A DNA stretch of 64,000 bases from IMG/VR virus record IMGVR_UViG_3300022074_000005, one strand, 5' to 3'. The notes under the pieces were generated by a model. It ran no database searches, was not told the origin of the DNA, and was given only the letters and a program-made list of their open reading frames with translations. The translations under genes were made by a program, and so were the position numbers. Positions within the stretch are counted from its first letter, which is position 1. Each line of letters opens with the position of its first letter. The stretch is from a virus. Positions 1-64,000 of the stretch are shown here, piece by piece.

Positions 1-1
1 T

Positions 2-2149
2 GTGTGATTCAGTCCATTTACTTAAACCATTTACTCCTCTAGGATACGCCACATCTTCAGGCGCTAGTGTTAGAAATTTTTTTCTAAAATTTTGAATAAA
101 AGTATTCAATTCTTTTTCATCACCATCCATAATAATACGTAATGCTTGTTTTATATTTTCTCTACATGGTGCAGGTGTTGAAGACTTAACTGCTTCTATT
201 CCCATAATTTTTAATTTAGGTTCTTTGTAACGAACACCTTCAACATCATGAGCATTTAAAATATATCTTTTCTTTGCTGTCCATATACCTTTGTCTGCGA
301 TTACTTCTCTTTTCATTTGCATTTTTTGTTCAAATGCTTTTGTATAATCAGCAAGTTCTTTATATACTTTATTAATAAATGGTTCTACTTTTTCTTTTGC
401 AATAGTATCAAGAAAGTCAACTGGGTTCTTTGGTTTAAACTTTTCAACCAGTTCATCAAATCTAATATAAACTGAATCTGTATCAGACGCAATAACATAA
501 TCAACATCTTTTGTTTTTAGTAATTCATTCATATACTCATTTAATTTTTCTTCTATCCAACGAATAGATAACTGACCAGAAGTGGTAATCGCTTCTGCAA
601 TAGGAAGATTATAATATCTAAACCAATTATTACCAATCGCACCATAAGCTGAGTTAAGTGAAATCTTTCTTGCCATTTGAATATTATCAAATTTAGATAT
701 CATTTTTAGTAGTTTTGGATTTTTAGTTTTTTCATATTCTTGTTTTGCATCTAACATAGCTCTTTTGTATTTTACTCTGTCCTCATACATTGTCTGCATC
801 ATTTCAGGTAAGAAACCTTTTTTGTCAGTTCTAAACAAAGCACCATTTGGTGTCATAGTAGTATCTTTTAAAATAGACGTATCAACTTTTTTAGATAGCA
901 ACTTATCTACGTTCATGTTAGGTACTGTTTTATCACTCTTTAATGTTTCTGGTGATATATTATATTGCATAATTAAATGTGGATATAATGAGTTTAAGTC
1001 AAACGATACAACCCATTTGTGTTCACCTACCTGTGGGTCTTTAACATATGCACCTTCATACTTGTCAGATTTTTCTTTATTTGTTTTTTGTGGTATAACA
1101 ATTTTTTTATCCATTAAGTAATTGTGAATAAGAACATCCCAATAACGAACACTACCAAGAACATCTACATAATTAACTTTCGCTTCATATGCCATAGTTA
1201 AACATAGTTCAATTAGTTTCATCTTATCTTCTAGTTGGTCAACTATCTCAACATCTTTAATATTATAATCAATAAAAGATTGAAAGTCATTTGTGTACCA
1301 ATCTCTAAATGTATCATGTGGATTTTCATTTTTTTTAATTCCAAGTTCTACATTAGCAATATGATCTAGTTTGTAACTCTCTTGATTAGTATATGTAAAT
1401 TTTCTATACAAATCATAATAGTCAAGAGCAGCCACACCTTGAATATCATAAACTTGATATTGTCTACCCATTTGATAAATTGTTTTAGATAATACTGAAC
1501 GCCAAGGTGATAAATCTTTTAAAGTGTCCTCGTTCATTATTTTTTTAATACGATTACACAAATAAGGAATATCAAAAAATTCTGTATTCCAACCTGTAAT
1601 TACATCTGGTTGATTTAATTTCCAAAACTTTATAAACTCTGTAAGTAATTCGTATTCATTATCACACTCAATATAAACAACGTCTTTTCTTTCTGTTTTA
1701 AATTTACCTACACCCCATACAAATATCTGTTTGTTTTGTTGATTTTTAATTGTAATAGATAATAATTCTTCAGAAGCTTCTTGAGGATTTGGGAAACCAT
1801 TTTCACAAGCAACTTCTATATCAATTGTAATAATTAATACTTCATCCATATTCCATTCAAGATTAGGATATTGTTCATACAAATAACTAAATTGAAAGTT
1901 GGTATTACCATATACTAGATGAGGTTGATCTTCGTATTGTTGTACCCAGTTCTTTGCTTCTTTGATTGTTTCATGTTTAATAGGCATAACATATTTGCCT
2001 TGTAAAGTTTTATATTTTGTTTCTCTCATAACAGGACAAAACATAGTTGGCGAATATTTAACCCTACGATTAATACGTTCACCATTTACAATCTCTCTCA
2101 ATAAAAGATTGTTACCCCATTGTATAATATTTGTATAAAATCTACTCAT
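2..2149 (-). CDS. gp43: Family B DNA polymerase (T4 gp43-like), 3' end outside window
   Basis: Not in the ORF track because it runs off the edge. Manual translation from ATG at 2149 gives MSRFYTNIIQWGNNLLLRE..., exonuclease motif TIDIEV, polymerase motifs SFDLNSLYPHLIMQYNISPET, RKISLNSAYGAIGN and IASDTDS. Confidence 0.97.
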   Translation of the reverse strand, partial: MSRFYTNIIQWGNNLLLREIVNGERINRRVKYSPTMFCPVMRETKYKTLQGKYVMPIKHETIKEAKNWVQQYEDQPHLVYGNTNFQFSYLYEQYPNLEWNMDEVLIITIDIEVACENGFPNPQEASEELLSITIKNQQNKQIFVWGVGKFKTERKDVVYIECDNEYELLTEFIKFWKLNQPDVITGWNTEFFDIPYLCNRIKKIMNEDTLKDLSPWRSVLSKTIYQMGRQYQVYDIQGVAALDYYDLYRKFTYTNQESYKLDHIANVELGIKKNENPHDTFRDWYTNDFQSFIDYNIKDVEIVDQLEDKMKLIELCLTMAYEAKVNYVDVLGSVRYWDVLIHNYLMDKKIVIPQKTNKEKSDKYEGAYVKDPQVGEHKWVVSFDLNSLYPHLIMQYNISPETLKSDKTVPNMNVDKLLSKKVDTSILKDTTMTPNGALFRTDKKGFLPEMMQTMYEDRVKYKRAMLDAKQEYEKTKNPKLLKMISKFDNIQMARKISLNSAYGAIGNNWFRYYNLPIAEAITTSGQLSIRWIEEKLNEYMNELLKTKDVDYVIASDTDSVYIRFDELVEKFKPKNPVDFLDTIAKEKVEPFINKVYKELADYTKAFEQKMQMKREVIADKGIWTAKKRYILNAHDVEGVRYKEPKLKIMGIEAVKSSTPAPCRENIKQALRIIMDGDEKELNTFIQNFRKKFLTLAPEDVAYPRGVNGLSKWTESH

Positions 2150-2523
2150 CAAATTTTTAATTGTTGTGCTAGTACCATAAGACTAAGCCAAATCCACATA
2201 GTATTAAACCCTACAAGTGTTGGTAATAATTTTTTCTCTGATGCCCACACTAACATAGTGCTTGTCACTAAACTAAAAACATATAACCACCATATTTCTA
2301 TCTTAAATATTAATCCTGGTATTATAATTATAGCTTTAGTTACCCACGCTAATGCTTCTACTGTATTATAGTCCGTCCAATATTTACGTTGAAACCACAT
2401 ACTATAGCATTCTTTTATTTTAAGGTAAGTGATACGTTTATATAATATATGAACGATGATCAACCATATAATTGTTGAAACTGTTACTTGCAAGACTGTC
2501 ATAATATAATATTTGTATAAAAT
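2123..2523. repeat. 19-bp exact direct repeat TATAATATTTGTATAAAAT (2123-2141 and 2505-2523)
   Basis: Identical 19-mers. One copy encodes the gp43 N-terminus (FYTNII); the other lies in the gap upstream of the 117-aa membrane ORF. Confidence 0.8.
2149..2502 (-). CDS. Small multi-pass membrane protein, unknown function
   Basis: 117 aa, about 4 hydrophobic Trp-rich segments; TGATG coupling to gp43. Confidence 0.7.
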   Translation of the reverse strand: MTVLQVTVSTIIWLIIVHILYKRITYLKIKECYSMWFQRKYWTDYNTVEALAWVTKAIIIIPGLIFKIEIWWLYVFSLVTSTMLVWASEKKLLPTLVGFNTMWIWLSLMVLAQQLKI

Positions 2524-3708
2524 TTATTCAAAATAATTTTCTAGTTTACCTGTTCTACTTAAATCTACTGAACAACAATGAGCACCACCAGACCATAAAA
2601 AGTTCCAACGATTAACCCAAGGTATCATTTCAATGTTATATTTTTTTAATTTATCAGCTAAGTTCTTATCATAACCAGAAGTGATAATAGTATTCTCATC
2701 TAAAGATAATACGTTACAATCAAATCTTGTCTCTTGAGCTATACCTAATAACTCTGGCATAGGATAGTTTTTTACACCTCTCTCTTCGCACAATGCTTTT
2801 ATAGTTTTACCATCATATTCTGCTGATGGGTCCATTATAATGATTTCCCAATTATTGTCAACCATTATTTTTGGTACGTATTCTTTTTTCCATGTTAATA
2901 CTAACCCTGGTCTTAATATTGCTATCTTACCATCTACATGTCCGTAAGCTTGCATCTGAACAAATTTGTGTTTAGGAAACTCCCTTTTGTACCATTCTAA
3001 CCCATTGTTAGTAATACATATTTGTGAATGTTCTTTTATACCTAATCTATCTTGAGGGTTTGCAAAAGTATGAAATATATGTTTTCCACATTTATAGAAA
3101 GCAGCTGTATCACCTATGATATTATTTTGATTATCATATGATTCTATCTGTTCATTGCAATATCTGTTTACTTCATCTATATCTGTTGTGACTTGTTGTG
3201 GTTTACTTTCATACATCATTGGTGGCATTGCAATGTATCTAGCACCATTCTTAAATTCATCTAACATTACTTTTTGATGATTTAAGTTTTCTAAACCTCT
3301 TTCTTTTTTAGCTGTGTAAACTTCGAATATGGTATTACCAATCTTTCCTATTGTATCTCTACATTGCATCGGGTGACTTAAACCATCTTCAATGTTAGGA
3401 ATAACATCTGGTCTTACAACTTCAGCACCATACTGTTGACACAACTTGGCAAGTAAATTTAAATCTTCATTTGTTTCATCATGTATTTTTTTTAAAGTAT
3501 CTTTGTATAATGGTAATTGTTCTTTGATATCTCTTTTATGATTAGTGTAATCTAGAGTATCATCAGCATATTCCACGCTTCTATTTCGTACTGTATTGTC
3601 GTACTCCATGAGAATCTTATTCTCAAATTCATCTTCTACTTTACTGACATCATAGGTTTTACCTATTAGGACTTTTTTAAGAGGTGTCCACTCATCATAA
3701 ACTGTCAT
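2524..3708 (-). CDS. Amidinotransferase (glycine / inosamine-phosphate amidinotransferase family)
   Basis: N-terminal VYDEWTPLKKVLIG, QCRD, GHVDG, C-terminal GGAHCC catalytic Cys motif of pentein amidinotransferases. Confidence 0.88.
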   Translation of the reverse strand: MTVYDEWTPLKKVLIGKTYDVSKVEDEFENKILMEYDNTVRNRSVEYADDTLDYTNHKRDIKEQLPLYKDTLKKIHDETNEDLNLLAKLCQQYGAEVVRPDVIPNIEDGLSHPMQCRDTIGKIGNTIFEVYTAKKERGLENLNHQKVMLDEFKNGARYIAMPPMMYESKPQQVTTDIDEVNRYCNEQIESYDNQNNIIGDTAAFYKCGKHIFHTFANPQDRLGIKEHSQICITNNGLEWYKREFPKHKFVQMQAYGHVDGKIAILRPGLVLTWKKEYVPKIMVDNNWEIIIMDPSAEYDGKTIKALCEERGVKNYPMPELLGIAQETRFDCNVLSLDENTIITSGYDKNLADKLKKYNIEMIPWVNRWNFLWSGGAHCCSVDLSRTGKLENYFE

Positions 3709-4445
3709 TTTATAAAAAACATATCACAACCAAAGTTATCTCTCTGTCGAGATAAACAAGCGTTGTATCCTTTCGATTTAAATTCATCTATAACTTCAAT
3801 CATATCAAACATTGCCTCATGAGGATTAGGACAATATAAATGAGCTCTAACATGAAAGCATTTAATTGGTATGTTGTTATCTAATATTTCTCGACAAGTA
3901 TCATACCATACTCCCCAAGTATCTGCTTTAATCAAATCAGGCATACCATGTTTTTTAATCATGGTACTTAAATTTTCTGTTTTAACCATAACATGTGATT
4001 GATTTTTATCTTCATAGATAGAGTCTATTGATTTAATAAAATGTGGTTTTAAATTATATTCTCTACCATACGGATTATCACCATATCCAAGTTCAGTTTC
4101 TAATAATGTTGGATTATAGTAAAATGGCATTTCACCATTTTCTTTTGCATAACAAACATTATGAAATTTCATTTGTGGTTTAAATGGCCAACTATCTTCT
4201 TTCCACCATTGTGCTGATTCAGGTGAACCATCAAAACAATGAAATTTTAAATTAGGATTATCTGTTGCCATAGCTATTTCCATGTCAACATCTTTTGATA
4301 CACCAATGCTATAGACTGTTGAATATTCTTTTATTTTATCAATAGGGAAACGATATCGACCATACTCTTCATATGGTGTATAGTCTAAATGTATTTCCTC
4401 TATTTTTCTTAATTGTGATTTAAGTTCCGATAGGTTTTGCATCAT
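3705..4445 (-). CDS. FkbM / Methyltransf_22-like SAM-dependent methyltransferase
   Basis: VYSIGVSKDVDME, HCFDGSP and LIKADTWG (variant of LKxDIEG). Confidence 0.7.
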   Translation of the reverse strand: MMQNLSELKSQLRKIEEIHLDYTPYEEYGRYRFPIDKIKEYSTVYSIGVSKDVDMEIAMATDNPNLKFHCFDGSPESAQWWKEDSWPFKPQMKFHNVCYAKENGEMPFYYNPTLLETELGYGDNPYGREYNLKPHFIKSIDSIYEDKNQSHVMVKTENLSTMIKKHGMPDLIKADTWGVWYDTCREILDNNIPIKCFHVRAHLYCPNPHEAMFDMIEVIDEFKSKGYNACLSRQRDNFGCDMFFIK

Positions 4446-4851
4446 TTTTCACTTCTTTAGTCTTTCCAATATTATATTTTGTTTCTAAATTCCACTCTGA
4501 TTTTTCTTTAAATGAAATAATTTTAATCTGACTTAATGGTGCGATAGGTTCTGTTGTACCTATAATTGATACTAAACCCCAATCGCTTAATAATGATGCT
4601 ATACGATTTCTACGACCTATATCATTTTCTGATAAGTTTGTTTCCTTACCATCTAATGCAAACAGCTCTTTGAAATGTACTATGTAATACTTACCTTGCT
4701 TGTGAAGTATATGACATGATTGATATAATTTTTTTTCTTTTCTTGATGCTACGCCGATACGTGAAAGTGTCTCTCTGACCTTAAGGAAATCGTCAGGTTG
4801 TTTTAGAGTCACTTCCAACATTTGCTCTCTTGACCATTTAACGTTTTCCAT
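4420..4851 (-). CDS. regA: RegA translational repressor
   Basis: DDFLKVRETLSRIGVAS, LYQSCHILHKQGKYYIVHFKELFALDG; likely start MENVKW at 4851. Confidence 0.97.
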   Translation of the reverse strand: MENVKWSREQMLEVTLKQPDDFLKVRETLSRIGVASRKEKKLYQSCHILHKQGKYYIVHFKELFALDGKETNLSENDIGRRNRIASLLSDWGLVSIIGTTEPIAPLSQIKIISFKEKSEWNLETKYNIGKTKEVKNDAKPIGT

Positions 4852-5233
4852 GTTTACCACCTTTATTCAACTTTTCTTTTATTTGTTTTATTTGTTCATC
4901 GTTTAATATGTTAAGAGCAGATTTTCCTTTTTCATTATTATAACCATAATACTCTTTTACATACTCTAAATTTTTGGACTTGCTTGACCTCATCCAAGGT
5001 GCAAACCTTCTACGTGTCCTTAAACTATTTAGTAAAAAATCATACTGAAGTTTCTTGTCTAGATGATGATTACGATTCATTTCATTTACTAACATGACCG
5101 TATCATTAAAAGGTGCTAGGCATTTATTAACAACATATGCTGGATACTTTTTTTCCCATGTGACATCACCACTATCCATAAGATTATTTTTTTCATAGTT
5201 TATACTATTAAGATATTCTTTCAATTCATACAT
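4838..5233 (-). CDS. gp62: Clamp loader small subunit (gp62)
   Basis: YLNSINY, NEMN, QYDFLLNSLR, VKEYYGY; position upstream of regA. Confidence 0.93.
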   Translation of the reverse strand: MYELKEYLNSINYEKNNLMDSGDVTWEKKYPAYVVNKCLAPFNDTVMLVNEMNRNHHLDKKLQYDFLLNSLRTRRRFAPWMRSSKSKNLEYVKEYYGYNNEKGKSALNILNDEQIKQIKEKLNKGGKHGKR

Positions 5234-5243
5234 AATTTAATCC

Positions 5244-6335
5244 TTAGTTATATACTATCTTACTATTGATAATATTTTTTATATATTCGCCACCATCTAA
5301 ATTAATATCTGGTATGTCTTGTTCTTTTATTTTATTTGTTTGTCTGATACCTTCAACAAGCATGTCGGCATCTAAATCATTATTTGTTAACCAATGGCAA
5401 CCACCAGCTTTAGAATATGCATCTGCTCTAAAAGGTTCCTCAGTTGCAATGATATTATTATTAACATCATACATTTCAGACGAAGTAGCTTCATTTGGTG
5501 TAACTAATGCTGGTGTTTTAGTTATATTTAAATCTGTAAAAGTCATATATCCTAACATTGTAAAAGCCATTTTATGTATTGATAGATAATCTCTAAATTC
5601 ATTTACACTAGGTCTTTCAATTAAATGTATGCCTCTATTCTCTGCCATAATTCTAATATCTTTTGGTGTCTTTGGTCCAACTATAAATGACATCTTTTGC
5701 CACATCATCTTTTCTTTAACTTGTAAAAACAATCTTTGATAATGATGAGTTAGTTCATACCAATCACCACCTGATACTAATATGCCATCTCTTTTATCTA
5801 TACTAGGTTTTTTATATGGAAGTGTAACATAACCTGTATTATGTATTTCACAATCTATCATTGGTGTTTCATGTAATTGTAAAGTTGCATCTATAAAATT
5901 ATCGTCACCTGCAAAAAATATGCCATCGTAAAATTCATTAAGTCTTTCAGTATAGAAATACATATCCTCTGGTTTAATCCAAGGTATGTCTCTATCTAAA
6001 GAATATATTCTTTTACCTGCTTCTTTTGCATGTTCTAATATATCAAGTATACCGCCATGTTCCCATAGTTCACCTCTTTGCTCTGTCCAAAAGGGGTCCC
6101 AACCATATCGACCAAAAGGATAACCCTCTGTAATAACTACATCTGGGTCATACTCTCTATAGTCTTGATATAGATCGTTATACTCTTTATCTTTACCAAA
6201 GAAGTCTATTGATTTTGATTTACCTGTAAAAGGTCGAGTTATGATAACTCTATCATTTAAATATTCGCCTAATGCGTTTGCTCTACTGATATGTCCATGA
6301 CCAGTATTACTTTGTACTAATATCAAACTCTTCAT
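5244..6335 (-). CDS. GT-B fold glycosyltransferase (COG4671 / GT28 C-terminal-like)
   Basis: GHGHISRA, PDVVITEGYPFGR, ILVSGG and MLGYMT motifs; likely start MKSLILV. Confidence 0.8.
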   Translation of the reverse strand: MKSLILVQSNTGHGHISRANALGEYLNDRVIITRPFTGKSKSIDFFGKDKEYNDLYQDYREYDPDVVITEGYPFGRYGWDPFWTEQRGELWEHGGILDILEHAKEAGKRIYSLDRDIPWIKPEDMYFYTERLNEFYDGIFFAGDDNFIDATLQLHETPMIDCEIHNTGYVTLPYKKPSIDKRDGILVSGGDWYELTHHYQRLFLQVKEKMMWQKMSFIVGPKTPKDIRIMAENRGIHLIERPSVNEFRDYLSIHKMAFTMLGYMTFTDLNITKTPALVTPNEATSSEMYDVNNNIIATEEPFRADAYSKAGGCHWLTNNDLDADMLVEGIRQTNKIKEQDIPDINLDGGEYIKNIINSKIVYN

Positions 6336-6963
6336 AACCAAACTTTTTATAGACAGGCAACTTATGAATATCTGGGTAGTAATCCCAATCTTTTTTCATA
6401 GGTTTTACGTCTTTCACTTTCTCAAAATTTTTTAATCCTATTTTTGCTTTGTGTGGTGTCATATAATAATGATAACCAAACACATCTATATGTTGTTCAT
6501 TCCATGGCACACTTGATCTTGTTCTACCATCGTAACACATTAACCTTAATAAATCAGCATCTTCTTTATTATCTAAAAGTATCATGCCACCTCTGTCTGT
6601 ACTTAAATGTTTTCTATAAAAAAAACTTAAACACATTCTGGTGCCAGGTTCGTAACCATTCTTTTTCCAATACACAGCTGCATCAATAGTTTCTTTTGTT
6701 AGATAATAATACTCATGCCAATGCACATCACCCCATTGAAACTTCCAACCATTTTTAATTAGCATGTTTGGAACTGAAACGTATGTGTGAAATGGAACTT
6801 TGATAGCACGAACTTCTTTACCTTGCTTTTGTTTTTCTAATCTTAAGCAAAGCTCTAAAGCATTTGTGCAACAATCTGTGGCAACCGCATATGGAGCACC
6901 AAAGAATTCTGCGACTTTGTTTTCAAACTCTGTGACGACATGCCACTCGTTTTTTTGCATCAT
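6307..6963 (-). CDS. Short DegT/DnrJ/EryC1/StrS-family PLP sugar aminotransferase
   Basis: FENKVAEFFGAPYAVATDCCTNAL, IDAA, SFFYRKHLSTDRGGMIL (PLP lysine), GYHYYM; 218 aa, lacks the usual C-terminal domain. Confidence 0.85.
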   Translation of the reverse strand: MMQKNEWHVVTEFENKVAEFFGAPYAVATDCCTNALELCLRLEKQKQGKEVRAIKVPFHTYVSVPNMLIKNGWKFQWGDVHWHEYYYLTKETIDAAVYWKKNGYEPGTRMCLSFFYRKHLSTDRGGMILLDNKEDADLLRLMCYDGRTRSSVPWNEQHIDVFGYHYYMTPHKAKIGLKNFEKVKDVKPMKKDWDYYPDIHKLPVYKKFGYEEFDISTK

Positions 6964-6971
6964 AGACTCAT

Positions 6972-6979
6972 TATTTATC
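6972..6979 (-). promoter_or_regulatory. Possible late promoter variant GATAAATA upstream of the aminotransferase
   Basis: Occupies the 16-bp gp44/DegT gap; the same variant lies upstream of gp13 (44903-44910). Confidence 0.4.
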
Positions 6980-7915
6980 TTATTTAAACTTTACTTGAGA
7001 CATTAATTCAGTCATACAAGCCAACATGTTTATTTCTTGATCTGCTACAAATGCAGATTTGTATTGATAATCTGCAATAATAACAACTGCATGTGGTATT
7101 GTGCTATGGTCTAAATTGTCATATAAAGAATTATAAATTGTTCTAAAAATTCTTGATGGGTCATTATCTAAATTATTAACAATCCATTTACGAACATTGG
7201 TAAACTCTTTTGCTTTTAAAAAACCTGTAAGCTCTTTTATGTTTTCGCTTGAAAGATTTACAAGTATACCTGCATCTATTTGACCAGAAGAAGAATATCT
7301 TTGTAATTCATTTAAACATCTTCGCCAATCGGGAAAATACTTATTAATTAATTCAGCAATAGCTTTAGGTTCAAACTTAATTTGTTCTTTGTTAAGAATA
7401 TCTTGTACTCTTTCAAAGAATAATTTAGCAAGTTTTATTCTTTCACCGTTTCTTATTGTAAAATCAATATTAGAACATCTAGATTGTAAAGGTTCAATTA
7501 ATCTATTCTTATAATTACATGTTAATATAAAACCACAGTTCTTATGAAACTCTTCCATAAATCCACGTAAGGCAGGCTGAGTTGATTGAGGATTAAGATA
7601 ATCTGCCTCGTCTAGTATAATATACTTTCTACCACCTTCTAGCGATACAGTTGATGCAAAGTTTTTAATTTTAGTTCTTAGTACATCAATACCAGATTCC
7701 TCTGAACCATTAATTAACATCCACGTAGAACCAATCTCTTCTACCATTGCTTTTGCAATAGTAGTTTTGCCAGTTCCAGCAGACCCAGATAATATAAGAT
7801 TAGGTATATGTTGATCTTTTACAAACTCTGTAAAAGTTTTCTTTAGTTCAGTAGGTAATATACATTCATCTACTGTCTTTGGTCGATACTTCTCGACCCA
7901 TAGAAATGTTTCCAT
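6980..7915 (-). CDS. gp44: Clamp loader large subunit (gp44)
   Basis: LWVEKYRP, Walker A GSAGTGKT, Walker B ILDEAD, SRC motif. Confidence 0.97.
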   Translation of the reverse strand: METFLWVEKYRPKTVDECILPTELKKTFTEFVKDQHIPNLILSGSAGTGKTTIAKAMVEEIGSTWMLINGSEESGIDVLRTKIKNFASTVSLEGGRKYIILDEADYLNPQSTQPALRGFMEEFHKNCGFILTCNYKNRLIEPLQSRCSNIDFTIRNGERIKLAKLFFERVQDILNKEQIKFEPKAIAELINKYFPDWRRCLNELQRYSSSGQIDAGILVNLSSENIKELTGFLKAKEFTNVRKWIVNNLDNDPSRIFRTIYNSLYDNLDHSTIPHAVVIIADYQYKSAFVADQEINMLACMTELMSQVKFK

Positions 7916-7917
7916 AA

Positions 7918-8592
7918 TTACGCCTCATATGTTGATTCAGGTTCTAATGCAATCCAATATTCAATATTCTTAGCAGAGTTTTTAAAATTACTGATATTTT
8001 TTGACGATATTGTAATGTCATATGTACCAGGTAATAATTTCATATTCTCTACTTTAAAAAAGAACTTAAATGATTTTGCGTTAGAAGAACAATCTACATC
8101 TATTGCATAATTATTAGCAGTATTATTTTTTTTATCACATACAGTTAAAGCACATCCATTGTCAGTTTTTTCAAGAACCATATCGGGTGCTTGAACGACA
8201 CTAGCTGCTCTTTTTAGTTTTTCTATATCTTCACTTGACAAAGTAAGTTTAACATCCTCACTTGGCATTGTAATCATCTTACTAGGACTTGTTACAACAC
8301 TAGGGTCAGAATACCAATATTTAAGAGTTGCTTTTGAACCCTCATCTTTCATTGTCATGTATTGATCTTGAAAATCAAGAACTGGTTGAGTAAATAGTGA
8401 TAGTGATGATAAGAATTCATTCAAATCATATATCGCTACTTCTTTAGGAAATGTCTCAACAACATCTGCTTTTGCCACAATGTTTTTCATCGCTGACATT
8501 GTAGTAAGGGTATTGCCTTCTTTGATAACTAAATTTTGATTTATACTACCAAAGTTTTTAAGAACCCCAATGGTCTCGTTGCTCAATTTCAT
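7918..8592 (-). CDS. gp45: Sliding clamp (gp45)
   Basis: LKNFGSINQN, IYDLNEFL, C-terminal YWIALEP; adjacent to gp44. Confidence 0.96.
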   Translation of the reverse strand: MKLSNETIGVLKNFGSINQNLVIKEGNTLTTMSAMKNIVAKADVVETFPKEVAIYDLNEFLSSLSLFTQPVLDFQDQYMTMKDEGSKATLKYWYSDPSVVTSPSKMITMPSEDVKLTLSSEDIEKLKRAASVVQAPDMVLEKTDNGCALTVCDKKNNTANNYAIDVDCSSNAKSFKFFFKVENMKLLPGTYDITISSKNISNFKNSAKNIEYWIALEPESTYEA

Positions 8593-8869
8593 TATTCACT
8601 TCTCCATTATCTAAATTATGTAATGCCATTATACCATAATGTATTACTTTAAGCAAGTCTTTTCTATTCTTGCCATCTTTTTTGCCAAAACGCTGAGCGT
8701 ATTTCATAATGTTGCCAATACAAAATCCCTCACCGTGTCCACTATCCATAATAAACTCTGTTGCTTGAAATTTATTTTTAGAATAATGCTGTTTATAGGT
8801 ACTGTCGATATATTCTTTTAATTCTTTTAAAATTTTATCTTCACTATACCTGTAAATACTATCACTCAT
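8558..8869 (-). CDS. DUF3310-like conserved phage protein (putative nucleotide kinase family)
   Basis: STYKQHY, GFCIGNIMKYAQRFGKK and DLLKVIHY motifs. Confidence 0.75.
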   Translation of the reverse strand: MSDSIYRYSEDKILKELKEYIDSTYKQHYSKNKFQATEFIMDSGHGEGFCIGNIMKYAQRFGKKDGKNRKDLLKVIHYGIMALHNLDNGEVNNEIEQRDHWGS

Positions 8870-9455
8870 AATCAACACCTATTTCTATAACAGGTGATTT
8901 TTCTAGATAATCATCTGTAGGTGTTTTATTAAATGTTACATAACTAGGATATATTATTAATACACCTGGTTCTGTAGTTACGTCTTCATTATTAGAAGGT
9001 CTTAATGGATGATCTTTTATATCATCTGCCCATTTTAAATTAAATAAACCACCACCATCTGTAAAAAATAATGCTTTTAATTTATGATCATAGATATTAT
9101 TAGGATTATTTTGATATAACCTAAAATCTATTTTCAATTGTTTTTCTAATGTGTAAGTTTTTTTCAAAAATGTTTTAGCAATTTGTTTAAAAATGTTTTC
9201 TAAATTATTTCTAAATTCATCTGTAGGATTATCAATACCATCTATTACTTCTTCTAATATTTCACTAGGAAATTCTACACGCATCATAGGTGCAGATATT
9301 TTATTTCTTAATTCTATACCAAGACCTTTATTAGTCTCTTCATGTTTCTTTTTTAATTCTTGTTCTTTATCAAACTTGGCAGACTCTTCTTTATTAAGTT
9401 TAGCTTGTCCACCATCTTTTAAACCACCTGGTTCTAAATCAAATACTTTTACCAT
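8862..9455 (-). CDS. Hypothetical protein, possibly a degenerate 2OG-Fe(II) oxygenase fold
   Basis: EPGVLIIYPSYV resembles the ExGxLxxFPSxLxH motif but lacks the His. Confidence 0.55.
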   Translation of the reverse strand: MVKVFDLEPGGLKDGGQAKLNKEESAKFDKEQELKKKHEETNKGLGIELRNKISAPMMRVEFPSEILEEVIDGIDNPTDEFRNNLENIFKQIAKTFLKKTYTLEKQLKIDFRLYQNNPNNIYDHKLKALFFTDGGGLFNLKWADDIKDHPLRPSNNEDVTTEPGVLIIYPSYVTFNKTPTDDYLEKSPVIEIGVDYE

Positions 9456-9625
9456 AATTTAAATCTCTCTAATTTTTCTAATAGTTTTTTTATAGGTTTA
9501 TATACTGTCCATATCTCATCAATATGTCTATCAAGTTTTTTATCTAACTTGTCTAACTTTTTTTCTATAGATGTAAGTTGTTTTCTAGTTTCTGAATCAA
9601 CTTCTTGACGACCATGTATTTTCAT
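9449..9625 (-). CDS. Small coiled-coil protein (58 aa)
   Basis: Manual translation MKIHGRQEVDSETRKQLTSIEKKLDKLDKKLDRHIDEIWTVYKPIKKLLEKLERFKLW; overlaps the start of the next gene. Confidence 0.65.
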   Translation of the reverse strand: MKIHGRQEVDSETRKQLTSIEKKLDKLDKKLDRHIDEIWTVYKPIKKLLEKLERFKLW

Positions 9626-9649
9626 AATATATTAAGCTCAAGATACAAC

Positions 9650-9679
9650 AAAAGAGGGGTCGTTGTCAACCCCTCTTTT
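9650..9679. terminator. Bidirectional intrinsic terminator downstream of hsp20, with an embedded TTGACA
   Basis: 11-bp stem AAAAGAGGGGT / ACCCCTCTTTT with 8-nt loop; minus-strand TTGACA (9664-9669)-N18-TATCTT (9640-9645). Confidence 0.8.
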
Positions 9680-9696
9680 ATCTTTTTTAGGTTATA

Positions 9697-10125
9697 TTAC
9701 TTAACAGTAATTTGTTTTAATTTCATTGCCTCTGGTATAATTTTTTCCATAGACACTTTTAAAAGACCGTCTTTTAATTCAGCCCCATTTACTTTTACAT
9801 CTTTTGCAATTGTAAATTGTTTTTTAAAGTATCTTTTAGATATACCTTTATACAATGCACCATCATTATCTTCAACTTCTTTTTCGTCTTTTGTTTTGAT
9901 AGACTCGATGGTTAATATACCATTCTCTACTTCAACTGATATATCTTTTTTGTTGAAACCAGCTAGTGCGATTTCTACATTGTAACTATTCTTATCAGTT
10001 TTTACTATATTGTATGGTGGATAGTTATTTGGTGCCATACTTACCATTGAATCGAAATGATCGAACATGTCGTCAAATCCTATTGAGAATGGTCTTAATT
10101 GATTGAATATGCTTAGATTGGTCAT
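9697..10125 (-). CDS. hsp20: Small heat shock protein Hsp20
   Basis: IGFDDMF, YPPYNI, EIALAGF, YKGISKRYF and LKDGLLKV of the IbpA/alpha-crystallin family. Confidence 0.96.
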   Translation of the reverse strand: MTNLSIFNQLRPFSIGFDDMFDHFDSMVSMAPNNYPPYNIVKTDKNSYNVEIALAGFNKKDISVEVENGILTIESIKTKDEKEVEDNDGALYKGISKRYFKKQFTIAKDVKVNGAELKDGLLKVSMEKIIPEAMKLKQITVK

Positions 10126-10133
10126 GATTGATA

Positions 10134-10184
10134 CCTCCTTATATTAAGCAAAGTTTAATTTTGACACCTCTTATGAGCATGTCA
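10134..10184 (-). promoter_or_regulatory. Putative ROSE-type RNA thermometer in the hsp20 5' UTR
   Basis: Hairpin CUUU-G-CUU-A-AUA-U-AAG-GAGG pairs a UUGCU motif (bulged G) with the AGGAGG SD; upstream hairpin UGACAUGCUC-AUAA-GAGGUGUCA. Confidence 0.7.
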
Positions 10185-10188
10185 TTAT

Positions 10189-10224
10189 TATTTATATAGG
10201 GATTGACCTTCAAAAGTCAACCCC
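10189..10224 (-). promoter_or_regulatory. Composite hsp20 promoter: RpoH-like GTTGAC-N15-CCTATAT overlapping late TATAAATA, within an inverted repeat
   Basis: Minus strand reads GGGGTTGACTTTTGAAGGTCAATCCCTATATAAATA. Confidence 0.55.
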
Positions 10225-10237
10225 TAAAATAAATTTT

Positions 10238-11437
10238 TTAGATAGTAGCGACAGCGTCCTCATCCTCTGGCTCTTTCTCATCTTCCTCAACTTGAGTTTG
10301 AGAATCAGAGTTTAGAGAATCAACTGTAACTCCAGCATCAATCTTAGTATAAAGATTTAAGAATGACTCTTTAGTGTCATCATCAAATCTAGCAACACAT
10401 AACTCGATTGCTTTCATTTTATCACCAAAGATAGAAAATGCTTTAACAATGTGGTCAAGTCTTCTAGTAGATATAATCTCATCTACACCACCATCGTAAA
10501 AAGTTTTTCTGATAACCTCTGCCCAAGTACATAAGTTGGCAGCGAACTTCTTATCAGACTTACCATACTTATCCATAGACCCAAGTATAATCTTCTCTTC
10601 GGTCTTTTTAGCAGCATAAGGTTGTTCAATTGTGATAGCAAATCTTTCTAAAAATGCTTCGTTCAAAACATTCGTACCGATAAATCTACCATCCTCAGAA
10701 CCTTTACCTTTGGTATTTGCTGTTGCAAGAATATTAAATCCAGCTTTTGGCGTAATCCATTTGTTTACTTTTTTAAGATAAACACCTTTACCTTCTAATA
10801 CTGGTTGCAAACACATTAACTTGTTAGAACCTAAGTCACACTCGTCAAGCAACAAAGTACAACCCTTTTCCATTGCTTCGACCACTGGGCCAGGAACAAA
10901 TTTAGTTTCACCATTTACAAGTCTGAAACCACCTAACAAATCATCTTCATCAGTTTCAATTGTAATATTGACTCTGATTAAATCTTTTTTGTTAGCAGCA
11001 TGAACTTGTTCTACCATAAGAGTTTTACCATTACCAGATAGACCAGTAACAAAAACTGGGTAAAACATGCCAGACTTAACAATCTGATTGATTGTAGAGT
11101 AATGACCCCAAGGTACAAATCCTTTAAACATTGAAGGTACTAAACTTTCAGAACCAGAATTTGTAGCGATTAAGTTAACTGACATTGCATTATCAGTATT
11201 ATTAGAAACAGTTGAACTGATTTGTTTAATTTCAACATCATCTTGTTCAGCTGTGTCACTTGTCGGTAATTGATATTTACCGTGACCTACTTTGTAAGCA
11301 GGTTTCTTAAACCAACTAGGATTAGAAAATCCTATTGATTTAGCGAACTCATTGATCTCGTTCCTAGAAACGATAGCACCAACACCGAAGTGTTTTGACG
11401 CTTTATCAACAAACGCTTGTTTATTGGGTGTTAACAT
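10238..11437 (-). CDS. cobS: CobS-like MoxR-family AAA+ ATPase
   Basis: GLSGNGKT, ETDEDDLLGGF, LLLDE, ATANTKGKG, NEAFLERF; typical of marine T4-like phages. Confidence 0.92.
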   Translation of the reverse strand: MLTPNKQAFVDKASKHFGVGAIVSRNEINEFAKSIGFSNPSWFKKPAYKVGHGKYQLPTSDTAEQDDVEIKQISSTVSNNTDNAMSVNLIATNSGSESLVPSMFKGFVPWGHYSTINQIVKSGMFYPVFVTGLSGNGKTLMVEQVHAANKKDLIRVNITIETDEDDLLGGFRLVNGETKFVPGPVVEAMEKGCTLLLDECDLGSNKLMCLQPVLEGKGVYLKKVNKWITPKAGFNILATANTKGKGSEDGRFIGTNVLNEAFLERFAITIEQPYAAKKTEEKIILGSMDKYGKSDKKFAANLCTWAEVIRKTFYDGGVDEIISTRRLDHIVKAFSIFGDKMKAIELCVARFDDDTKESFLNLYTKIDAGVTVDSLNSDSQTQVEEDEKEPEDEDAVATI

Positions 11438-11480
11438 AATATAACCTCTCTTGTTGTTGTTTTTATCACCTTATACATTA

Positions 11481-11510
11481 ATTCTATCATAATATAGTGT
11501 TTATTGTCAA
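11481..11510 (-). promoter_or_regulatory. Sigma70-type early promoter for cobS
   Basis: TTGACA-N18-TAGAAT with extended -10 TG. Confidence 0.75.
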
Positions 11511-11549
11511 CCATATAACCATATCAATAAAGCTAGTAATATCAATCAT

Positions 11550-13769
11550 TTACGCCACCATATCTATGAATTTGTTAAGTAATTGTCTATTTAAAGTCTT
11601 AGAACCACTTGCTTTTTTGAATGCTTTTAGTATTTGATTCGATTTTGCATTTGGCACTATATCTAGTATTTCATCTTCACCTTGATCTATAGGACCTCTT
11701 GGTAAGATATAATACTCATCATAACCTTGAGACTTACATACTAATACTTTTTCTTTTCTTAATTGTTTTTGTGCATCTAAAATCTTTTGTTCATCTGAAC
11801 CTCTAGACCAACCCATTTTTCTGCAAATAGTATCAACGTTAACTCTACCATGTCTACCTCTACCCTCAATAAAGAAACCTGTAATATTAAGACCAGGAAC
11901 TTGTTTTTTAAGCATACTCAATAAAGCTGTAGTTTGTTGATTTCTGTAATAACTTTCATGATTTTGAAGTAATTTGATACCTCTTGTTTTATCTGAATAA
12001 ACAATGTGATTATCATAAGGAACATCAACTTGACCAAATACTTCGTTATCATTCCAATCTTTTTTGTAATCAAAATAATATCTAGCAGCATGACTATCAC
12101 CATCAGTTAAAAATATTAAGTTTGTTTTTTGAACTCTAGTTTGCATTTGAAAGTTTTCAATAACTTGAGCTGCACAAGCGATAGCATGATTAAGTGGTGT
12201 ACCACCTAAATTATATTTGTCATGAACATAAGAGACATAAGATAAATCCATACGATTATCATGTCTGTAATTCCATTGACAAGACATTCTAATACAGTTT
12301 TTAATTTGCTCTTCTTGTTCTGCTTTAGTCATATTAGAACTAAACAATTCTATTAGTTTAACATTCTCTAAATCCATATCACCAACTTTTTGTTGTTGAC
12401 TCTGATTAACTGATTCACCTTCATATACATTACATCTATGTTCTCTATCAGAAAAAGCAAGAACTTGAAAAGGTATCTTTGTTCTATTACAAAACCAAAT
12501 AAGATTGTATAATTGTTTTAGTGTAAAATCCATGTTGTCACTCATTGAACCAGACCAGTCAACATACATAATCATACCATGATTAGTTGCACCAGGTATA
12601 GTAGTCATTTTTGCAAACAAGTCATCATTGTATTTGTAAGTATGTAACTTACTCATATTAAGAACACCAGTTTTTGCAATAGTTGCTCTTTTATATAAAT
12701 CTGCTTGTTTTTTCATTTCAAATTCTTTGACCATGTATGAAACTACTTTTTTATTATCATTAAGTATCTTAGTATATTCACTATGAATAAAATCGTTAGC
12801 ACCTGAACTGTCATTTTTATAATGTTCTTTTAAATCTGACAATACAGTTTTGTATGATATAATTAAATTTTTAAGATTAACTTTTGGTATGTTAACATAA
12901 CTTCTATCTCTTGCTTCGTGATCGTTATGATCATCCATTGCTGATTGATAAGCTGCATCTGTATGAGCAACTAAGTCACTTTTAATTCCTAGACCTGCAC
13001 CGTCACCACCAACTTGACTTTGCGTATCAGAGTCTTTTTCTTCGTTATCATTTTTATCTTTAGATTTATCATCTGAACCTGAATCATTATTATCAGTATC
13101 TTGATTGTTCTCAGCATCCGTATGAGAATCAGAAGATGAAGACTCATTATTATCAGAGTCTTCGTCCTCTTGTTTAGGAGCATTATTAGGAACAATAATA
13201 GTTAATTCATCTTTTTTATCTTCCTTTGATTTCTTTTTGTGATAACCAGAAATCTCAATTGCAAGTTTAATTACATCATCTGGTGTTTTACATTTTGCAA
13301 CTTTGTCAGCAAGTAATTTTTCTTTAGTGTTAAATCCTACATCAAGACCAGTCTTGAAGTAAATATTAATTTTGTCGATAACATTAAGTTTAGATAAATC
13401 TTTGTTTTTAACACCAAAGAAATCTCTATCTAATAATTCTTTGTAACCTTGAGTAAAGTTTTTTTGAGAACCAGGATATCTTTTTTGTATCATCGCTTCT
13501 ATTCTAGCGTCTTCGATAACGTTAACTACAGAATGATCGATACCTTCTTTATGAATTTTTTTTAACATATCTAAAGGAGTCCAAAGTGAATGGCCAACTT
13601 CATGACATACAAACATGTCATACACATCGTTAGATATTTGATCTTTGAATATTGGTAAAACTAACTCTCTCTTTTTAACATCAAAAGAAGCAGTTCTAGT
13701 TTTTTTGTGAACTATTGAAATATCCTCTTCGGCAAGTAATTTTGCAATAGTTGATTTTTTATTTTGCAT
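11550..13769 (-). CDS. CobT-like protein: N-terminal HExxH peptidase-like domain, acidic linker, C-terminal VWA domain
   Basis: CHEVGH, NVIEDARIE, DWSGSM MIDAS, GGTPL, FLTDG; partner of the adjacent CobS; SD-supported start MQNKK. Confidence 0.88.
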   Translation of the reverse strand: MQNKKSTIAKLLAEEDISIVHKKTRTASFDVKKRELVLPIFKDQISNDVYDMFVCHEVGHSLWTPLDMLKKIHKEGIDHSVVNVIEDARIEAMIQKRYPGSQKNFTQGYKELLDRDFFGVKNKDLSKLNVIDKINIYFKTGLDVGFNTKEKLLADKVAKCKTPDDVIKLAIEISGYHKKKSKEDKKDELTIIVPNNAPKQEDEDSDNNESSSSDSHTDAENNQDTDNNDSGSDDKSKDKNDNEEKDSDTQSQVGGDGAGLGIKSDLVAHTDAAYQSAMDDHNDHEARDRSYVNIPKVNLKNLIISYKTVLSDLKEHYKNDSSGANDFIHSEYTKILNDNKKVVSYMVKEFEMKKQADLYKRATIAKTGVLNMSKLHTYKYNDDLFAKMTTIPGATNHGMIMYVDWSGSMSDNMDFTLKQLYNLIWFCNRTKIPFQVLAFSDREHRCNVYEGESVNQSQQQKVGDMDLENVKLIELFSSNMTKAEQEEQIKNCIRMSCQWNYRHDNRMDLSYVSYVHDKYNLGGTPLNHAIACAAQVIENFQMQTRVQKTNLIFLTDGDSHAARYYFDYKKDWNDNEVFGQVDVPYDNHIVYSDKTRGIKLLQNHESYYRNQQTTALLSMLKKQVPGLNITGFFIEGRGRHGRVNVDTICRKMGWSRGSDEQKILDAQKQLRKEKVLVCKSQGYDEYYILPRGPIDQGEDEILDIVPNAKSNQILKAFKKASGSKTLNRQLLNKFIDMVA

Positions 13770-13792
13770 ATTAACCTCTCTCATACTCTTAT

Positions 13793-13821
13793 AATGTATC
13801 AGGTAGGGGGTATATTGTCAA
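13793..13821 (-). promoter_or_regulatory. Sigma70-type early promoter for cobT
   Basis: TTGACA-N17-TACATT with extended -10 TG. Confidence 0.75.
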
Positions 13822-13945
13822 GGCGATAAAAAGCAAGTAAAATCAACGATTTTAGGGGGTAGTAGGGGCAGGGGTACCCCTTGAAATACCCGCTCAGCAC
13901 GTTCTCAGCGCCTCTTTTTTTAAGGATTCGATGTTGATTCGGGGG

Positions 13946-14656
13946 TTATATCGTAAATGCAAGTAAATTGGATGCTATATAAGTATGTGCTTTTTCACTT
14001 GGGTGACCATCATCTTCCGATATCCACCATCCTTTTTTACCATACTCTTTATTCAATATATCTTGAATATTAAACCCTCCTATTTCAGATATACATGGCC
14101 ACCCATAAAAATCTTTAATCTTATCCGTTAACATATGATTAATAATTTCTTTTGATAGCACAACTTTTGATTGTGTTTTAAAATCATTCGAAAAGTGTTT
14201 TATATGATTACCTGTAAGCAAAGGCATTGCTTGACAAAATGTGTAGTTAATAAAGTTATCTCTACATATAGATTGCATAGCATATATGTAATTTAAATTA
14301 TTATTAATTATTTGTTTTAAATTAGGAAAGTCTTGACTTAAAAATTCATTGTAAAGTTTATTTGCTTTTTCATAGGTGTAATCGTAATCGTTAGTTGTAA
14401 CACTTATTGTTTTCCAATCGGGTTGTGTAAGAAAGTCTTGTCTATCAAATGCAGTCCACATTATATAAACATGTTCTACTTTATTAAGATTGTTTTGTAT
14501 TGCTTGTAAAGTATTATGAAATATTGCTCGATTACCATAACCTGCTTTCGCTGTATTAATGACTTCACATTTTTTTATCTCACCAAGTATTGTTGGCCAT
14601 ACTTTGAAATCATAATAACTTTTATCTGTATAACTACATCCACCTACTATAATCAT
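13946..14656 (-). CDS. SGNH/GDSL-like hydrolase or acyltransferase, paralog 1
   Basis: GGCSYT block I, G-x-GN block II, DGHP block V. Confidence 0.75.
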   Translation of the reverse strand: MIIVGGCSYTDKSYYDFKVWPTILGEIKKCEVINTAKAGYGNRAIFHNTLQAIQNNLNKVEHVYIMWTAFDRQDFLTQPDWKTISVTTNDYDYTYEKANKLYNEFLSQDFPNLKQIINNNLNYIYAMQSICRDNFINYTFCQAMPLLTGNHIKHFSNDFKTQSKVVLSKEIINHMLTDKIKDFYGWPCISEIGGFNIQDILNKEYGKKGWWISEDDGHPSEKAHTYIASNLLAFTI

Positions 14657-15747
14657 GAATTAAACCATTTCTCTATGTCTTTTTTTAAATCTTTTAATTT
14701 TGATTTTCTGTTAATAAAATTATTGTAATTATATTCTAATATATCTAAATTATCTAACACCAACTTTTTTAAATTTTTTGTTCTTAGTTCTTTTACTAAT
14801 TCTACAACAGCATTTATTCTATCGTCAAAATTGTAAATATTATCATATGACTCATCCCATAAATTATTAAATGTTTTATATCCTTGCTGTTTTAAAACTT
14901 TTAATGAGTATTGTGTTCCTACTAAAATAAATGGCATTTTTAACATTATTGCTTTATAAGTTTTTTCAGTTATATTAATACCATTATTAGTATTATCAAT
15001 ACTATGACAAACACTCTCTGTTACAATATTAATACAGTTTTCTCTTGACCAATATGATAAGTCATTGTCTTTAGATGCAAACCCATTATCAATTCTTTGT
15101 TTAAATTTTACATCATAGACTAAATCATAAACTCCATTATTAATACTAGCATTAAAATCCTCTATCATTGGCATCACCTTATACATAAACATACTTTTAG
15201 ATTTTGCAATAGTATTTGAATGTGATCTATTAAGACATAAAAATTTTTTAGGATTATCATCTAATACTTTTACTATTTCTGGTTGATTATGATTTTGTAC
15301 ATACTTTTCAAATATATCCCAATGGTAAGTTTTAATAACATTACTTTTGTATGGTTCACATAAAATATTGTACTTTGAGATAAGTATTTTACATTTATTA
15401 GGTTTTATCCCAGCTTCATTTAATAAAAGAGGATATGTATCAATCCAATTACCACCTGACAAATCAATTTCAGAATCATTAATTATATAAAAACATTTAT
15501 CATTATTAATATCATCTTTTACTTTATCTGGTAATAACTTAAATTCATTGTTTTGTATAATATCATGACTATACTTTCTTACATTATCATAGTAAATATA
15601 TTTTCCTTTAACTTTATCTAAAGTTGTTACAGGATAACCTAATTCTTTATGTAAAGGAATCCAATGATCGCTTACATCACTAAAAAGTCTGTTTTCTTTT
15701 TTTGAGTAAAAATTACGTAAAGATTTATTTTTGAATGCTATAATCAT
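14653..15747 (-). CDS. Putative glycosyltransferase (GT10-like C-terminal region, phage family)
   Basis: KFLCLNR, NIVTES, ITEKTYKAI, PFILVG, GYKTF and WDESYD motifs. Confidence 0.55.
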   Translation of the reverse strand: MIIAFKNKSLRNFYSKKENRLFSDVSDHWIPLHKELGYPVTTLDKVKGKYIYYDNVRKYSHDIIQNNEFKLLPDKVKDDINNDKCFYIINDSEIDLSGGNWIDTYPLLLNEAGIKPNKCKILISKYNILCEPYKSNVIKTYHWDIFEKYVQNHNQPEIVKVLDDNPKKFLCLNRSHSNTIAKSKSMFMYKVMPMIEDFNASINNGVYDLVYDVKFKQRIDNGFASKDNDLSYWSRENCINIVTESVCHSIDNTNNGINITEKTYKAIMLKMPFILVGTQYSLKVLKQQGYKTFNNLWDESYDNIYNFDDRINAVVELVKELRTKNLKKLVLDNLDILEYNYNNFINRKSKLKDLKKDIEKWFNS

Positions 15748-16540
15748 AAAGTTCTTTTGCTATCAACCTGTGTGCTTTTTCGTTAGGGTGTGTATCTTTG
15801 AATGATACTTTATAACCTGTTTCACCCATTGCTCTTTTTAAGAAACTTAAAACATTAAATCCACCAATCTCTGGTACTATCGGCCATCCCCAAAAATTAT
15901 TCTCTTTAATTAAATCACTGGTCTTATGTTCTATTAATTTTATTGCGATTGCATTATCTCTTTTATGATTGTCATTTGTAAAATGAAATGCTGGTATTGG
16001 TTTGATTGCTTGTGCAAACGTATATGGTATGTTTAGATTTTCACATATGGATTGCATTGAATATATGTAATTTAAATTAGTATCTATAAGATTATCTAAG
16101 TTTGGGTATGCATGTTTAATAGTGCCAGAAAAATTAAAAGACTTTCTATACCACAATTGTGTTTTATCATATTCATCATTCTCAGCTCTAGGTATCATAG
16201 TGTCAAATCTTTTTGTTATCTTTGTTCTACTACCATCTGCTTGAGTTATGTGATATGAATAATCATTAAGTAAAAAATCTTGTCTTGCCCATTCTGACCA
16301 CATTACATATACATGTTTTATATTATCTTTATTTTTTATTATTGCATCTAAAGTTTCATGATAGATTGCCATATTACCAAATCCACATCTAGCAGTATTA
16401 ATAACTTCACAATCATATAGTTCACCTATAACTTCTGGCCACATTTTAAAATGTAAAGGTTTTGGTTTTGCTCTACTAGGATAGTTCTTATCTGTAAAAC
16501 TACAACCACCAACTATTATTTTATCGGAATACTTTGACAT
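15725..16540 (-). CDS. SGNH/GDSL-like hydrolase or acyltransferase, paralog 2
   Basis: GGCSFT, GFGN, DTHP; collinear with 13946..14656; likely start MSKYSDK. Confidence 0.75.
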   Translation of the reverse strand: MSKYSDKIIVGGCSFTDKNYPSRAKPKPLHFKMWPEVIGELYDCEVINTARCGFGNMAIYHETLDAIIKNKDNIKHVYVMWSEWARQDFLLNDYSYHITQADGSRTKITKRFDTMIPRAENDEYDKTQLWYRKSFNFSGTIKHAYPNLDNLIDTNLNYIYSMQSICENLNIPYTFAQAIKPIPAFHFTNDNHKRDNAIAIKLIEHKTSDLIKENNFWGWPIVPEIGGFNVLSFLKRAMGETGYKVSFKDTHPNEKAHRLIAKELYDYSIQK

Positions 16541-17852
16541 TATATTTCTTTTCAAAACTTTCTGCATGAGTAACATTATTAACTATAGGTTTACCTCTTA
16601 TGTTTAAGGATGTATTTAATAACATAGGACAACCTGTTTGACTATACCACTCTTCTAGTATAGGTCTTAATATACTTATATTATCTTTCTCAACACATTG
16701 AACTCTAGCGGTACCGTCAACGTGTGTGACTGATTTATAATCGTGTCTTGCTTTAGATACAAACTGCATATACCTATTCTTTCTACCAACAAAGTAATCA
16801 TCAAAGTATTCTTCCAATATTGCTGGTGCGAAAGGTCTAAACTTTTGTCTTTGTTTAACTTCATTTACTGTATCTTTAATATCTAGTCTAGGGTCTGCTA
16901 ATAAACTTCTATTACCTAATGCTCTTGGTCCAAACTCTGCTCTTCCGTTTGCAACTCCACAAAGTTTATGTTCTAGTAAATGTTTTACGATTTCTTTAGG
17001 GTTTAATTCTTTTATTATATTGTGACCTAAGTATGGGTGTCGCCATCTTATTTTTTTCTTTTCTATCAAAGCAGCTGCACCTAGACTTGAACCTGCATCA
17101 CCAGGTGATGGCATAATCCAAACATTAAAACGATCTGGTATCTTACTATTTGCAACACAATTTAAAGCACAACCACCCATGATTACTATGTTATTATAGT
17201 CACAATATTTTAATAGTTCTAAAAACTTTGTTTCATATAAATTTTGTACACTAGCTGCTAAATCATTAGGGTGTGCTCGTGGAAATATTTTACCAACACC
17301 TCTATGATTATTTTTATGTAATAGATATTCTAAATCATACTTTGGTTCTCCAAATGCAGCCATACCCATTGTGATATATTCATCTTCATTTGGTTTTAAT
17401 CCTATTCTTCTTGTAATCGCTGAATACAATAATCCTAGTGAATATGGATAGTTCCATGTTTTTAATTTTGTTAACTTATCATCTTTACCTTCCCATATTG
17501 ATATTGTATTCCATTCACCTATTGCGTCTATGACCAAAACATTACATTCGTTAAATGGTGAAGTATAATAACCTGCAGCTGCATGGGTTTCATGATGACC
17601 AAAGTAATAGTCATATTTTCTATCAGGCCATTTCATTCTTTGACCTGCAAACAATCTTCTTGTATTTTTTAAAAATGGTTTTTCATAAAACGCAGTATTA
17701 TCATAATGTAAAGGTAAAAGGTTAGGATTAAAGTTAGGGTCTCCTTTTATCTTTGAGTATCTTTCACAATGATTAGCATAAATTATTTCTCTTCCATTAA
17801 TTACTGTAATAGCTGCATCATGAAATCCTGCTGATATTCCTACATTAATCAT
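16521..17852 (-). CDS. O-carbamoyltransferase (NodU/CmcH/TobZ family), compact form
   Basis: GFHDAA, HHETHAA, DAIGE, GGCALN, PGDAG, GRAEFGPRALGNRS, RPFAP, HVDGTARVQ, LNTSLN. Confidence 0.95.
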   Translation of the reverse strand: MINVGISAGFHDAAITVINGREIIYANHCERYSKIKGDPNFNPNLLPLHYDNTAFYEKPFLKNTRRLFAGQRMKWPDRKYDYYFGHHETHAAAGYYTSPFNECNVLVIDAIGEWNTISIWEGKDDKLTKLKTWNYPYSLGLLYSAITRRIGLKPNEDEYITMGMAAFGEPKYDLEYLLHKNNHRGVGKIFPRAHPNDLAASVQNLYETKFLELLKYCDYNNIVIMGGCALNCVANSKIPDRFNVWIMPSPGDAGSSLGAAALIEKKKIRWRHPYLGHNIIKELNPKEIVKHLLEHKLCGVANGRAEFGPRALGNRSLLADPRLDIKDTVNEVKQRQKFRPFAPAILEEYFDDYFVGRKNRYMQFVSKARHDYKSVTHVDGTARVQCVEKDNISILRPILEEWYSQTGCPMLLNTSLNIRGKPIVNNVTHAESFEKKYNVKVFR

Positions 17853-18127
17853 TTGTTTACCTTACAATTAAACTGACATATATCTATTGGGTCTTCAAAA
17901 CTTTTTGGTAAATCTTTTTGAAACCAATCTTTGTGTGTAATATTTTTTATACTATCATTTTCTAAATTATATCTATCTTTGTTATCATGATACTTTGTCA
18001 ATAGTTGATGTTTTGCTTTATTTGGTTTACCATATTGATCACTAGCAAGATAACAACAAGGCCAAACTTGACCATCTGGGTTTATCATAGTTTTAGTTGT
18101 GCCTTCCAAAAATTTACACTTTATCAT
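17849..18127 (-). CDS. Stand-alone SPASM/twitch Fe-S domain
   Basis: KC...INPDGQVWPCCY...ICQFNC; own GAGG SD. Confidence 0.75.
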   Translation of the reverse strand: MIKCKFLEGTTKTMINPDGQVWPCCYLASDQYGKPNKAKHQLLTKYHDNKDRYNLENDSIKNITHKDWFQKDLPKSFEDPIDICQFNCKVNK

Positions 18128-18860
18128 CTGCAGCCTCTAGATATTCCTCTTCACCCTTTTCATTAATAAAATAAAATCTATTAGATTTATTATGATTAAA
18201 TATATGAGTAGGATTTGAATTAGGGATAGAATTTTCAAATCTATCACTAGGATAAAACTCATGATTTGCTGAACCATATTTTTTTACTAAATCTAATATA
18301 TCTTTTTTATATTCTTGATTGTGTTTAAATAATATTGTTTGAGATAATGCTTTTCCTTGAGTTTGTGAAAACATATACATATGATCTAAAGATTTTTTTA
18401 ATGATGTGCCTCTTCTATACTTTTGATGCATTTCCTCTGTGGTGCCATCTATATCAAATATAATAGTAAGTCTCTCCCCACAATAAACACCTAAGTTCCA
18501 ATAAAACTCTTCATTACGTAAACTACCATTTGTTGTTATTAGTACATTTGCTTTTGAATTATCAATAATATAGTGACATATTTTTTCTATGTCTTTTGCC
18601 ATCATTGAGTCTCCCCAAGTGCTAGTAAACCCATACTCTTCTATATCATCTAAAGTTTCTTTTGGAAAATATTTTATAAATTTTTCTACTGGCCAAGATA
18701 TAATTGGTAACCAATCAACAGCACCTAAACCATTTGGATTAGTTCTATCACATTGAGGACACCTAGCATTACAACGATTAGTTATCGCAATGTCAATTCT
18801 TTTTGATAAACTTTGACCTAAGTCTATCATCTCTTGAGGATGTTGTAAAAAGTTTGGCAT
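18114..18860 (-). CDS. Radical SAM core domain (partner of the adjacent SPASM ORF)
   Basis: ITNRCNARCPQC, ITTNG, FDIDG, YRRG, LFKHNQ. Confidence 0.85.
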   Translation of the reverse strand: MPNFLQHPQEMIDLGQSLSKRIDIAITNRCNARCPQCDRTNPNGLGAVDWLPIISWPVEKFIKYFPKETLDDIEEYGFTSTWGDSMMAKDIEKICHYIIDNSKANVLITTNGSLRNEEFYWNLGVYCGERLTIIFDIDGTTEEMHQKYRRGTSLKKSLDHMYMFSQTQGKALSQTILFKHNQEYKKDILDLVKKYGSANHEFYPSDRFENSIPNSNPTHIFNHNKSNRFYFINEKGEEEYLEAADDKV

Positions 18861-19000
18861 TATTCATCTTTAAAGTCATTATCAAAATCATCATTTTCAT
18901 AAATGAAAACATCTTGATCTTTCTCTTTCTTTTTAAAATAAGATAAAAATGTTGACCAATATAGTCTAAGATATAACTTCCATTGTTTTATTGTTCTCAT
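18860..19000 (-). CDS. 46-aa peptide, coupled at both ends
   Basis: Manual translation MRTIKQWKLYLRLYWSTFLSYFKRKRKDQDVFIYENDDFDNDFKDE; TAATG overlaps on both sides fill the gap exactly. Confidence 0.7.
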   Translation of the reverse strand: MRTIKQWKLYLRLYWSTFLSYFKKKEKDQDVFIYENDDFDNDFKDE

Positions 19001-20706
19001 TATGCTATCCTTGAAAAGTTTTGTTGTTTTTCAAATTTAATACTGTTTCTAAACTTATCTACTAACTGATCTCCTTTGTGAGATATTACAAAAGTATTTT
19101 CATCGCCAAGAGTATTTAATATTCTTAAAAACTCATCTGTACCTTGACCATCTAAACTACTATCAAATATTTCATCTAGTATTAATAAGTTTGTGTTAAC
19201 ACTATTTTTCATTTTTGCTATTGCTCTCCATGTAAAGAGTAGCGCTAAATCGATACGCATTTTTTCACCTTCACTAAAAGAGGCATAATTAAACGTATCT
19301 CTAAATCTAGATTTAATTGTTTCATTAAAGTTTTCATCTAGATTAAAGTTTACGTAAAAATCCATTGACATAAGATATTTGTTAATTAATTGATTCATGA
19401 TAGGTAAATATTGTTTTATAATTTTAGTTTTAATACCTGTATCATTCAACATATCTCTAGCTGCAAGTATGTAAGTTTTTTGATCTTTTAAATTACTTCT
19501 TTGATACTCAACTTTTTTGCAATCTGTTTTCATCTGATTTAATTTATCTATATCTTTTTCAGATACAGAACCACTTTCAAAATTTTCTATATCTTCTTTT
19601 AGTTTTCTATTATATTTTTGTAACTCTGCAACAGAACTATAAATCTCTGCTTGTCTTACTTCATTCTCACGTATGGTTTTTGTTATACCAGTTATTTCCT
19701 CTAAACGTTTATTGACAGTTAATAATTCTTCTTTTAATTTTATTGCACCATCAAGTATTTCTCTTGTTTTGATTTCTCTGTCTGCAATCATTTTTTCTTT
19801 GTGTGATTGTTGTATGTCTTGTTCACATGTAGGACACGAATCATTGTTCTTAAAAAACTCCATATCTTTTGCTAGTTGTTTATGTTTTTCTGTTAACGTA
19901 GCACGTATATTATTAAGTTTAGATAATTTGCTCTCTGTATGTGTCTTATCATTGATTTCACCTGTCAGATCATCGCTAGCAGTCTCTAAAAGGGCCTTTT
20001 CTTTCTCTCTATCTGTTAGTATAGTTTGATTAGATTGAAATAAGTCTTGTTTCTCTTTTATGATTTTATCTTTGTTCTTTTTCATATCATCAATATAATT
20101 TGTTTGCATAGCAATTTTTTCTACTGCCATCTCAAACTGATAATCCATATCTTTGATATCGTCTTGTATGTCTTTCAATTGATTTTTCAATACCATATTC
20201 ATCAATGAAAATATTTTTATATCAAGTATCTCTTCAACTACTTCTCTTCTATGAACTGCCTTTAGTTGCATGAAAGGTATAAAGGTTGATGAACCTAATA
20301 TTACAACTTGAGTAAAAGACCTAAAGTTTAATCTTAGTACAGTTTGTTCTAAATACTTTTGATAATCTCTAGCATTTGCCTCTTGATTTACCATAATACC
20401 ATCACACCAAATTTCAAACTTGTTTGGTTTAATACCTCTAACTATTTTCCATTCTTTAGTTCCAATATTAAACTCTACTTCAACAACTGTTTCTCTATCA
20501 TTAATAGTATTAACTAATTGTGATTTACTAATTACTCTAAATGGTTTTCCAAATAAACTAAAACACAATGCATCAAGTATTGTTGATTTACCTGAACCAT
20601 TTTCACCTATGATTAGTGTTGTTGTTTGTCTATCTAATTGTACCTCTGTAAAATTATTACCAGTAGATAAAAAGTTTTTCCAACGTACTTTTGTAAAGTG
20701 TATCAT
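19000..20706 (-). CDS. gp46: Recombination ATPase, Rad50/SbcC-like (gp46)
   Basis: WKNFLSTGN, GENGSGKS, zinc hook CPTC, FSEGEK signature, LDEIFD; likely start MIHF at 20706. Confidence 0.97.
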   Translation of the reverse strand: MIHFTKVRWKNFLSTGNNFTEVQLDRQTTTLIIGENGSGKSTILDALCFSLFGKPFRVISKSQLVNTINDRETVVEVEFNIGTKEWKIVRGIKPNKFEIWCDGIMVNQEANARDYQKYLEQTVLRLNFRSFTQVVILGSSTFIPFMQLKAVHRREVVEEILDIKIFSLMNMVLKNQLKDIQDDIKDMDYQFEMAVEKIAMQTNYIDDMKKNKDKIIKEKQDLFQSNQTILTDREKEKALLETASDDLTGEINDKTHTESKLSKLNNIRATLTEKHKQLAKDMEFFKNNDSCPTCEQDIQQSHKEKMIADREIKTREILDGAIKLKEELLTVNKRLEEITGITKTIRENEVRQAEIYSSVAELQKYNRKLKEDIENFESGSVSEKDIDKLNQMKTDCKKVEYQRSNLKDQKTYILAARDMLNDTGIKTKIIKQYLPIMNQLINKYLMSMDFYVNFNLDENFNETIKSRFRDTFNYASFSEGEKMRIDLALLFTWRAIAKMKNSVNTNLLILDEIFDSSLDGQGTDEFLRILNTLGDENTFVISHKGDQLVDKFRNSIKFEKQQNFSRIA

Positions 20707-20948
20707 GCTAACCAATTCCAAACTGCTCTTAATGACAAGAGCAAATACATACCTTCCATTAATGCTCTAGGTATGTCTTTATCTTTTATTGCAAATCTAA
20801 TCCACATGCCACAAGATACACATGCTATCGCCCAACCCATCCATTGTGTATCAACATCTGCATTACTTAAAACAAAACAACCAGTCATTGCGATTAAAAA
20901 TCCTAACCAACGTCCAGCATTCAAATCTTTATAATATCTTATTTTCAT
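20703..20948 (-). CDS. Small 3-TM membrane protein (weak PnuC half-transporter resemblance)
   Basis: 81 aa, three hydrophobic helices, C-terminal WNW; ATGA overlaps on both sides. Confidence 0.6.
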   Translation of the reverse strand: MKIRYYKDLNAGRWLGFLIAMTGCFVLSNADVDTQWMGWAIACVSCGMWIRFAIKDKDIPRALMEGMYLLLSLRAVWNWLA

Positions 20949-21484
20949 AATTCATTGCCCCAACTATCCCAACCTTTTCGTTCTCTTCTTGCAAATAACT
21001 CAACATAAGGACCATCTAATAATTGTTCTATCCTATCATATACTTCATCTGGCTTTCTACTATGTTCTTGTCTTTGGCTTATAATTAATTGTCTAACTGC
21101 TTTAGATAATCTTTTAGGTTTTCCTTTTGTTGCAAGTAAACACATCTCTGGGTTTGATCTAGTCCAATAACCTAAACCTGTAAACATACCTAAATCATTT
21201 TTGTTTTGCTTTGCCCAGGTAAATCCTACTGTTTTATATTTGAAACCCCACGCTTTAATAACTTCCAAAGCTTCTGGTAACATAGGGTCAACGCACCACA
21301 TGAGTAAGACGCAATCATCTGCAGCCAAATCAGAAACACGTAAATTACAAATGTCAGAAATAGACATGCAAGAATAATGTTGGTTAGCATTACGGCCGTC
21401 ACCTTTTGGACTATATGATTTAAAGTGCCAAGGGGGGTCTGCATATATTACCTTATAGTTAGATTTCCAAGTCTTGAGCTTCAT
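20945..21484 (-). CDS. MT-A70 family N6-adenine methyltransferase
   Basis: IYADPPW, WGFKYKT, GLGYWTRSNPE, HSRKP, ELFAR, WGNE. Confidence 0.93.
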   Translation of the reverse strand: MKLKTWKSNYKVIYADPPWHFKSYSPKGDGRNANQHYSCMSISDICNLRVSDLAADDCVLLMWCVDPMLPEALEVIKAWGFKYKTVGFTWAKQNKNDLGMFTGLGYWTRSNPEMCLLATKGKPKRLSKAVRQLIISQRQEHSRKPDEVYDRIEQLLDGPYVELFARRERKGWDSWGNEL

Positions 21485-22520
21485 TATATAATCCTCGCAT
21501 AATACCTTTTAATCTATCTTTATCTAATTCTATATCTAGCTCATCGATATATTTGTTTAGTAAAGTTGTTGTATCTTCAGCATATTGTACTATATCATCT
21601 GATACACTATCAGCTTGCATATCAGAAAAGTCTTCTATTATTTTTACTTCATAAGCATTTGCTTTCATTAATCTATCAACAAATCTATCATATTGATATA
21701 AATCTTTTTTATTGACAACAATTAACTTAACAAATTTTTTAGCATATTTTGATACATCTTCATTTGCATAACTTTTGTCTGCATCATCATAATAAATTTT
21801 TTCATATATCCTTAGAGGATTTACTATTCTTTCTAGTTCTAAAGTTTCTGTATCAAATATGTGAAATCCTTTTGTATCATTAAAGTCATTCCAATATATC
21901 TCATACGGTGCTCCTAGATAGTATATTTGACCATCATCGTTCTTTGTATGAAAGTGACCAGAGAATACTGTATCAAACTTTCTAAATATTTCTTTTTCAT
22001 AACCATTTTCATTTACTTGACCTTTGTGCATTTGAAAACCTTTTATTTCTAAATGCCCCATAGCAATCCTTGCTTTTGTTTCATCAATCATTCCCATAGA
22101 GTAAATATAATTTTGTGGATTAATCCATGGCAAAAATAAAATATCTAATCCACCAATATTAACGTCAGTTGCATCTTCATATAAATGAAACTTATTACTT
22201 TTGTCACCAATTAATTCTTTTAATGAGTTTACATCATTTGTATTCTTGTAATAGATATCATGATTACCAACTAAACAATGAAAGTCAATTTTTAAATGTT
22301 GTAAAGGAAATACAAATCTTTCTCTAAATTCTTTTGCAGTTTTAAAAGAAACATACTTACGTCTATCCATTAAGTCACCTAAATGAAAAACTGTTTTAAT
22401 ATTATGTTGTTCTAGATAAGGAAAAAAAATGCCTTCATAAAACTCATAAAAATAATCACTAAAGAATTGACTATCGTTTCTTGCACCGAAGTGCGTATCA
22501 TTTATTATTGCTACTTTCAT
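21459..22520 (-). CDS. gp47: Recombination nuclease, Mre11/SbcD-like (gp47)
   Basis: DTHFGAR, LGD, GNHD and SGHFH metallophosphoesterase motifs. Confidence 0.97.
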   Translation of the reverse strand: MKVAIINDTHFGARNDSQFFSDYFYEFYEGIFFPYLEQHNIKTVFHLGDLMDRRKYVSFKTAKEFRERFVFPLQHLKIDFHCLVGNHDIYYKNTNDVNSLKELIGDKSNKFHLYEDATDVNIGGLDILFLPWINPQNYIYSMGMIDETKARIAMGHLEIKGFQMHKGQVNENGYEKEIFRKFDTVFSGHFHTKNDDGQIYYLGAPYEIYWNDFNDTKGFHIFDTETLELERIVNPLRIYEKIYYDDADKSYANEDVSKYAKKFVKLIVVNKKDLYQYDRFVDRLMKANAYEVKIIEDFSDMQADSVSDDIVQYAEDTTTLLNKYIDELDIELDKDRLKGIMRGLYNEAQDLEI

Positions 22521-23158
22521 TAGGTAATGATATCTGTATTTGGTTTAATTAAACCCGTTTTCTTTTCTTCTATATCTCGTTTAATTTTCTTAGCAAGTTG
22601 AACTGTTTTAGGTGCTTTTAATTTTTCTTGTTTGTATATCTTTTGCACTTTCTTTTTTGCCATATCTAATTTTAGTTTAGATACAAGTTTTGTAAAGTCT
22701 GTACCATTCATGTGATCAAACTCATGTTGAAAAACTCTTGATGGCATATGATCAAATTCTTCTACGTGTTCTATACCTTCATTGTCTTCGTACTTAACTT
22801 TACATCCTCTAGGTCTTTTTATTTTTAAAAATAGTAAGGGATATGTTAAACAACCTTCCATTAGTTCTATATCTTCATCGCTAGTTTCTAATATCTCTGG
22901 GTTCCAACATGCCCACGCTTTACCCTCTGCCATATCTTTATGACCACCCATAATAAAAACTCTATATGGTAATCCTACTTGATTTGCTGATAATCCAATA
23001 CCACCAAACTGTTTCATTGCAACAAATAAATCTTCAGCTACTTTAGTTCTAGTAAATCCCTCTGGTAACATTTTATCTTCGAATAGAGGTAAAGGTTTGT
23101 TTAATATTTCTGCTTCTGGTGATATGAGTTTAAAATCTGCTTTCAAGTTATTAGTCAT
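22520..23158 (-). CDS. def: Peptide deformylase
   Basis: GIGLSANQVG, EGCLT, QHEFDH; start uncertain (23158, 23164 or 23182). Confidence 0.95.
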   Translation of the reverse strand: MTNNLKADFKLISPEAEILNKPLPLFEDKMLPEGFTRTKVAEDLFVAMKQFGGIGLSANQVGLPYRVFIMGGHKDMAEGKAWACWNPEILETSDEDIELMEGCLTYPLLFLKIKRPRGCKVKYEDNEGIEHVEEFDHMPSRVFQHEFDHMNGTDFTKLVSKLKLDMAKKKVQKIYKQEKLKAPKTVQLAKKIKRDIEEKKTGLIKPNTDIIT

Positions 23159-23690
23159 TGTCATCTTCCATAAATTTTTCAAGTCCTTTAGTATTTCTTT
23201 TTTTCTCTTTTGTTTTATACACAGGTTGATCTGGTACCATAACTAGAGGATTGAATTGACCATTAAACGTATATGTGTTTGGGTCGTTTGGCAATTGATT
23301 ATGTGTTTTATATTCGCCACCGTCAATCATTTTATGTTTAATGTGTTGTTGTTTTTTTTCTTTTTGTATTCTACGTATGAACGCATAATATATTATTTGT
23401 GTAAAATAAGCAAATGGATTTTTTGATTTAGCTGGATTAAAGTTGTAGATGTATTGTAAACAGTTTTCTATACCATCAGATATCATTTCATCTTTGTAAG
23501 TATAGTTAATAAAGTTTGGTCTATTAGATAAACCATTTGCAATCTTTAAAATACATTCACCAACATATTCTGGTACTTTAGGTTTGTCTTCACCTGACTC
23601 TTCAGCTTCTTTACAATTGTCTCTAAATTCTATCATTGCAGCTAGCAATTCTTTATTACTAACATAATGAGCAGGTTTTTTCTTTGGCAT
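23151..23690 (-). CDS. gp55: Late transcription sigma factor (gp55)
   Basis: HYVSNK, RPNFINYTY, EMISDGIENC, NPFAYFTQIIYYAFIRRIQKEK. Confidence 0.97.
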   Translation of the reverse strand: MPKKKPAHYVSNKELLAAMIEFRDNCKEAEESGEDKPKVPEYVGECILKIANGLSNRPNFINYTYKDEMISDGIENCLQYIYNFNPAKSKNPFAYFTQIIYYAFIRRIQKEKKQQHIKHKMIDGGEYKTHNQLPNDPNTYTFNGQFNPLVMVPDQPVYKTKEKKRNTKGLEKFMEDDND

Positions 23691-23705
23691 GTTATATCTT
23701 TCAAA

Positions 23706-23729
23706 GTATAGGGGATTGCTCCCCTACAC
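23706..23729 (-). terminator. GNRA-capped hairpin just upstream of gp55
   Basis: GUGUAGGGGA-GCAA-UCCCCUAUAC followed by a short UUU. Confidence 0.55.
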
Positions 23730-23747
23730 TATTAAATTAAAAAATTA

Positions 23748-23996
23748 TTAATCTTCGTCTTCATCTTCTTTATCTTCGTCCTCGTCTTCATCTTCTTCTG
23801 GTTCTATTTCAAGTACGTCTTCGATAGCGATAAGTCTTTCGTCAATTGCTTCTATTTTCTTTTCAAATTCTTCATGATCTGATTCATGGTCGTCATCGCC
23901 TTCTGGCATTTTTTCTTCAAGTTTTTCAATTCTTTCTTCAAGGTCTTCAATCTTATTTTTTTTAACATCATTATCTTCGTCTTTATTACCGAACAT
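23748..23996 (-). CDS. Highly acidic coiled-coil small protein
   Basis: 82 aa, D/E-rich, two heptad segments, GGAG SD. Confidence 0.75.
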   Translation of the reverse strand: MFGNKDEDNDVKKNKIEDLEERIEKLEEKMPEGDDDHESDHEEFEKKIEAIDERLIAIEDVLEIEPEEDEDEDEDKEDEDED

Positions 23997-24068
23997 AAGA
24001 GTCTCCTATATTTTTAAATGGTTATAGCGAAATTGTCAAGAAAAAAGTGAGCTTTCTTGAATCAAAAC

Positions 24069-24485
24069 TTAGTGTATCGTTTTATCGCCATGATCTTCAT
24101 CGTCAATATAGTCTTCCAAGTTTTCTTTTACATCATCGTATTTGGATTGATGATAACTATCTACGAGTTTTTGATGTGACTCGCCTGTCATAAATCCACC
24201 ACGTTCTTCAGCAATATGTAATTGCTTTTCATAAAACGTACTTAAACCTGTTGATGTTTTTGCACAATAGAGTATGTGATTATTTTTTACCTCTACAGTA
24301 TCCTCGTCTGTATATGGTCTAACCCATCTTATTAATGCTAAAGATTCTACAATACCTGATTCAACAAATCTTGGTATAGTATGAACCTTTAAAGGATTCT
24401 TTACCGAAGTGTGAGTATCGGTTTCTTTTGTGACTTGACAAACAATCTCCTCGCCAGTCGTTAATTTTAGTATGTGATATCTCAT
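24069..24485 (-). CDS. Conserved T4-like hypothetical protein (Sm-like fold) downstream of uvsW
   Basis: ILKLTTGEEIVC...NPL...W motif; usual position between uvsW and gp55. Confidence 0.75.
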   Translation of the reverse strand: MRYHILKLTTGEEIVCQVTKETDTHTSVKNPLKVHTIPRFVESGIVESLALIRWVRPYTDEDTVEVKNNHILYCAKTSTGLSTFYEKQLHIAEERGGFMTGESHQKLVDSYHQSKYDDVKENLEDYIDDEDHGDKTIH

Positions 24486-25915
24486 AAGTTTAGTGTATCT
24501 ACCTTGTAGTTAAACTCCTCTTCATTGTATATATTTATCCGTTCTTGAAAATGCAATAGTGTGAAGTTTTTTTTATTTTTATGAGTTAAGTCGTCTGATA
24601 TGTCGTATAATTTAACTGCGTCTTTTTGTTCAGACTTTCTTAAACCACGACCAATAGATTGTAATACTTTTATCCTAGACTTATAGGGGCTTGCAAATAC
24701 AACATTATGTAAGTTGCGAATATTAATACCAGTGGAAAAGACTCCGTAACTAGCGAGTATAAGTATATTATTTTTTGTTTCAGCCAGTGACCTAATTTGT
24801 TCTCTTTCATCTGTTCCTATTCCACCATGTACAAAGTAAATTTCTTTGTCAAGGTCTTGCATCATTCCATTTAAAACTTGCCCATGTTTTTCTACAAGTT
24901 GATAGAGAACAAGTGTATTCCCTTTTAAAGTTTTACAAAGGTTGTAAATAAATTGATTACGTTTATTGTTTTGCACTAAGAAATTAATTTCATCAATATA
25001 ATTAAAATCTTTACATTGTTTACTTATGTCAGCTGAATGTTTTAACACAATACAATCAATTGACAATTTGGCAATTGTTTCAGCATCCATTAAAGCTTTA
25101 GTTGTTGTAACTTGTTCTACTTCACCAAACAATCCCTCTAATACTAATCTATGTGTTTGTGTTCCGTCTAGTGTGCCTGTAAATCCAAAACGATAAGGAC
25201 AGTCCTCTAGTTTAGTCATAATACCTGTTAAAGATTTTGCTTTAAATAAATGTGCCTCATCACCTATTACACATTGATACTTGTCAAAAAACTTTTTACG
25301 TTCTTTGTATATTGATTGCCAAGTAGAAATAGTTATTGGTTTGGTGCTGGTCTTATCGTGGCCAGAGTAAATTTTGTGAATATGCGAATCATCCCAACCA
25401 TAAGATATAAAATCAGAAGCCATTTGTTCTACCAAAGAAGTTGTTGGTACAAGTATTAAAACGTTTATGCTTGATAGTTGTAAGTATCTAACAATCGCAT
25501 AAATGATTGCTGATTTACCAGACGCAGTAGGTGAAACAAATAATTTTCTTTTGTTTTCTAATGCTTTGATAAAAGAGTTGTACTGATAATCATATAATTC
25601 AAATGGCATTTTTAAACTATCAACAAATCCTCTAGCATTTTCATCATTAATTAAATTAATAACCTCACCATCTGATATTGTATATTCTATGTCATTTTTT
25701 TGACAAAACTGTTTAATATATGGCAACAACCCAACATATATTTGACCAGTTTGTTTTGAGAATAATCTTATCTTACCATCCCACATTCTGTTTCTAACAG
25801 TTGGCATAAACTTAGCACCTGGTACTTCAAAAGTAAAGTAATCAGATAACTCTTGAGCTATTGCTTGAGTAGTGTCTATATGTAAATAGACATCATTTTT
25901 TTTATTAATTAACAT
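24482..25915 (-). CDS. uvsW: UvsW SF2 helicase
   Basis: WDGKIRLF, SPTASGKS, DEAH, TGT, QSIGRGLR. Confidence 0.96.
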   Translation of the reverse strand: MLINKKNDVYLHIDTTQAIAQELSDYFTFEVPGAKFMPTVRNRMWDGKIRLFSKQTGQIYVGLLPYIKQFCQKNDIEYTISDGEVINLINDENARGFVDSLKMPFELYDYQYNSFIKALENKRKLFVSPTASGKSAIIYAIVRYLQLSSINVLILVPTTSLVEQMASDFISYGWDDSHIHKIYSGHDKTSTKPITISTWQSIYKERKKFFDKYQCVIGDEAHLFKAKSLTGIMTKLEDCPYRFGFTGTLDGTQTHRLVLEGLFGEVEQVTTTKALMDAETIAKLSIDCIVLKHSADISKQCKDFNYIDEINFLVQNNKRNQFIYNLCKTLKGNTLVLYQLVEKHGQVLNGMMQDLDKEIYFVHGGIGTDEREQIRSLAETKNNILILASYGVFSTGINIRNLHNVVFASPYKSRIKVLQSIGRGLRKSEQKDAVKLYDISDDLTHKNKKNFTLLHFQERINIYNEEEFNYKVDTLNL

Positions 25916-26430
25916 TTTTGTAATATAACGAGATTGTTAACAGTTAATATCTTTCTAGCTTGTTTGTATGAGTTAACCCAATCATCTACAAACTTTGTGA
26001 CATCCTCTGATAATTTGTAATCATGAAATATTGCATAACCATTTTCTTCTAAATTATCCCAATAGTTCATAGTATCTTTTCTGACACTTGTAAAACTATG
26101 TTCACCATCAATAAGTAGTGTGCCAAACATTTTTTTTGTTGTCCATTTATGAGAGTCCTCTTGAACATGCATAAATCTTTCTATGTAAGACATTGGTAAA
26201 TATTTCATAACATTTTTTAATTTAAATTTTATATCGATTGATACAACTTTTCTATCCGTATCTTTTGTTGCATCCAATAATATAACCGTAGAACCACCTT
26301 GACCTATTTCAAGGATATCGCCATAAGTTTTTGTTAGTATGAAGTTGTCGAGGAAAGTATATTCCTCGTCACACATTTGTTTAATTGGATTAAACCATTC
26401 CAGCTTCGAATTTTCGCCATTCAATCGCAT
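25909..26430 (-). CDS. Class I SAM methyltransferase (Methyltransf_24-like)
   Basis: LEIG, VSID, LIDGEHS, FHDY; true start may be downstream of 26430. Confidence 0.8.
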   Translation of the reverse strand: MRLNGENSKLEWFNPIKQMCDEEYTFLDNFILTKTYGDILEIGQGGSTVILLDATKDTDRKVVSIDIKFKLKNVMKYLPMSYIERFMHVQEDSHKWTTKKMFGTLLIDGEHSFTSVRKDTMNYWDNLEENGYAIFHDYKLSEDVTKFVDDWVNSYKQARKILTVNNLVILQKC

Positions 26431-26818
26431 TTTTTATATCCCACCCTCTAGATTGAATTGACCTTTGGACACCTTCTAAAAATTTAACAGTTGTTTCTAG
26501 ATACACTATTTTATTTTTTGCGTCAATAACTTCTTGGTCAGATTCAATATAAATGTTTAAATCTGTTTTTAAAACTTTTAAGTCAAATGGTTTTGATGCA
26601 TAAACTTTAGCATCTGATTTACCACCATAATATTCCCATTTGTCTCGGTACATTTTCGTATATTCACCTTTTGCTTTCGCAAGTAAGAATTCAAAGTTAG
26701 TTTTGTAATCAAGATACTTTGCATACAGGTCTTGATTACGTAAACTTTCTGTATCTAAATGTTCTTTATCTACAGGTAAGTCTTTATATGTTTGTTTTTT
26801 TAAATCATCTAACGTCAT
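26390..26818 (-). CDS. uvsY: UvsY recombination mediator
   Basis: LDTESL, KWEYYGGK, IKNAIEWRKF. Confidence 0.93.
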   Translation of the reverse strand: MTLDDLKKQTYKDLPVDKEHLDTESLRNQDLYAKYLDYKTNFEFLLAKAKGEYTKMYRDKWEYYGGKSDAKVYASKPFDLKVLKTDLNIYIESDQEVIDAKNKIVYLETTVKFLEGVQRSIQSRGWDIKNAIEWRKFEAGMV

Positions 26819-27851
26819 TTGTTTGTTCCCATTTGTATGCTTCTATTACGTGATTTAAAGCATCTAAAAAATGTTCATCACCTGGTTTTGGTTCTATTTC
26901 TTTTTGTTTTCTTAACTCTTGTTCTACTGAACTACCTATTACATTTCCTAAGATATGTCTATCTGAATGTGGTCTATCAATAAAAGCAGCTTCAAAGTAT
27001 GAATAGATATCTCCTCTAGGGTCAATTGCTATTTTTACTTGTGGTGATTGTTTTCTTGTTAATTGTTTGTAATTAACAGATAATAATTTATTCATTCTAC
27101 CTTCAAGTAATGCTACTAAAGCATAACCATAATCAATATTTAATAATCTTTTTTTTGCTTCCTCATCAAACTCTAAAAGTTTTTCTCTTAATTTATTTCT
27201 GTCGTCAATAGGATATTGAAAAGAAAAATCCTCTCGTAATGATAAAGTGTGAACGCCACCAATATCATCTATGTAATTAAATATCTTATGCAAGTTTTCA
27301 AACTCTGTAGGTAATAAAACATGATTAATATGTAATGGTGGTTTAGTTACATTTAATTTATTATAATCTTTAAGATTTTTTTTAACAACACGAAACGCTT
27401 TATTGTTTTTAGTTGTTGACGTAGTTTGATTTTCATCATAACCATATAATGATATACGAAAATGATCTACTGTTAATAGATTAGGATTTTTTTCTATAAA
27501 TCTTGGTGTTAACATAAAACCATTTGTAATAAATCTAACTTTATAACCTCTAACATGTAAGTCTTTACAAAGTCTGTCTATTTCATTATACGTAAGTGGT
27601 TCTAGTCCACCACCTATATTATATCTGTATGGATTATCACCTGGGTCTTGATCTAAAAGTGTATCGTAAAAATAATTGTAGTTTGGTTCTCTGGCGTCAT
27701 AGTTTCGCCCACAAAACGTACATTCGAACATGCAGCTAGTGCCAGGGAAAAGATTAATATTTTTAGGAAATTTGTAAACACCATCTATTGCAGCTTGTAT
27801 ATGCCCCGTATCTATTAAGGGTTGGATTGTTCTATAATATGATTTATCCAT
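26805..27851 (-). CDS. desII: DesII-like radical SAM NDP-4-amino-4,6-dideoxyhexose ammonia-lyase
   Basis: FPGTSCMFECTFC, GGGLEPLT, RISLYG, REDFS, IDYGYAL, PQV, GDIYSYFEAAF and GDEHFLD match Streptomyces DesII motifs, recalled from memory, in order; likely start MDKSYY. Confidence 0.85.
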   Translation of the reverse strand: MDKSYYRTIQPLIDTGHIQAAIDGVYKFPKNINLFPGTSCMFECTFCGRNYDAREPNYNYFYDTLLDQDPGDNPYRYNIGGGLEPLTYNEIDRLCKDLHVRGYKVRFITNGFMLTPRFIEKNPNLLTVDHFRISLYGYDENQTTSTTKNNKAFRVVKKNLKDYNKLNVTKPPLHINHVLLPTEFENLHKIFNYIDDIGGVHTLSLREDFSFQYPIDDRNKLREKLLEFDEEAKKRLLNIDYGYALVALLEGRMNKLLSVNYKQLTRKQSPQVKIAIDPRGDIYSYFEAAFIDRPHSDRHILGNVIGSSVEQELRKQKEIEPKPGDEHFLDALNHVIEAYKWEQTNDVR

Positions 27852-28479
27852 TGGAATCACTTGATATTTTTTGTATAACAGGTACAACTCTATTATTCAC
27901 TTTCATTGTTTTTCTATTAATAGGAAAAACTTCATTTATGGGTTCTACAAAATCAAAACTGTAAATACAACTATGTCTAGTTGCAAATTGCATTGGCATA
28001 ACTTTATCAAATTCCATACACCAATTCCAAAGTTCGATATGTCTATAATGATTGATTATATAGATTTTTGGTGGATTTGTCAAGGAATAATCTAGGTTAT
28101 ACTCTGGCCCAACGTTGTCCATAATAATATCGTAAGGTTTATCAAATACAGGTGTCTCTATAGCATCTTGTAATTTAAATTCATACTTACCATCGTAAGA
28201 AAATAAATCTTTATACTTGTCTTGTAATGCTATTGAATTATGATGTCTATAATAAAAACTTTTGTCTATGTTTAAACACTCTTTAACGTTGTTACCGTAT
28301 TGTGCTATAAAAAAATCTAAATTAGGACCACCACCGATACACTTAACAGTTTCTACATTTTTAAATAGATTGTTAAGTATTTCGTATTGTTCTAATTCAA
28401 AATCCCAAAAGTTATTTTTATTGTCTTTGTATAGATTATATATTTCTGTCCACTTGACATTCACAATTGTTACACTCAC
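27844..28479 (-). CDS. Hypothetical protein, possible divergent class I methyltransferase
   Basis: CIGGGPNLD, NID and YDIIMD resemble SAM motifs; GTG start. Confidence 0.55.
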   Translation of the reverse strand: MSVTIVNVKWTEIYNLYKDNKNNFWDFELEQYEILNNLFKNVETVKCIGGGPNLDFFIAQYGNNVKECLNIDKSFYYRHHNSIALQDKYKDLFSYDGKYEFKLQDAIETPVFDKPYDIIMDNVGPEYNLDYSLTNPPKIYIINHYRHIELWNWCMEFDKVMPMQFATRHSCIYSFDFVEPINEVFPINRKTMKVNNRVVPVIQKISSDSNG

Positions 28480-28505
28480 ATACTTTTATATTAAATAATT
28501 TGACT

Positions 28506-28535
28506 ATTATACTCTTTAACCAGTTCATTTGTCAA
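28506..28535 (-). promoter_or_regulatory. Sigma70-type promoter for the desII-uvsY-uvsW unit
   Basis: TTGACA-N18-TATAAT, bracketed by a 14-bp direct repeat (28495-28508 and 28541-28554). Confidence 0.75.
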
Positions 28536-28538
28536 CTC

Positions 28539-29114
28539 CTATAATTTGACTATTGTATATAATTTGTAAGAAAAGTCTGCTGTTGTTTTGATATATTGTG
28601 TATCAGCAGCTTCTTGATCAAAACTTAATGCCCCTATTGTTGTAGGGTATATATCTTCAAATCTTATCTCTGCCACTGGGTTATTTTTATTAGAAAGTAT
28701 TGTTAATGTTGCATCTGAAAACATTGGATTAGCAGGTGTTGCTTGTTGAACATCACCTATATCTTTAGAGTTCCCTTGAGTTGCACCAGTAGTGACAGAC
28801 GTTTGACTTCTAAAAGATTTAAATTGATCTCTTGATTGTGGAAATCCAATAGCTATTAACCAGTCATGTAATTCTTTATAGTTTTCTAAATTTTCATCTA
28901 CTAGAAAAGATATGTTTAAAGGTTCGAAAGTTACCTCATCACCTTGTACAGGTATTGGTTTTAGTGGTGTAGGAAATATTGCATCTCCTAAATTTAGACC
29001 TGGCAGATTACATGCAGTCACAAAAAACTCAACTTTAGGTAACTGATTAATTACTAATCTAAATTGAGTAGGCGACAAGTAATCTAGTGTTGTAGGTTGT
29101 CTTCTAATTGCCAT
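28539..29114 (-). CDS. gp3: Tail completion / sheath stabilizer (gp3-like)
   Basis: YLSPTQF, PKVEFF, FLVDENLENYKELHDW, SDATLTILS; follows gp23. Confidence 0.88.
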   Translation of the reverse strand: MAIRRQPTTLDYLSPTQFRLVINQLPKVEFFVTACNLPGLNLGDAIFPTPLKPIPVQGDEVTFEPLNISFLVDENLENYKELHDWLIAIGFPQSRDQFKSFRSQTSVTTGATQGNSKDIGDVQQATPANPMFSDATLTILSNKNNPVAEIRFEDIYPTTIGALSFDQEAADTQYIKTTADFSYKLYTIVKL

Positions 29115-29130
29115 GGATATCCTTTATATG

Positions 29131-29138
29131 TATTTATA
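29131..29138 (-). promoter_or_regulatory. T4-type late promoter TATAAATA (gp3)
   Basis: Exact consensus 17 nt upstream of the ATG. Confidence 0.8.
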
Positions 29139-29144
29139 CTGCTC

Positions 29145-29176
29145 AAAATAAAAAGGGGGCCGAAGCCCCCTTTTTT
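29145..29176 (-). terminator. Intrinsic terminator after gp23
   Basis: GGGGGC-UUCG-GCCCCC followed by UUUUUAUUUU. Confidence 0.92.
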
Positions 29177-29198
29177 GAATTTGGTGTTTTAACCAAGA

Positions 29199-30518
29199 TT
29201 ACATTAAGTTCGTAACTTGAACTCTTCTGTAGTATTTGTTAGTGTTCGCAGAAAGTGTAATTGCACCTTCAGCAGAAGCAGCAACAGTACCAGTATGGAA
29301 TGGATTTGCAGCCATACCGTATCTTGTTTTGAAACCAATTTTTGGTTGGAATGAGTTCTCACCTACCGCTCTAACCATTTGTAGAGGTACATAAGGACAA
29401 TAGAATACACCAGCATCGTACGGTGAAGTTCCTTTGTATCCTACTACGTAGTATTGTTTAGCAGCTATATTTGCAGCGAATGGGTCGATGTAAACTCTGT
29501 ATCTTCCATTTAATACACCAGCAAAAGTAGTTGTTGTGTCATCTACGTTTAGGTTAGTTGATAACGCAGGTGTGTAGTCTAGAACACCAGCCATTTGAAG
29601 AGCAGACGCAACGTCAGCACTTGTTATGATGATGTTACCTTTTCCTCTTCTTGTTTCTTGACCGATAGCATTTGCATCTCTTTCGATTGCAAATAATAGA
29701 CCTTTAAACTTCTCTACAGACCATCTTCCGTTTGAGTCTGTATCTAAGTCAAAGATACCTGCAGTTGTTGTGTTAACTTGAGCACCTTTAACAGCTGTGT
29801 TGTAAATTGTTCTTACAACTTCTCTGTTAATTTCCATTAAGATTTCACTTGATAAGATGTTAGCAAGTTCTGTTTCAGCATCTAAACCATGGATTGCTTT
29901 TAAGTCTTGAGCTAATTCCATAGTGTATTCTGCTTTAAGAGCTCTTGTTACCGCAGTAACGGTATGTTTCTCAATTGAGAACGCCATTTCTGCGAATTCA
30001 TCTGTACCATCACCTAGTGTTTCACCTTGTGCTGTTGTTTGACCAGTTACGAATGAGTATGTACCCGCACTTGGTGAGTCGTTAAGAACAGCTGGGTTAG
30101 TACCAGATTGATCGCCACCACCAGTATTACCAGCAGCGTCTTGGTTTGATAGATCAGGGATTAATGGGTCAGCCAAAGCTTCTTTACCAGTTTGATTAGT
30201 TGCTCTTGCTCTCATTGCAAATATAAGACCTGTTGGTCCTGACATAGGCTGAACGCCACAAATGTCATATGCAATAAGGTTAGGCATACTTCTTCTAACT
30301 AGAGAAATAAGAATTGGGTCCCAATTGTCAACAGCTGAACCAGTTGCGTTAGTCGGTGCAGCCTCTCCCAAGAATGCTCTATCTTCTTTCATAGATTTCT
30401 CTTGGTTTTCCAAGATTAAAGTAGTAACAGCTCGTCTGTACGCATCGCCGATTTTTGGTAACTCGGGATGCTCTAGGACTGGCTGCCACTTTTCTTGTAG
30501 ATGTTGTGTTTGAAACAT
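29199..30518 (-). CDS. gp23: Major capsid protein (gp23)
   Basis: LIAYDICGVQPMSGPTGLIFAMR, ELAQDLKAIHGLDAE, FQPKIGFKTRYG. Confidence 0.99.
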   Translation of the reverse strand: MFQTQHLQEKWQPVLEHPELPKIGDAYRRAVTTLILENQEKSMKEDRAFLGEAAPTNATGSAVDNWDPILISLVRRSMPNLIAYDICGVQPMSGPTGLIFAMRARATNQTGKEALADPLIPDLSNQDAAGNTGGGDQSGTNPAVLNDSPSAGTYSFVTGQTTAQGETLGDGTDEFAEMAFSIEKHTVTAVTRALKAEYTMELAQDLKAIHGLDAETELANILSSEILMEINREVVRTIYNTAVKGAQVNTTTAGIFDLDTDSNGRWSVEKFKGLLFAIERDANAIGQETRRGKGNIIITSADVASALQMAGVLDYTPALSTNLNVDDTTTTFAGVLNGRYRVYIDPFAANIAAKQYYVVGYKGTSPYDAGVFYCPYVPLQMVRAVGENSFQPKIGFKTRYGMAANPFHTGTVAASAEGAITLSANTNKYYRRVQVTNLM

Positions 30519-30548
30519 TAGTTTCTCCTTTTTATTTTCTACTATTTA

Positions 30549-31952
30549 TTAGTTTGCACTCTTTACAGATTTTCCGATAGCGGATAGATATTTTGCCATC
30601 GGTCCGTCAGCAACGTCCTGTACAGCGGTGCCAGTTTCTACTTCATCATGATTAGTTTCAGTCAATGGCTTTTGTCTAGGGAAATAATTTTCCTTGATTG
30701 TAGTAAGTTTTTCAGCGTAAGTATCCTTATCTGTAAACTCAACTTCTTTTGCCAATGATTCAAACTTTTCAACTTCTGTTTCAGTTAAGTCTGAAGTAAC
30801 TTCAGATTTTACTGATTCCTTAATTAGAGTACCTTCTTGTCTTCTTGACTCAACAACTTGTTGAGTAGTTTCTTCAAGTTTTTTCTCTAATTTAGAAATT
30901 TTATCAGCTTGCGCTTCTAATACGTCATACTTTTCAGCAGGTACATCGATGTAGTGATCTTCGAATAACTGCTTAAGACCAGATATGAAGTCTTCAGCGA
31001 TTTCGCCTTTTAAGCCTCTTTCGATTGCTAGTTCATTTTCTTTCATCCACTCAGTAACAACATAGTCTAAGTAACCATCAACTTTTTCAGATAATGATTT
31101 TTTAGTTTCTGCGATTTCTGATCTTACTTCATCTTGATACTCTTCTTCAAGTCTCTTGATTTCAGCTCGGATTTTAGATTTAACAGCTGTTTCGAAAATT
31201 GTAGCAGCTTTAGTTTTGAACTCATCTGATAAAGAGTCGTCAGCATTCATAAGAGCTTGAACATCTTCTTGTACGTTGATGTCTTTCATTCTTGCTTCTA
31301 CTGCTTCATCTTTAGCGACTTCTTCTTTTTTCATACCATGAGCCATGTCTGACATGTATGCAGCATGAAGTTTTTCCATTTTGTCTTTCTTCATTTTGCT
31401 CATACCATTCATCATTTCTTGGTACATTTCGTCTTTAGTTTTGTCAGCAGCCGCAGAGTGATAAGAATTGTACATCTTCATCATGTCTTCTTTTTTCATA
31501 TGCTTCATTGCTTTAAGCATTTTTTCTTTCATATCATCTTGAGACATTTCTTTTTGCTCTTCGTCTTCGTCAGAATGTGCGTCTTCAGATTTTTCGTCTT
31601 CTTTATCTTTTTTATCTTTAGACTCGTCTTCTTTATCTTCTTCGTCTTCTTCTTTAATTTTTTTGATTGCGTCTGGTTTGCCTTCACCCTTTTGTTGAGC
31701 GTCACCAGAAACTTCTTTTGCTTTTTTAGAAGCCTCTTTACCTGGGTCAGTAGCATCTTTAGGGTCTGTTACTGCTTTTCCCATGTCTTCTGGTTTGTCT
31801 TCTCCACCGAGTGCTGGCTTGATTTTTCCCATAGGTTCTGCTTTTGTAGCAGACTTTGTAGGAGCATTAGGAGCAGTTCCATTGGCTTCTTCTAATTCAG
31901 CCAAAACTTCCGCTTCTAATTCCTCTATGGTTTTGTCTATTTCTGTAGCCAT
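30549..31952 (-). CDS. gp22: Prohead core scaffold (gp22)
   Basis: LSDEFKTKAATIFE, YLDYVVTEWMKEN, FISGLKQLFEDHY; lies between gp21 and gp23. Confidence 0.93.
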   Translation of the reverse strand: MATEIDKTIEELEAEVLAELEEANGTAPNAPTKSATKAEPMGKIKPALGGEDKPEDMGKAVTDPKDATDPGKEASKKAKEVSGDAQQKGEGKPDAIKKIKEEDEEDKEDESKDKKDKEDEKSEDAHSDEDEEQKEMSQDDMKEKMLKAMKHMKKEDMMKMYNSYHSAAADKTKDEMYQEMMNGMSKMKKDKMEKLHAAYMSDMAHGMKKEEVAKDEAVEARMKDINVQEDVQALMNADDSLSDEFKTKAATIFETAVKSKIRAEIKRLEEEYQDEVRSEIAETKKSLSEKVDGYLDYVVTEWMKENELAIERGLKGEIAEDFISGLKQLFEDHYIDVPAEKYDVLEAQADKISKLEKKLEETTQQVVESRRQEGTLIKESVKSEVTSDLTETEVEKFESLAKEVEFTDKDTYAEKLTTIKENYFPRQKPLTETNHDEVETGTAVQDVADGPMAKYLSAIGKSVKSAN

Positions 31953-31988
31953 TGGAATGTTCTCCCTTTTCTTTTTATTTAGTACTAT

Positions 31989-31996
31989 TATTTATA
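31989..31996 (-). promoter_or_regulatory. T4-type late promoter TATAAATA (gp22)
   Basis: Exact consensus in the intergenic gap. Confidence 0.8.
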
Positions 31997-32009
31997 AAAC
32001 TTGGCACTT

Positions 32010-32672
32010 TTAACTCAACATTTTTAAGAATTTTGCGAATTCTAGTGCTTTCATTTTATCTTCTCTTAATCGAGTTCTCTTCTCAATTCTTTGTTTCATC
32101 TCAAATACTTCCGACTCGACTAAATTACCATGGTCCCATACCCACTCTTTACCTTCCATAATTCCCTCTACGAAAGCGTTTGGAGCAGACGGGTCTGCCA
32201 CGATATCCCCTGCTGTTGCAAGTTTGAAGTCGCTTCTCACATAGTTAGCACCGCCTCTTTGGTCTAAACTTCCCATACCCCTTGATGATACACCGAGAGT
32301 TGCACCCTCGTCCATAAGGTTTTTTACGATTTCACCCATCGGAGTCGACATAATTTTTGCTTCTCCTACGAAATTATCGCCCTCTGGTTTTAGTTCAGTT
32401 ATCATATGTGATACTCTGTCTAAATTAACCGTTGGACCTTCTGGGTGACCTAATTCACCAAAGGCTCTATTCTTTTGAACATACTCTTTATTGTAGTTTG
32501 CAACCTCTTTCATCAAAATGTCTTTTGGATATACTCTTCCATTTCTATTTTTGATGTTAGATTGCATAAAGATACCTTTGATCTTATATTCTTTTTTACC
32601 GTTTTTCTCTTCAATTAAATAATTGTTTTGAGAGAAATCCGTTGCTTCTGTTATTAGTTTTACTTTACTCAT
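32010..32672 (-). CDS. gp21: Prohead protease (gp21)
   Basis: NRNGRVYP, GELGHP, VSH, GVSSRGMGS, DIVADPSAP. Confidence 0.97.
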   Translation of the reverse strand: MSKVKLITEATDFSQNNYLIEEKNGKKEYKIKGIFMQSNIKNRNGRVYPKDILMKEVANYNKEYVQKNRAFGELGHPEGPTVNLDRVSHMITELKPEGDNFVGEAKIMSTPMGEIVKNLMDEGATLGVSSRGMGSLDQRGGANYVRSDFKLATAGDIVADPSAPNAFVEGIMEGKEWVWDHGNLVESEVFEMKQRIEKRTRLREDKMKALEFAKFLKMLS

Positions 32673-32676
32673 ATTC

Positions 32677-33057
32677 CTAGCTTAAGTTATCATATCCGTC
32701 TGTTTTCTTTAACTTTAGAATAATAAAACCAACAGATGCACTTGAATTTGTTAATACAATATCGCCAGTTACACCTGAACCAGCATTGTTTTTGATTGTC
32801 GGTAATGATTGTGATGTATTGTACGCTCCATTACCATTTAAAGATAATGCAACCACATTAGAAGTTGCATCGAATAGCAAATCTGTTTGTGAACCTACTG
32901 ACCATTGACACGCAACAATCGATAGTTTTGGGCCTGAGTCATGTCCAGCTAGACCTGACGCATCAACAACTGTTGCAGTTGAGTTTGTACCAGTAGTTGT
33001 TATTTTAACAACGTGTTCAAAATCTGAATCTACCAATGTTTGTAATACTACTGCCAT
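32677..33057 (-). CDS. Hypothetical virion-associated protein
   Basis: 126 aa, S/T/G-rich beta-type sequence in the head operon, AGGA SD. Confidence 0.7.
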   Translation of the reverse strand: MAVVLQTLVDSDFEHVVKITTTGTNSTATVVDASGLAGHDSGPKLSIVACQWSVGSQTDLLFDATSNVVALSLNGNGAYNTSQSLPTIKNNAGSGVTGDIVLTNSSASVGFIILKLKKTDGYDNLS

Positions 33058-33066
33058 TTTTATTCC

Positions 33067-33315
33067 TTATTTCATAAATCCGATTGCTTCTTTTTCAAAA
33101 TAACTAAGTAGGTCTTGTTCTTTCACTTTGTACTTTTTAGAGACATCGGATATAGTCTTTTCAAAAGTATTTAGGAAATTTTGAGGTTTGGCGTCCATTT
33201 TTTTGAATATATCATCGACTGCCCTCTTCATTTTAGGCGACAATTTTCTATATTCTTTAGTTCTTTTGAACTCATCGGCCTCAAATGTTTGAGTATAAAC
33301 CTCTTCAAATTTCAT
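33067..33315 (-). CDS. Small head-operon protein (prohead core-like)
   Basis: 82 aa charged protein between gp20 and gp21. Confidence 0.65.
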   Translation of the reverse strand: MKFEEVYTQTFEADEFKRTKEYRKLSPKMKRAVDDIFKKMDAKPQNFLNTFEKTISDVSKKYKVKEQDLLSYFEKEAIGFMK

Positions 33316-33318
33316 TTT

Positions 33319-33531
33319 TTACTCTGTTTCTTTAACTTCAGGTTCTACTGCTGGTGCTTCTGGTTCTACCTCTGTTATATGATCTCTTACAAAACCTTTT
33401 GCTACTTCTTGTTTTTTAGTATCAATAGCCATTGCGATTTTGTCTTTCATAACATCTTTAAAAGCATCCTCAGCATCTAAGTTGCTACCTGTGTGTATTG
33501 CGTCTATAACTTTATCACTTGTCATTTTCAT
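33319..33531 (-). CDS. Small prohead core protein (gp67-like)
   Basis: 70 aa directly after the portal gene; AEDAF...K...AID..KQEVA pattern. Confidence 0.65.
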   Translation of the reverse strand: MKMTSDKVIDAIHTGSNLDAEDAFKDVMKDKIAMAIDTKKQEVAKGFVRDHITEVEPEAPAVEPEVKETE

Positions 33532-35104
33532 CTCCTATTTCATCTTCTGGTTCTTGGTTATCTGCAGGTTCTGTATTACCTGTTGGTCTATTTGTGACAC
33601 CTGAGTTAGGTGGTAAATCTACACCGCCATCTTCTACATCAAGACCTGCTTCTGTGTTCATTTGATCTTTCATCTCATCAATTTCGTGTTCAGTAAATTT
33701 AAGTACGTTTTGTTGTACCCATTTCTTACTAAAGAATGTTCCTACAAAACTTTCAATAGCTCCTAATTGATCTATCTTCTCTCTTAATAATTCTGCATTT
33801 TTTAATTCTGCAAAGTTATTGTCTTGTAAGAAGTCATAACTTATTCTTTCTTTTATAGAACTCCACTCCTCTACATTAATAACACCTTTTAAAACTAATT
33901 GTGATTTAAGTATATCATTAAATAAAGGTGTAAACTTCTTTCTAATTTTCTGTACAAACTTTGTAAATTTTAATTCATCTCTAGTAATCTCTGTTGATCT
34001 TCCTAAAGAAAAGTTTTGTTCAGCTTCTAATCTTGATATGGGAACATTTAAAGAACGATATAATTTTCTTTGAAAGTAAACTATATCCTCTATTTCACCT
34101 AAGTTGTTTCCACCTGGTAAAGTTGTAATCTCTGTACCTCTGCCACCTTCTCTTCTTGGTAACCAAAAGTCTTCAAGCATTGACATGTGATTTCTGTCGT
34201 CTCTAATCTCACCAGTCTTTGCATCATACACTAATTTATTTCTATATCGGTGCATAACATCTTTTAGATATTGTTCTGCTTTTGCTTTTGGTAAATTACC
34301 AACATCAATATAAAAGATTCTTCTTTCTGGTGCTCTTGATATTCTATAGATAACAAGACTGTCTTCAATCATTCTTAATTGATTAACAGGTTTAATTGCT
34401 TTGTGCAAATAAGATAAAACCATATTTCTATTTGCATCTATTAAACCAGATGGGCAATATGCTACTGAGTCTGGTGATAGTCTAGCACCAATCAAAGTGT
34501 TACTACCACTTCCCCCATACATCATGCCTTTTGGATTGTAAACATAGTAGTCCTCAGATTTTTTAATTATATCTGGTCCTATTGCTTTAGGTTGTTTCTT
34601 AACTTCTTTAACTTTTTTGATTTGTCTTGGGTCGATATATCTAACTTCTTGAATACCTAATTTTGGATTTTTGGTATCAATAACTTTATGATAGTAAAGC
34701 CTACCATCAATATACCATCGTCTGAATATGTCTGGTCCTTTAGTATCAAAATCTAATAATCTTAATACTTGATCAAACTCTTCTCTAATTCTATTTTTTA
34801 CTCTAGTGTTATAAGGTAAGTTGTCTGTTATTACTTCTACAGATTGATCTCTTTCATTTGCAACAATAGCTTCATTAATGATATCTTCAATTGCACTATC
34901 ACACTCTGGTTGATTCGCAATGTCTCTATATCTACGAACAAGGTCTTGTTCGTTTCTGTCTCTACCGTCTTGATCTAGAACTTGAGCAAAGTGCCCACCG
35001 CCTGCGATTTCTACTGTGCCATCGTCAGGCGATTTTTGGGTAAACTTTTCTTGGCTCTCTGTATCTTTTATTCTTTCGAATTTAAATCCGAATAGCTCTG
35101 CCAT
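33515..35104 (-). CDS. gp20: Portal protein (gp20)
   Basis: LFGF, RRWYIDGR, YRISRAPERRIFYIDVGN, MLEDFWLPRREGG. Confidence 0.98.
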   Translation of the reverse strand: MAELFGFKFERIKDTESQEKFTQKSPDDGTVEIAGGGHFAQVLDQDGRDRNEQDLVRRYRDIANQPECDSAIEDIINEAIVANERDQSVEVITDNLPYNTRVKNRIREEFDQVLRLLDFDTKGPDIFRRWYIDGRLYYHKVIDTKNPKLGIQEVRYIDPRQIKKVKEVKKQPKAIGPDIIKKSEDYYVYNPKGMMYGGSGSNTLIGARLSPDSVAYCPSGLIDANRNMVLSYLHKAIKPVNQLRMIEDSLVIYRISRAPERRIFYIDVGNLPKAKAEQYLKDVMHRYRNKLVYDAKTGEIRDDRNHMSMLEDFWLPRREGGRGTEITTLPGGNNLGEIEDIVYFQRKLYRSLNVPISRLEAEQNFSLGRSTEITRDELKFTKFVQKIRKKFTPLFNDILKSQLVLKGVINVEEWSSIKERISYDFLQDNNFAELKNAELLREKIDQLGAIESFVGTFFSKKWVQQNVLKFTEHEIDEMKDQMNTEAGLDVEDGGVDLPPNSGVTNRPTGNTEPADNQEPEDEIGDENDK

Positions 35105-35141
35105 AATGTACTCCTACTTTTTATGTATTTATGTAGGTAAA

Positions 35142-35672
35142 TTAGAAGTTAACGCCACTTGCTTCGAAGTGTTGATATCTCCATGTCACCTCAAACTCTT
35201 CCAATGCATTTGTTGACTCATATGCTACGTCAATTTGTGCAACTGTTAATGGATGAGCATTTCTAAAGATGTAGTTTTTAAGAACTGTATCATCTCTATC
35301 TAATTGTTCAACGAATAAATCAGCAGAATATTCAGCAGGTGTAGATACACCAGTGTTTTCTACTAAATCATTGATACCATTCATCCAACGCTCTATAGCA
35401 TTTCTTACCATAAAGTCTGTATCGTTAATGAATGTTGTTGACCATGTTTCGAACTCTCTGTCACCAGCGATGTAGATATTTCTACCTCTGAATGGTACAG
35501 GTATTTCACCAAGTGTTTGGCCTGGTAAGTTTGAAGCTTTTGCTAAGAAAGAACTTCTTCTTACATCAAGTCCTATTGCAATACCTGGTGGTGGTGTAAT
35601 AGTGACTCTAAACTGATTGGGTCTAGCGCCTCCACCGATTAGGTTTGCTTTAAAGTCGTCTATTCTAGCCAT
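35142..35672 (-). CDS. gp19: Tail tube protein (gp19)
   Basis: GGARPNQF, VPFRGR, AGDREF, EEFEVT. Confidence 0.96.
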   Translation of the reverse strand: MARIDDFKANLIGGGARPNQFRVTITPPPGIAIGLDVRRSSFLAKASNLPGQTLGEIPVPFRGRNIYIAGDREFETWSTTFINDTDFMVRNAIERWMNGINDLVENTGVSTPAEYSADLFVEQLDRDDTVLKNYIFRNAHPLTVAQIDVAYESTNALEEFEVTWRYQHFEASGVNF

Positions 35673-35673
35673 C

Positions 35674-37683
35674 TTACGCTCCTCCTACTTCGGTAAACGC
35701 AACACCAGTTCTAGTAGCAATAAATGATAAAGTTATGAAGTTAATGCTTCTTGCAGGTTTTACAAAAATGTCTGCAACAAACTCATTTCTATCAATTACT
35801 TCACCAGTATTATTACTTGCGTCTGCTATTACTCTAAAGTCACTTATTCCTCTTCGACCTTGTATGTCTCTTAGGAATGGCTCAACTAAGTTTCTAAATT
35901 GTGCTCTAGTAAACTCATCATTGAACTCAAACAATTGGAATTTAGCAGCTGTTGCTATTGCTTTTTCTAGAAGTAAGAATAGTCTTCTTACGTTTATTCT
36001 ATCGAAAGCACTTGGTTTAGTTAATGCAGTTTTGTCACCAAATAAAACAACACCTTGACCTGGGAAGTTAACAACTGGGTTAATTCTTGCTCTGTAAAGT
36101 ATATCTCTCTGAGCTTGGTTAGGGTTGTAAGATAATTTGATTGCGCCTCTTATGTTTCCTCTGTTAAATCCAGCAGGTGAAAAGAAGCTATCTGCTACTC
36201 TATCTGTATTAGCACATAATCCAGCAGTATCACCATTTAATGGTACAAATCTAAACTCATCATTGTATTTGTCATACATGTATTTGTATCCACTATCGAA
36301 TACTACGTATGATGAACTAGGACATAAATCAAATGCTGTTTTTACGTTTTCAGTTTGTGTTGTATCGTTAGCAACATTAACTGTTGCACCTCTATGTGGT
36401 GATACGAATGCTACACAGTCTTTTCTTTTTTCAACTAAATCAGTAATCATAGTTACGTGTGTGTCTTGACCACTTGATGTATCTGCTACAATAGAAGATG
36501 GTCCACCAATTACTAGATTGATATCAATTGACTCTGTATCACTAAACTTATCATATGCACTTTCAATCTCTCCAGCAGTTACAGCGTAGTCGTCTGTACC
36601 AGATGCTAAGTTTGTAGCAGTTGGTGTATCTACAGCTGTGTATGCTGATGTAGTATCAGTTCCCCAATTTGAACCACCTGAGTTGTGGTCCATCCAAAAT
36701 ATATTTTCTGATTGATTGTAAATTACATTTGGATAGTAATTTGTATTACCTTGAGCAGTTTTTGCATTTGGGTTTTTTGACATATTTGCAAAAGTTTCGA
36801 TAATTGCATTTTGTCTATTTCCGTTTGAATCAACATCAAAACCTGAAATGTCGCCAGTAGTATCGTAAACTACTACGTGAATTTCGTCACCTGAACCTCT
36901 ACCGTTTTGAGTTGCCCATGCAGATGTACCTGGAGCTCCGTCAAATCTGTCGTAAAATCTCCAACGTCTTTTGATGAAAGAGTTATCAGGTATGACGTTA
37001 TGAACACCACCACCGTTAGGGTCGTCTAATCTTTTGATTGTTGCAACGTTAGTTGAAGTATTAATCGCTGTTACTTCATATTGTTTTCCGTCTTCACCAG
37101 TTACAGGTGTTGTACCTGCTGAGTCTGTAAAGAAAGATATAATATCTCCAACGTGTATTTCATCGTCTGCTAAATCTATGTTATCTACTGCGATTGATGT
37201 TGAACCTACTGCATCTTCACCAACTGTTTGGTTAGATGATGTCAACATTTCTTCGTATGCTGTTGCTGTTGCACAAATAGAAACTCCTATAGAATTTCCC
37301 CATGTTCCAGCTGATCTTGCAGCCCACTCACCAACAGATGCTTCGCCTGCAGCGAAAGAACCTTGATAGTGATCTGTATCTCTAATTAGTATTGCTGTAC
37401 CTGATGCAACTGCGTTAACTACTCCACTTTCTGCTCTTACTACTCTCAAAGAGTTTGTATATTGTAGGAAGTTTGCAGCTGAAAAGAATGTCTCAAAGTT
37501 TGAGTCATTTGGTTTTCCAAAATTTTTAATAAGGTCTTCTTCAGACGTTATAGTTGTTACAGATGAAACAGGGCCTTTTTGAAATGCTCCAGCGATTGCA
37601 CCTATAGATGTTGCTACTGCTGGTACCACATTTGTTAAGTCAACTTCTTTTACCTGAACGCCAGGTGAGACTAAAAATGCCAT
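35674..37683 (-). CDS. gp18: Tail sheath protein (gp18)
   Basis: SPGVQVKEVD, SPAGFNRG, FDRINVRRLF, KPARSINFI. Confidence 0.98.
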   Translation of the reverse strand: MAFLVSPGVQVKEVDLTNVVPAVATSIGAIAGAFQKGPVSSVTTITSEEDLIKNFGKPNDSNFETFFSAANFLQYTNSLRVVRAESGVVNAVASGTAILIRDTDHYQGSFAAGEASVGEWAARSAGTWGNSIGVSICATATAYEEMLTSSNQTVGEDAVGSTSIAVDNIDLADDEIHVGDIISFFTDSAGTTPVTGEDGKQYEVTAINTSTNVATIKRLDDPNGGGVHNVIPDNSFIKRRWRFYDRFDGAPGTSAWATQNGRGSGDEIHVVVYDTTGDISGFDVDSNGNRQNAIIETFANMSKNPNAKTAQGNTNYYPNVIYNQSENIFWMDHNSGGSNWGTDTTSAYTAVDTPTATNLASGTDDYAVTAGEIESAYDKFSDTESIDINLVIGGPSSIVADTSSGQDTHVTMITDLVEKRKDCVAFVSPHRGATVNVANDTTQTENVKTAFDLCPSSSYVVFDSGYKYMYDKYNDEFRFVPLNGDTAGLCANTDRVADSFFSPAGFNRGNIRGAIKLSYNPNQAQRDILYRARINPVVNFPGQGVVLFGDKTALTKPSAFDRINVRRLFLLLEKAIATAAKFQLFEFNDEFTRAQFRNLVEPFLRDIQGRRGISDFRVIADASNNTGEVIDRNEFVADIFVKPARSINFITLSFIATRTGVAFTEVGGA

Positions 37684-37731
37684 TGTTGTTCTCCTTGTAA
37701 AGTATAGCTATTACTTTTAATTTTATATCTG

Positions 37732-37790
37732 TATTTATAGATATTTAATTTTCAAAACCCTATTATTTATAGACTAACTGAATATAAATA
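37732..37790. promoter_or_regulatory. Divergent late promoters: two TATAAATA on minus (37732-39, 37764-71) and one on plus (37783-90)
   Basis: Three exact consensus copies in the gp18/HNH gap. Confidence 0.8.
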
Positions 37791-37797
37791 CTACATT

Positions 37798-38097
37798 ATG
37801 CAATCCCACTATGAGAAATACAAAGAAACTATCAAAAAAGTAGCAAGAAGACATTATAATAAAAGGGTCTCTTGGCTAAATCAACATTTATCTGATAAGT
37901 CTTGCCATAATTGTGGTGAAAGTGAAACTATATGTCTAAAGTTTCATCCTCACGACTCTCAAATACGTAAAATATCTAAAACAAATGGTATCAATGGGTC
38001 TGGTAGACAAGAGATACTAAATCTTATAGATAGTTCAAAAATCATATGTCATAATTGTTGGATTAAATTAGATAATGATTTAATCGAACTTATATAG
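37798..38097 (+). CDS. Zn-binding HNH-like protein, probably with a degenerate active site
   Basis: CHNCG...LKFHPH...ICHNCW; has its own late promoter. Confidence 0.7.
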   Translation: MQSHYEKYKETIKKVARRHYNKRVSWLNQHLSDKSCHNCGESETICLKFHPHDSQIRKISKTNGINGSGRQEILNLIDSSKIICHNCWIKLDNDLIELI

Positions 38098-38418
38098 CAT
38101 TGGATAGTTAAACAATTCACTTAAATATCTTACATAATATTGTCCATAAGTTTTTATTAAGTGTGATGATATAAAATGTATTTTAGGACACATTGATACA
38201 TCATCTATAGATTGTGTTGTTTTTCCACTAATAATAACTTGCACATCAAATAGATATCTAACAATTTGATAAAACTCTATATTCCAACTATCTAAATGTA
38301 TTATATTATATTTTACAGATAAATCTATTTGATCTGTAGGATTATCAAAAACTTTCACCATTTTTGGAAAGTAATCTAATATTTTTTTATCGCCTATTAC
38401 AATTAAAAGTTTATTCAT
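38080..38418 (-). CDS. Hypothetical protein
   Basis: ORF coupled to the gp17 stop codon (TAATG). Confidence 0.55.
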   Translation of the reverse strand: MNKLLIVIGDKKILDYFPKMVKVFDNPTDQIDLSVKYNIIHLDSWNIEFYQIVRYLFDVQVIISGKTTQSIDDVSMCPKIHFISSHLIKTYGQYYVRYLSELFNYPMLYKFD

Positions 38419-40049
38419 TACCAATCTGTATCCTTATCTCTAACAACTGGTGACCATCTAGTACCATATTCATCTACTGATTCTCCTATCTCTTCATTAC
38501 CATCTAATATAAAACCAAATGGTGTCATATCTTGCTCTATTCTATCTTGATTATCTGCATACATTCTTTTTCTAATATCTTGATCTGTTAACTCTTTAAA
38601 ATATCTTTGATCTGTTGCCCAGGAAAATAAAACTAAACACATTACTAAATCATCATTGCTACCTTCCTCTGCTTGAAATTGATTACCACGAACTATGTAA
38701 GTTGATAATTCATTTATTATATCAAAATCATCTACGAGTAGTTTATCTGTTTCTAATAATTGTTTTAAGTTAGAACATCCTACTTTTTTAACTGACTTTG
38801 TTGTTCTTACACCTAATTGTGCTTTACCACCAGAAAATCCACTACCCATAACTTGACCAGCACGTCCTCTCATATAACACATAATTATATTATCATATTC
38901 TAAATCAAAATGTAAGTTGTTTGATACTTGCTCTCCTATATCATTTACTTCAACTAAAACATATGCATGATTATATGCCCTAGCAACATGATGTATTTTA
39001 TGTGGAAATAATAAAGGTTTTATTTCGTTATCTTTAAATGATGCAACTACTTTATATGGTATTTCTGAAACATCAATAACAGTAAATGCTGATGCATCGT
39101 TTTTAGTTCCACGTGCAACGTCAGCTGTTACAACATAAGTGTGATCTTTTTTAGGATTTTCATAAACATTTAATCCCTCATGTTTTACAATAGGTTCTTT
39201 GTAAGTCATTTGTCTTAATTTTGCAGAGTTAACAAGTGTATTAGTAGAACCTAAAAACTCACATTCAAACTCTGTTTGGAATTGTTGTTCACTTGTATTT
39301 GAGATAGTTTCTTGTTTCCATTTTTCATCTCTACCTGGTACTTCCGACCAATGTACTTCTATAGGTACATAAGTGTTTCTTTTATATTGTGCATCATTCC
39401 ATAATTTATAGAACATATTCATACCATGTGGTGTAGATACAATAATTACTTTTGTTGTTTTACCAGAAGAGATTGTAGGATAAACTGAACTAAAAAATTG
39501 TTCAGCAACATTTGATGGTACATATGCAAACTCATCAAGAAATATTATATTGTATGAACCTCCTCTAACTGCTGATGCTGATGTAGATGATGCTAGTATT
39601 TTACTTCCATTTTCTAATTCTAAACTTCCTTTGTTCCATGACATTACTCCTTGTTGTAACCATTTAGGTAAGTTTTCGTATGCGAGTTGTAATCTACCTA
39701 ATAAGTCTCTAGCAGTTGCAGCTTTGTTTGCAAGTATCGCTATGTTAACACTAGGATTAAATAATGCATAATGTAAAAGATAAGCAATCATAACAGTTGA
39801 TTTACCTGATTGTCTAGGAAGTTTGCAAATAGTAAATCTATTACTATGAAAAGTACCAATCATTTCTTTTTGGAAATTATAAGGTTTAAACTTGACTAAT
39901 CCCTCGTCAAGTGATATAATCTTTATGTAGTTCGTGATAAAGTATAAAGGGTCATTCATACATTTTTGATATTCTTCAATCTCAGCTTGTGACCACTCTT
40001 TAGGTTGATTAGCTTTTTTTAGATTTGGATTACCTAGATAACTTTCCAT
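38418..40049 (-). CDS. gp17: Terminase large subunit (gp17)
   Basis: YLGNPNLK, PRQSGKS, FLDEFA, STPHG, ADVARG, DDLVM. Confidence 0.98.
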   Translation of the reverse strand: MESYLGNPNLKKANQPKEWSQAEIEEYQKCMNDPLYFITNYIKIISLDEGLVKFKPYNFQKEMIGTFHSNRFTICKLPRQSGKSTVMIAYLLHYALFNPSVNIAILANKAATARDLLGRLQLAYENLPKWLQQGVMSWNKGSLELENGSKILASSTSASAVRGGSYNIIFLDEFAYVPSNVAEQFFSSVYPTISSGKTTKVIIVSTPHGMNMFYKLWNDAQYKRNTYVPIEVHWSEVPGRDEKWKQETISNTSEQQFQTEFECEFLGSTNTLVNSAKLRQMTYKEPIVKHEGLNVYENPKKDHTYVVTADVARGTKNDASAFTVIDVSEIPYKVVASFKDNEIKPLLFPHKIHHVARAYNHAYVLVEVNDIGEQVSNNLHFDLEYDNIIMCYMRGRAGQVMGSGFSGGKAQLGVRTTKSVKKVGCSNLKQLLETDKLLVDDFDIINELSTYIVRGNQFQAEEGSNDDLVMCLVLFSWATDQRYFKELTDQDIRKRMYADNQDRIEQDMTPFGFILDGNEEIGESVDEYGTRWSPVVRDKDTDW

Positions 40050-41001
40050 TTACATAAACCTCTTTATATCTATTTGTGTTTTTCATTTTAGAAGAACATT
40101 TTGATTTACAAAAATCTGGCACATCGCCATTTGTAATTTTATCAAAAAAATCTTTCCATGCTTTACTATTTACTATATCTTTTACTTTATTATTATTTAG
40201 ATTGTTGCTAGCATCTAATAATGGTTCATATCTTTTATCAACTTGTTCACTATGTAATACGTCTGCATCTAACCAACAACACGGTAATACTTGTTTTGTT
40301 GTTGATACGTATGGCAATCTTTCTTGAGTCATGTATGTATCATCTAACATACTTAAACACTTTGGTCTAAACTCTTCTTTTTCTTTCTCTATTTTTTCTT
40401 TGAATTTTTTATTTTTTGGTTCTAAAAAATCATTAGTTCTACCAGAGTAATTTAATTCTAAAGTAACTCCAATATCTTTTGCCATTTGTATTGCTTGTGT
40501 TATCTTATCTTCATTATAACTAAAAACAATATATTGCCATTTACAATCTATACCCATTTCACTAGCAGTTTTCATTACTTCAAATAATTTTTCACCATCT
40601 TGATTTTGTCTGTAAACAAAACTTTGATATGGAAGACCATCTATACCAAAACGCCATTCTGCTTTTGGATGAGCTCTAAATGCATCAATATAAAACTCTA
40701 TAGGTTTTTGTGAGGCTGCATTACTAATAGATACATGAACATTTTTAGAACATGCAATACGAAGCATTTCAATTAGATTAGGATTAAATATAGGGTCACC
40801 AAATGTACCATTAAGAGTTAATGCTGAAAAGTGATCAGTTAAGTCTTTCCATTCATCAATTGTTAAATCGCCACCAGGTATATCTTTAGTTTTGTAATCC
40901 CAAATAGAACGAGCACATTGAGAACATTGCAATGTACATTTATTTGTAATATCTAAATCTAAACCTCTATTTTTAAAACCATCATTTTTATAATCAATCA
41001 T
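40030..41001 (-). CDS. Radical SAM/SPASM(twitch) enzyme between gp16 and gp17
   Basis: ITNKCTLQCSQC, FGIDG, WQYIVF, PKC...PCCW...CKSKC. Confidence 0.88.
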   Translation of the reverse strand: MIDYKNDGFKNRGLDLDITNKCTLQCSQCARSIWDYKTKDIPGGDLTIDEWKDLTDHFSALTLNGTFGDPIFNPNLIEMLRIACSKNVHVSISNAASQKPIEFYIDAFRAHPKAEWRFGIDGLPYQSFVYRQNQDGEKLFEVMKTASEMGIDCKWQYIVFSYNEDKITQAIQMAKDIGVTLELNYSGRTNDFLEPKNKKFKEKIEKEKEEFRPKCLSMLDDTYMTQERLPYVSTTKQVLPCCWLDADVLHSEQVDKRYEPLLDASNNLNNNKVKDIVNSKAWKDFFDKITNGDVPDFCKSKCSSKMKNTNRYKEVYVNGKLSR

Positions 41002-41404
41002 CCTTTTTCTTTTTCAATAGTTTTTGTAGTTCGGCTGTTGAACCTACATACAAAGCATTAGTTACATTTTTGGGAGCATTGTTAGGAACTTCTTTTAATT
41101 TTTTCATCTTCTCTTGTAGATCACCAAGTTTTTCTGTTACCTCAGAAACTTGTTTAATTAAATTACCAGCAACTTCGTATGCTCTTGGATGGTCAGAGTT
41201 TTGAGCAATATCTAATATTCCTTGTATTGCGTCTTGTCCTCTTTCAACTAAATTGTAAAAATTTTCTCTTTGATACTTGTAATCAGAATCTATATCTTCA
41301 TCTTCTTTTGGTCTAGGAATAACTTTTTTAGGTTCTGATTTTATAAGTTCTTTATCTTTAACACCTAAAGCATCGTTTATTATTTCATCTATTTTATCAG
41401 CCAT
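40994..41404 (-). CDS. gp16: Terminase small subunit (gp16)
   Basis: DYKYQREN, HPRAYEVAG, NALYVGSTAELQK. Confidence 0.95.
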   Translation of the reverse strand: MADKIDEIINDALGVKDKELIKSEPKKVIPRPKEDEDIDSDYKYQRENFYNLVERGQDAIQGILDIAQNSDHPRAYEVAGNLIKQVSEVTEKLGDLQEKMKKLKEVPNNAPKNVTNALYVGSTAELQKLLKKKKDD

Positions 41405-42254
41405 TTAAAAAATACCTTTTCATTTTTGCATCGTCTTGATCAAGATTTATACCACATCGCTTTCTGCAAACTTCTGGTGGATTAGTTTTTAATTTATTAT
41501 TAAATGTTTTCCACGTATTAGAGTTTACTATTTCTTTAACAGTATTTATTTTCAAATTTAAAGTACTATCATATAATTCTGAAACTTGTTGTTTATGTGA
41601 GTCTAACCAACAACATGGTAATACATTACCACCAGCTGCATAATACATATTTGTTTTATTCTCTAAACATCTTGGTCTTATTTTAGGTGACATGTTATAT
41701 TTTAATTTTACATTCTTACCCTCAGCATCGGTATTTGTTTCTAACAACTGTAATCTTATATCATGATCTTTAGCTAATTTATATGCATCTAATTGATATT
41801 TCTCATTGTAAGGAAAAACTATATACTGCCACTCTACATCTATACCAAGTTTTTTTGCATCTAACATTCTTTGAAATAAAAACTCACCATCTTGATTTTT
41901 TCTATATTGATGTGATTGATGAGGTAGACCATCAATTCCAAAAACCCAATGAGCATGTAAGTTTGATTGAAACGCTTCATCATATACACTTTTCTTTTTA
42001 TGATTGGCTGCGTTATGAATACGAACATGTTTTTTTCGTATGTAACATAGTTTTAGTAATTGATTTAGTTTTGTGTGATAGATTGGGTCTGATTGACCAC
42101 CACACATATCTATGATATCAAACTCATCAAGAATTTTTTCAAACTCGTCTATTGTTATTTCACTTTTAACAATAGTATAGTTTTCATCTTGACGATTACA
42201 ACCACCACATTTAAGAGTACACTTATGTGTTATATCTAAATTTATTTCTTTCAT
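41397..42254 (-). CDS. Radical SAM/SPASM(twitch) enzyme between gp15 and gp16
   Basis: ITHKCTLKCGGC, FGIDGLP, WQYIVF, PRC...PCCW...CRKRC; paralog of 40030..41001. Confidence 0.88.
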   Translation of the reverse strand: MKEINLDITHKCTLKCGGCNRQDENYTIVKSEITIDEFEKILDEFDIIDMCGGQSDPIYHTKLNQLLKLCYIRKKHVRIHNAANHKKKSVYDEAFQSNLHAHWVFGIDGLPHQSHQYRKNQDGEFLFQRMLDAKKLGIDVEWQYIVFPYNEKYQLDAYKLAKDHDIRLQLLETNTDAEGKNVKLKYNMSPKIRPRCLENKTNMYYAAGGNVLPCCWLDSHKQQVSELYDSTLNLKINTVKEIVNSNTWKTFNNKLKTNPPEVCRKRCGINLDQDDAKMKRYFLNG

Positions 42255-42274
42255 TAAAAATCATTGTATAATTA

Positions 42275-43051
42275 TTAATCACTTTTTGCGTCTTCATAGA
42301 AAGCTGTAGTTTCGTTAAATCCAAAATCATCATCTGCATTGGCAGTTGCTGGTGAAGGTGTAACTGTATATCTTTGCTCTCTCGTTGGTGACTTATCAGG
42401 TAAGTCTGTATATTGGTCAACTTGAACTCTTTTAATAACTTTACTATCTGTTACTGGTCCGTATAGATAAAATTTAGAAGTGAAATTTAATGTGTAGATA
42501 ATTGCTCTTCTTTCTGTAAACTGACCTCTGTAACTATCTTCGTAATTAATTGAATTTAAAATAATTGGTATATCTCTTTTGATACCCATATCTGACATAT
42601 CATTAATTGTAACAGTATAATCTGGTTGAAAGAAAGGTAATATTTGTTCTATAATTTGTAACGCATCATCTGATTGTTTTGCCATAATAAACAATTCAAA
42701 ATCTAAATTATATGGCACTGGCATAAATTGAGTTTCTAATTGACTTGTAGTACCAGATTTTGCTTTTTTAAATTTTTGAACTCTATTTAATTTTCTTGTA
42801 GTATCGTATGCCATGTTTTGAATTTCAAAACCAATACGAGGTAAAGTAATTGCTACTTTACTTGTTAGATCAGCATCTTGATCTAATCTTGCTAGAAACT
42901 TTTGTTTTGGACCATATGCTAAAGGCACTTTCATTTTTTGAATGATTGTACCATTATTATCTTTTCTAACTAAATTGATATTATTAAATATCGTACCAAA
43001 TGAGACAACCATCTTTCTGATTGTTTCGTGATAAAATTGTGTTCCTAACAT
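42275..43051 (-). CDS. gp15: Tail terminator / sheath stabilizer (gp15)
   Basis: FYHETIRK, VPLAYGPKQKF, LPR, QIIEQILPFFQP, YLYGP. Confidence 0.95.
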   Translation of the reverse strand: MLGTQFYHETIRKMVVSFGTIFNNINLVRKDNNGTIIQKMKVPLAYGPKQKFLARLDQDADLTSKVAITLPRIGFEIQNMAYDTTRKLNRVQKFKKAKSGTTSQLETQFMPVPYNLDFELFIMAKQSDDALQIIEQILPFFQPDYTVTINDMSDMGIKRDIPIILNSINYEDSYRGQFTERRAIIYTLNFTSKFYLYGPVTDSKVIKRVQVDQYTDLPDKSPTREQRYTVTPSPATANADDDFGFNETTAFYEDAKSD

Positions 43052-43060
43052 TTTCTATTC

Positions 43061-44068
43061 CTATTCTCCAGCATCACCAAAAGGGTTTCTTTCAGAGAAG
43101 TCTAGTATTGAATCATCTGCTTTATCAAATAATTCATTTTGACTTGTTACATCTATTGTACCGTCACCAATTATATATGTCTCTTGGATTAGGTAGTTTG
43201 AACTTACAGAGTCATCTGCTTGTTCAAGTAATATGTTTTCACCGACAGACCTACTATCATTTTCATGTACAACAACATCACTATCTTCCATTAATAACGT
43301 ATCAGTTTGTGATGCGTTTGTAAAGAATTCTAATGCGATACTTTCGTTATATGCACTTGTTGATTCAAGTGTAAACTGATGGCCTAAAGTATCTGTTGTT
43401 AAAGCATCTTCGATAGCATCAACATCTGTAATGCCAGTATTTAGTTCCTCGCTAGAGTATTCAAACTGTCTGCATCTTAATTTGTAAACAGGGTTGTTAT
43501 CTAGTTGATGAAATGGTTCATCGTGATCTACGAAAGATATCTCAAATAATTTTTTAAGTATTGGATGAAAAACTAAATCACCCTCTAGTGGTCTTGTTGC
43601 AAACTCACCAAGTGTGTCATCTTCTTTTCTCAAGTAAGCACTTTCAAAAGAAGCACTAGCATTGTTTGTAGTATCAGCAGTAATAGTACCACTTTCTAAA
43701 AGTATTGAACCCTCAGTAGTATCTGTACCACTTTCAATATCTATTTGACGAGCAACATCATTAAATCTTTTTCTATGTACAACAAAAGTAATCTCGTTTC
43801 TATTTTCAAGACCAAACTGTTGCATGACTTCTTTCTCACCTTGAAATCCACCAGATGAGTCTTCAACATACATTTCAATTGTTTGAGATTTATTAAATTG
43901 TGATAAACTATCTTCGCCAAAGATATTATCTCTAGCTTGTAAAGTTCTATCTATATAATTTACATCATGTCCGTAGATTTGTATAGACTCTTTTACTAAG
44001 TCTGAATACAAGTTTTTTTCTACATCGAGAGTAGTATTGTCTGTTTTAAATAGACTGTTGACAGCCAT
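43061..44068 (-). CDS. gp14: Neck protein (gp14)
   Basis: ESIQIYG, FGED, IEMY, RPLEGDL, FEYSSE, DFSERNPFG. Confidence 0.93.
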   Translation of the reverse strand: MAVNSLFKTDNTTLDVEKNLYSDLVKESIQIYGHDVNYIDRTLQARDNIFGEDSLSQFNKSQTIEMYVEDSSGGFQGEKEVMQQFGLENRNEITFVVHRKRFNDVARQIDIESGTDTTEGSILLESGTITADTTNNASASFESAYLRKEDDTLGEFATRPLEGDLVFHPILKKLFEISFVDHDEPFHQLDNNPVYKLRCRQFEYSSEELNTGITDVDAIEDALTTDTLGHQFTLESTSAYNESIALEFFTNASQTDTLLMEDSDVVVHENDSRSVGENILLEQADDSVSSNYLIQETYIIGDGTIDVTSQNELFDKADDSILDFSERNPFGDAGE

Positions 44069-44072
44069 GACG

Positions 44073-44885
44073 TTAACCCTTCATTATTAGATCGGGGTAT
44101 TGCATGTTTTGTATTTGTTCTTCTAGTCTAGTTATTTCTTCTTGAGCTTGAGTAAATATTTGTTCACCATTCATAGTGACACCACCTAACATTTGAACCT
44201 CATTGAACTTAGACAAGTTTTGACCCCATTGTTTTTTTATTAATGCAGTTGCATATCTTTTAAGATGCATATCGTTAAATAAATCTGTATATGTGGCAGG
44301 GTCAAGCTTTCTATAACATTCAATAATTAAATAATCATTTTCGCTTATGTCATTTGTCCAATCCATATCAATATATAATCTTCTTTGATGTTCATAAAAT
44401 CTTAATGGACTTTCGCCTACCAATAAATGTGACAAGTAATCTAAATGTTGCATTGTCATTTCGTAATGTATAATACTTGTTGAAGAAAAATCATACAGGT
44501 CATTCAATCTTAATTGATATCTTATATCAAACATATTATTAGTAGCTGCGTTATCAAAACTAAAAATGTTTAGTACTGAAACTACTGAGTCAGGCATAGG
44601 GATGAAGTTTTTACCTTCTTGAAAAGATGCTGTGATTGAACTATCTGCAACGTCTGTCGCAGTTGTAGTTATATTTTCACTACCTCTAGTTATGTCTGCT
44701 GATGTAATTTTATATTTAAGATACATCTTCTCAATACCATCGTAATAGTAATGAGAAAAATATTGTAGTGCTTCGTCTAATCTATCGTCTGCTTGATCGT
44801 CTGTTATATTGATTTGTACAGCACCTTTACCTAAATTTCTTAGGCAATATTCTTTTAATGTACTCTTTGAATTTGGAATGGCCAT
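44073..44885 (-). CDS. gp13: Neck protein (gp13)
   Basis: LKEYCLRNLG, YATALIKKQWGQNLSKF, GGVTMNG. Confidence 0.95.
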   Translation of the reverse strand: MAIPNSKSTLKEYCLRNLGKGAVQINITDDQADDRLDEALQYFSHYYYDGIEKMYLKYKITSADITRGSENITTTATDVADSSITASFQEGKNFIPMPDSVVSVLNIFSFDNAATNNMFDIRYQLRLNDLYDFSSTSIIHYEMTMQHLDYLSHLLVGESPLRFYEHQRRLYIDMDWTNDISENDYLIIECYRKLDPATYTDLFNDMHLKRYATALIKKQWGQNLSKFNEVQMLGGVTMNGEQIFTQAQEEITRLEEQIQNMQYPDLIMKG

Positions 44886-45663
44886 GTATTTTTCCTTTTA
44901 AGTATTTATCTAAATCCCTTTTTGGTCGCCATCCCAAAGATAATATGTCCTTGATATTTGCAGTATTATCAAGACTTTCGCCACTATGACCTTCTTTTGT
45001 TGGTATATTTTTAAAGTATTTATCGACCAATTCGTTTACTTTTATGCCTTTTCCACTTGCAATTTCATATGTGTGTTGTGTCCAATCCATATAAAACTCT
45101 TTTCTATATATCAACAATTTTATCGCATCAACAACATCTAACACATGTATAAAATCTCTAGTGTGTTCAGTCTTGTATTCTAGTGTTCCGTCAATCATCT
45201 TTTGAGTTAACATAGTAGGTCTACAACCATCACCAAAAACATTTGTAAATCTTAATCCTATATGTTTACCTGTTGCTTTTGCTACAGCTTCCATTGCTTT
45301 TTTAGAACCTGCATATGGGTTCTTCCACCAATAATGTGCGTTTGATGATGACGCATAAACACATGGTGTTTTATTTTCAGCACACAATTTAAACAAATTT
45401 GTTGACCATTCAACATTTGTTTCGTACCATTTATCTGGGTTATCAAAAGATTTACGTACATCTGCTAGAGCTGCCAAATGTACAACTCTGTCAACATCTT
45501 CTAACGTTTCTTTTGTAATATCTTTAAAGTTTCTAATCGCAGGTTGTCCTAATTCATTTCTACCATGCAAATCCCACTTTGAAACTTCGTGGCCATCTAA
45601 TTCTAACTCTTCGACAAGATTACGACCTATAAATCCTTGAGAGCCAGTTACTAATATTTTCAT
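44827..45663 (-). CDS. NAD-dependent NDP-sugar epimerase/dehydratase (extended SDR)
   Basis: VTGSQGFIG, HLAA, YASSS, YAGSK (YxxxK), GLRFTNVFG, RDFIHV; 59-bp overlap with gp13. Confidence 0.92.
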   Translation of the reverse strand: MKILVTGSQGFIGRNLVEELELDGHEVSKWDLHGRNELGQPAIRNFKDITKETLEDVDRVVHLAALADVRKSFDNPDKWYETNVEWSTNLFKLCAENKTPCVYASSSNAHYWWKNPYAGSKKAMEAVAKATGKHIGLRFTNVFGDGCRPTMLTQKMIDGTLEYKTEHTRDFIHVLDVVDAIKLLIYRKEFYMDWTQHTYEIASGKGIKVNELVDKYFKNIPTKEGHSGESLDNTANIKDILSLGWRPKRDLDKYLKGKIHGHSKFKEYIKRILPKKFR

Positions 45664-45691
45664 TGACAATTCCTATATAAATATCTATAAT
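45663..45691 (+). promoter_or_regulatory. Perfect sigma70 promoter with a late promoter nested in its spacer
   Basis: TTGACA (45663-68)-N17-TATAAT (45686-91); TATAAATA at 45676-83. Confidence 0.85.
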
Positions 45692-45700
45692 GTTATGTAC

Positions 45701-45730
45701 ATATTAACAAATTGAAGGTGATTATGTCAA
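45701..45730 (-). promoter_or_regulatory. Opposing sigma70-type promoter for the SDR gene
   Basis: TTGACA (45725-30)-N18-TAATAT (45701-06) with extended -10 TG. Confidence 0.5.
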
Positions 45731-46605
45731 GGGTTATTTACTCAATATATATCGATATTCCTAAAGAAAAATTAGACTTACACGATACACACATTCTTAA
45801 AAAGAACGAAACGCCAATGAATCTTAAAATGAAACAGGCGTTTATAGATCACTATGATTGGCTCGTAGAAACGAAAAAACGCTATGCAGACAAGATAGGT
45901 GCAGATTTTCAAATGTATGAATACGATGAAGATTACATTAAGTTTCATGAAGAGTACTCAAAAAAATATCCATTTCTTACAGATTATAATATAGTAAACA
46001 AATATAAATTACATATTTTAGATAGACTTGTTAATTACAAAGATGAAGTACTATATCTAGACTTTGATGCTATACCGACTACTAACGAATCCTTTTTTGA
46101 TGTATGGGATTTAAATAAGGGTATTACCATATTACATAACAACGATAAGATAAGAGACCCAGGGCAACATATACATCGTATCAATGGCACTATTCGTTCA
46201 CCGTCAGCAAAATATTTTAATGCAATGGCAATGTTAGAAGAGACAGATAATAAACCTCAATGTGATGTAGTAAATACTGCTATCATTGGTGCAACAAAAG
46301 AACATTGGAAAAAGTTAAAATACTTTGATGATTTAAAACAATCATTTGATTTAATGACATATTTAAAAAGTGATGAGTATCAATCTATGTATCCACCAAA
46401 TATAACTAAAACATTTGGATATGACAATGAAACTATATTTACATATAAGTTAGTTGCAAATAATGTATCAGTACAATGGTTAGATTATCAATGGCATTTC
46501 TTTTATGATAATAATAGAGGTATTCCTCAAGACGCAAAAATAGTACATGCAATAAACAAAGAATTTGAAAGAGTAAAACAATTTTATGAAAAACTTAATC
46601 TTTAG
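45724..46605 (+). CDS. GT-A fold glycosyltransferase (GT8/GT34-like), paralog 1
   Basis: YADKIGADF, VLYLDFD (DxD), NTAIIG, DNE, QW, KIVH; start MSRVIYS. Confidence 0.75.
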   Translation: MSRVIYSIYIDIPKEKLDLHDTHILKKNETPMNLKMKQAFIDHYDWLVETKKRYADKIGADFQMYEYDEDYIKFHEEYSKKYPFLTDYNIVNKYKLHILDRLVNYKDEVLYLDFDAIPTTNESFFDVWDLNKGITILHNNDKIRDPGQHIHRINGTIRSPSAKYFNAMAMLEETDNKPQCDVVNTAIIGATKEHWKKLKYFDDLKQSFDLMTYLKSDEYQSMYPPNITKTFGYDNETIFTYKLVANNVSVQWLDYQWHFFYDNNRGIPQDAKIVHAINKEFERVKQFYEKLNL

Positions 46606-47425
46606 TATCTGGCGACCTGCAAAGATAGAAAAAAACTTTGAGGACAGACGAACATACGTAAACAATCAATTAGAAAAATACTTTGATAAATTAGTTGATA
46701 ATAAAAAATTATATGCAGATAAGATAGGTGCAGAGTTTAAATTATTAGAACCAGAGAGTGATCTTTATGATAATATGAACTTTGAAAAACTATTTTTACT
46801 TGATAAGTTTGCATATGATTATGATAATGTTTTGTATCTAGATTTAGATGTTATTGCTAACACTACTAAAAGTTTTTTCGATAAGTTTGATATGAATACT
46901 TTGATATGTAGATATGAACCATGTACCAGATATGATAGAATGGGATTACATGCTTTGTTAGACACGATGGTTAATGATAGTGAAGAGAGAAGAAAGTATA
47001 TTCAACATCTAAAACAAAAAGGTGAGTTTGTAAAATTTGCTAGGGAATATATTGATAAACACTTTGAAGAAGCGTGGTCTAAACTAGACAAGTACCATTG
47101 GATGAAAAAAGGTCAAGAAGTACAAAAGATAATACCAGATGGTGAACATTGGATTTTCAATACAGGTATTACTGGTGGAGGTTCTGATATAATAAAAAAA
47201 TTAAATATTCATAAACACTACGAAGAGTTTAAGAAACTTGATGTACAACAAAATAATGAAGTATTTTTAACTTGGTTAGTAAAGAAAGAAAAGTTTCCTC
47301 TTACTCAACTACCTGAATGGTGGCATTACAATTGTTTAAAATCAGATAATAAGATTGCCAATGCATGTATGTGGCATGTAACAGATAAAAACTTTGAGAG
47401 AGTTTTTAGGCTTGTGAACTTTTAA
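46586..47425 (+). CDS. GT-A fold glycosyltransferase (GT8/GT34-like), paralog 2
   Basis: YADKIGAEF, VLYLDLD (DxD), FNTGITG, NNE, WWH, WHV. Confidence 0.75.
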   Translation: MKNLIFSIWRPAKIEKNFEDRRTYVNNQLEKYFDKLVDNKKLYADKIGAEFKLLEPESDLYDNMNFEKLFLLDKFAYDYDNVLYLDLDVIANTTKSFFDKFDMNTLICRYEPCTRYDRMGLHALLDTMVNDSEERRKYIQHLKQKGEFVKFAREYIDKHFEEAWSKLDKYHWMKKGQEVQKIIPDGEHWIFNTGITGGGSDIIKKLNIHKHYEEFKKLDVQQNNEVFLTWLVKKEKFPLTQLPEWWHYNCLKSDNKIANACMWHVTDKNFERVFRLVNF

Positions 47426-48101
47426 TTTCTAATAAAGTCTGTATTACTTCTAAAGGTGTTTTTGCTTTTCTTAATTTAGACTTAACTTCTTTATCTTCAG
47501 ATTTCTGAACCATATCTAATTCAAAAGCTGCAAGTTTACAAACAAACAAATCTTCTTTTTGTTTTTCTTCATCAAAAGGACCAAAGAATAATTTAATTGA
47601 TTGTGTATAAAATTTAGTATCTACTTTCGCACTATTACTTTCTGAATCGTAATACGCTACTGGGTCAATAAGATAACCTTCTTTTTTTCCTAGACGTATA
47701 GCAAATTCTTTGAATGATGCTTCTTCAGCTTTAATTCTTTGATAAGTATTTTCCATGATCTCATCTTTATCAGTTAATTGATATACTTGTTCAACTAACC
47801 AAGCTCTTGATGGGTCTGTCTCTTCAAAATCAAACTCAAGTCTTTCAGAACCACCATCGTCTTCATAGAAGATTCTCATAGTTGTTCTTTCAGAGTTAGT
47901 ATATTCTGCTCTGTTAAAAGTAACAATCTTATGACCTAAGTCAATTTCTTTTTTACTATGATCAGGTTTTGGTTTACCTTCAATAGGTGTTTCGGGTGCT
48001 TTTTGGATTTCTTTTTGAACTTTTACTTTATGACCATTATGATCTATGTAAGTTACACTATCTAGATCGATACGTCTATCTTCATGCATTTTTTTTAGCA
48101 T
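47406..48101 (-). CDS. Hypothetical protein
   Basis: 231-aa charged ORF with GGAG SD. Confidence 0.7.
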   Translation of the reverse strand: MLKKMHEDRRIDLDSVTYIDHNGHKVKVQKEIQKAPETPIEGKPKPDHSKKEIDLGHKIVTFNRAEYTNSERTTMRIFYEDDGGSERLEFDFEETDPSRAWLVEQVYQLTDKDEIMENTYQRIKAEEASFKEFAIRLGKKEGYLIDPVAYYDSESNSAKVDTKFYTQSIKLFFGPFDEEKQKEDLFVCKLAAFELDMVQKSEDKEVKSKLRKAKTPLEVIQTLLEIKSSQA

Positions 48102-48135
48102 TCATTCACTCCTTAATAACAAAAGTTATTATATA

Positions 48136-49101
48136 TTATTCTCTATTTATTTTAAAGTTAAAAGTACTAATTGTTGCTGATGAACCATTAGGGAACTTTT
48201 GTGATCTGTAATCGTCACCACCTACAAATCTGTTTGTCTCAGAACCTGAACCATCTAGTTTAGTATCAACCATAGAGTCACCTCTAGTTTCACCAGAACC
48301 ATTAATGTTGTATCTGATATTATGACCAGAAGCTGAATCATCACTAGCTGCAAGGTCTCTCATAAACTGTTCTAATACATCTGTAATGTCAGCTGCATCA
48401 TCACCTGAAGTTGCGTATTCTTTCAAGTCATTGTTACTATCGATGTACAATAAGTTTTGAGATGGTGTAATTGATGTTGCATCTTGTCTATGTAAGTAAT
48501 AGTTGTTTACTGTAGATGAATGATCTTGAAAACTACCTGATGTTCCAATTTGGTCAGAACTATAAGAACCTGTATCTGCTCTTGTATCTGTAAATACAGC
48601 AGTTGAAGATATTAAAGTAAAACCAGAAACCGATGTACCTGTTTTGATAGCAAATGTTCCACCAAAGTCACCTGTATTTCCCTCAGACGAAGCACACATT
48701 AATACGATTGCTGGTTTAATAAAAGTATCTAGAAAGTCTGTAAGTGACATTGCTTGAATACCACCTGAACCATCATAGTACACAGGAAAAGATTTACCTG
48801 TATCTGAAAGTACAGACGGGTTAGTAACAGCGTTACCCGATATATGGTCAAAGTTTGTAGTGACCGTTGTTAGTGAACCTGAACCAGGGTGAGATGAGTT
48901 TTGTTGAGTAGCTGCACTTGATCTAAATCTAGTGTCTGCCATAGTTGGTGATAAATCACCAGAGTTGGCTGCGACTGAACAAACTACACTTGGGTTGCCT
49001 GCATACATTGAGATAGCTTTTCTTTGCCATTCAAGTAATTGAGCTGAACTCATTTCTATTAAATTACCACTATCGTAATATAACGGGTTTCTTGCTGTCA
49101 T
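48136..49101 (-). CDS. Virion structural protein (tail fibre-associated)
   Basis: S/T/G-rich with three PLYYD/PVYYD/LLYID...L.EM-type repeats. Confidence 0.7.
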   Translation of the reverse strand: MTARNPLYYDSGNLIEMSSAQLLEWQRKAISMYAGNPSVVCSVAANSGDLSPTMADTRFRSSAATQQNSSHPGSGSLTTVTTNFDHISGNAVTNPSVLSDTGKSFPVYYDGSGGIQAMSLTDFLDTFIKPAIVLMCASSEGNTGDFGGTFAIKTGTSVSGFTLISSTAVFTDTRADTGSYSSDQIGTSGSFQDHSSTVNNYYLHRQDATSITPSQNLLYIDSNNDLKEYATSGDDAADITDVLEQFMRDLAASDDSASGHNIRYNINGSGETRGDSMVDTKLDGSGSETNRFVGGDDYRSQKFPNGSSATISTFNFKINRE

Positions 49102-49142
49102 AATTATCCTTTATACTATACTTATATACCTTTTGTCAACTA

Positions 49143-50426
49143 TTATATAGCTGCGTGTCCGTTTACAGTTTTCAAAGTCGAACCAGAAGAGTTTTTAATC
49201 AATAGAATACTATCTGGTGTTGCGTGAAACTTACCAGTTGAACCTACGATTTTTGCTTTTTCTGTAGCCGCTTCTGAATTACCACATCTGAACGAAATCT
49301 TAGTTGCGTTATTAGATGCAGAGAAGTCACCTTCAGAAACACACTCAACAGCACCTGCAACTAAAATTGCATCTGTACCTGTGCCTTCATCGGGAGCTTG
49401 GAACTGTATAGAACCTAATACGTTGTTAGCTGCAACATCTGTATCACCTGTTTGCATTGTAAGAACAGCACCAACACCAGAGTTACCTGTAGTTGAAGTG
49501 TTTTTCATAGTGATACCTGTATCTGCTACGTGAGTTAAAGTTACATCTGAGTCTGCACCAAAAGATAATATAGCTGCGTCAGATATTAATCTTAAATCAT
49601 CACCGATTGATGCGTCTGCAGCTACACCAAGTCCACCACCGACAGTTAATGCACCGTCTGTAGCACTTGTGTTTGCAGTTGTTGCTGTAATTGAAACAAC
49701 ACCACCAGAAGATATTCCGATTGCGTTTGTATCTGAAGCTGATCCGATTGTACCTGCATCAGGTATTACGATTGCACCACTTGAACCGTTAAGTGTTAAA
49801 ACACCAACTGAAGATAATGCCATAGTTTCAGCAGCTGCAGCTGAAGCCGCAGTTTGAAACGATAGTTTTGTTGCGTTGTTAGATGAACTAAAGTCACCTT
49901 CTGAAACAGCAGAGATACCACCTGCAACTAGAATTGCATCTGTACCTGTACCTTCATTTGGTGCTTGGAATTTAATATGTCCTAAAACGTTGCCTGATGC
50001 GATATCTGTATCGCCAGTCTGCATTGTAAGAACAGCACCAACACCAGAGTTACCTGAAGTTGACTCGTTCTTTAAAATCAGACCTGTGTCTGCAACGTGA
50101 GTTAATGTTATGTCTTGATCGTTACCAAATTTGATAACTGAACCATCTGCTAGAAATAAGTCAGAAAATTCTGCTGACGCAGAACCTATTGCTGCTCCAT
50201 CGGCGCTGGATGGCACAATAGAAGTTGTTATTGCTGGAGAGGTTAAAGTTTTGTTTGTTAACGTGGACGTGCTTGCAGCAGTCACCATCGCAAATCCGCC
50301 TGCTGTGCTTCCGTCATGTACTCGAAGAGTATCGACCGTTGTATCATAGGTGATTTCACCTAAAGCGCCAGTAAATGCGTTATTCTGCGTTGTTGTACCA
50401 CGTCTAAATTGAAGTACTGTAGGCAT
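49143..50426 (-). CDS. Tail fibre protein with internal duplication
   Basis: N-terminal LQFRRGT...GEITYDT...RVHDG fibre domain; two ~90-aa repeats. Confidence 0.82.
   Translation of the reverse strand: MPTVLQFRRGTTTQNNAFTGALGEITYDTTVDTLRVHDGSTAGGFAMVTAASTSTLTNKTLTSPAITTSIVPSSADGAAIGSASAEFSDLFLADGSVIKFGNDQDITLTHVADTGLILKNESTSGNSGVGAVLTMQTGDTDIASGNVLGHIKFQAPNEGTGTDAILVAGGISAVSEGDFSSSNNATKLSFQTAASAAAAETMALSSVGVLTLNGSSGAIVIPDAGTIGSASDTNAIGISSGGVVSITATTANTSATDGALTVGGGLGVAADASIGDDLRLISDAAILSFGADSDVTLTHVADTGITMKNTSTTGNSGVGAVLTMQTGDTDVAANNVLGSIQFQAPDEGTGTDAILVAGAVECVSEGDFSASNNATKISFRCGNSEAATEKAKIVGSTGKFHATPDSILLIKNSSGSTLKTVNGHAAI
49291..50130 (-). repeat. Intragenic ~270-bp duplication at 567-bp offset
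   Basis: Copies at ~49291-49563 and ~49858-50130; 37 bp identical at 49453-49489 and 50020-50056. Confidence 0.85.
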
Positions 50427-50461
50427 TTGAATAAAGCTCCTTTATATTCTTTTATTTTTTA

Positions 50462-50469
50462 TATTTATA
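50462..50469 (-). promoter_or_regulatory. T4-type late promoter TATAAATA (fibre gene)
   Basis: Exact consensus in the intergenic gap. Confidence 0.7.
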
Positions 50470-50485
50470 TTTAGTATTTATCATT

Positions 50486-51019
50486 TTATATACCACTAGC
50501 TTGTCCTAAATCTTGGGTATTTACTATCCCTTTAGGCTCATTCATATCATATAAGTTGGAAGATAACGAAAATCCAAAAGAATCTTGAATAGAAGTATCA
50601 AATGGAGTTTCACCCCCTGCCAAATCTGCGTTTCCGTCAGCAGTGGGTAATTGTGTCAATGTTGAATTAGAAAACCCTAGATCGGCAGTATATGCAACGG
50701 TACCATCTGCATTTTTGAAAGTAATTGTTCTATCTGCTGTGGGTTCTGTAAAAACAACTGTTGTTTCAAAGGCATCAACATTCTGGCCTTCTACTACAAA
50801 TCTGTCATTTTCTAATTTAAATGTTGTAGGAGTAATAGAGTCAAGAGAAAAAGTACCCGTAACTGTCAAGTCACCTACTGATATAGAAGTGGCTGCGACA
50901 TTCGTTAAGTTCAAAGTACCTGCTTCAATCGCAGTTACATCGGTAACTAACTCATTGAACTGAACTCTTAATTGTTCAATCGTACTATTGTTATCTATTT
51001 CTATCGCTCTAATTGCCAT
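50486..51019 (-). CDS. Short fibre-like structural protein
   Basis: TIEQLRVQFN, EG...DAFET...PTADRTITF fibre motif. Confidence 0.75.
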   Translation of the reverse strand: MAIRAIEIDNNSTIEQLRVQFNELVTDVTAIEAGTLNLTNVAATSISVGDLTVTGTFSLDSITPTTFKLENDRFVVEGQNVDAFETTVVFTEPTADRTITFKNADGTVAYTADLGFSNSTLTQLPTADGNADLAGGETPFDTSIQDSFGFSLSSNLYDMNEPKGIVNTQDLGQASGI

Positions 51020-51245
51020 TTTTTTCTAACACCTTTTTTAACATATCTTTTATTTCGTGCATTTCACATTTTAAATTATTTATCTCTCTAGTCGCATGTC
51101 TTATTTCATCTCTTTGTTGAGATGCAGCTTTTGCTCTAGCAACTGCTTTTACATATGCAACTTTATTAGTATTAATAATTGCACTTGAGTTTCTATCTCT
51201 TACTAATTCAGAGTATCCCTCAACTTTTAAATATCTTTCGCTCAT
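51009..51245 (-). CDS. Conserved small coiled-coil protein
   Basis: KVEG...LVRD...AIIN and C-terminal heptads; typical neighbour of the large virion protein. Confidence 0.75.
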   Translation of the reverse strand: MSERYLKVEGYSELVRDRNSSAIINTNKVAYVKAVARAKAASQQRDEIRHATREINNLKCEMHEIKDMLKKVLEKNGN

Positions 51246-54200
51246 TATGTTGCCAATGCTATTGCTCTGAAATCTTTAATTCTAATTGGTTCAGCAGCAT
51301 TAGTTCCTTGTCCTACTATTTTGATTGCAAATTGTATAAACTCTGGTAAAGGTGTTCCTATACCATCATCTGTCACACCAGAAGTAAACACGTATTCTTG
51401 GAAGTCATCATCTTCAAGTGATGAACCTACCTCTGTATCTGTTGTACCAGTTGTGTTAAAGAAAGTATAACCTAGTTCATCGAAATCAGAAGCATCATCT
51501 GATCTTAAAACTTTAAATAAACATTTGATCGTAGCACTATTATGTTTGTGTGCTGAGAAAAATACTTTTAAAGCTGTTGCTGGTGATTCCAAAGCAACTT
51601 TTTTAGTAATGTATATAAATGCATTTTGGTCACCATCTGGTGCTTCGTTTGTTACATAATCAGTTGTAGGGAAAACTCCACTAGAATCTGTTATGTTATT
51701 TACTTTGTTTGCAACTAAAACAGCTGACAATCTATCTGTATCAATAACAGGTGATATGTTAGCATTATTAGAACCAAGTGTTAATGGTAAGAAGAATGAT
51801 TTAGCACCAGCAAGTTCATTTGTTTCATTTATTTGAGATGCAACAATATTACATTCTGGTAGTCTTTGGTTTTCATTTAAAGATATTGCTCTAGCATTTG
51901 CTAATGTTCTAGTATTAAATGATGTTTCTGTACCACTTGGTGATCTACCTGTAGTGTTTCTTAATTTACCAGCTACACTTGTTTCTGGTAATTCTAAAGT
52001 AGCAATTGAAGTTTTAAGTAATTCATATCTATAGTTTTCAGAAGCATAAACAGCTACTCCACCTATTTCAGCAGTTGTTGAACCACCACTAATACTTGGT
52101 GCAGTTGTTAAAGTTATTGTGTAATAATCTGTACCAATATTTCCTATTGATGTATGCTCTTTGTTTATCTCTGTTAATGATACACCAAATATTTCATACA
52201 ACTCAACTTTGTCTGAAGCAGTATGTGCTGATGCAGTTGAACCTCCAGCACCTCTTGTTAAAGATGATAAAGTTGTACCAGATAATGAACCTGTAATAAT
52301 TTCGTTTCCTATTTTAACAGTTATGTTTCCACTACCAAAACCTGAGTTACTTGCAAGTGTAAGTGAAGTCGCACTATCATTAATTGTAGCAGATAGTGTT
52401 GTCTCTATACCAGAAGACACACCAGTAACTACAACATTGTTAGATGTTTGATACATACCATGATCTTCATGTTTAATCTTTAATGTTGTAGAACCATTAG
52501 TCATGATTAAAGGATTTGATTTTAATCTGTTTACATATACAGTATTTCCAATTTCATTTGTTATCGCTTGACCAATAGGATTATTTTCAAGTGTAACAGC
52601 ACCTGCAGCTGTAGTATTGAATACAGCTTTTCTTAAAGTAAATTTAATATCTTCACTTTGAGATGCTGCCCATGTTCTATTGTTTTGTGATTTAAACAAT
52701 ACACCAAGATGTGGTTGTTTAGAAACAATTCTTAATCCACCAATATCTGTTTCACCCATTCTAGAAATCCATATTTTAGGTTCTAAAGAGTCTGAACGAA
52801 CAACAAAACAATATTCTTGACCGTTCTTTAAATATACAGGTGCATCAAATGTAAATGTTGTTGCTGTTGCAGCTGTTGTTGATGTATTAATTTCAGAAGC
52901 TTGTAATAGTTTTCTACCAAATGGTAATATTTTTGGACCAGGATAACCATTGTCAACATTTCTAATTTCAACCCAACAAGGTAAATCGTTATCTTTAGTT
53001 TGGAAGTATAAATCTAATTCTGTTATAAATGCTCCACCCTCTTCTTCAACCAAGAAAGTTTGAGCTAATGGGTCTGGTCCAGGTGGGTCACCTCTACCTT
53101 GATCAATTTCTTGAACGTTTATAACTCTTGAACTTGTACTTAATCTACTTGTTGTTTCTGTTACACTTTTTTGTACTACTCTAGCATTTCTAGTAGCGAT
53201 AATAGTTTCTTGCTCTGTTTCTAAAATACCTTTTGCAATGTAAGTTGTATTGGCTGCAGTTACAGGTACAGGTGTTTTAATATTTGTAGAACTAGAAGTA
53301 ATTCTAAATTCTACTTCACCTGTTTTAAATTTAGGAACAGCAGTTTGACCTGCAAATCTATATTCAGGTATTCTCATAGTTCCCTCAACATTACCGTTAC
53401 CATCAGTTACTAATTGGACACCCTCTGCTACTGTAGAAACATTTGTGTAACTTTGTGATTGAGGTGTGATATAAGCTGCCATTGCAGTTCCGTCAAAGAA
53501 AACATAAACTTTAGTGTTAGGTAAAAATGCTTGTCCTTTGAATGTTACGTTTCTAGGTCTAACCCAAGGTATCAATGCTCTTGATATAACTCTTGTTCCT
53601 TGAGACTCTTCATCTATTTGTTCTACAACTTGAGTGTTAATACCTGATCTTTTTAAATTTGATCTTACTGTTTGAATTGCTCTAGTTATAACTTGATTAC
53701 CTTGTTGTGAAGTTTGTACTCTTGATGCAATAGTACCAGACCATTGTGTTTCCCATGAGTTCCACACCGTACCTAATCTGTTTGAGTTTGCAGCTCTAAC
53801 AGCATCAAAGTTTCCGTCAACGTTAATAATTAAATCTGGTGCTGTTTCTGTTTCAAACCAATCATCACTTTGTGGGTCAAGATCAATGTTTCCTACCCAT
53901 TGTGCTGTAATAACGGGTTGTACCTTTTCTACTCTTGATGCATATGGGTTTTCAGATAATGTATCACTTGAATAAGGAAGTGTAATTAATGGACCAGTTT
54001 TTTGATAACCTAATGCTGTTCTATTTGCATCTGTAGATACAGACTCAGTTAGTGTTGCATTTCTTAATATACACTTAGGTCTTAATTCTTTATTTTCCAT
54101 ATCCATTGCATTAGAGTAATCTTTATTTTTAACATCACCTACTCTATGACCTGCAAAGTTATCGACTACAAAACCTGATTTAAATCTGTTTAAACCATTT

Positions 54201-57200
54201 GCGTCTGTTACTTCAAAAGACTCTGCATCCCTTTCAAGTAATGACAAGTTAGTGTAGTACTCTAAGTTTTGAATTCTTTTTTGTAGTTTACCAATATCTC
54301 TCATAGTAAACCTTTGAGTTTTAAATCTTTCGATTTCAACATCTGTAGGTCTAAATGTATAAGCAGGTATGAATAGTTTAGCTAGTTTCATAGCATTTTC
54401 TAATTCTTTAGGTTCAGTTGGAACTTCAGCTGAAGAACCTGTAATAACTTTAAAATCACCTTCTTGAGTTAAGAAAACTAAAGCTAATCTTGATAGATAA
54501 AATTCTAAATCTGCTGTTCCTAGAGTGTTTGGTTTTGGTGTATCTACTGTTGATGCACCTGTGCCATCAAATTGTCTATGAAAGAAATCAAACGAATTGC
54601 CTGTAATTGTATCTACAGAACCAATAGAATCTGTTGCACCAGTAACGTTTTCACACGTTGGTCTAAAATCAACGACATCTGTTAATGGAAACTCACCAGT
54701 CGGTTCTGGTTCATCTGGGTCAACTCTTGTTGCTGTATATGTTGGAATATTACCATATCCCATTTGACCAGCGACATCTGAATATGAATCTACTGTAAAG
54801 AAAGAACCTGAAGAATGACTGAAGAAATCAAATACTACTGCTAGTCTTCCTCTAGGTTTTGATGCACCAGCTTTTAATTGTATTCTAGAAATATCATAAA
54901 GGTTATCTCTTTGACCTGTGTCTAGTAAATAATTTGAAGTAATAATTTTAGAACCAGCTGTTACACTTGAAACTATAGCAGTTGCACCAGAGGACGCACC
55001 TGTAATTGTTTCACTTGCCTCAAAGTTTGCAGCTCCCACACCATCTTGTAAATAATATGTAATTGGTGATGTTGGATTAATAACTCTTGCTACTGCACCA
55101 GAAGTTCCACCAGTAATTTTTTCTCCTCTAACAAAAGTACCATTGACTGTTGTTAAAGCAATTGTTGGTAATGATGCATCTGAACTTGTATCCTCAGAGT
55201 CAAACACAGCACCTAAAGTAAAAGCATCTGCTCGTCCTAGTGATATTGTATCATCTGTTGCTCTTGTTCCAAACGCACCTGTTGTTGCGCCAGCAACTTT
55301 AACAACTTTAGATAAGTTAGTTGTTTTTAATCTAGCAGAGATAGATGTTTTTAATAGTGTTGCAGTTAATTTAACTTTAGCACCATTTCCAAAACTTGTA
55401 TTATCTGATATTGTAATTGTAGCTGTACCTGTGCCAGAGATTGTTGACTCAACATCTACAATATCTCCTTGAGATGCACTTCCACCAGAACCTGCTGTTA
55501 AAACCGATAATGTATAATCGATATCTGTATAAGATAAAAATGTTTCATTTGCACCAGCAGTAAATGATACAGCACCAGAAGAGTTTGTTGTTGCTATAAA
55601 TTGTCTTCTAATTGTCATCTGCGTATCAGACGAACCATTGTTATCCTCTGTCAATAATGTTTTAATTGTAGGTTTAGGTAATCTATATAATGCAATATTT
55701 TTTTCTGCTTGATTTAATTTACCAATCTTTTCAGATTCTAATGCAACTGTTGTTGAGTTATCTTCTTCAAGAACTATGTTATCATTTGCATCTGTAGATG
55801 AAGCATCCGTACCATCTAAAACTATTTGACCATCAACACCTGTTGTTGTTGATTCTAATACAGTATCAGCAGTAAAGTCTTGACCACTGTCTGGGTCATC
55901 CATAAAGAAACTTCTTGTTTCTGAAAATATGTGTGTAACAATATTTGATATTGTTAAATCTGCGTTAGATGAATTTTCTACAATCTGATCTGTTTCTGCA
56001 CTATCAGATACTATAAGTTTTTCACCTGTAGTAAAAGTACCAGAAACATTTGTAAGTACAACTTGAGTACCACTCGTTAGTGTACCAAAAACAAAACCTG
56101 TTGCATTTGACGAAGCACCTTTAACTCTAACTCCACCATTACTATGATTAGCAGTTAATGCTGAACTTGGGTTATCGTTTAATGTTAAGTATGTAAATGG
56201 TCTTATATCAAAAAGATATAATCTGAATACTGCATCTGTATTTCCCATAGTACCAGACTCGTATTGTATTGTTCTTGCTCTTGCGACCCCTATTTGCGTA
56301 CCTGAAGCTGTTCCTCTTGTTGACGTAACATCATCAAATAGTTGAATTGTTTTGTATGCAGTTGTCTCACCAGAGATATCTGTTACATCTGGTTGACCAT
56401 ATACATTTGTTATCTTAACAAAGTTTCCTAATTCTGCGTTTATTGAACCTGCGTTTACTGTATCAAATTGTCTTGACTTTTCTACATCTTTAAAAGTGAT
56501 AGTTGGTTTTTCTAATTCATATCCTTTTACATATGCCTTACCTGGTGATATAGCTAATATAAATTTACCTTCATCTGCTGTTCCACCATCGCTAGTAGTA
56601 TCACCAGAAGCATAAACACCTCTGAAACTTTGACCTTGATATCTGTTATCAAGCATTTCTCTAGCATCTAATTGAAAAGGTCTTACTGTATAGTCACCTG
56701 ACTCGTCAAACGTTCTTCTTGCAAGTGTATCACCTAATACTGAATATTCAGTTGGTCTTGCATCACTTTGAATTTCACCATTTTTTACTCTAGCAATTTC
56801 AACAAACTCATTGTCAGCTGTAGATGTTAAATCTAAAGATGTTAAAGTTAAACTCATTTTTAATCTATGAGCACCTTTAGCTGCAAAGTTTGAAGCACCA
56901 GTTGCGTTATCTGTTAAAGATTCATCAACTTCTGGTGTAACTAATTCTTCGTTTAAACTTATACCTATTCTAGCTGATGCAGTTTGTGAATCATCTGATA
57001 ATACAAGTGTTTGATCTGATAGTTGTACGAATGTTCCTCTTATATAATAAACACCACCTGTTGTACTAACAGCTGTTCCTAATTGTGAAGCGCTTGTGTG
57101 AGTTGTTGCTGAATTAGTGTTTATTGCATAAGTTGTAGTGTGTGTAATAGATGTATCAGCGTAAATGTTTTCAGAGTTTTGAAATATAGTTGTCTCTAAA

Positions 57201-57610
57201 TCTGAACCTGATGAAATATATCTTACGTATAATAAAGGTTGTGTTGTCGAAGTTGCAGCTTTAAATCCTATGACTTTTGCTTTTACACCAGATGTTGCAC
57301 CTACGATTGTAACAGGTGAGTCTTCGCTATAATATTGTGATGGGTCAACTGTCTCTCCAGCGAAAGCTGAAGCAAGTTGTACTGAATAGTATTGTGTATT
57401 TACAGAAATACCACCAGGTATAACTACACTACCTTCTTGAAAAACATGAGAACCAAATCTTTCAATTTGATTTTGTAGTATTGATTGTAGCTGTGTTAAC
57501 TCTCTAGCCTGTACTGCGTAACCAGGTCTAAAAAGTATTCTATGAAAATTTTTGTTTTCTGCAAAATCATCATAATATGGTGCTACGTTTAGGTCAGTTT
57601 TTTGTGCCAT
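51245..57610 (-). CDS. Very large virion structural protein (DUF4815 / VrlC-like)
   Basis: LNVAPYYDDF, QARELTQLQ, RRTFDESG, LEYYTNLSLLE, RFKSGFVVDNF, DPLAQTF; 2121 aa. Confidence 0.88.
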   Translation of the reverse strand: MAQKTDLNVAPYYDDFAENKNFHRILFRPGYAVQARELTQLQSILQNQIERFGSHVFQEGSVVIPGGISVNTQYYSVQLASAFAGETVDPSQYYSEDSPVTIVGATSGVKAKVIGFKAATSTTQPLLYVRYISSGSDLETTIFQNSENIYADTSITHTTTYAINTNSATTHTSASQLGTAVSTTGGVYYIRGTFVQLSDQTLVLSDDSQTASARIGISLNEELVTPEVDESLTDNATGASNFAAKGAHRLKMSLTLTSLDLTSTADNEFVEIARVKNGEIQSDARPTEYSVLGDTLARRTFDESGDYTVRPFQLDAREMLDNRYQGQSFRGVYASGDTTSDGGTADEGKFILAISPGKAYVKGYELEKPTITFKDVEKSRQFDTVNAGSINAELGNFVKITNVYGQPDVTDISGETTAYKTIQLFDDVTSTRGTASGTQIGVARARTIQYESGTMGNTDAVFRLYLFDIRPFTYLTLNDNPSSALTANHSNGGVRVKGASSNATGFVFGTLTSGTQVVLTNVSGTFTTGEKLIVSDSAETDQIVENSSNADLTISNIVTHIFSETRSFFMDDPDSGQDFTADTVLESTTTGVDGQIVLDGTDASSTDANDNIVLEEDNSTTVALESEKIGKLNQAEKNIALYRLPKPTIKTLLTEDNNGSSDTQMTIRRQFIATTNSSGAVSFTAGANETFLSYTDIDYTLSVLTAGSGGSASQGDIVDVESTISGTGTATITISDNTSFGNGAKVKLTATLLKTSISARLKTTNLSKVVKVAGATTGAFGTRATDDTISLGRADAFTLGAVFDSEDTSSDASLPTIALTTVNGTFVRGEKITGGTSGAVARVINPTSPITYYLQDGVGAANFEASETITGASSGATAIVSSVTAGSKIITSNYLLDTGQRDNLYDISRIQLKAGASKPRGRLAVVFDFFSHSSGSFFTVDSYSDVAGQMGYGNIPTYTATRVDPDEPEPTGEFPLTDVVDFRPTCENVTGATDSIGSVDTITGNSFDFFHRQFDGTGASTVDTPKPNTLGTADLEFYLSRLALVFLTQEGDFKVITGSSAEVPTEPKELENAMKLAKLFIPAYTFRPTDVEIERFKTQRFTMRDIGKLQKRIQNLEYYTNLSLLERDAESFEVTDANGLNRFKSGFVVDNFAGHRVGDVKNKDYSNAMDMENKELRPKCILRNATLTESVSTDANRTALGYQKTGPLITLPYSSDTLSENPYASRVEKVQPVITAQWVGNIDLDPQSDDWFETETAPDLIINVDGNFDAVRAANSNRLGTVWNSWETQWSGTIASRVQTSQQGNQVITRAIQTVRSNLKRSGINTQVVEQIDEESQGTRVISRALIPWVRPRNVTFKGQAFLPNTKVYVFFDGTAMAAYITPQSQSYTNVSTVAEGVQLVTDGNGNVEGTMRIPEYRFAGQTAVPKFKTGEVEFRITSSSTNIKTPVPVTAANTTYIAKGILETEQETIIATRNARVVQKSVTETTSRLSTSSRVINVQEIDQGRGDPPGPDPLAQTFLVEEEGGAFITELDLYFQTKDNDLPCWVEIRNVDNGYPGPKILPFGRKLLQASEINTSTTAATATTFTFDAPVYLKNGQEYCFVVRSDSLEPKIWISRMGETDIGGLRIVSKQPHLGVLFKSQNNRTWAASQSEDIKFTLRKAVFNTTAAGAVTLENNPIGQAITNEIGNTVYVNRLKSNPLIMTNGSTTLKIKHEDHGMYQTSNNVVVTGVSSGIETTLSATINDSATSLTLASNSGFGSGNITVKIGNEIITGSLSGTTLSSLTRGAGGSTASAHTASDKVELYEIFGVSLTEINKEHTSIGNIGTDYYTITLTTAPSISGGSTTAEIGGVAVYASENYRYELLKTSIATLELPETSVAGKLRNTTGRSPSGTETSFNTRTLANARAISLNENQRLPECNIVASQINETNELAGAKSFFLPLTLGSNNANISPVIDTDRLSAVLVANKVNNITDSSGVFPTTDYVTNEAPDGDQNAFIYITKKVALESPATALKVFFSAHKHNSATIKCLFKVLRSDDASDFDELGYTFFNTTGTTDTEVGSSLEDDDFQEYVFTSGVTDDGIGTPLPEFIQFAIKIVGQGTNAAEPIRIKDFRAIALAT

Positions 57611-57618
57611 ATTATTCC

Positions 57619-59112
57619 TTAAAACTCAATAATTATCTTAACATCTTCAGTTTGATCTGATACCCTTTGAATTGGTTTTCTATTTTCAATATAAACTATA
57701 TTACCACTATCTGGTTGCAACTCTGGGTTTGCATATCCACTTGTTAGTGTAACTGTATTTCCGTTTGCAAGTGTGACTGTTTCAGAACCAGTTGACGATG
57801 GTGTACCTACCGCATTTGTAGTTGCACCTGTAATAGAATTTGTACCACTAAATGCTGTAAAACTTTGTGTAGTTGTTGCTGTGCCGTAAGTAGAAAATCT
57901 TTCTTGTTGATAATACAATAATTTTCTTGTGGCATCCCACTCAACAACTCTACCTACTGCACCAGTTGTTGCTTGAGTGATTTGTTCATCAACATCAAAA
58001 GTTCCTGTGGCTGAAGAGAACTTAACAACATTGGTTTGTCTAGCTGTAGTTGCAGACGCCACGGTAGTTGTACCATAATTGGTAGGGTCAACTACTATGC
58101 CAACTTGTCTAAAGTCATTTTGTACTGTAAAGTCATCACCTTCAGCTTGTGTTATAGTTGTATTTGCTATTACAAAATGACCACCTAATTCCTCTACTGC
58201 ATCTTTACCATGGCCATCTTTTGGTGAGATGATTATTCTTACATCTCCACCTGAACCTGAACCGATGTTTGCAGAACTTGTTAAAGCTGCATCTGAGAAT
58301 ACGTTTGTTAAAGAAACTTTTCCAAAAGTATATGCAGCTCCACCTGCGTGTATTGTTGTATCTGTACCAGCAGTTAATCCAAAACTTGCGATTGAACCAC
58401 CTGATACTGTAATTCTTATAATTGCACCACTTGATGTTCCTTGACTTGTACCATCACCAAACACAGGTGCGTAGTATGTTCCGTCTGTATAACCTGAACC
58501 AGCAGTTATTTTAATTGATTCTATTTTGCCATCTACTGCAGCTGCAGAAACAGTTGTATCTGTAGATACAGGTATGTAATCTGTAGTAATAAACTTTACA
58601 GCTTCAGACGCTGTGATTGTGTACATGTATTTTATAATGTATCCGCCTGATGCGAATGGTGATGTACTTGTAGATGTTGGCTCGGAGCCTGAAAATGCAG
58701 CCCCAGCATTATTGTCAAGAACTTTATACACATCTTTATTAGAAGTCATGAAATAAAATCTTGAACCATAAATTGAGGAAGCACCTGAAGCTGTAGTGTT
58801 CGAAGATGAAACTCTATCATCGTACATATCAAAGACTGTAGAATTGGCCCAGTTAACTCTAGGAAGTGCGAAAGAGATATCTGAACTTGTAATTTTTTTA
58901 GCCCCTAACATAGAATCCCATAGATAGAATTCATTTGATATGGCATCGGCTGGCGTTGGTGGAGCTGTATCTGTACCACCTGAAGTACCAGTTGTGAAAG
59001 GCATTGGTTTGCCTAAGAATAAGTAATAAGTTGACGCAGCTGATTCACTAAAGGACTCGTGAAACTGATTTGCGTTATGTTGTCTAAATTTTTCTGTTAT
59101 AATTGCTGTCAT
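57619..59112 (-). CDS. gp8: Baseplate wedge protein (gp8-like)
   Basis: AIITEKFR, YLFLGKP, VYKVLDN, GYIIKYMY, GHGKDAVEELG, QTEDVKIIIEF. Confidence 0.9.
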   Translation of the reverse strand: MTAIITEKFRQHNANQFHESFSESAASTYYLFLGKPMPFTTGTSGGTDTAPPTPADAISNEFYLWDSMLGAKKITSSDISFALPRVNWANSTVFDMYDDRVSSSNTTASGASSIYGSRFYFMTSNKDVYKVLDNNAGAAFSGSEPTSTSTSPFASGGYIIKYMYTITASEAVKFITTDYIPVSTDTTVSAAAVDGKIESIKITAGSGYTDGTYYAPVFGDGTSQGTSSGAIIRITVSGGSIASFGLTAGTDTTIHAGGAAYTFGKVSLTNVFSDAALTSSANIGSGSGGDVRIIISPKDGHGKDAVEELGGHFVIANTTITQAEGDDFTVQNDFRQVGIVVDPTNYGTTTVASATTARQTNVVKFSSATGTFDVDEQITQATTGAVGRVVEWDATRKLLYYQQERFSTYGTATTTQSFTAFSGTNSITGATTNAVGTPSSTGSETVTLANGNTVTLTSGYANPELQPDSGNIVYIENRKPIQRVSDQTEDVKIIIEF

Positions 59113-59131
59113 TGGTATACACTTCCTTTTG

Positions 59132-59148
59132 TATTTATATTATTTATA
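59132..59148 (-). promoter_or_regulatory. Tandem late promoters TATAAATA x2 (gp8)
   Basis: Exact copies at 59132-39 and 59141-48. Confidence 0.8.
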
Positions 59149-59153
59149 CGATA

Positions 59154-62100
59154 TTAAGAACTCCTTATCTCAATAACCGAAGATTTTACAACTGCTCTAC
59201 TTCCTAATTGTATTACTCTTAACGGTATATCTTCTTTTAATATTTCTGGTCCACTAGAGAAACGTAAACTTGCATGTGGTATTTGACCCTCACTAGCAAT
59301 TAAAGTAGAATCTTCTAATAATATATGATCTATTTGTGCAGCTGCATCATCAACATCTCTTTCTGATAATAATCTAAACCCTGCGTCTGTTCCGCTACTA
59401 TCAGTTCCGTCTAATATTAGACTATCAGTTGATACATCTTGACTTGCATCTTCTAGTAAAAATGCGTCTGCAAAATTCTTTTGTGTTGTTTTTTCATATT
59501 GTGCTCTAGCACCTGGTACCATTGTACTATCTTCTAATAATAAAAACTGTTTATTAGATGTGGTTGAGAAAGCCTCTGCAATGATAACACCATCCTCTTC
59601 TAAAATAAATCTTTCATCACCAGAACCTGTTTTTTCTGATATAATAAAATCATCTTGATCTGTTACTTGACCTGATAATTCTCCACTTGTTATTAAGTGT
59701 CCGTCTAATTTTATGAAACCATCTATCTCTAATTTGATACCATCAAAGTCAGGTGCCGATGCATTATTAATATCTGAACTTCCATTATCCAAACCTCTGT
59801 TAGATAATAATTCATCTGCAACTATACTGTCTTCAAATATTATAAAACCAGAATTATCTTCTAATTCTAAAGGTGACACAGCATCAAATTCTAATATTAC
59901 TTTATTACTAAATCTTAAACCTTGTACATCTATTAAGTCACTTGGTTGTCCTAGTATAATTCTATCTGGTCTAACTATATCAACAATTCGTAAATCTTCA
60001 AAAGCAGATATTGGAATTGAGTCATTTGTTTTCTGTGAGTCTTCTAATATCATTTTATCAAAGACAGAGTGTACTGTAGCTGCGTTAAATGTAAATGATG
60101 AGTCTTCCATTTTTAATCTACTTGTATCACCAATACCTGTTCCACTTTCTAATATTATATTATCGCCTGCATCCGTACCACTTACTGCTGTTGCATTTAA
60201 CACTATAAAAGAAATCACTGGTATTGGGTCTACACCATCTAGTCTTAATACTTCAGTTTCAGAACCCTCTAATTGTATTCCCTCACTATCAGGAAACATA
60301 CCACCATTACCTACTGCACCACTAACAGTTCTCATAAAGTTTTGTGAAGCTCTTGCTGTTGCTTTTGATTGAATATTTTTTTGGAATAGAGGTATAAAAT
60401 TAGTTTGAGCTTTATCACTAGGTGCTAAAGAAGTTTCTGCCATTATTCTTCCACCTGCACCAAATTGATCTATTGTACCATCTTCAAATAAGAAAGCATC
60501 ACCTGCATCTGTAGATGAACCAGCAGTTGAGTTAATTACAATTTTATCATCTCTATGACCTAATCTACTTGATACTTGTACAGCTTGAGAAGTTCTTCTA
60601 AACAATTCATCAAACAATGTTGTAAGTACAGAACCAAGAATAGGTGAGAACTCAGAACCACCAGATGCTGTAATTGCATTTGATAAAAATGATGCAATAC
60701 TAACTTTACCAAAAGGTGCAAACCCAGATGGGTGTACTGCTCTTCTTAACTCGTTAATGTATGTAGCGATTGATTGGCCGACTTGAACTTCATAAGAAAA
60801 TTGTTGATAGTAGTAAGAGTCTTGAACACGAATCAAGTCCTCGCCAATCAACGATTCAATGTTTACATACTTACCGTCTGTAATTTGTTTTACTCCAGCA
60901 CTTACCGTACCAGTAGCAATATCTGCTAATAAAACTGTACCCGATGCACTTGCAGTTGATATTGTAACAGCTGCATCCTCAGAAAAATCAATCTTCTCTT
61001 GTAGTATTAAACTATCGCCAGCATTATTTGTGCCATCTGTAGAGTTTAGTGTAATAAAGTCTGCAGCATCAACACCTGTTTCATCTAATATTTTTCCACC
61101 ATCGTCACTAGCTTCTAGTGTAATTAAATTACCAAAATCTTCGTTCTTTAATTGATTACCATCTTCATCTAATATAAATGCTGTGCCTGTATCAATTAAT
61201 GTATCGATTAATATTTTACTTCCAGCATCCGTTACTAATCCCTCTTGAGATTGTTCAGTTATAAACACACCAGAGTTATCCTCTAATGCTATTGCTAGTA
61301 AAGGATTAGCACCATTAACAGGTTCTGCTAATATTTTAAATATGTTTGCACTTGTACCATCTAGTAATAAATCTTCTTGATTATCCCTTACAAAACTTTG
61401 TGGTGTATTAGTTTCTATAACTCCACCCATACCAGAATGATTGACACAATAATAATAAAGTGTAGGTGCATTTGCAGCTATTGTTATTTGAATGTATGCA
61501 CCAGTAGTACCTGTTTGAATTGTAATAGGGGACTCAGTTACACCAGTTGTATAAGCTGTACCATCTGCATGTGTGCCATTTGGTGTAGTAGAAAATCTTA
61601 ATTGATGTCTGTTTGTAGCTAAACTATCTCCTAAAGAACTATCTGATAAATCAAAGTAGTAAGTATTACCTTCAACTAATTTTAAACTTTTTTGTCTCTC
61701 ATTATTAATTTCAAATACATTTGCAGTATCATCAGCATTTCTAACTTTTTTAACAACAACATTTATTAATCTTGTCGCTGGTGTAGCAATACTTGTACCA
61801 TCTAATATAATATTATCATTTGGTGTACCAACTATATCTTGAACTTCTTCCATAAGAACATTATGACCTGCAAGTCCTCTTGTATCTTCTTGCACAAAAG
61901 GTGCGTTAAAAGTAGTTGCTTGTTCATGTCTTATTTTTATAATGTCTTCTAAAGTAATATCTAATTGTTGAGTAGTAGGGTTCCAAGCTTTTACTTCACC
62001 TGTATGAGATGTAAGAGTTTCACCTGCAACAAACGAACCTGTAATATTTTTTAATATGAAGTGAGCTCTGAAACGCATGTCTGGTAAATCGCTTGCGTCA

Positions 62101-63998
62101 TAATCAAAACCAGAGTCATTTACTTTTAATGATTCTATAGCACCAATGTCTTTTGTTAATGCTAAAACTTTTGCACCAGAACCACTAACAGTTTCAAAAC
62201 TAATAGTAGGAATAGATTTGTAACCTTGACCTTTATCATTTAAAAATATTTTATTAATAGATGATGCAGTAGAACTACCAAAAGTGCCAGGTTCTAAAAA
62301 TATCTGATCGGTGTCATCACCAAAAGTATCTAAGGTTGTTTGAGTTTCATCTGTAATAATTCTATCATTTGCATTTGAACTAGATGAATCAGTACCATTC
62401 AAAACAATCTTATCGTTTTCTGTAACAGGGTAAGATACTTGAGTTTCAGAATTGTATTGTGTAGTAGGTGGATTAGCTAAACCATAGTTTCTTTCTGAAC
62501 TTGGCATATAAAAAGTTTTGCCAGGAAACTCTATAAACTTAAATGGGTTAGAGCTATCAGTTCCACCAGCTGCAGCTGCAGTTAAGAACAATGGATAGTA
62601 GTAACCTTTTCGTCCACCACCAAGTTGTTGATCACCACCAACTACAGTCTCACCAGTGGCAAGAATATAGTAAGGACCATTACCTGTTTCATTTGATTCT
62701 AATTGTATGTTAAATTCTTCAGAGCTTGATGTAGTTCCAATCTCTTTTAATAAATTGCCTGATGTTGTATCTGTAGCTGTTTCTAATTCTACACCTCCAC
62801 CAAGTATTGATATAATACCTTCAGCTGCATTGATACCACCACCTGTAGAAAATATTGCTTTCTCACCAAGTCTATAACCAGTACCAACATCTTGTATGAA
62901 AGTATCTGATACTGAACCAGATTTTAAACTGTTAACTAATACATCTGCAAAACCATTTCCTTTATCGCTGTCAATAACTGTTGCTTCAGACTCAGAATGT
63001 AGAATACCATCATTGCTTAAGTTTGCTTTATTAATAACTGTTTTTACAACAAACTCAATTTCTAAATCTACAGAGTTTGATATACAAGTTATAGTCTCAC
63101 CAGTTTGAAAACTTGCACCTTGTGATTCATTTTCTAAAGCAAATTCTATTACAGACGTTGTACCTTGTTGGAAAGTAGATGCTGATGCTACAACAGCAGT
63201 TGCACCTGAAGTTCCACCAGTAATAACTTGGTTAATAGCTTCTTGACCTGTAGCATTACCACTAGATGCAACTCTAATTAAAATTTGATTACGCCAATTA
63301 CCATCTGATACTCGTAACATGTTTTCATTAGGATAAAATATTTCAGAGTTCTCATTTAATAATATTTTCATAAAGGTCTTATGACCTTCTTTAGTTCCTT
63401 TGGATGAATATAAGTCTTTAATATTTTTTACTAATTTTCTTTTAGATACTTCACTTGCTAAACTATTTGGAATAGTTGCCATGAATGAATTTCTTACTTG
63501 ATCAAAAAATTCAAATAAAGTATTATCTGTATCTGCGTAATCTAAAAGTTGTTGAATGTTTTGGACAGGGTTTGCTTTGTAAGTAACAATCTTAGCTTCT
63601 GCACCAGAAGTTAATCCTTTGATTGTTTCTCCGATTTGAAATCTTTGGTTTGCAGTGGTATATAAAGAAACGTTTCTTACATCTTCTACAATTACTTTTG
63701 CCTCTGCACCAGACGTTTGACCTTTTACAGTTTCACCTGCTGTATATTCTGTACTATCTTCTAAAACTATTCTATCTACAGCTGCACCAAGTATTCCGTT
63801 TTCAGATAATAGATATTGTTTTGTTTCTGGTTCTAGAATTACATAGTTTGTAGTGAAGTCTAAAGTTATTTTTGCTGACTCTAGAAATGTAAAATAGTCT
63901 TCAACAAAATCTTTAAAAATAGTATGATCTGATCTTACGAAATCAGGTAACTGAGTTTCGATTTGTTGTGATACTTTGTTTATTAGTTTAGGGTCATT
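59154..63998 (-). CDS. Baseplate wedge initiator (gp7-like), start just outside window
   Basis: Frame is open beyond the track start at 63482 to the edge (NDPKLINKVSQQIETQLPDFVRSDH...); also IKDLYSSKGT, QDSYYYQQFSYEV and VHPSGF. Confidence 0.88.
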   Translation of the reverse strand, partial: NDPKLINKVSQQIETQLPDFVRSDHTIFKDFVEDYFTFLESAKITLDFTTNYVILEPETKQYLLSENGILGAAVDRIVLEDSTEYTAGETVKGQTSGAEAKVIVEDVRNVSLYTTANQRFQIGETIKGLTSGAEAKIVTYKANPVQNIQQLLDYADTDNTLFEFFDQVRNSFMATIPNSLASEVSKRKLVKNIKDLYSSKGTKEGHKTFMKILLNENSEIFYPNENMLRVSDGNWRNQILIRVASSGNATGQEAINQVITGGTSGATAVVASASTFQQGTTSVIEFALENESQGASFQTGETITCISNSVDLEIEFVVKTVINKANLSNDGILHSESEATVIDSDKGNGFADVLVNSLKSGSVSDTFIQDVGTGYRLGEKAIFSTGGGINAAEGIISILGGGVELETATDTTSGNLLKEIGTTSSSEEFNIQLESNETGNGPYYILATGETVVGGDQQLGGGRKGYYYPLFLTAAAAGGTDSSNPFKFIEFPGKTFYMPSSERNYGLANPPTTQYNSETQVSYPVTENDKIVLNGTDSSSSNANDRIITDETQTTLDTFGDDTDQIFLEPGTFGSSTASSINKIFLNDKGQGYKSIPTISFETVSGSGAKVLALTKDIGAIESLKVNDSGFDYDASDLPDMRFRAHFILKNITGSFVAGETLTSHTGEVKAWNPTTQQLDITLEDIIKIRHEQATTFNAPFVQEDTRGLAGHNVLMEEVQDIVGTPNDNIILDGTSIATPATRLINVVVKKVRNADDTANVFEINNERQKSLKLVEGNTYYFDLSDSSLGDSLATNRHQLRFSTTPNGTHADGTAYTTGVTESPITIQTGTTGAYIQITIAANAPTLYYYCVNHSGMGGVIETNTPQSFVRDNQEDLLLDGTSANIFKILAEPVNGANPLLAIALEDNSGVFITEQSQEGLVTDAGSKILIDTLIDTGTAFILDEDGNQLKNEDFGNLITLEASDDGGKILDETGVDAADFITLNSTDGTNNAGDSLILQEKIDFSEDAAVTISTASASGTVLLADIATGTVSAGVKQITDGKYVNIESLIGEDLIRVQDSYYYQQFSYEVQVGQSIATYINELRRAVHPSGFAPFGKVSIASFLSNAITASGGSEFSPILGSVLTTLFDELFRRTSQAVQVSSRLGHRDDKIVINSTAGSSTDAGDAFLFEDGTIDQFGAGGRIMAETSLAPSDKAQTNFIPLFQKNIQSKATARASQNFMRTVSGAVGNGGMFPDSEGIQLEGSETEVLRLDGVDPIPVISFIVLNATAVSGTDAGDNIILESGTGIGDTSRLKMEDSSFTFNAATVHSVFDKMILEDSQKTNDSIPISAFEDLRIVDIVRPDRIILGQPSDLIDVQGLRFSNKVILEFDAVSPLELEDNSGFIIFEDSIVADELLSNRGLDNGSSDINNASAPDFDGIKLEIDGFIKLDGHLITSGELSGQVTDQDDFIISEKTGSGDERFILEEDGVIIAEAFSTTSNKQFLLLEDSTMVPGARAQYEKTTQKNFADAFLLEDASQDVSTDSLILDGTDSSGTDAGFRLLSERDVDDAAAQIDHILLEDSTLIASEGQIPHASLRFSSGPEILKEDIPLRVIQLGSRAVVKSSVIEIRSS

Positions 63999-64000
63999 AG

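Follow-up and report, generated by a model that had tools for sequence, protein, structure and literature searches.

A putative nucleotide-sugar tailoring toolkit split among core-gene junctions of a T4-like pelagimyophage

When sugar-related genes lie scattered among the core genes of a phage, do they belong together, and on what would they act? The question is raised by the 64,000-nucleotide stretch of DNA analyzed here (the window), which comes from the 144.7-kb genome of an uncultured T4-like pelagimyophage, an ocean virus with a SAR11 host. We mapped its core genes by Pfam (regA, gp62, gp44, gp45, cobS-like, gp46, gp47, UvsW, UvsY, gp16, gp15, and gp14/gp13) and found about 18 accessory ORFs for sugar modification or radical chemistry interspersed between them. 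All eight junctions at which an initial annotation had placed some 17 sugar-related enzyme genes are real, but the set includes two radical SAM genes flanking gp16 that show no link to sugars and one ORF, o211, that has no matches. HMM and structure searches of each ORF, as that annotation had proposed, confirmed 10 by significant HMM or PDB matches (amidinotransferase, short DegT, DesII-like enzyme, carbamoyltransferase, split radical SAM and SPASM ORFs, two further radical SAM proteins, SDR, and Methyltransf_24), supported 4 indirectly (GT-B, FkbM, and two GT8-like proteins), and left 4 weak (two SGNH-like proteins, o364, and o211).

We would divide the candidate toolkit into three cassettes. 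Cassette A (gp44-gp62, gp3-uvsY, and regA-gp43 junctions) would comprise the mini-DegT, DesII-like, GT-B, amidinotransferase, and FkbM proteins. In cassette B (gp46-cobT), the split radical SAM/SPASM enzyme would be accompanied by the pair of SGNH-like proteins, an O-carbamoyltransferase of the NodU type, and o364, which is probably a transferase. Cassette C, upstream of gp13, would combine an NDP-sugar epimerase with the two GT8-like transferases, which follow a late promoter. ORFs are on the minus strand unless stated otherwise.

Enzyme families at the junctions

At the gp44-gp62 junction, the ORF at 6307..6963 belongs to the family of PLP-dependent DegT sugar aminotransferases (PF01041, 1e-22), as had been proposed, but only as a 218-aa minimal form without the C-terminal domain (mini-DegT). 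Its best alignments are to GDP-perosamine synthases, its D-A-A and SF...K118 (Lys118) motifs are invariant across phage homologs, and its family comprises 112 clusters at E<=1e-30, mostly 190 to 260 aa long. It is some 150 residues shorter than a full-size DegT protein, so that its aminotransferase activity is only a prediction. The neighboring ORF (5244..6341) is a predicted GT1/GT28-like GT-B glycosyltransferase, an earlier call that gains indirect support from PF04101 in homologs 42% identical to it and from an AF2 model (pLDDT 79) whose best Foldseek matches are CalG3, MurG, CalG1, and SpnP.

The ORF at 26805..27887 (gp3-uvsY) was correctly recognized as a DesII-type radical SAM protein, resembling NDP-4-amino-4,6-dideoxyhexose deaminases/dehydrogenases (TIGR04426, 4e-64). 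It aligns to residues 105-464 of the DesII structure 8hzv (5e-46), but it lacks the six-helix N-terminal domain of DesII and, at 217 versus 450 bits, scores below the NCBIfam equivalog cut-off. Every named DesII residue is kept, including the cluster cysteines, the GGE, ribose, and beta6 motifs, and the equivalents of E408 and of the essential D456 (here D342); C52/C56/C59, GGLE, R144/S146/Y148, D220, and D342 are invariant across phage homologs. Next to it, o211 (27844..28479) had been called methyltransferase-like, a label that we drop, as nothing matched it in Pfam, PHROGs, NCBIfam, or PDB. Its homologs occupy other junctions in three relatives (L058, L060, and L075), and it probably lies outside the toolkit. 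Between uvsY and uvsW, a Methyltransf_24/TylF-like SAM methyltransferase (25909..26430; PF13578, 4e-13) matches its earlier description; the gene is present in L075 and missing from G002.

Between regA and gp43, we found a pentein-fold amidinotransferase of the StrB1/AGAT/HsvA/SxtG type (2524..3708), in agreement with the initial annotation. In phmmer searches of PDB, its best solved relative is StrB1 (1bwd, 1e-12), which carries out amino-sugar/cyclitol amidination in streptomycin synthesis, followed by 5wpi (4e-12). The identity to StrB1 is only about 25%, but the Asp-His-Cys triad is kept, with Asp200, His257, and Cys378 showing no variation in eight homologs. Because HsvA, a polyamine amidinotransferase, scores nearly as well as StrB1, a nonsugar acceptor is possible. 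Overlapping this gene by 4 bp is a gene for a predicted FkbM-type (Methyltransf_21) methyltransferase (3705..4445), an assignment supported indirectly by ESM Atlas scores of 0.97 to 0.98 against PF05050 clusters; the gene is missing from L009 and L010.

Cassette B begins with a radical SAM enzyme split into a core ORF (18114..18860; PF04055) and a SPASM ORF (17849..18127; PF13186, 1e-6). Pfam bears out both this call and that of a NodU/CmcH-type carbamoyltransferase of 443 aa with a reduced N-domain (16521..17852; PF16861, 1e-46; PF02543, 1e-38; NodU, 1e-32). The two SGNH-like paralogs (15725..16576 and 13946..14656) are weak assignments that depend on motif blocks (GGCS, GYGN, and DGHP in the latter) and on a Lipase_GDSL match of E 0.005 to the latter. 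Equally weak is the GT10-like label of o364 (14653..15747), for which an ESM Atlas score of 0.81 is the sole lead; it is possibly a GT10-like transferase.

Upstream of gp13, an extended SDR (SDR280; 44827..45669; PF01370, 4e-25) overlaps the gp13 start. It had been described as a 4,6-dehydratase, but its best NCBIfam matches are epimerases, and it cannot be shown to be a dehydratase, since its site is GalE type (ASSSN...YAGSK) and the T-D-E/T-x-E dehydratase residues are missing. On the plus strand, two paralogous ORFs (45712..46605 and 46586..47425) are GT8-like GT-A glycosyltransferase candidates; the earlier call finds indirect support in their LYLDFD and LYLDLD motifs and in sub-threshold PF01501 matches of their homologs (2e-3 and 4e-4, respectively). 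An exact late-promoter box, TATAAATA (45676-45683), lies ahead of the first. Among the cargo genes only this pair has such a box, and the core of the proposed pathway lies in the replication-gene region.

Linkage of the genes in other genomes

Although separated in the window, the DesII-like and mini-DegT genes occur together at the gp44-gp62 junction in about 12 divergent contigs and lie adjacent, upstream of the gp61 primase gene, in L003-L005. Across genomes, the two are neighbors or lie close by at three different insertion sites. Fusions link further members: o364-like domains are fused C-terminally to mini-DegT in four protein clusters (P0061, P0168, P0208, and P0072), and in P0198 mini-DegT is fused to a GT-B and an FkbM domain. 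A foreign compact cluster (L243/L244) holds a mini-DegT-o364 fusion with an amidinotransferase homolog (3e-24) directly 3' of it, a Methyltransf_24 gene, a UDP-sugar dehydrogenase, a sugar nucleotidyltransferase, and an unsplit, 423-aa homolog of the split radical SAM enzyme (rSAM248 and SPASM92), to which the core ORF is 35% identical (2e-25). The family HMM of the SGNH-like ORF at 15725..16576 matches the ORF after the mini-DegT fusion in L242 (1e-4), and in a Flavobacterium phage glycan cluster, mini-DegT lies side by side with an epimerase 33% identical to SDR280. Relatives of mini-DegT elsewhere are found in glycosyltransferase-rich glycan clusters.

Relatives keep cassette B as a block (G002-G005 and L075). 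In G002-G005, the carbamoyltransferase homologs are 71 to 72% identical and in the same position, and the first SGNH-like ORF still adjoins them; the radical SAM/SPASM split is also kept in relatives. The first GT8-like gene stays with the SDR gene in 13 loci. Some genomes hold partial sets: L032-34 have the GT-B and amidinotransferase genes without DegT or DesII in the gp44-gp62 junction, and G004 has cassette B and the amidinotransferase without cassette A there. Cassette co-occurrence is confounded by shared ancestry, as all instances were found in one subclade.

The junctions themselves accept varied cargo. In phage HTVC008M they hold 2OG-Fe(II) oxygenases, a halogenase, and a ferrochelatase instead, and among 70 gp44-probed loci, the gp44-gp62 junction is empty in 25 and carries other cargo in 45. 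We attribute the scattering of the sugar genes to insertion at such generic hot-spot junctions. The ORFs flanking gp16 are indeed a radical SAM/twitch protein (40030..41001, gp16-gp17; PF04055 and NF033640) and a radical SAM/SPASM paralog (41397..42254, gp15-gp16; PF04055 and PF13186). However, they are gained and lost independently among relatives, a pattern that does not support their membership in the pathway, and both are probably outside the toolkit.

Thus, of the initial idea of one pathway, the part that stands concerns most replication-side genes, which are tied by adjacency, clusters, and fusions; co-occurrence holds for the DesII-like and mini-DegT genes but not for the gp16-flanking pair. 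These sequence relationships support a functional tie among the majority of the scattered genes.

A predicted pathway and its acceptor

From the observed families, catalytic residues, and gene linkage, we infer substrates, an order of steps, and an acceptor. Mini-DegT would aminate C4 of a host-made NDP-4-keto-6-deoxyhexose. The DesII-like enzyme would then deaminate or oxidize the aminated sugar to a 3-keto-4,6-dideoxy sugar or, alternatively, the amidinotransferase would turn the amine into a guanidino group. GT-B, o364, or both may transfer the sugar, and the glycan would then be methylated, carbamoylated, and acylated or deacylated. A GDP-mannose-derived route is possible, given the perosamine synthase matches of mini-DegT and a GDP-mannose-dehydratase-type gene in a host island. 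We found no 4,6-dehydratase or nucleotidyltransferase in the window or in about 15 kb past its two ends, a search that covered all but about 64 kb of the genome.

This route resembles TDP-desosamine synthesis by DesI and DesII of Streptomyces venezuelae (8HZV, PMC11434129) in that a DegT-family gene and a radical SAM gene of DesII type occur as a pair. It differs in its minimal aminotransferase and its lack of DesIV 4,6-dehydratase, DesV 3-aminotransferase, and DesVI N,N-dimethyltransferase equivalents, and it has an amidinotransferase and a carbamoyltransferase instead. The suggested DesIV-DesI-DesII series is not supported, since the SDR is epimerase-like and DesV and DesVI equivalents are missing, and we do not read the set as a desosamine pathway.

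We lean toward one recurrent nucleotide-sugar tailoring toolkit, split into cassettes at hot-spots, that would act on a SAR11 envelope glycan. The envelope of the infected cell is the most likely acceptor, with the virion second, because SAR11 genomes hold DesII-like genes in surface-glycan islands. Full-length DesII-like genes (34 to 36% identity) occur in two Pelagibacteraceae genomes (SAGs AG-470-M04 and AG-897-G09), in low-GC islands with GT4s, a GDP-Man-4,6-dehydratase-type SDR, an SDR280-like epimerase, an ABC exporter, a UDP-sugar dehydrogenase, an RfaE-like gene, and an ORF matched by the Methyltransf_24 family HMM (3e-7). Unlike the phage set, neither island has a DegT adjoining the DesII-like gene, or mini-DegT, amidinotransferase, or carbamoyltransferase genes alongside.

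The initial annotation had preferred virion proteins as acceptor, with the same toolkit making a glycan on capsid, neck, or fiber proteins that shields or tunes the particle. We consider this unlikely. The GT8 pair with its late box adjoins fiber genes, and the SDR gene overlaps gp13. Glycosylation of mycobacteriophage virions by phage-encoded glycosyltransferases is established, as cited in PMC12801897 (Freeman et al. 2023, PMC10527164), and an amidinotransferase paralog (ORF266) is in the virion proteome of Synechococcus phage S-SCSM2R, although its authors regard it as carry-over (PMC12801897). However, cassettes A and B lie in the replication-gene region without a late box, and the related host genes are in envelope-glycan islands. 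We also know of no virion glycan in T4-like marine phages. More doubtful still is that unrelated cargo with separate roles and no common pathway gathered at the hot-spots. The other enzymes in HTVC008M, the empty or differently filled gp44-gp62 loci, the variation of the gp16-flanking genes, o211, FkbM, and Methyltransf_24 among relatives, and 143 phages with a carbamoyltransferase but without cassette A would fit such a gathering, but without a functional link there is no easy explanation for the mini-DegT fusions or for the compact clusters in unrelated phages, and the DesII-like/mini-DegT pair moves jointly between sites.

Phage T4 glucosylates hmC with GT-B enzymes, and the unusual sugar could likewise hypermodify phage DNA, which we regard as very improbable. 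Cassette A is inside the replisome operon, the pair adjoins primase and ribonucleotide reductase genes in L003-L005, an Asn-synthase-like gene, a C5 DNA methylase, and a SAM-MTase come after gp43, and DNA alpha-glucosyltransferase is among the viral fold matches to GT-B. Since the junctions are generic hot-spots, however, position is uninformative; the best folds are GT1 natural-product glycosyltransferases and MurG rather than T4 DNA glucosyltransferases, mini-DegT relatives elsewhere lie in glycan clusters, and the window shows no hydroxymethylase or TET-like gene. Least probable of all would be a diffusible small molecule resembling an aminoglycoside or a macrolide sugar: the StrB1-like, DesII, NodU/TobZ-like, and GT1 (CalG/SpnP-like) families tailor antibiotic sugars, and "antibiotic synthesis genes" were proposed for S-SCSM2R (PMC12801897), but the window has no aglycone or cyclitol biosynthesis genes, exporter, or resistance gene, and the host homologs lie in surface-glycan islands with a polysaccharide-typical ABC exporter.

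An envelope-directed toolkit would be in keeping with published work on marine phages. Dispersed sugar genes of pelagimyophages and cyanomyophages, of LPS/O-chain type, were described in 2020 and read as modifying the host surface O-chain (PMC7029224); those were rfaE, UDP-glucose dehydrogenase, and glycosyltransferases only, with no DesII-like/mini-DegT pair, amidinotransferase, carbamoyltransferase block, or fusions. A similar cluster in the T4-like marine phage S-SCSM2R (ORF302-310) was published in 2025, where it was not analyzed as a sugar pathway (PMC12801897). There, a radical SAM gene adjoins the gene for a mini-DegT whose whole length aligns with that of the window at 44% identity, and an amidinotransferase gene is nearby. 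These genes form one compact cluster with five glycosyltransferases, however; the radical SAM protein is not of the DesII type, and the amidinotransferases share only 23% identity. Most of what is scattered in the window as a putative toolkit is, in other phages, a single cluster or a set of fused proteins.

Sugar-enzyme genes in the core-gene junctions of the window

The window corresponds to positions 72,056 to 136,055 of a 144,688-bp JGI metagenome contig, has a GC content of ~30%, and carries nearly all of its genes on the minus strand. Among deposited genomes, Pelagibacter phages HTVC008M and Mosig and Methylophilales phage Melnitz are closest to it, and Pfam searches identified a T4-type core consisting of regA, gp62, gp44, gp45, a cobS-like gene, gp46, gp47, UvsW, UvsY, gp23 to gp13, and gp8. 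The initial annotation had proposed that sugar-related genes in eight junctions of this core form a single dispersed pathway, and our Pfam map of the window places the listed ORFs in all eight. Ten of the assignments were confirmed by significant searches, namely, those of the amidinotransferase, the DegT protein, the carbamoyltransferase, the split radical SAM enzyme and its SPASM ORF, the Methyltransf_24 protein, the DesII-like enzyme, the two radical SAM enzymes that flank gp16, and the SDR. Four more (a 365-aa GT-B protein, a 246-aa FkbM protein, and two plus-strand GT8-like proteins) are supported indirectly, while those of two SGNH-like paralogs, a GT10-like protein, and a methyltransferase-like protein are weak.

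Among the confirmed enzymes, the amidinotransferase matched StrB1 (1bwd, 1e-12), HsvA (5wpi, 4e-12), AGAT (8e-8), and also SxtG in a PDB search, and its catalytic triad (D200/H257/C378) is invariant among homologs; the Pfam model itself gave no match on the window protein. The carbamoyltransferase matched both Carbam_trans_N (1e-38) and Carbam_trans_C (1e-46) in Pfam, with the N-terminal domain partly covered (profile positions 111 to 219 of 346) and a total length of 443 aa, compared to ~556 aa for NodU. The radical SAM enzyme at gp46|cobT is split into a 248-aa core ORF and a 92-aa SPASM ORF. For the 365-aa ORF, the AF2 model (pLDDT 79) has a GT-B fold, with Foldseek matches to CalG3 (1e-10), MurG (2.5e-10), CalG1, and SpnP, and PF04101 was found on 42%-identical homologs and not on the window protein itself. 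UDP-GlcNAc 2-epimerases have the same fold, so we infer, rather than assign, its transferase activity. The 246-aa ORF clusters with FkbM methyltransferases (ESM Atlas, 0.98), and the two plus-strand ORFs share an LYLD(F/L)D motif. Their homologs gave sub-threshold PF01501 (GT8) matches (4e-4 and 2e-3), and the window proteins themselves gave none. The GT10-like ORF, o364 (14653-15747), is tentatively placed by ESM Atlas similarity to GT10 (0.80 to 0.81) and by KKFLCLN and ITEKTYKA motifs reminiscent of that family; neither it nor its paralogs matched Pfam, its family profile found no PDB match, and the AF2 model has a pLDDT of 41. The SGNH-like ORFs o283 (15725-16576) and o236 (13946-14656) matched Lipase_GDSL below the cutoff (E = 0.005) and contain GGCS, G(Y/F)GN, and D(G/T)HP blocks judged by eye, and the methyltransferase-like ORF o211 (27844-28479) had no match in Pfam, PHROGs, NCBIfam, or PDB.

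NDP-hexose 4,6-dehydratases (DesIV, RmlB, and GMD) carry a catalytic T-D-E or T-x-E before YxxxK. The SDR (SDR280, 44827-45669), which had been taken for such an enzyme, instead has the site ASSSN...YAGSK without the 4,6-dehydratase acid/base residues, its best NCBIfam matches are epimerases, and its homologs are named UDP-glucose or UDP-glucuronate 4-epimerase, so the dehydratase assignment is not borne out. An NCBI entry 99% identical to this SDR (44827-45669; cluster P0012) is labeled "MAG: Alphaproteobacteria bacterium TMED194," and the cluster includes a 143-kb contig; the contig so labeled is probably a phage genome misbinned as a bacterium.

We also noted other genes near the core and the cargo. 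Hsp20 (9697-10125) and a peptide deformylase (22520-23182) are among the core-flanking cargo. A fiber-like protein with an Mtd N-terminal domain (49143-50426) and a 2,121-aa DUF4815 protein (51245-57610) flank the GT8/SDR genes, which places these genes at the edge of a fiber-side hypervariable region. Beyond the left end of the window, after gp43, a relative (L079:12828-15477) encodes an Asn-synthase-like PP-loop protein, a C5 DNA methylase, and a SAM methyltransferase (Methyltransf_11/12/25/31). This trio is conserved in relatives, some of which add a radical SAM/SPASM gene there, and the post-gp43 genes could be a DNA-modification cassette.

A minimal DegT protein paired with a DesII-type enzyme

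The DegT ORF at gp44|gp62 (mini-DegT, 6307-6963) matched PF01041 above the gathering cutoff (1e-22, 81 bits; cutoff, 19.8), and its SFFYRK118 motif, with the PLP lysine, and its ID94AA motif, with the Asp for the pyridine N, align to those of perosamine synthase and are invariant among homologs. The protein is a minimal form of 218 aa, compared to ~360 to 400 aa for complete fold-type I DegT enzymes, and is missing an internal segment (reference residues ~94 to 162) and the entire C-terminal domain. We rejected a frameshifted full-length gene as the origin of this protein, since no C-terminal DegT segment is present in any frame of 5200-7000 and the short length is kept throughout the family. 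A profile search of 1.84 billion representatives found 112 clusters of this family at an E value of ≤1e-30, most of them 190 to 260 aa long, together with ~20 longer forms. Among solved structures, mini-DegT is best matched by GDP-perosamine synthases, a hint that the sugar route may start from GDP-mannose.

The radical SAM ORF at gp3|uvsY (26805-27887) had been called DesII, and we found that it is a DesII-type enzyme. It matched TIGR04426 (dTDP-4-amino-4,6-dideoxy-D-glucose ammonia-lyase) at 4e-64 and 217 bits, which is below the curated equivalog cutoff of 450, and authentic DesII was its sole solved relative in a PDB search (5e-46). When eight phage and two SAR11 homologs were compared, C52/C56/C59 (CX3CX2C), GGLE93-96, the ribose residues R144/S146/Y148, and D220 (β6 SAM motif; DesII D323) were invariant, as was D342, the equivalent of the essential DesII D456, in 10 of 10 homologs. 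The window protein also has E299 (DesII E408), which is Gly in two of the ten homologs. In the DesII structure paper, from which we take motif and residue names, a D456A mutant is inactive and E408A/Q mutants are active (PMC11434129), and the Gly substitutions fit with the latter result. DesII residues before 105 are not covered by the alignment; the phage enzyme thus lacks the six-helix N-terminal domain and, with it, the full three-domain architecture. A search of 50,697 deposited phage genomes found no homolog of either the DesII-like protein or the GT-B protein.

In every assessable phage contig, mini-DegT adjoins the DesII-like gene or shares its junction. Since the DesII residues are conserved in the phage enzyme, the pair could plausibly perform a DesI/DesII-type C4 amination followed by a radical deamination or oxidation. 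TDP-desosamine synthesis proceeds through activation and dehydration (DesIII/IV), DesI, DesII, DesV, DesVI, and transfer by DesVII/VIII. The phage set shares with it only the DesI-like, DesII-like, and GT1-like transferase steps, whereas Pfam and NCBIfam searches of the window found no equivalent of DesIV, DesV (3-aminotransferase), or DesVI (N,N-dimethyltransferase). We therefore reject a desosamine pathway, and the analogy with consecutive DesIV, DesI, and DesII steps, which relied on the epimerase-like SDR, is not supported.

Mobile cassettes and their links in other genomes

We compared gene order among relatives whose gp44 is ≥85% identical. The genes we call cassette A (cargo of gp44|gp62, gp3|uvsY, and regA|gp43 in the window) are arranged, in roughly a dozen divergent contigs, in the order gp44, mini-DegT, GT-B, DesII-like, gp62, regA, amidinotransferase, and gp43. 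In the window, the DesII-like gene lies outside gp44|gp62, between gp3 and uvsY, and is closer (70 to 80%) to copies in three T4-like contigs (L003 to L005) where it adjoins mini-DegT upstream of the gp61 primase. Thus, the same pair occurs at three insertion sites. Cassette B, at gp46|cobT, is a conserved block of gp46, radical SAM, SPASM, carbamoyltransferase, SGNH, o364 (one to three copies), and cobT, often with a UDP-Glc/GDP-Man dehydrogenase between o364 and cobT. Cassette C (two GT8-like genes, SDR, and gp13) is conserved in 13 of 13 loci found with the SDR. The radical SAM paralogs flanking gp16 vary: some contigs have them in both junctions, others in just one or in tandem, and some have none, among them contigs that retain cassette C. 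FkbM is absent from L009 and L010, and G002 lacks the Methyltransf_24 gene and o211. In G004, cassette B and the amidinotransferase are present and gp44|gp62 is without cassette A, and L032 to L034 have GT-B alone in that junction. The carbamoyltransferase of L075 (L075:7983-9307) was detected by tblastn in two pieces, a 294-aa call and the remainder, reflecting either a frameshift or an assembly error. We also observed ~750 to 850 bp of unidentified gp44|gp62 cargo (L012:693-1541 and, in G004, L026:8469-9216), either between mini-DegT and GT-B or replacing them.

HTVC008M has the same core order, with 2OG-Fe(II) oxygenases, a tryptophan halogenase, and a ferrochelatase in its junctions and none of the window's cargo. 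Among 70 T4-like marine loci probed with gp44 (59 to 80% identity), none carried the window cargo; the gp44|gp62 junction was empty (15 bp or less) in 25 and held 66 to 3,097 bp of other DNA in 45. In a gp15-probed sample, a radical SAM gene occupied gp15|gp16 at 10 of 70 loci and gp16|gp17 at 10 of 56, and an SDR lay upstream of gp13 in 8 of 31. These junctions are thus generic insertion hot spots, and the dispersal of these genes is a feature of T4-like genome architecture rather than of this pathway. Within 18 fully assessable gp15-probed loci, radical SAM genes were present in five of six SDR-positive and one of 12 SDR-negative loci, a co-occurrence that we set aside as functional evidence since it tracks gp15 identity. 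The gp46|gp47 junction of the window (20945-21484) holds an MT-A70-family (N6-adenine) methyltransferase and an 81-aa ORF; elsewhere this junction holds a mini-DegT-o364 fusion (L242) or a 2OG-Fe(II) oxygenase (HTVC008M).

Fusions and compact clusters in other genomes bear on whether the scattered genes belong together. A C-terminal o364-like domain is fused to mini-DegT in four longer forms (P0061, 2e-24; P0168, 2e-18; P0208, 4e-10; and P0072), and the family HMM confirmed this at 7e-35 and 1e-12. In L242, from another T4-like phage, the region between gp47 and gp46 holds such a fusion and, after it, an SGNH-like ORF. In L243 and L244, a full-length amidinotransferase homolog (3e-24) and a UDP-sugar dehydrogenase directly follow the fusion, and the cluster also contains a single 423-aa ORF homologous to the split radical SAM enzyme of the window (2e-25), two further radical SAM genes, a Methyltransf_24 gene, and a sugar nucleotidyltransferase/isomerase. 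A single protein, P0198, combines GT-B (Glycos_transf_1), FkbM, and mini-DegT domains, and P0096, of the mini-DegT family, lies between an SDR and DXD glycosyltransferases. Cyanophage S-SCSM2R (ORF302 to ORF310) encodes mini-DegT (44% identity), a radical SAM enzyme, an amidinotransferase, and five glycosyltransferases, and in a Flavobacterium phage mini-DegT is two genes from an epimerase (33% identity to SDR280) within a glycosyltransferase-rich cluster. In the T4-like Campylobacter phages CP220 and CPt10 and their relatives (H53 to H64), distant amidinotransferase homologs (23 to 26% identity) adjoin radical SAM genes, so the two enzymes are paired there as well.

These arrangements tie together genes of regA|gp43, gp44|gp62, gp46|cobT, and gp3|uvsY; the one upstream of gp13 is tied to them less closely. 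We found no fusion or cluster link to sugar genes for the radical SAM genes flanking gp16 or for o211, and the one link for the Methyltransf_24 gene is that the L243 cluster has a member of its Pfam family. The single-pathway proposal is supported for roughly two thirds of the genes, through the mini-DegT fusions and compact clusters, and not for the gp16-flanking radical SAM genes and o211.

Glycan acceptor and host islands

The virion had been preferred as the acceptor of the sugar, and virion glycosylation has a precedent in mycobacteriophages, according to work cited in PMC12801897. Exact TATAAATA boxes precede gp3, gp22, gp18, the fiber gene, gp8, hsp20 (box at 10189-10196), and the GT8 pair, and none is found within cassette A or B; their count in the window is not above chance (10 versus 14), and only positions directly upstream of late genes were considered meaningful. 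A sigma-70/terminator scan was likewise not above shuffled expectation (135 versus 121.5 ± 10.5) and gave no basis for assigning early or middle promoters. In a scan of one genome per species, we found full-length DesII-like genes (34 to 36% identity; 503 to 505 aa) in two Pelagibacteraceae single-cell genomes (L081:9719-11230 and L082:9689-11206), within low-GC (23 to 24%) surface-glycan islands. These islands encode GT4s, a GDP-mannose-4,6-dehydratase-type SDR, an SDR280-like epimerase, an ABC exporter, GT61, a UDP-sugar dehydrogenase, a GFO/IDH/MocA oxidoreductase, and an RfaE-like protein, a setting that connects these enzyme families with the making of envelope glycans in the host clade. 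No DegT-type gene adjoins the DesII-like gene in these islands, and the substrate of the SAR11 enzyme may differ from that of DesII. The islands would also supply a host source of the missing 4-keto-6-deoxy precursor. The preference for the virion is thus not supported, given cassettes A and B without TATAAATA boxes and host DesII-like genes in glycan islands, and the island finding agrees with the published view of pelagimyophage sugar genes as host surface modifiers (PMC7029224). The virion and DNA are less likely candidate acceptors, and fold comparison, which did not separate DNA glucosyltransferases from other GT-B enzymes, does not decide among these options.

The observation in the initial annotation is largely right. 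Dispersed LPS-type genes and radical SAM cassettes in pelagimyophages were already reported in 2020 (PMC7029224), and the DegT-like/radical SAM/amidinotransferase trio of one cyanophage was reported in 2025 as antibiotic genes (PMC12801897). Four elements are new: a phage-encoded enzyme of the DesII type that moves as a pair with a minimal DegT, the size of the mini-DegT family together with the fusions it forms, the connection among cassettes that sit in different junctions, and the occurrence of DesII-like genes within glycan islands of SAR11. We tentatively raise the possibility, which we consider somewhat unlikely as a whole, that marine T4-like phages produce, by an unrecognized route, an amino-hexose that is guanidino (N-amidino) and/or 4-deoxygenated. 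The route would use a mini-DegT that functions only with a partner (o364 or a glycosyltransferase, in line with the natural fusions), the truncated DesII-type radical SAM enzyme, and the StrB1-like amidinotransferase, and the sugar, on the SAR11 envelope or the virion, would alter phage-host recognition in what are the most abundant bacteria of the sea.

The mini-DegT family, with its recurrent transferase- and methyltransferase-domain fusions, may represent a new, minimal aminotransferase architecture, and this can be tested directly. A pathway split over core-gene junctions, which cluster-finding tools are expected to miss, can be pieced together where other genomes keep its genes fused or in compact clusters. 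Few biological entities in the sea are as abundant as SAR11 and its phages, which are believed to contend mainly over cell-surface glycans. To our knowledge, radical SAM deoxysugar chemistry has until now been described from antibiotic biosynthesis; should the toolkit produce an unusual sugar of the deoxy, amino, or guanidino kind, phages would import that chemistry for glycan remodeling during infection.

What the first reader, a model, noticed from the sequence alone, without database searches (positions are those of the whole stretch)
26805..27851. Phage-encoded minimal DesII radical SAM deaminase
Seen: the motif series YYRTIQPL, FPGTSCMFECTFC, GGGLEPLT, RISLYG, REDFS, IDYGYAL, PQV, YFEAAF, GDEHFLD. 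Known (from memory): Streptomyces DesII has the same ordered motifs (YPGPTCMFRCHFC, SGGLEPLT, RTSLYG, REDYS, IDYGYAL, PQV, YREAGF, GDEYFMD). It deaminates TDP-4-amino-4,6-dideoxyglucose in macrolide desosamine synthesis. This copy is ~348 aa and appears to lack the N-terminal region of the longer actinomycete enzyme. Inference: the virus makes 4,6-dideoxy-3-keto sugars, a rare chemistry for a phage. The gene is co-transcribed with uvsY.
Basis: partly seen in the sequence, partly recalled or inferred. Interest (0 to 1): 0.82.

Follow-up and report, generated by a model that had tools for sequence, protein, structure and literature searches.

The report
Truncated DesII-like radical SAM enzyme in phage
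A marine T4-like phage carries a shortened but intact relative of DesII, the iron-sulfur enzyme bacteria use to remove the 4-position oxygen from antibiotic sugars; it belongs to a mostly viral branch of that family and travels with a mini aminotransferase and a glycosyltransferase, so the phage probably makes an unusual deoxy sugar.

Summary

- **Family:** the best hits by sequence and fold are DesII (PDB 8HZV: E 7.6e-46; TM 0.92-0.95). All cluster, SAM-binding and proposed catalytic residues are kept, including the essential Asp (D456 = D330). About 100 N-terminal residues of DesII are missing.
- **Not an orthologue:** it scores 216 bits on TIGR04426 (cutoff 450). It falls in a separate, well-supported short clade found on viral contigs; one basal member sits in a bacterial island. 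dN/dS is 0.12-0.17.
- **Partners:** in relatives the gene overlaps or abuts a conserved 218-aa mini-DegT and a GT28-like glycosyltransferase. Phages with near-identical backbones carry the trio between gp44 and gp62. This window keeps mini-DegT and GT there and has its DesII-like gene between a backbone ORF and uvsY, behind a perfect sigma-70 promoter.
- **Reading:** DesII-type C3-radical chemistry on an NDP-6-deoxyhexose in a phage glycan pathway. Substrate and acceptor are unproven.
- **Earlier notes:** unverified first-reader notes in this scan flagged the trio in another genome (e1-5837078), and follow-up reports described DesII-like genes in bacteria.

Verdict: new variant of a known kind.

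The parts
26805..27851 (-). Short DesII-family radical SAM gene (348 aa). Key residues: C40/C44/C47 cluster motif, GGLE 81-84, R132/S134/Y136, D208, E287 (=DesII E408), D330 (=DesII D456).
28506..28535 (-). Perfect sigma-70-type promoter match (TTGACA-18-TATAAT, 12/12) in the gap between the gp3-like gene and the 211-aa ORF. Likely start of the transcript that covers the DesII-like gene and uvsY.
   Evidence: consensus scan only
27844..28479 (-). 211-aa ORF of unknown function; its stop overlaps the DesII-like ATG by 8 nt. It is a backbone gene that lies directly next to uvsY in relatives without the DesII-like gene. Class I methyltransferase-like by language-model features only.
26390..26818 (-). 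uvsY recombination mediator; its start overlaps the DesII-like stop by 14 nt. A neighbour, not a functional partner.
6307..6963 (-). Mini-DegT (218 aa), a reduced DegT/DnrJ/EryC1-family protein. It keeps the PLP lysine (SFFYRK) and a DAA motif but lacks an internal segment and the C-terminal domain. It lies next to or near the short DesII-like gene in relatives.
5244..6341 (-). GT-B (Glyco_tran_28_C-like) glycosyltransferase candidate (365 aa) overlapping the mini-DegT. It forms the trio with the short DesII-like gene in close relatives.
44827..45669 (-). NAD-dependent NDP-sugar epimerase/dehydratase-family SDR (280 aa). Its homologue lies two genes from a mini-DegT in Flavobacterium phage immuto.
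16521..17852 (-). NodU/CmcH-type carbamoyltransferase (443 aa), 48% identical to the one inside the contiguous SDR-DegT-DesII-like-DegT cluster of another phage lineage (L015).

Best explanation
The gene encodes a working, single-cluster radical SAM enzyme of the DesII family, reduced to the catalytic core plus the last two helices of DesII's N-terminal domain. Most likely it binds SAM on a [4Fe-4S] cluster held by C40/C44/C47, generates a 5'-deoxyadenosyl radical, and abstracts the C3 hydrogen of an NDP-6-deoxyhexose. If the mini-DegT supplies a 4-amino group, the enzyme would then eliminate ammonia, helped by D330 and E287, and give an NDP-3-keto-4,6-dideoxyhexose. That amounts to C4 deoxygenation, as the DesI/DesII pair does. 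The sugar would then be finished by other phage enzymes (SDR, carbamoyltransferase, methyltransferases) and transferred by the GT28-like glycosyltransferase to an unknown acceptor, either virion proteins or the host envelope. Shown here: family, fold, residue conservation, purifying selection, and genomic linkage to the mini-DegT and the glycosyltransferase. Inferred: the substrate, the deaminase outcome rather than a dehydrogenase outcome, the nucleotide carrier, and the acceptor.
For: - **Family and fold.** TIGR04426 is by far the best NCBIfam hit (E 7.7e-64). DesII 8HZV/8HZY are the only PDB sequence hits (E 7.6e-46, residues 107-464). The AF2 model (pLDDT 94) superposes on 8HZV at TM 0.92-0.95 and rmsd 1.7-1.8 A, against 0.59 or less for the next radical SAM enzymes.
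- **Residues.** All residues named in the DesII structure paper (PMC11434129) are conserved. D456, whose Ala mutant is inactive, is invariant in 30/30 family members. E408, whose mutants stay active, is present here and variable in the clade.
- **Selection.** dN/dS is 0.12-0.17.
- **Linkage.** Mini-DegT lies immediately downstream and overlapping in 70-81%-identity relatives. Mini-DegT - GT - DesII-like are contiguous between gp44 and gp62 in phages whose backbone is 87-99% identical to this window. That phage has no DesII-like gene at its uvsY junction.
- **Family-wide sugar context.** The ~400-aa forms sit between two full-length DegT genes with an SDR and a carbamoyltransferase. Long forms are fused to GFO/IDH/MocA sugar oxidoreductases. 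The SAR11 homologue lies among GT2, SDR and adh_short genes. DegT lies within 3 kb in 15/38 short-clade, 23/37 other viral and 15/56 cellular loci.
- **N-terminal domain.** The medium forms also lack most of it, so it is dispensable in clearly sugar-linked members.
Against: - It fails the curated equivalog cutoff (216 vs 450 bits), and the short clade scores lowest of all clades.
- It is in a clade separate from the characterised enzyme, so substrate identity cannot be carried over by orthology.
- About half of short-clade loci show no DegT within 8 kb. One group instead has two other radical SAM genes downstream.
- The mini-DegT is so reduced that aminotransferase activity is uncertain.
- No nucleotidyltransferase and no clear 4,6-dehydratase were identified in the window. 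The 280-aa SDR is generic.
- No substrate-bound DesII structure exists, so sugar- and nucleotide-binding residues could not be compared.
- Only 64 kb of the genome is available.
Confidence: 0.6

Rival explanations
1. The enzyme uses the same fold and C3-radical start but gives a different outcome. In this reading it acts as a radical SAM dehydrogenase, as DesII does on TDP-quinovose, or as a dehydratase or epimerase on an NDP-hexose. It would make a 3-keto sugar that the mini-DegT then aminates, giving a 3-amino-3,6-dideoxy sugar rather than a 4-deoxygenated one.
For: - DesII itself dehydrogenates TDP-quinovose, and the outcome depends on the C4 substituent (PMC11434129).
- The window encodes only one DegT-type protein. 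The contiguous cluster of the ~400-aa forms has two, as DesI/DesII/DesV logic needs.
- Six positions differ consistently between the short clade and all other family members.
- In Synechococcus phage S-SCSM2R a mini-DegT sits directly before a radical SAM that is not of the DesII family.
Against: The proposed proton-shuttle residues for elimination (E287, D330) are kept. In group B loci the DesII-like gene comes before the DegT gene, and in group C after it, so gene order does not discriminate. Nothing tested here separates this reading from the main one.
Confidence: 0.25
2. The short clade has been recruited to a substrate that is not a nucleotide sugar. Candidates are a nucleotide or DNA modification linked to the recombination and replication genes around it, or a peptide or cofactor handled together with the phage's other radical SAM enzymes.
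For: - In this window the gene lies between replication and recombination genes.
- In groups D and E it has no sugar genes within 8 kb and is followed by, or near, other radical SAM genes.
- The window has three further radical SAM genes.
- It scores well below the equivalog cutoff.
Against: - The uvsY junction is only an insertion site: relatives have the same junction without the gene.
- Active-site residues are almost unchanged from DesII.
- Linkage to mini-DegT and the glycosyltransferase recurs in three arrangements.
- Every other branch of the family is embedded in sugar genes.
Confidence: 0.1
3. The gene is a decaying, truncated remnant of a bacterial desII-like gene with no function.
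For: It lacks about 100 N-terminal residues compared with DesII.
Against: - dN/dS is 0.12-0.17 over pairs with dS up to 1.5.
- More than 50 distinct cluster representatives of the same length were found.
- All catalytic residues are intact.
- The model is confident and compact.
- The gene has translationally coupled overlaps on both sides.
Confidence: 0.02

Closest known systems
DesII of Streptomyces venezuelae (dTDP-4-amino-4,6-dideoxy-D-glucose ammonia-lyase; TIGR04426; PDB 8HZV/8HZY)
   Same: It has the same fold over the whole 348 residues (TM 0.92-0.95). It shares the single CX3CX2C cluster and the GGE, ribose and beta-6 SAM motifs. The E408 and D456 equivalents are present. Identity is about 31-35%.
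   Different: It lacks about 100 N-terminal residues, roughly four of the six N-domain helices. It scores 216 bits against the 450 cutoff. It belongs to a separate clade and is phage-encoded. Its partner is a 218-aa mini-DegT rather than full-length DesI. No macrolide or antibiotic context is present.
Uncharacterised ~400-aa DesII-like proteins in contiguous phage sugar clusters (e.g. P0069, loci L015-L017)
   Same: They are viral and also lack most of the N-terminal domain. They share partner families: DegT, SDR, and a carbamoyltransferase 48% identical to the window's.
   Different: They are only 37-38% identical and fall on the other side of the main split in the tree. Their cluster is contiguous and has two full-length DegT genes.
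GFO/IDH/MocA::DesII-like fusions and SAR11 (Pelagibacteraceae) long DesII-like proteins
   Same: They have the same catalytic domain and a sugar-gene context.
   Different: They are cellular, 29-40% identical, keep the N-terminal domain or are fused to an oxidoreductase, and lie in the other clade.
Giant-virus viosamine (4-amino-4,6-dideoxyglucose) pathway (Mimivirus; reviews PMC9614988, PMC10117803, found and not read in full)
   Same: A virus encodes its own route to a rare 4-amino-4,6-dideoxy sugar for its glycans. This point rests on my own knowledge plus the titles and abstracts seen.
   Different: Those are eukaryotic giant viruses, and no radical SAM deamination step is described for them. 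Here the candidate step goes beyond the amino sugar to a 4-deoxygenated one.

Membership tests
DesII (TIGR04426 equivalog, dTDP-4-amino-4,6-dideoxy-D-glucose ammonia-lyase) | CX3CX2C [4Fe-4S] motif and no auxiliary cluster | tested here: met
   C40/C44/C47 align with DesII C141/C145/C148 and are invariant in 30/30 sequences. There is only one further Cys, and no SPASM or twitch hit.
DesII (TIGR04426 equivalog, dTDP-4-amino-4,6-dideoxy-D-glucose ammonia-lyase) | SAM-binding motifs named in the crystal structure: GGE G187-E190; ribose motif R238/S240/Y242; beta-6 D323/Y324 | tested here: met
   GGLE 81-84, R132/S134/Y136 and D208/F209 are present. Y324 is Phe in most family members.
DesII (TIGR04426 equivalog, dTDP-4-amino-4,6-dideoxy-D-glucose ammonia-lyase) | Proposed catalytic acid/base pair E408 and D456 (D456A is inactive) | tested here: met
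   E287 and D330 are present. The D456 equivalent is invariant. The E408 equivalent varies in the short clade, in line with the active E408A/Q mutants.
DesII (TIGR04426 equivalog, dTDP-4-amino-4,6-dideoxy-D-glucose ammonia-lyase) | Score at or above the curated equivalog cutoff (450 bits) | tested here: not met
   The window's protein scores 216 bits. Other short-clade members score 216-229, medium forms 331, marine long forms 343-350, a fusion 405. Only the actinomycete representative P0147 passes, at 723.
DesII (TIGR04426 equivalog, dTDP-4-amino-4,6-dideoxy-D-glucose ammonia-lyase) | Three-domain architecture with the N-terminal six-helix domain (residues 1-131) | tested here: not met
   The alignment begins at DesII residue 107. 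The model has only two N-terminal helices (3-14, 17-23). No upstream coding space exists, and the upstream ORF shows no similarity to DesII N-domains.
DesII (TIGR04426 equivalog, dTDP-4-amino-4,6-dideoxy-D-glucose ammonia-lyase) | Overall fold match to the solved DesII structure | tested here: met
   Foldseek against 8HZV gives TMq 0.92-0.95, rmsd 1.7-1.8 A and E 2e-30. The next family scores TMq 0.59 or less.
DesII (TIGR04426 equivalog, dTDP-4-amino-4,6-dideoxy-D-glucose ammonia-lyase) | Phylogenetic placement with the characterised enzyme | tested here: not met
   The short clade (SH-aLRT 98) is separated from the clade holding P0147, the fusions, and the medium and long forms (SH-aLRT 97). 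This was a quick IQ-TREE search, and the root depends on very distant outgroups.
DesII (TIGR04426 equivalog, dTDP-4-amino-4,6-dideoxy-D-glucose ammonia-lyase) | Genomic pairing with a DegT-family (DesI-like) 4-aminotransferase | tested here: inconclusive
   A mini-DegT is adjacent in groups B and C, and present about 20 kb away in this window. It is truncated, its regiochemistry is unknown, and it is absent within 8 kb in groups D and E.
DesII (TIGR04426 equivalog, dTDP-4-amino-4,6-dideoxy-D-glucose ammonia-lyase) | SAM-dependent deamination of TDP-4-amino-4,6-dideoxy-D-glucose | not testable with these tools
   This needs an anaerobic enzyme assay.
Radical SAM superfamily (PF04055) | Pfam gathering score | tested here: met
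   47.9 bits against a cutoff of 29.5, residues 36-190.

The most novel reading that the evidence does not exclude
The short DesII-like enzyme, the 218-aa mini-DegT and the GT28-like transferase form a portable, virus-specific three-gene module. The module would carry out radical C4 deoxygenation, or 3-keto/3-amino formation, on an NDP-6-deoxyhexose and attach the product to a phage or host-surface acceptor. That glycan chemistry has not been described for any virus. It would run on two drastically minimised enzymes: a DesII without its N-domain, and a DegT without its C-domain.
Probability: 0.35. Interest if true: 0.75.

Novelty: new variant of a known kind. Interest (0 to 1): 0.6.

Why it matters
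- **Enzymology.** DesII is a much-studied model for radical-mediated deamination versus dehydrogenation, yet no substrate-bound structure exists (PMC11434129). A naturally minimal 348-aa form, predicted to fold compactly, shows that the N-terminal domain is dispensable. It offers a simpler protein for structural and mechanistic work.
- **Phage biology.** It adds radical SAM sugar deoxygenation to the list of auxiliary functions of abundant marine T4-like phages. It also gives a concrete, testable handle on what the scattered sugar and radical SAM genes of pelagimyophages do. Those genes have so far been noted only generically (PMC7029224).
- **Gene linkage.** The complementary placement of the gene in near-identical phage backbones is a clean natural example of a module that is split yet kept together within one genome.

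Tried and rejected
- **Own-genome search.** No genome is held for this window, so partners were sought by local tblastn.
- **Isolated phages.** tblastn of the protein against 50,697 phage records found nothing. BFVD viral structures gave no close match. The family is therefore known in viruses only from metagenomic contigs.
- **Is the upstream 211-aa ORF a detached DesII N-domain?** No. BLASTP shows no similarity.
- **Are the 211-aa ORF and the TylF-like methyltransferase dedicated partners?** Rejected. Both flank uvsY in relatives that lack the DesII-like gene at that site.
- **Structure of the 211-aa ORF.** The model was poor (pLDDT 54), so no fold search was run. 'Methyltransferase-like' remains only an atlas lead.
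- **Is the L007 330-aa ORF a homologue of the window's 365-aa GT?** No similarity.
- **Pseudogene reading.** Rejected on dN/dS.
- **TDP- or sugar-contact residues.** The DesII paper and its supplement list none, so those positions could not be compared.
- **Literature.** Searches for DesII plus phage, and for desosamine plus phage plus radical SAM, gave nothing relevant. Two searches failed on term syntax.
- **Limit of the cellular-genome scan.** It is pattern-based and would miss short-clade members with variant motifs, so 'virus-restricted' is provisional. IMG/VR classes one group D contig as a provirus.
Full report
**Observation.** The window is AT-rich (about 29-38% GC) and almost wholly transcribed on the minus strand. 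An ORF runs from an ATG at 27851 to a stop at 26805 and gives 348 aa. An in-frame TTG at 27887 would add only 12 residues. The motifs it recalled for Streptomyces DesII are correct, as the printed alignment to PDB 8HZV shows.

**Genome context.** The window comes from a T4-like phage. Its neighbours are the gp22 scaffold, gp23 capsid, a gp3/tail-tube-like gene, UvsY, UvsW, the gp44/gp62/gp45 clamp system, RegA, and the small and large terminase subunits. The capsid gene is 76-79% identical in DNA to Pelagibacter phages Mosig and HTVC008M and to Methylophilales phage Melnitz. The host is therefore probably SAR11 or OM43, but that is not shown.

**Family.**
- Pfam sees only the generic radical SAM domain.
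- In NCBIfam the DesII equivalog model TIGR04426 is the best hit by over 170 bits (216 bits, E 7.7e-64), covering profile positions 89-449 of 468. The curated cutoff is 450.
- The only solved structures matched by sequence are DesII 8HZV and 8HZY (E 7.6e-46), aligned from chain residue 107 to 464.
- An AlphaFold2 model built on a 30-sequence family alignment is confident (pLDDT 94, pTM 0.91). It superposes on DesII at TM 0.92-0.95 and rmsd 1.7-1.8 A. The next radical SAM enzymes (SuiB, BlsE, anSME, viperins) reach TM 0.59 or less.

**Residues.** The DesII structure paper (PMC11434129) names these residues: C141/C145/C148, the GGE motif 187-190, the ribose motif R238/S240/Y242, the beta-6 residues D323/Y324, the proposed proton shuttle E408 (E408A/Q still active), and D456 (D456A inactive). 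In the window's protein they correspond to C40/C44/C47, G81-E84, R132/S134/Y136, D208/F209, E287 and D330. The D456 equivalent is invariant in all 30 aligned family members. The E408 equivalent varies within the short clade, matching its dispensability. Only six columns separate the short clade consistently from the rest of the family.

**Truncation.** DesII has an N-terminal domain of six helices (residues 1-131). The phage protein keeps only the last two (model helices 3-14 and 17-23). These carry the conserved YW-x-T-I-x-P segment shared by the whole family. The missing part is not encoded upstream. The preceding 211-aa ORF is in another frame, overlaps the ATG by 8 nt, and shows no similarity to DesII N-domains.

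The gene is not decaying. dN/dS against relatives is 0.12-0.17, with dS up to about 1.5. More than 50 cluster representatives of about 348 aa exist in marine metagenomes.

**Place in the family.** The family is small: 45 clusters at 50% identity with E<1e-30 among 1.8 billion representatives. Four architectures occur:

| Form | Length | Position of the first Cys of the CX3CX2C motif |
|---|---|---|
| Short | ~348 aa | ~40-45 |
| Medium | 394-400 aa | 53 |
| Canonical | 460-540 aa | 117-176 |
| Fusion, with an N-terminal GFO/IDH/MocA oxidoreductase domain | 750-900 aa | ~400-540 |

A quick maximum-likelihood tree of 97 sequences puts the short forms in one clade (SH-aLRT 98). All other forms, including the S. 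venezuelae-type representative P0147, fall in a second clade (SH-aLRT 97). The root rests on very distant outgroups, so 'separate clade' is solid but 'sister to all others' is provisional.

TIGR04426 scores agree with this. Only P0147 passes (723 bits). A fusion scores 405, marine long forms 343-350, medium forms 331, and short forms 216-229.

**Who carries it.** A pattern-seeded scan of one genome per prokaryotic species found 66 loci, none above 38% identity to the window's protein. They include many Pelagibacteraceae single-cell genomes, actinomycetes and Acidobacteriota. The same alignment scanned against IMG/VR found 22 viral contigs at 51-99% identity and about 30 more at 31-38%, some on 260-345-kb contigs.

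No record among 50,697 deposited phage genomes matches, and no BFVD viral structure is close. The basal short-clade member P0061 lies in a bacterial integrase-bearing island. One group D contig is classed as a provirus. The short clade is therefore essentially viral and mobile, with the caveat that the cellular scan depends on motif patterns.

**Partners.** Local tblastn of window proteins against all fetched loci sorts the short-clade loci into five arrangements.

| Group | Identity to the window's protein | Arrangement |
|---|---|---|
| A (includes the window) | 91-99% | gp3-like - 211-aa ORF - DesII-like - UvsY - Methyltransf_24 - UvsW |
| B | 70-81% | DesII-like, then an overlapping 208-215-aa DegT-family ORF (61% identical to window 6307-6963), an unknown 330-aa ORF and a further radical SAM, next to RNR |
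| C | 51-53% | gp45 - gp44 - mini-DegT (82-85% identical to the window's) - GT (73-83% in four of five loci) - DesII-like - gp62 - regA; in L104 the GT homologue (47%) lies after the DesII-like gene |
| D | 52-53% | DesII-like followed by two other radical SAM genes |
| E | 51-53% | DesII-like alone among small ORFs |

The group C backbone genes are 87-99% identical to the window's. The window has gp44 - mini-DegT - GT - gp62 at that same junction, without the DesII-like gene. Conversely, the group C phage G001 has a single DesII-like gene, and its gp3-like - 211-aa ORF - UvsY - methyltransferase - UvsW junction lacks one. The same is true of a complete 147-kb relative.

So the 211-aa ORF, uvsY and the methyltransferase are backbone, and the DesII-like gene is an insertion. 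Near-identical phages keep one DesII-like gene plus mini-DegT plus GT, with the DesII-like gene at either of two sites. This is the strongest evidence for a functional trio.

**The partner proteins.**
- **Mini-DegT (218 aa).** It passes the Pfam DegT_DnrJ_EryC1 threshold (81 bits). It aligns to perosamine synthase with its SFFYRK lysine on the PLP lysine, and it keeps a DAA motif. It lacks roughly 40 internal residues and the whole C-terminal domain. This form is conserved in all nine short copies from phage loci. Similar mini-DegTs lie in glycosyltransferase-rich clusters of Synechococcus phage S-SCSM2R and Flavobacterium phage immuto.
- **The 365-aa ORF.** It has no Pfam hit of its own. It resembles Glyco_tran_28_C clusters by language-model features (0.96), and its 42-43%-identical homologues carry PF04101.
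- **Other sugar genes in the window.** The window encodes an NDP-sugar SDR whose homologue lies two genes from the immuto mini-DegT. It also encodes a NodU/CmcH carbamoyltransferase 48% identical to the one in the contiguous carbamoyltransferase - SDR - DegT - unknown - DesII-like - DegT cluster of the medium forms.
- **SAR11 homologue.** It lies among GT2, SDR, HAD and adh_short genes.

**Expression.** A 12/12 sigma-70 consensus lies at 28535-28506 on the minus strand, just upstream of the 211-aa ORF. The ORFs from there to uvsW overlap or abut, and no minus-strand terminator was found between them. Co-transcription with uvsY, probably early, is therefore likely. This rests on consensus scans only.

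**Mechanism and rivals.**
- **Main reading (0.6).** DesII-type C3 hydrogen abstraction on an NDP-6-deoxyhexose in a phage glycan pathway, most simply deamination of a 4-amino-4,6-dideoxy sugar made by the mini-DegT.
- **Rival 1 (0.25).** The same radical start with a dehydrogenase or other outcome. It cannot be separated from the main reading here. DesII itself does both reactions, and the window has only one DegT-type gene.
- **Rival 2 (0.1).** A non-sugar substrate. This is less likely given the residue conservation and the sugar context of every branch of the family.
- **Rival 3 (0.02).** A remnant. This is excluded by selection.

**Novelty.** The pelagimyophage survey mentions radical SAM cassettes and LPS-type genes only generically (PMC7029224). 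No paper in the library links DesII to phages. Other first-reader notes in this scan, all unverified, had flagged the same stretch, the mini-DegT/GT pair and the trio in another genome. I reached the trio independently and tested it.

The gene is a new, truncated, largely virus-borne variant of a known enzyme family. It is not a new kind of system.

Noticed in passing
window 40030-41001 (-) and 41397-42254 (-): Two further radical SAM genes bracket the small terminase gene in the order gp15 - rSAM - gp16 - rSAM - gp17. One has a SPASM domain and the other a twitch-like C-terminal hit. These are unusual insertions inside the packaging module.
   Followed up: partly
window 13946-18860 (-): A run of genes: a weak GDSL-like ORF, two unknown ORFs (364 and 283 aa; the latter is 26% identical to an ORF of the L015 sugar cluster), a NodU/CmcH carbamoyltransferase, a 92-aa ORF and a 248-aa radical SAM. 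It looks like a second sugar-tailoring island.
   Followed up: partly
window 6307-6963 (-): The 218-aa 'mini-DegT' is a conserved, drastically shortened DegT-family protein that keeps the PLP lysine. Similar proteins (31-47% identity) occur in Synechococcus phage S-SCSM2R, Flavobacterium phage immuto and two ~600-kb uncultured phages. Whether such a short form can still work as an aminotransferase is an open question in its own right.
   Followed up: partly
window 29149-29177: A strong GC-rich hairpin (11 pairs) is flanked by A and T runs just after the gp23 stop. It looks like a bidirectional intrinsic terminator ending the capsid transcript.
   Followed up: no
window 45712-47425 (+): These are the only sizeable plus-strand genes in the window (297 and 279 aa). 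They are divergent from the NDP-sugar SDR and have no Pfam or NCBIfam hit. Another first-reader note calls them glycosyltransferase paralogs; I did not verify that.
   Followed up: no
window 10238-11437 (-): An AAA_5 (MoxR/CobS-like) ATPase. The L015 phage locus with the medium DesII-like form carries the matching DUF2201 (CobT-like) gene, consistent with both being marine myophages.
   Followed up: no
L011-L014, L019-L022 (short-clade groups D and E): These contigs, classed as viral or proviral, carry the short DesII-like gene near genes for isocitrate lyase, glutamine synthetase, FTR1, Clp protease, ribosomal protein L33 and Asp/Asn hydroxylase, plus several other radical SAM genes. It is unclear whether they are large phages with many auxiliary genes or include cellular DNA.
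   Followed up: no
window 28055-28083 (-): A second perfect 12/12 sigma-70 consensus lies inside the 211-aa ORF, about 200 nt upstream of the DesII-like start. It could be an internal promoter or a chance match in AT-rich DNA.
   Followed up: no
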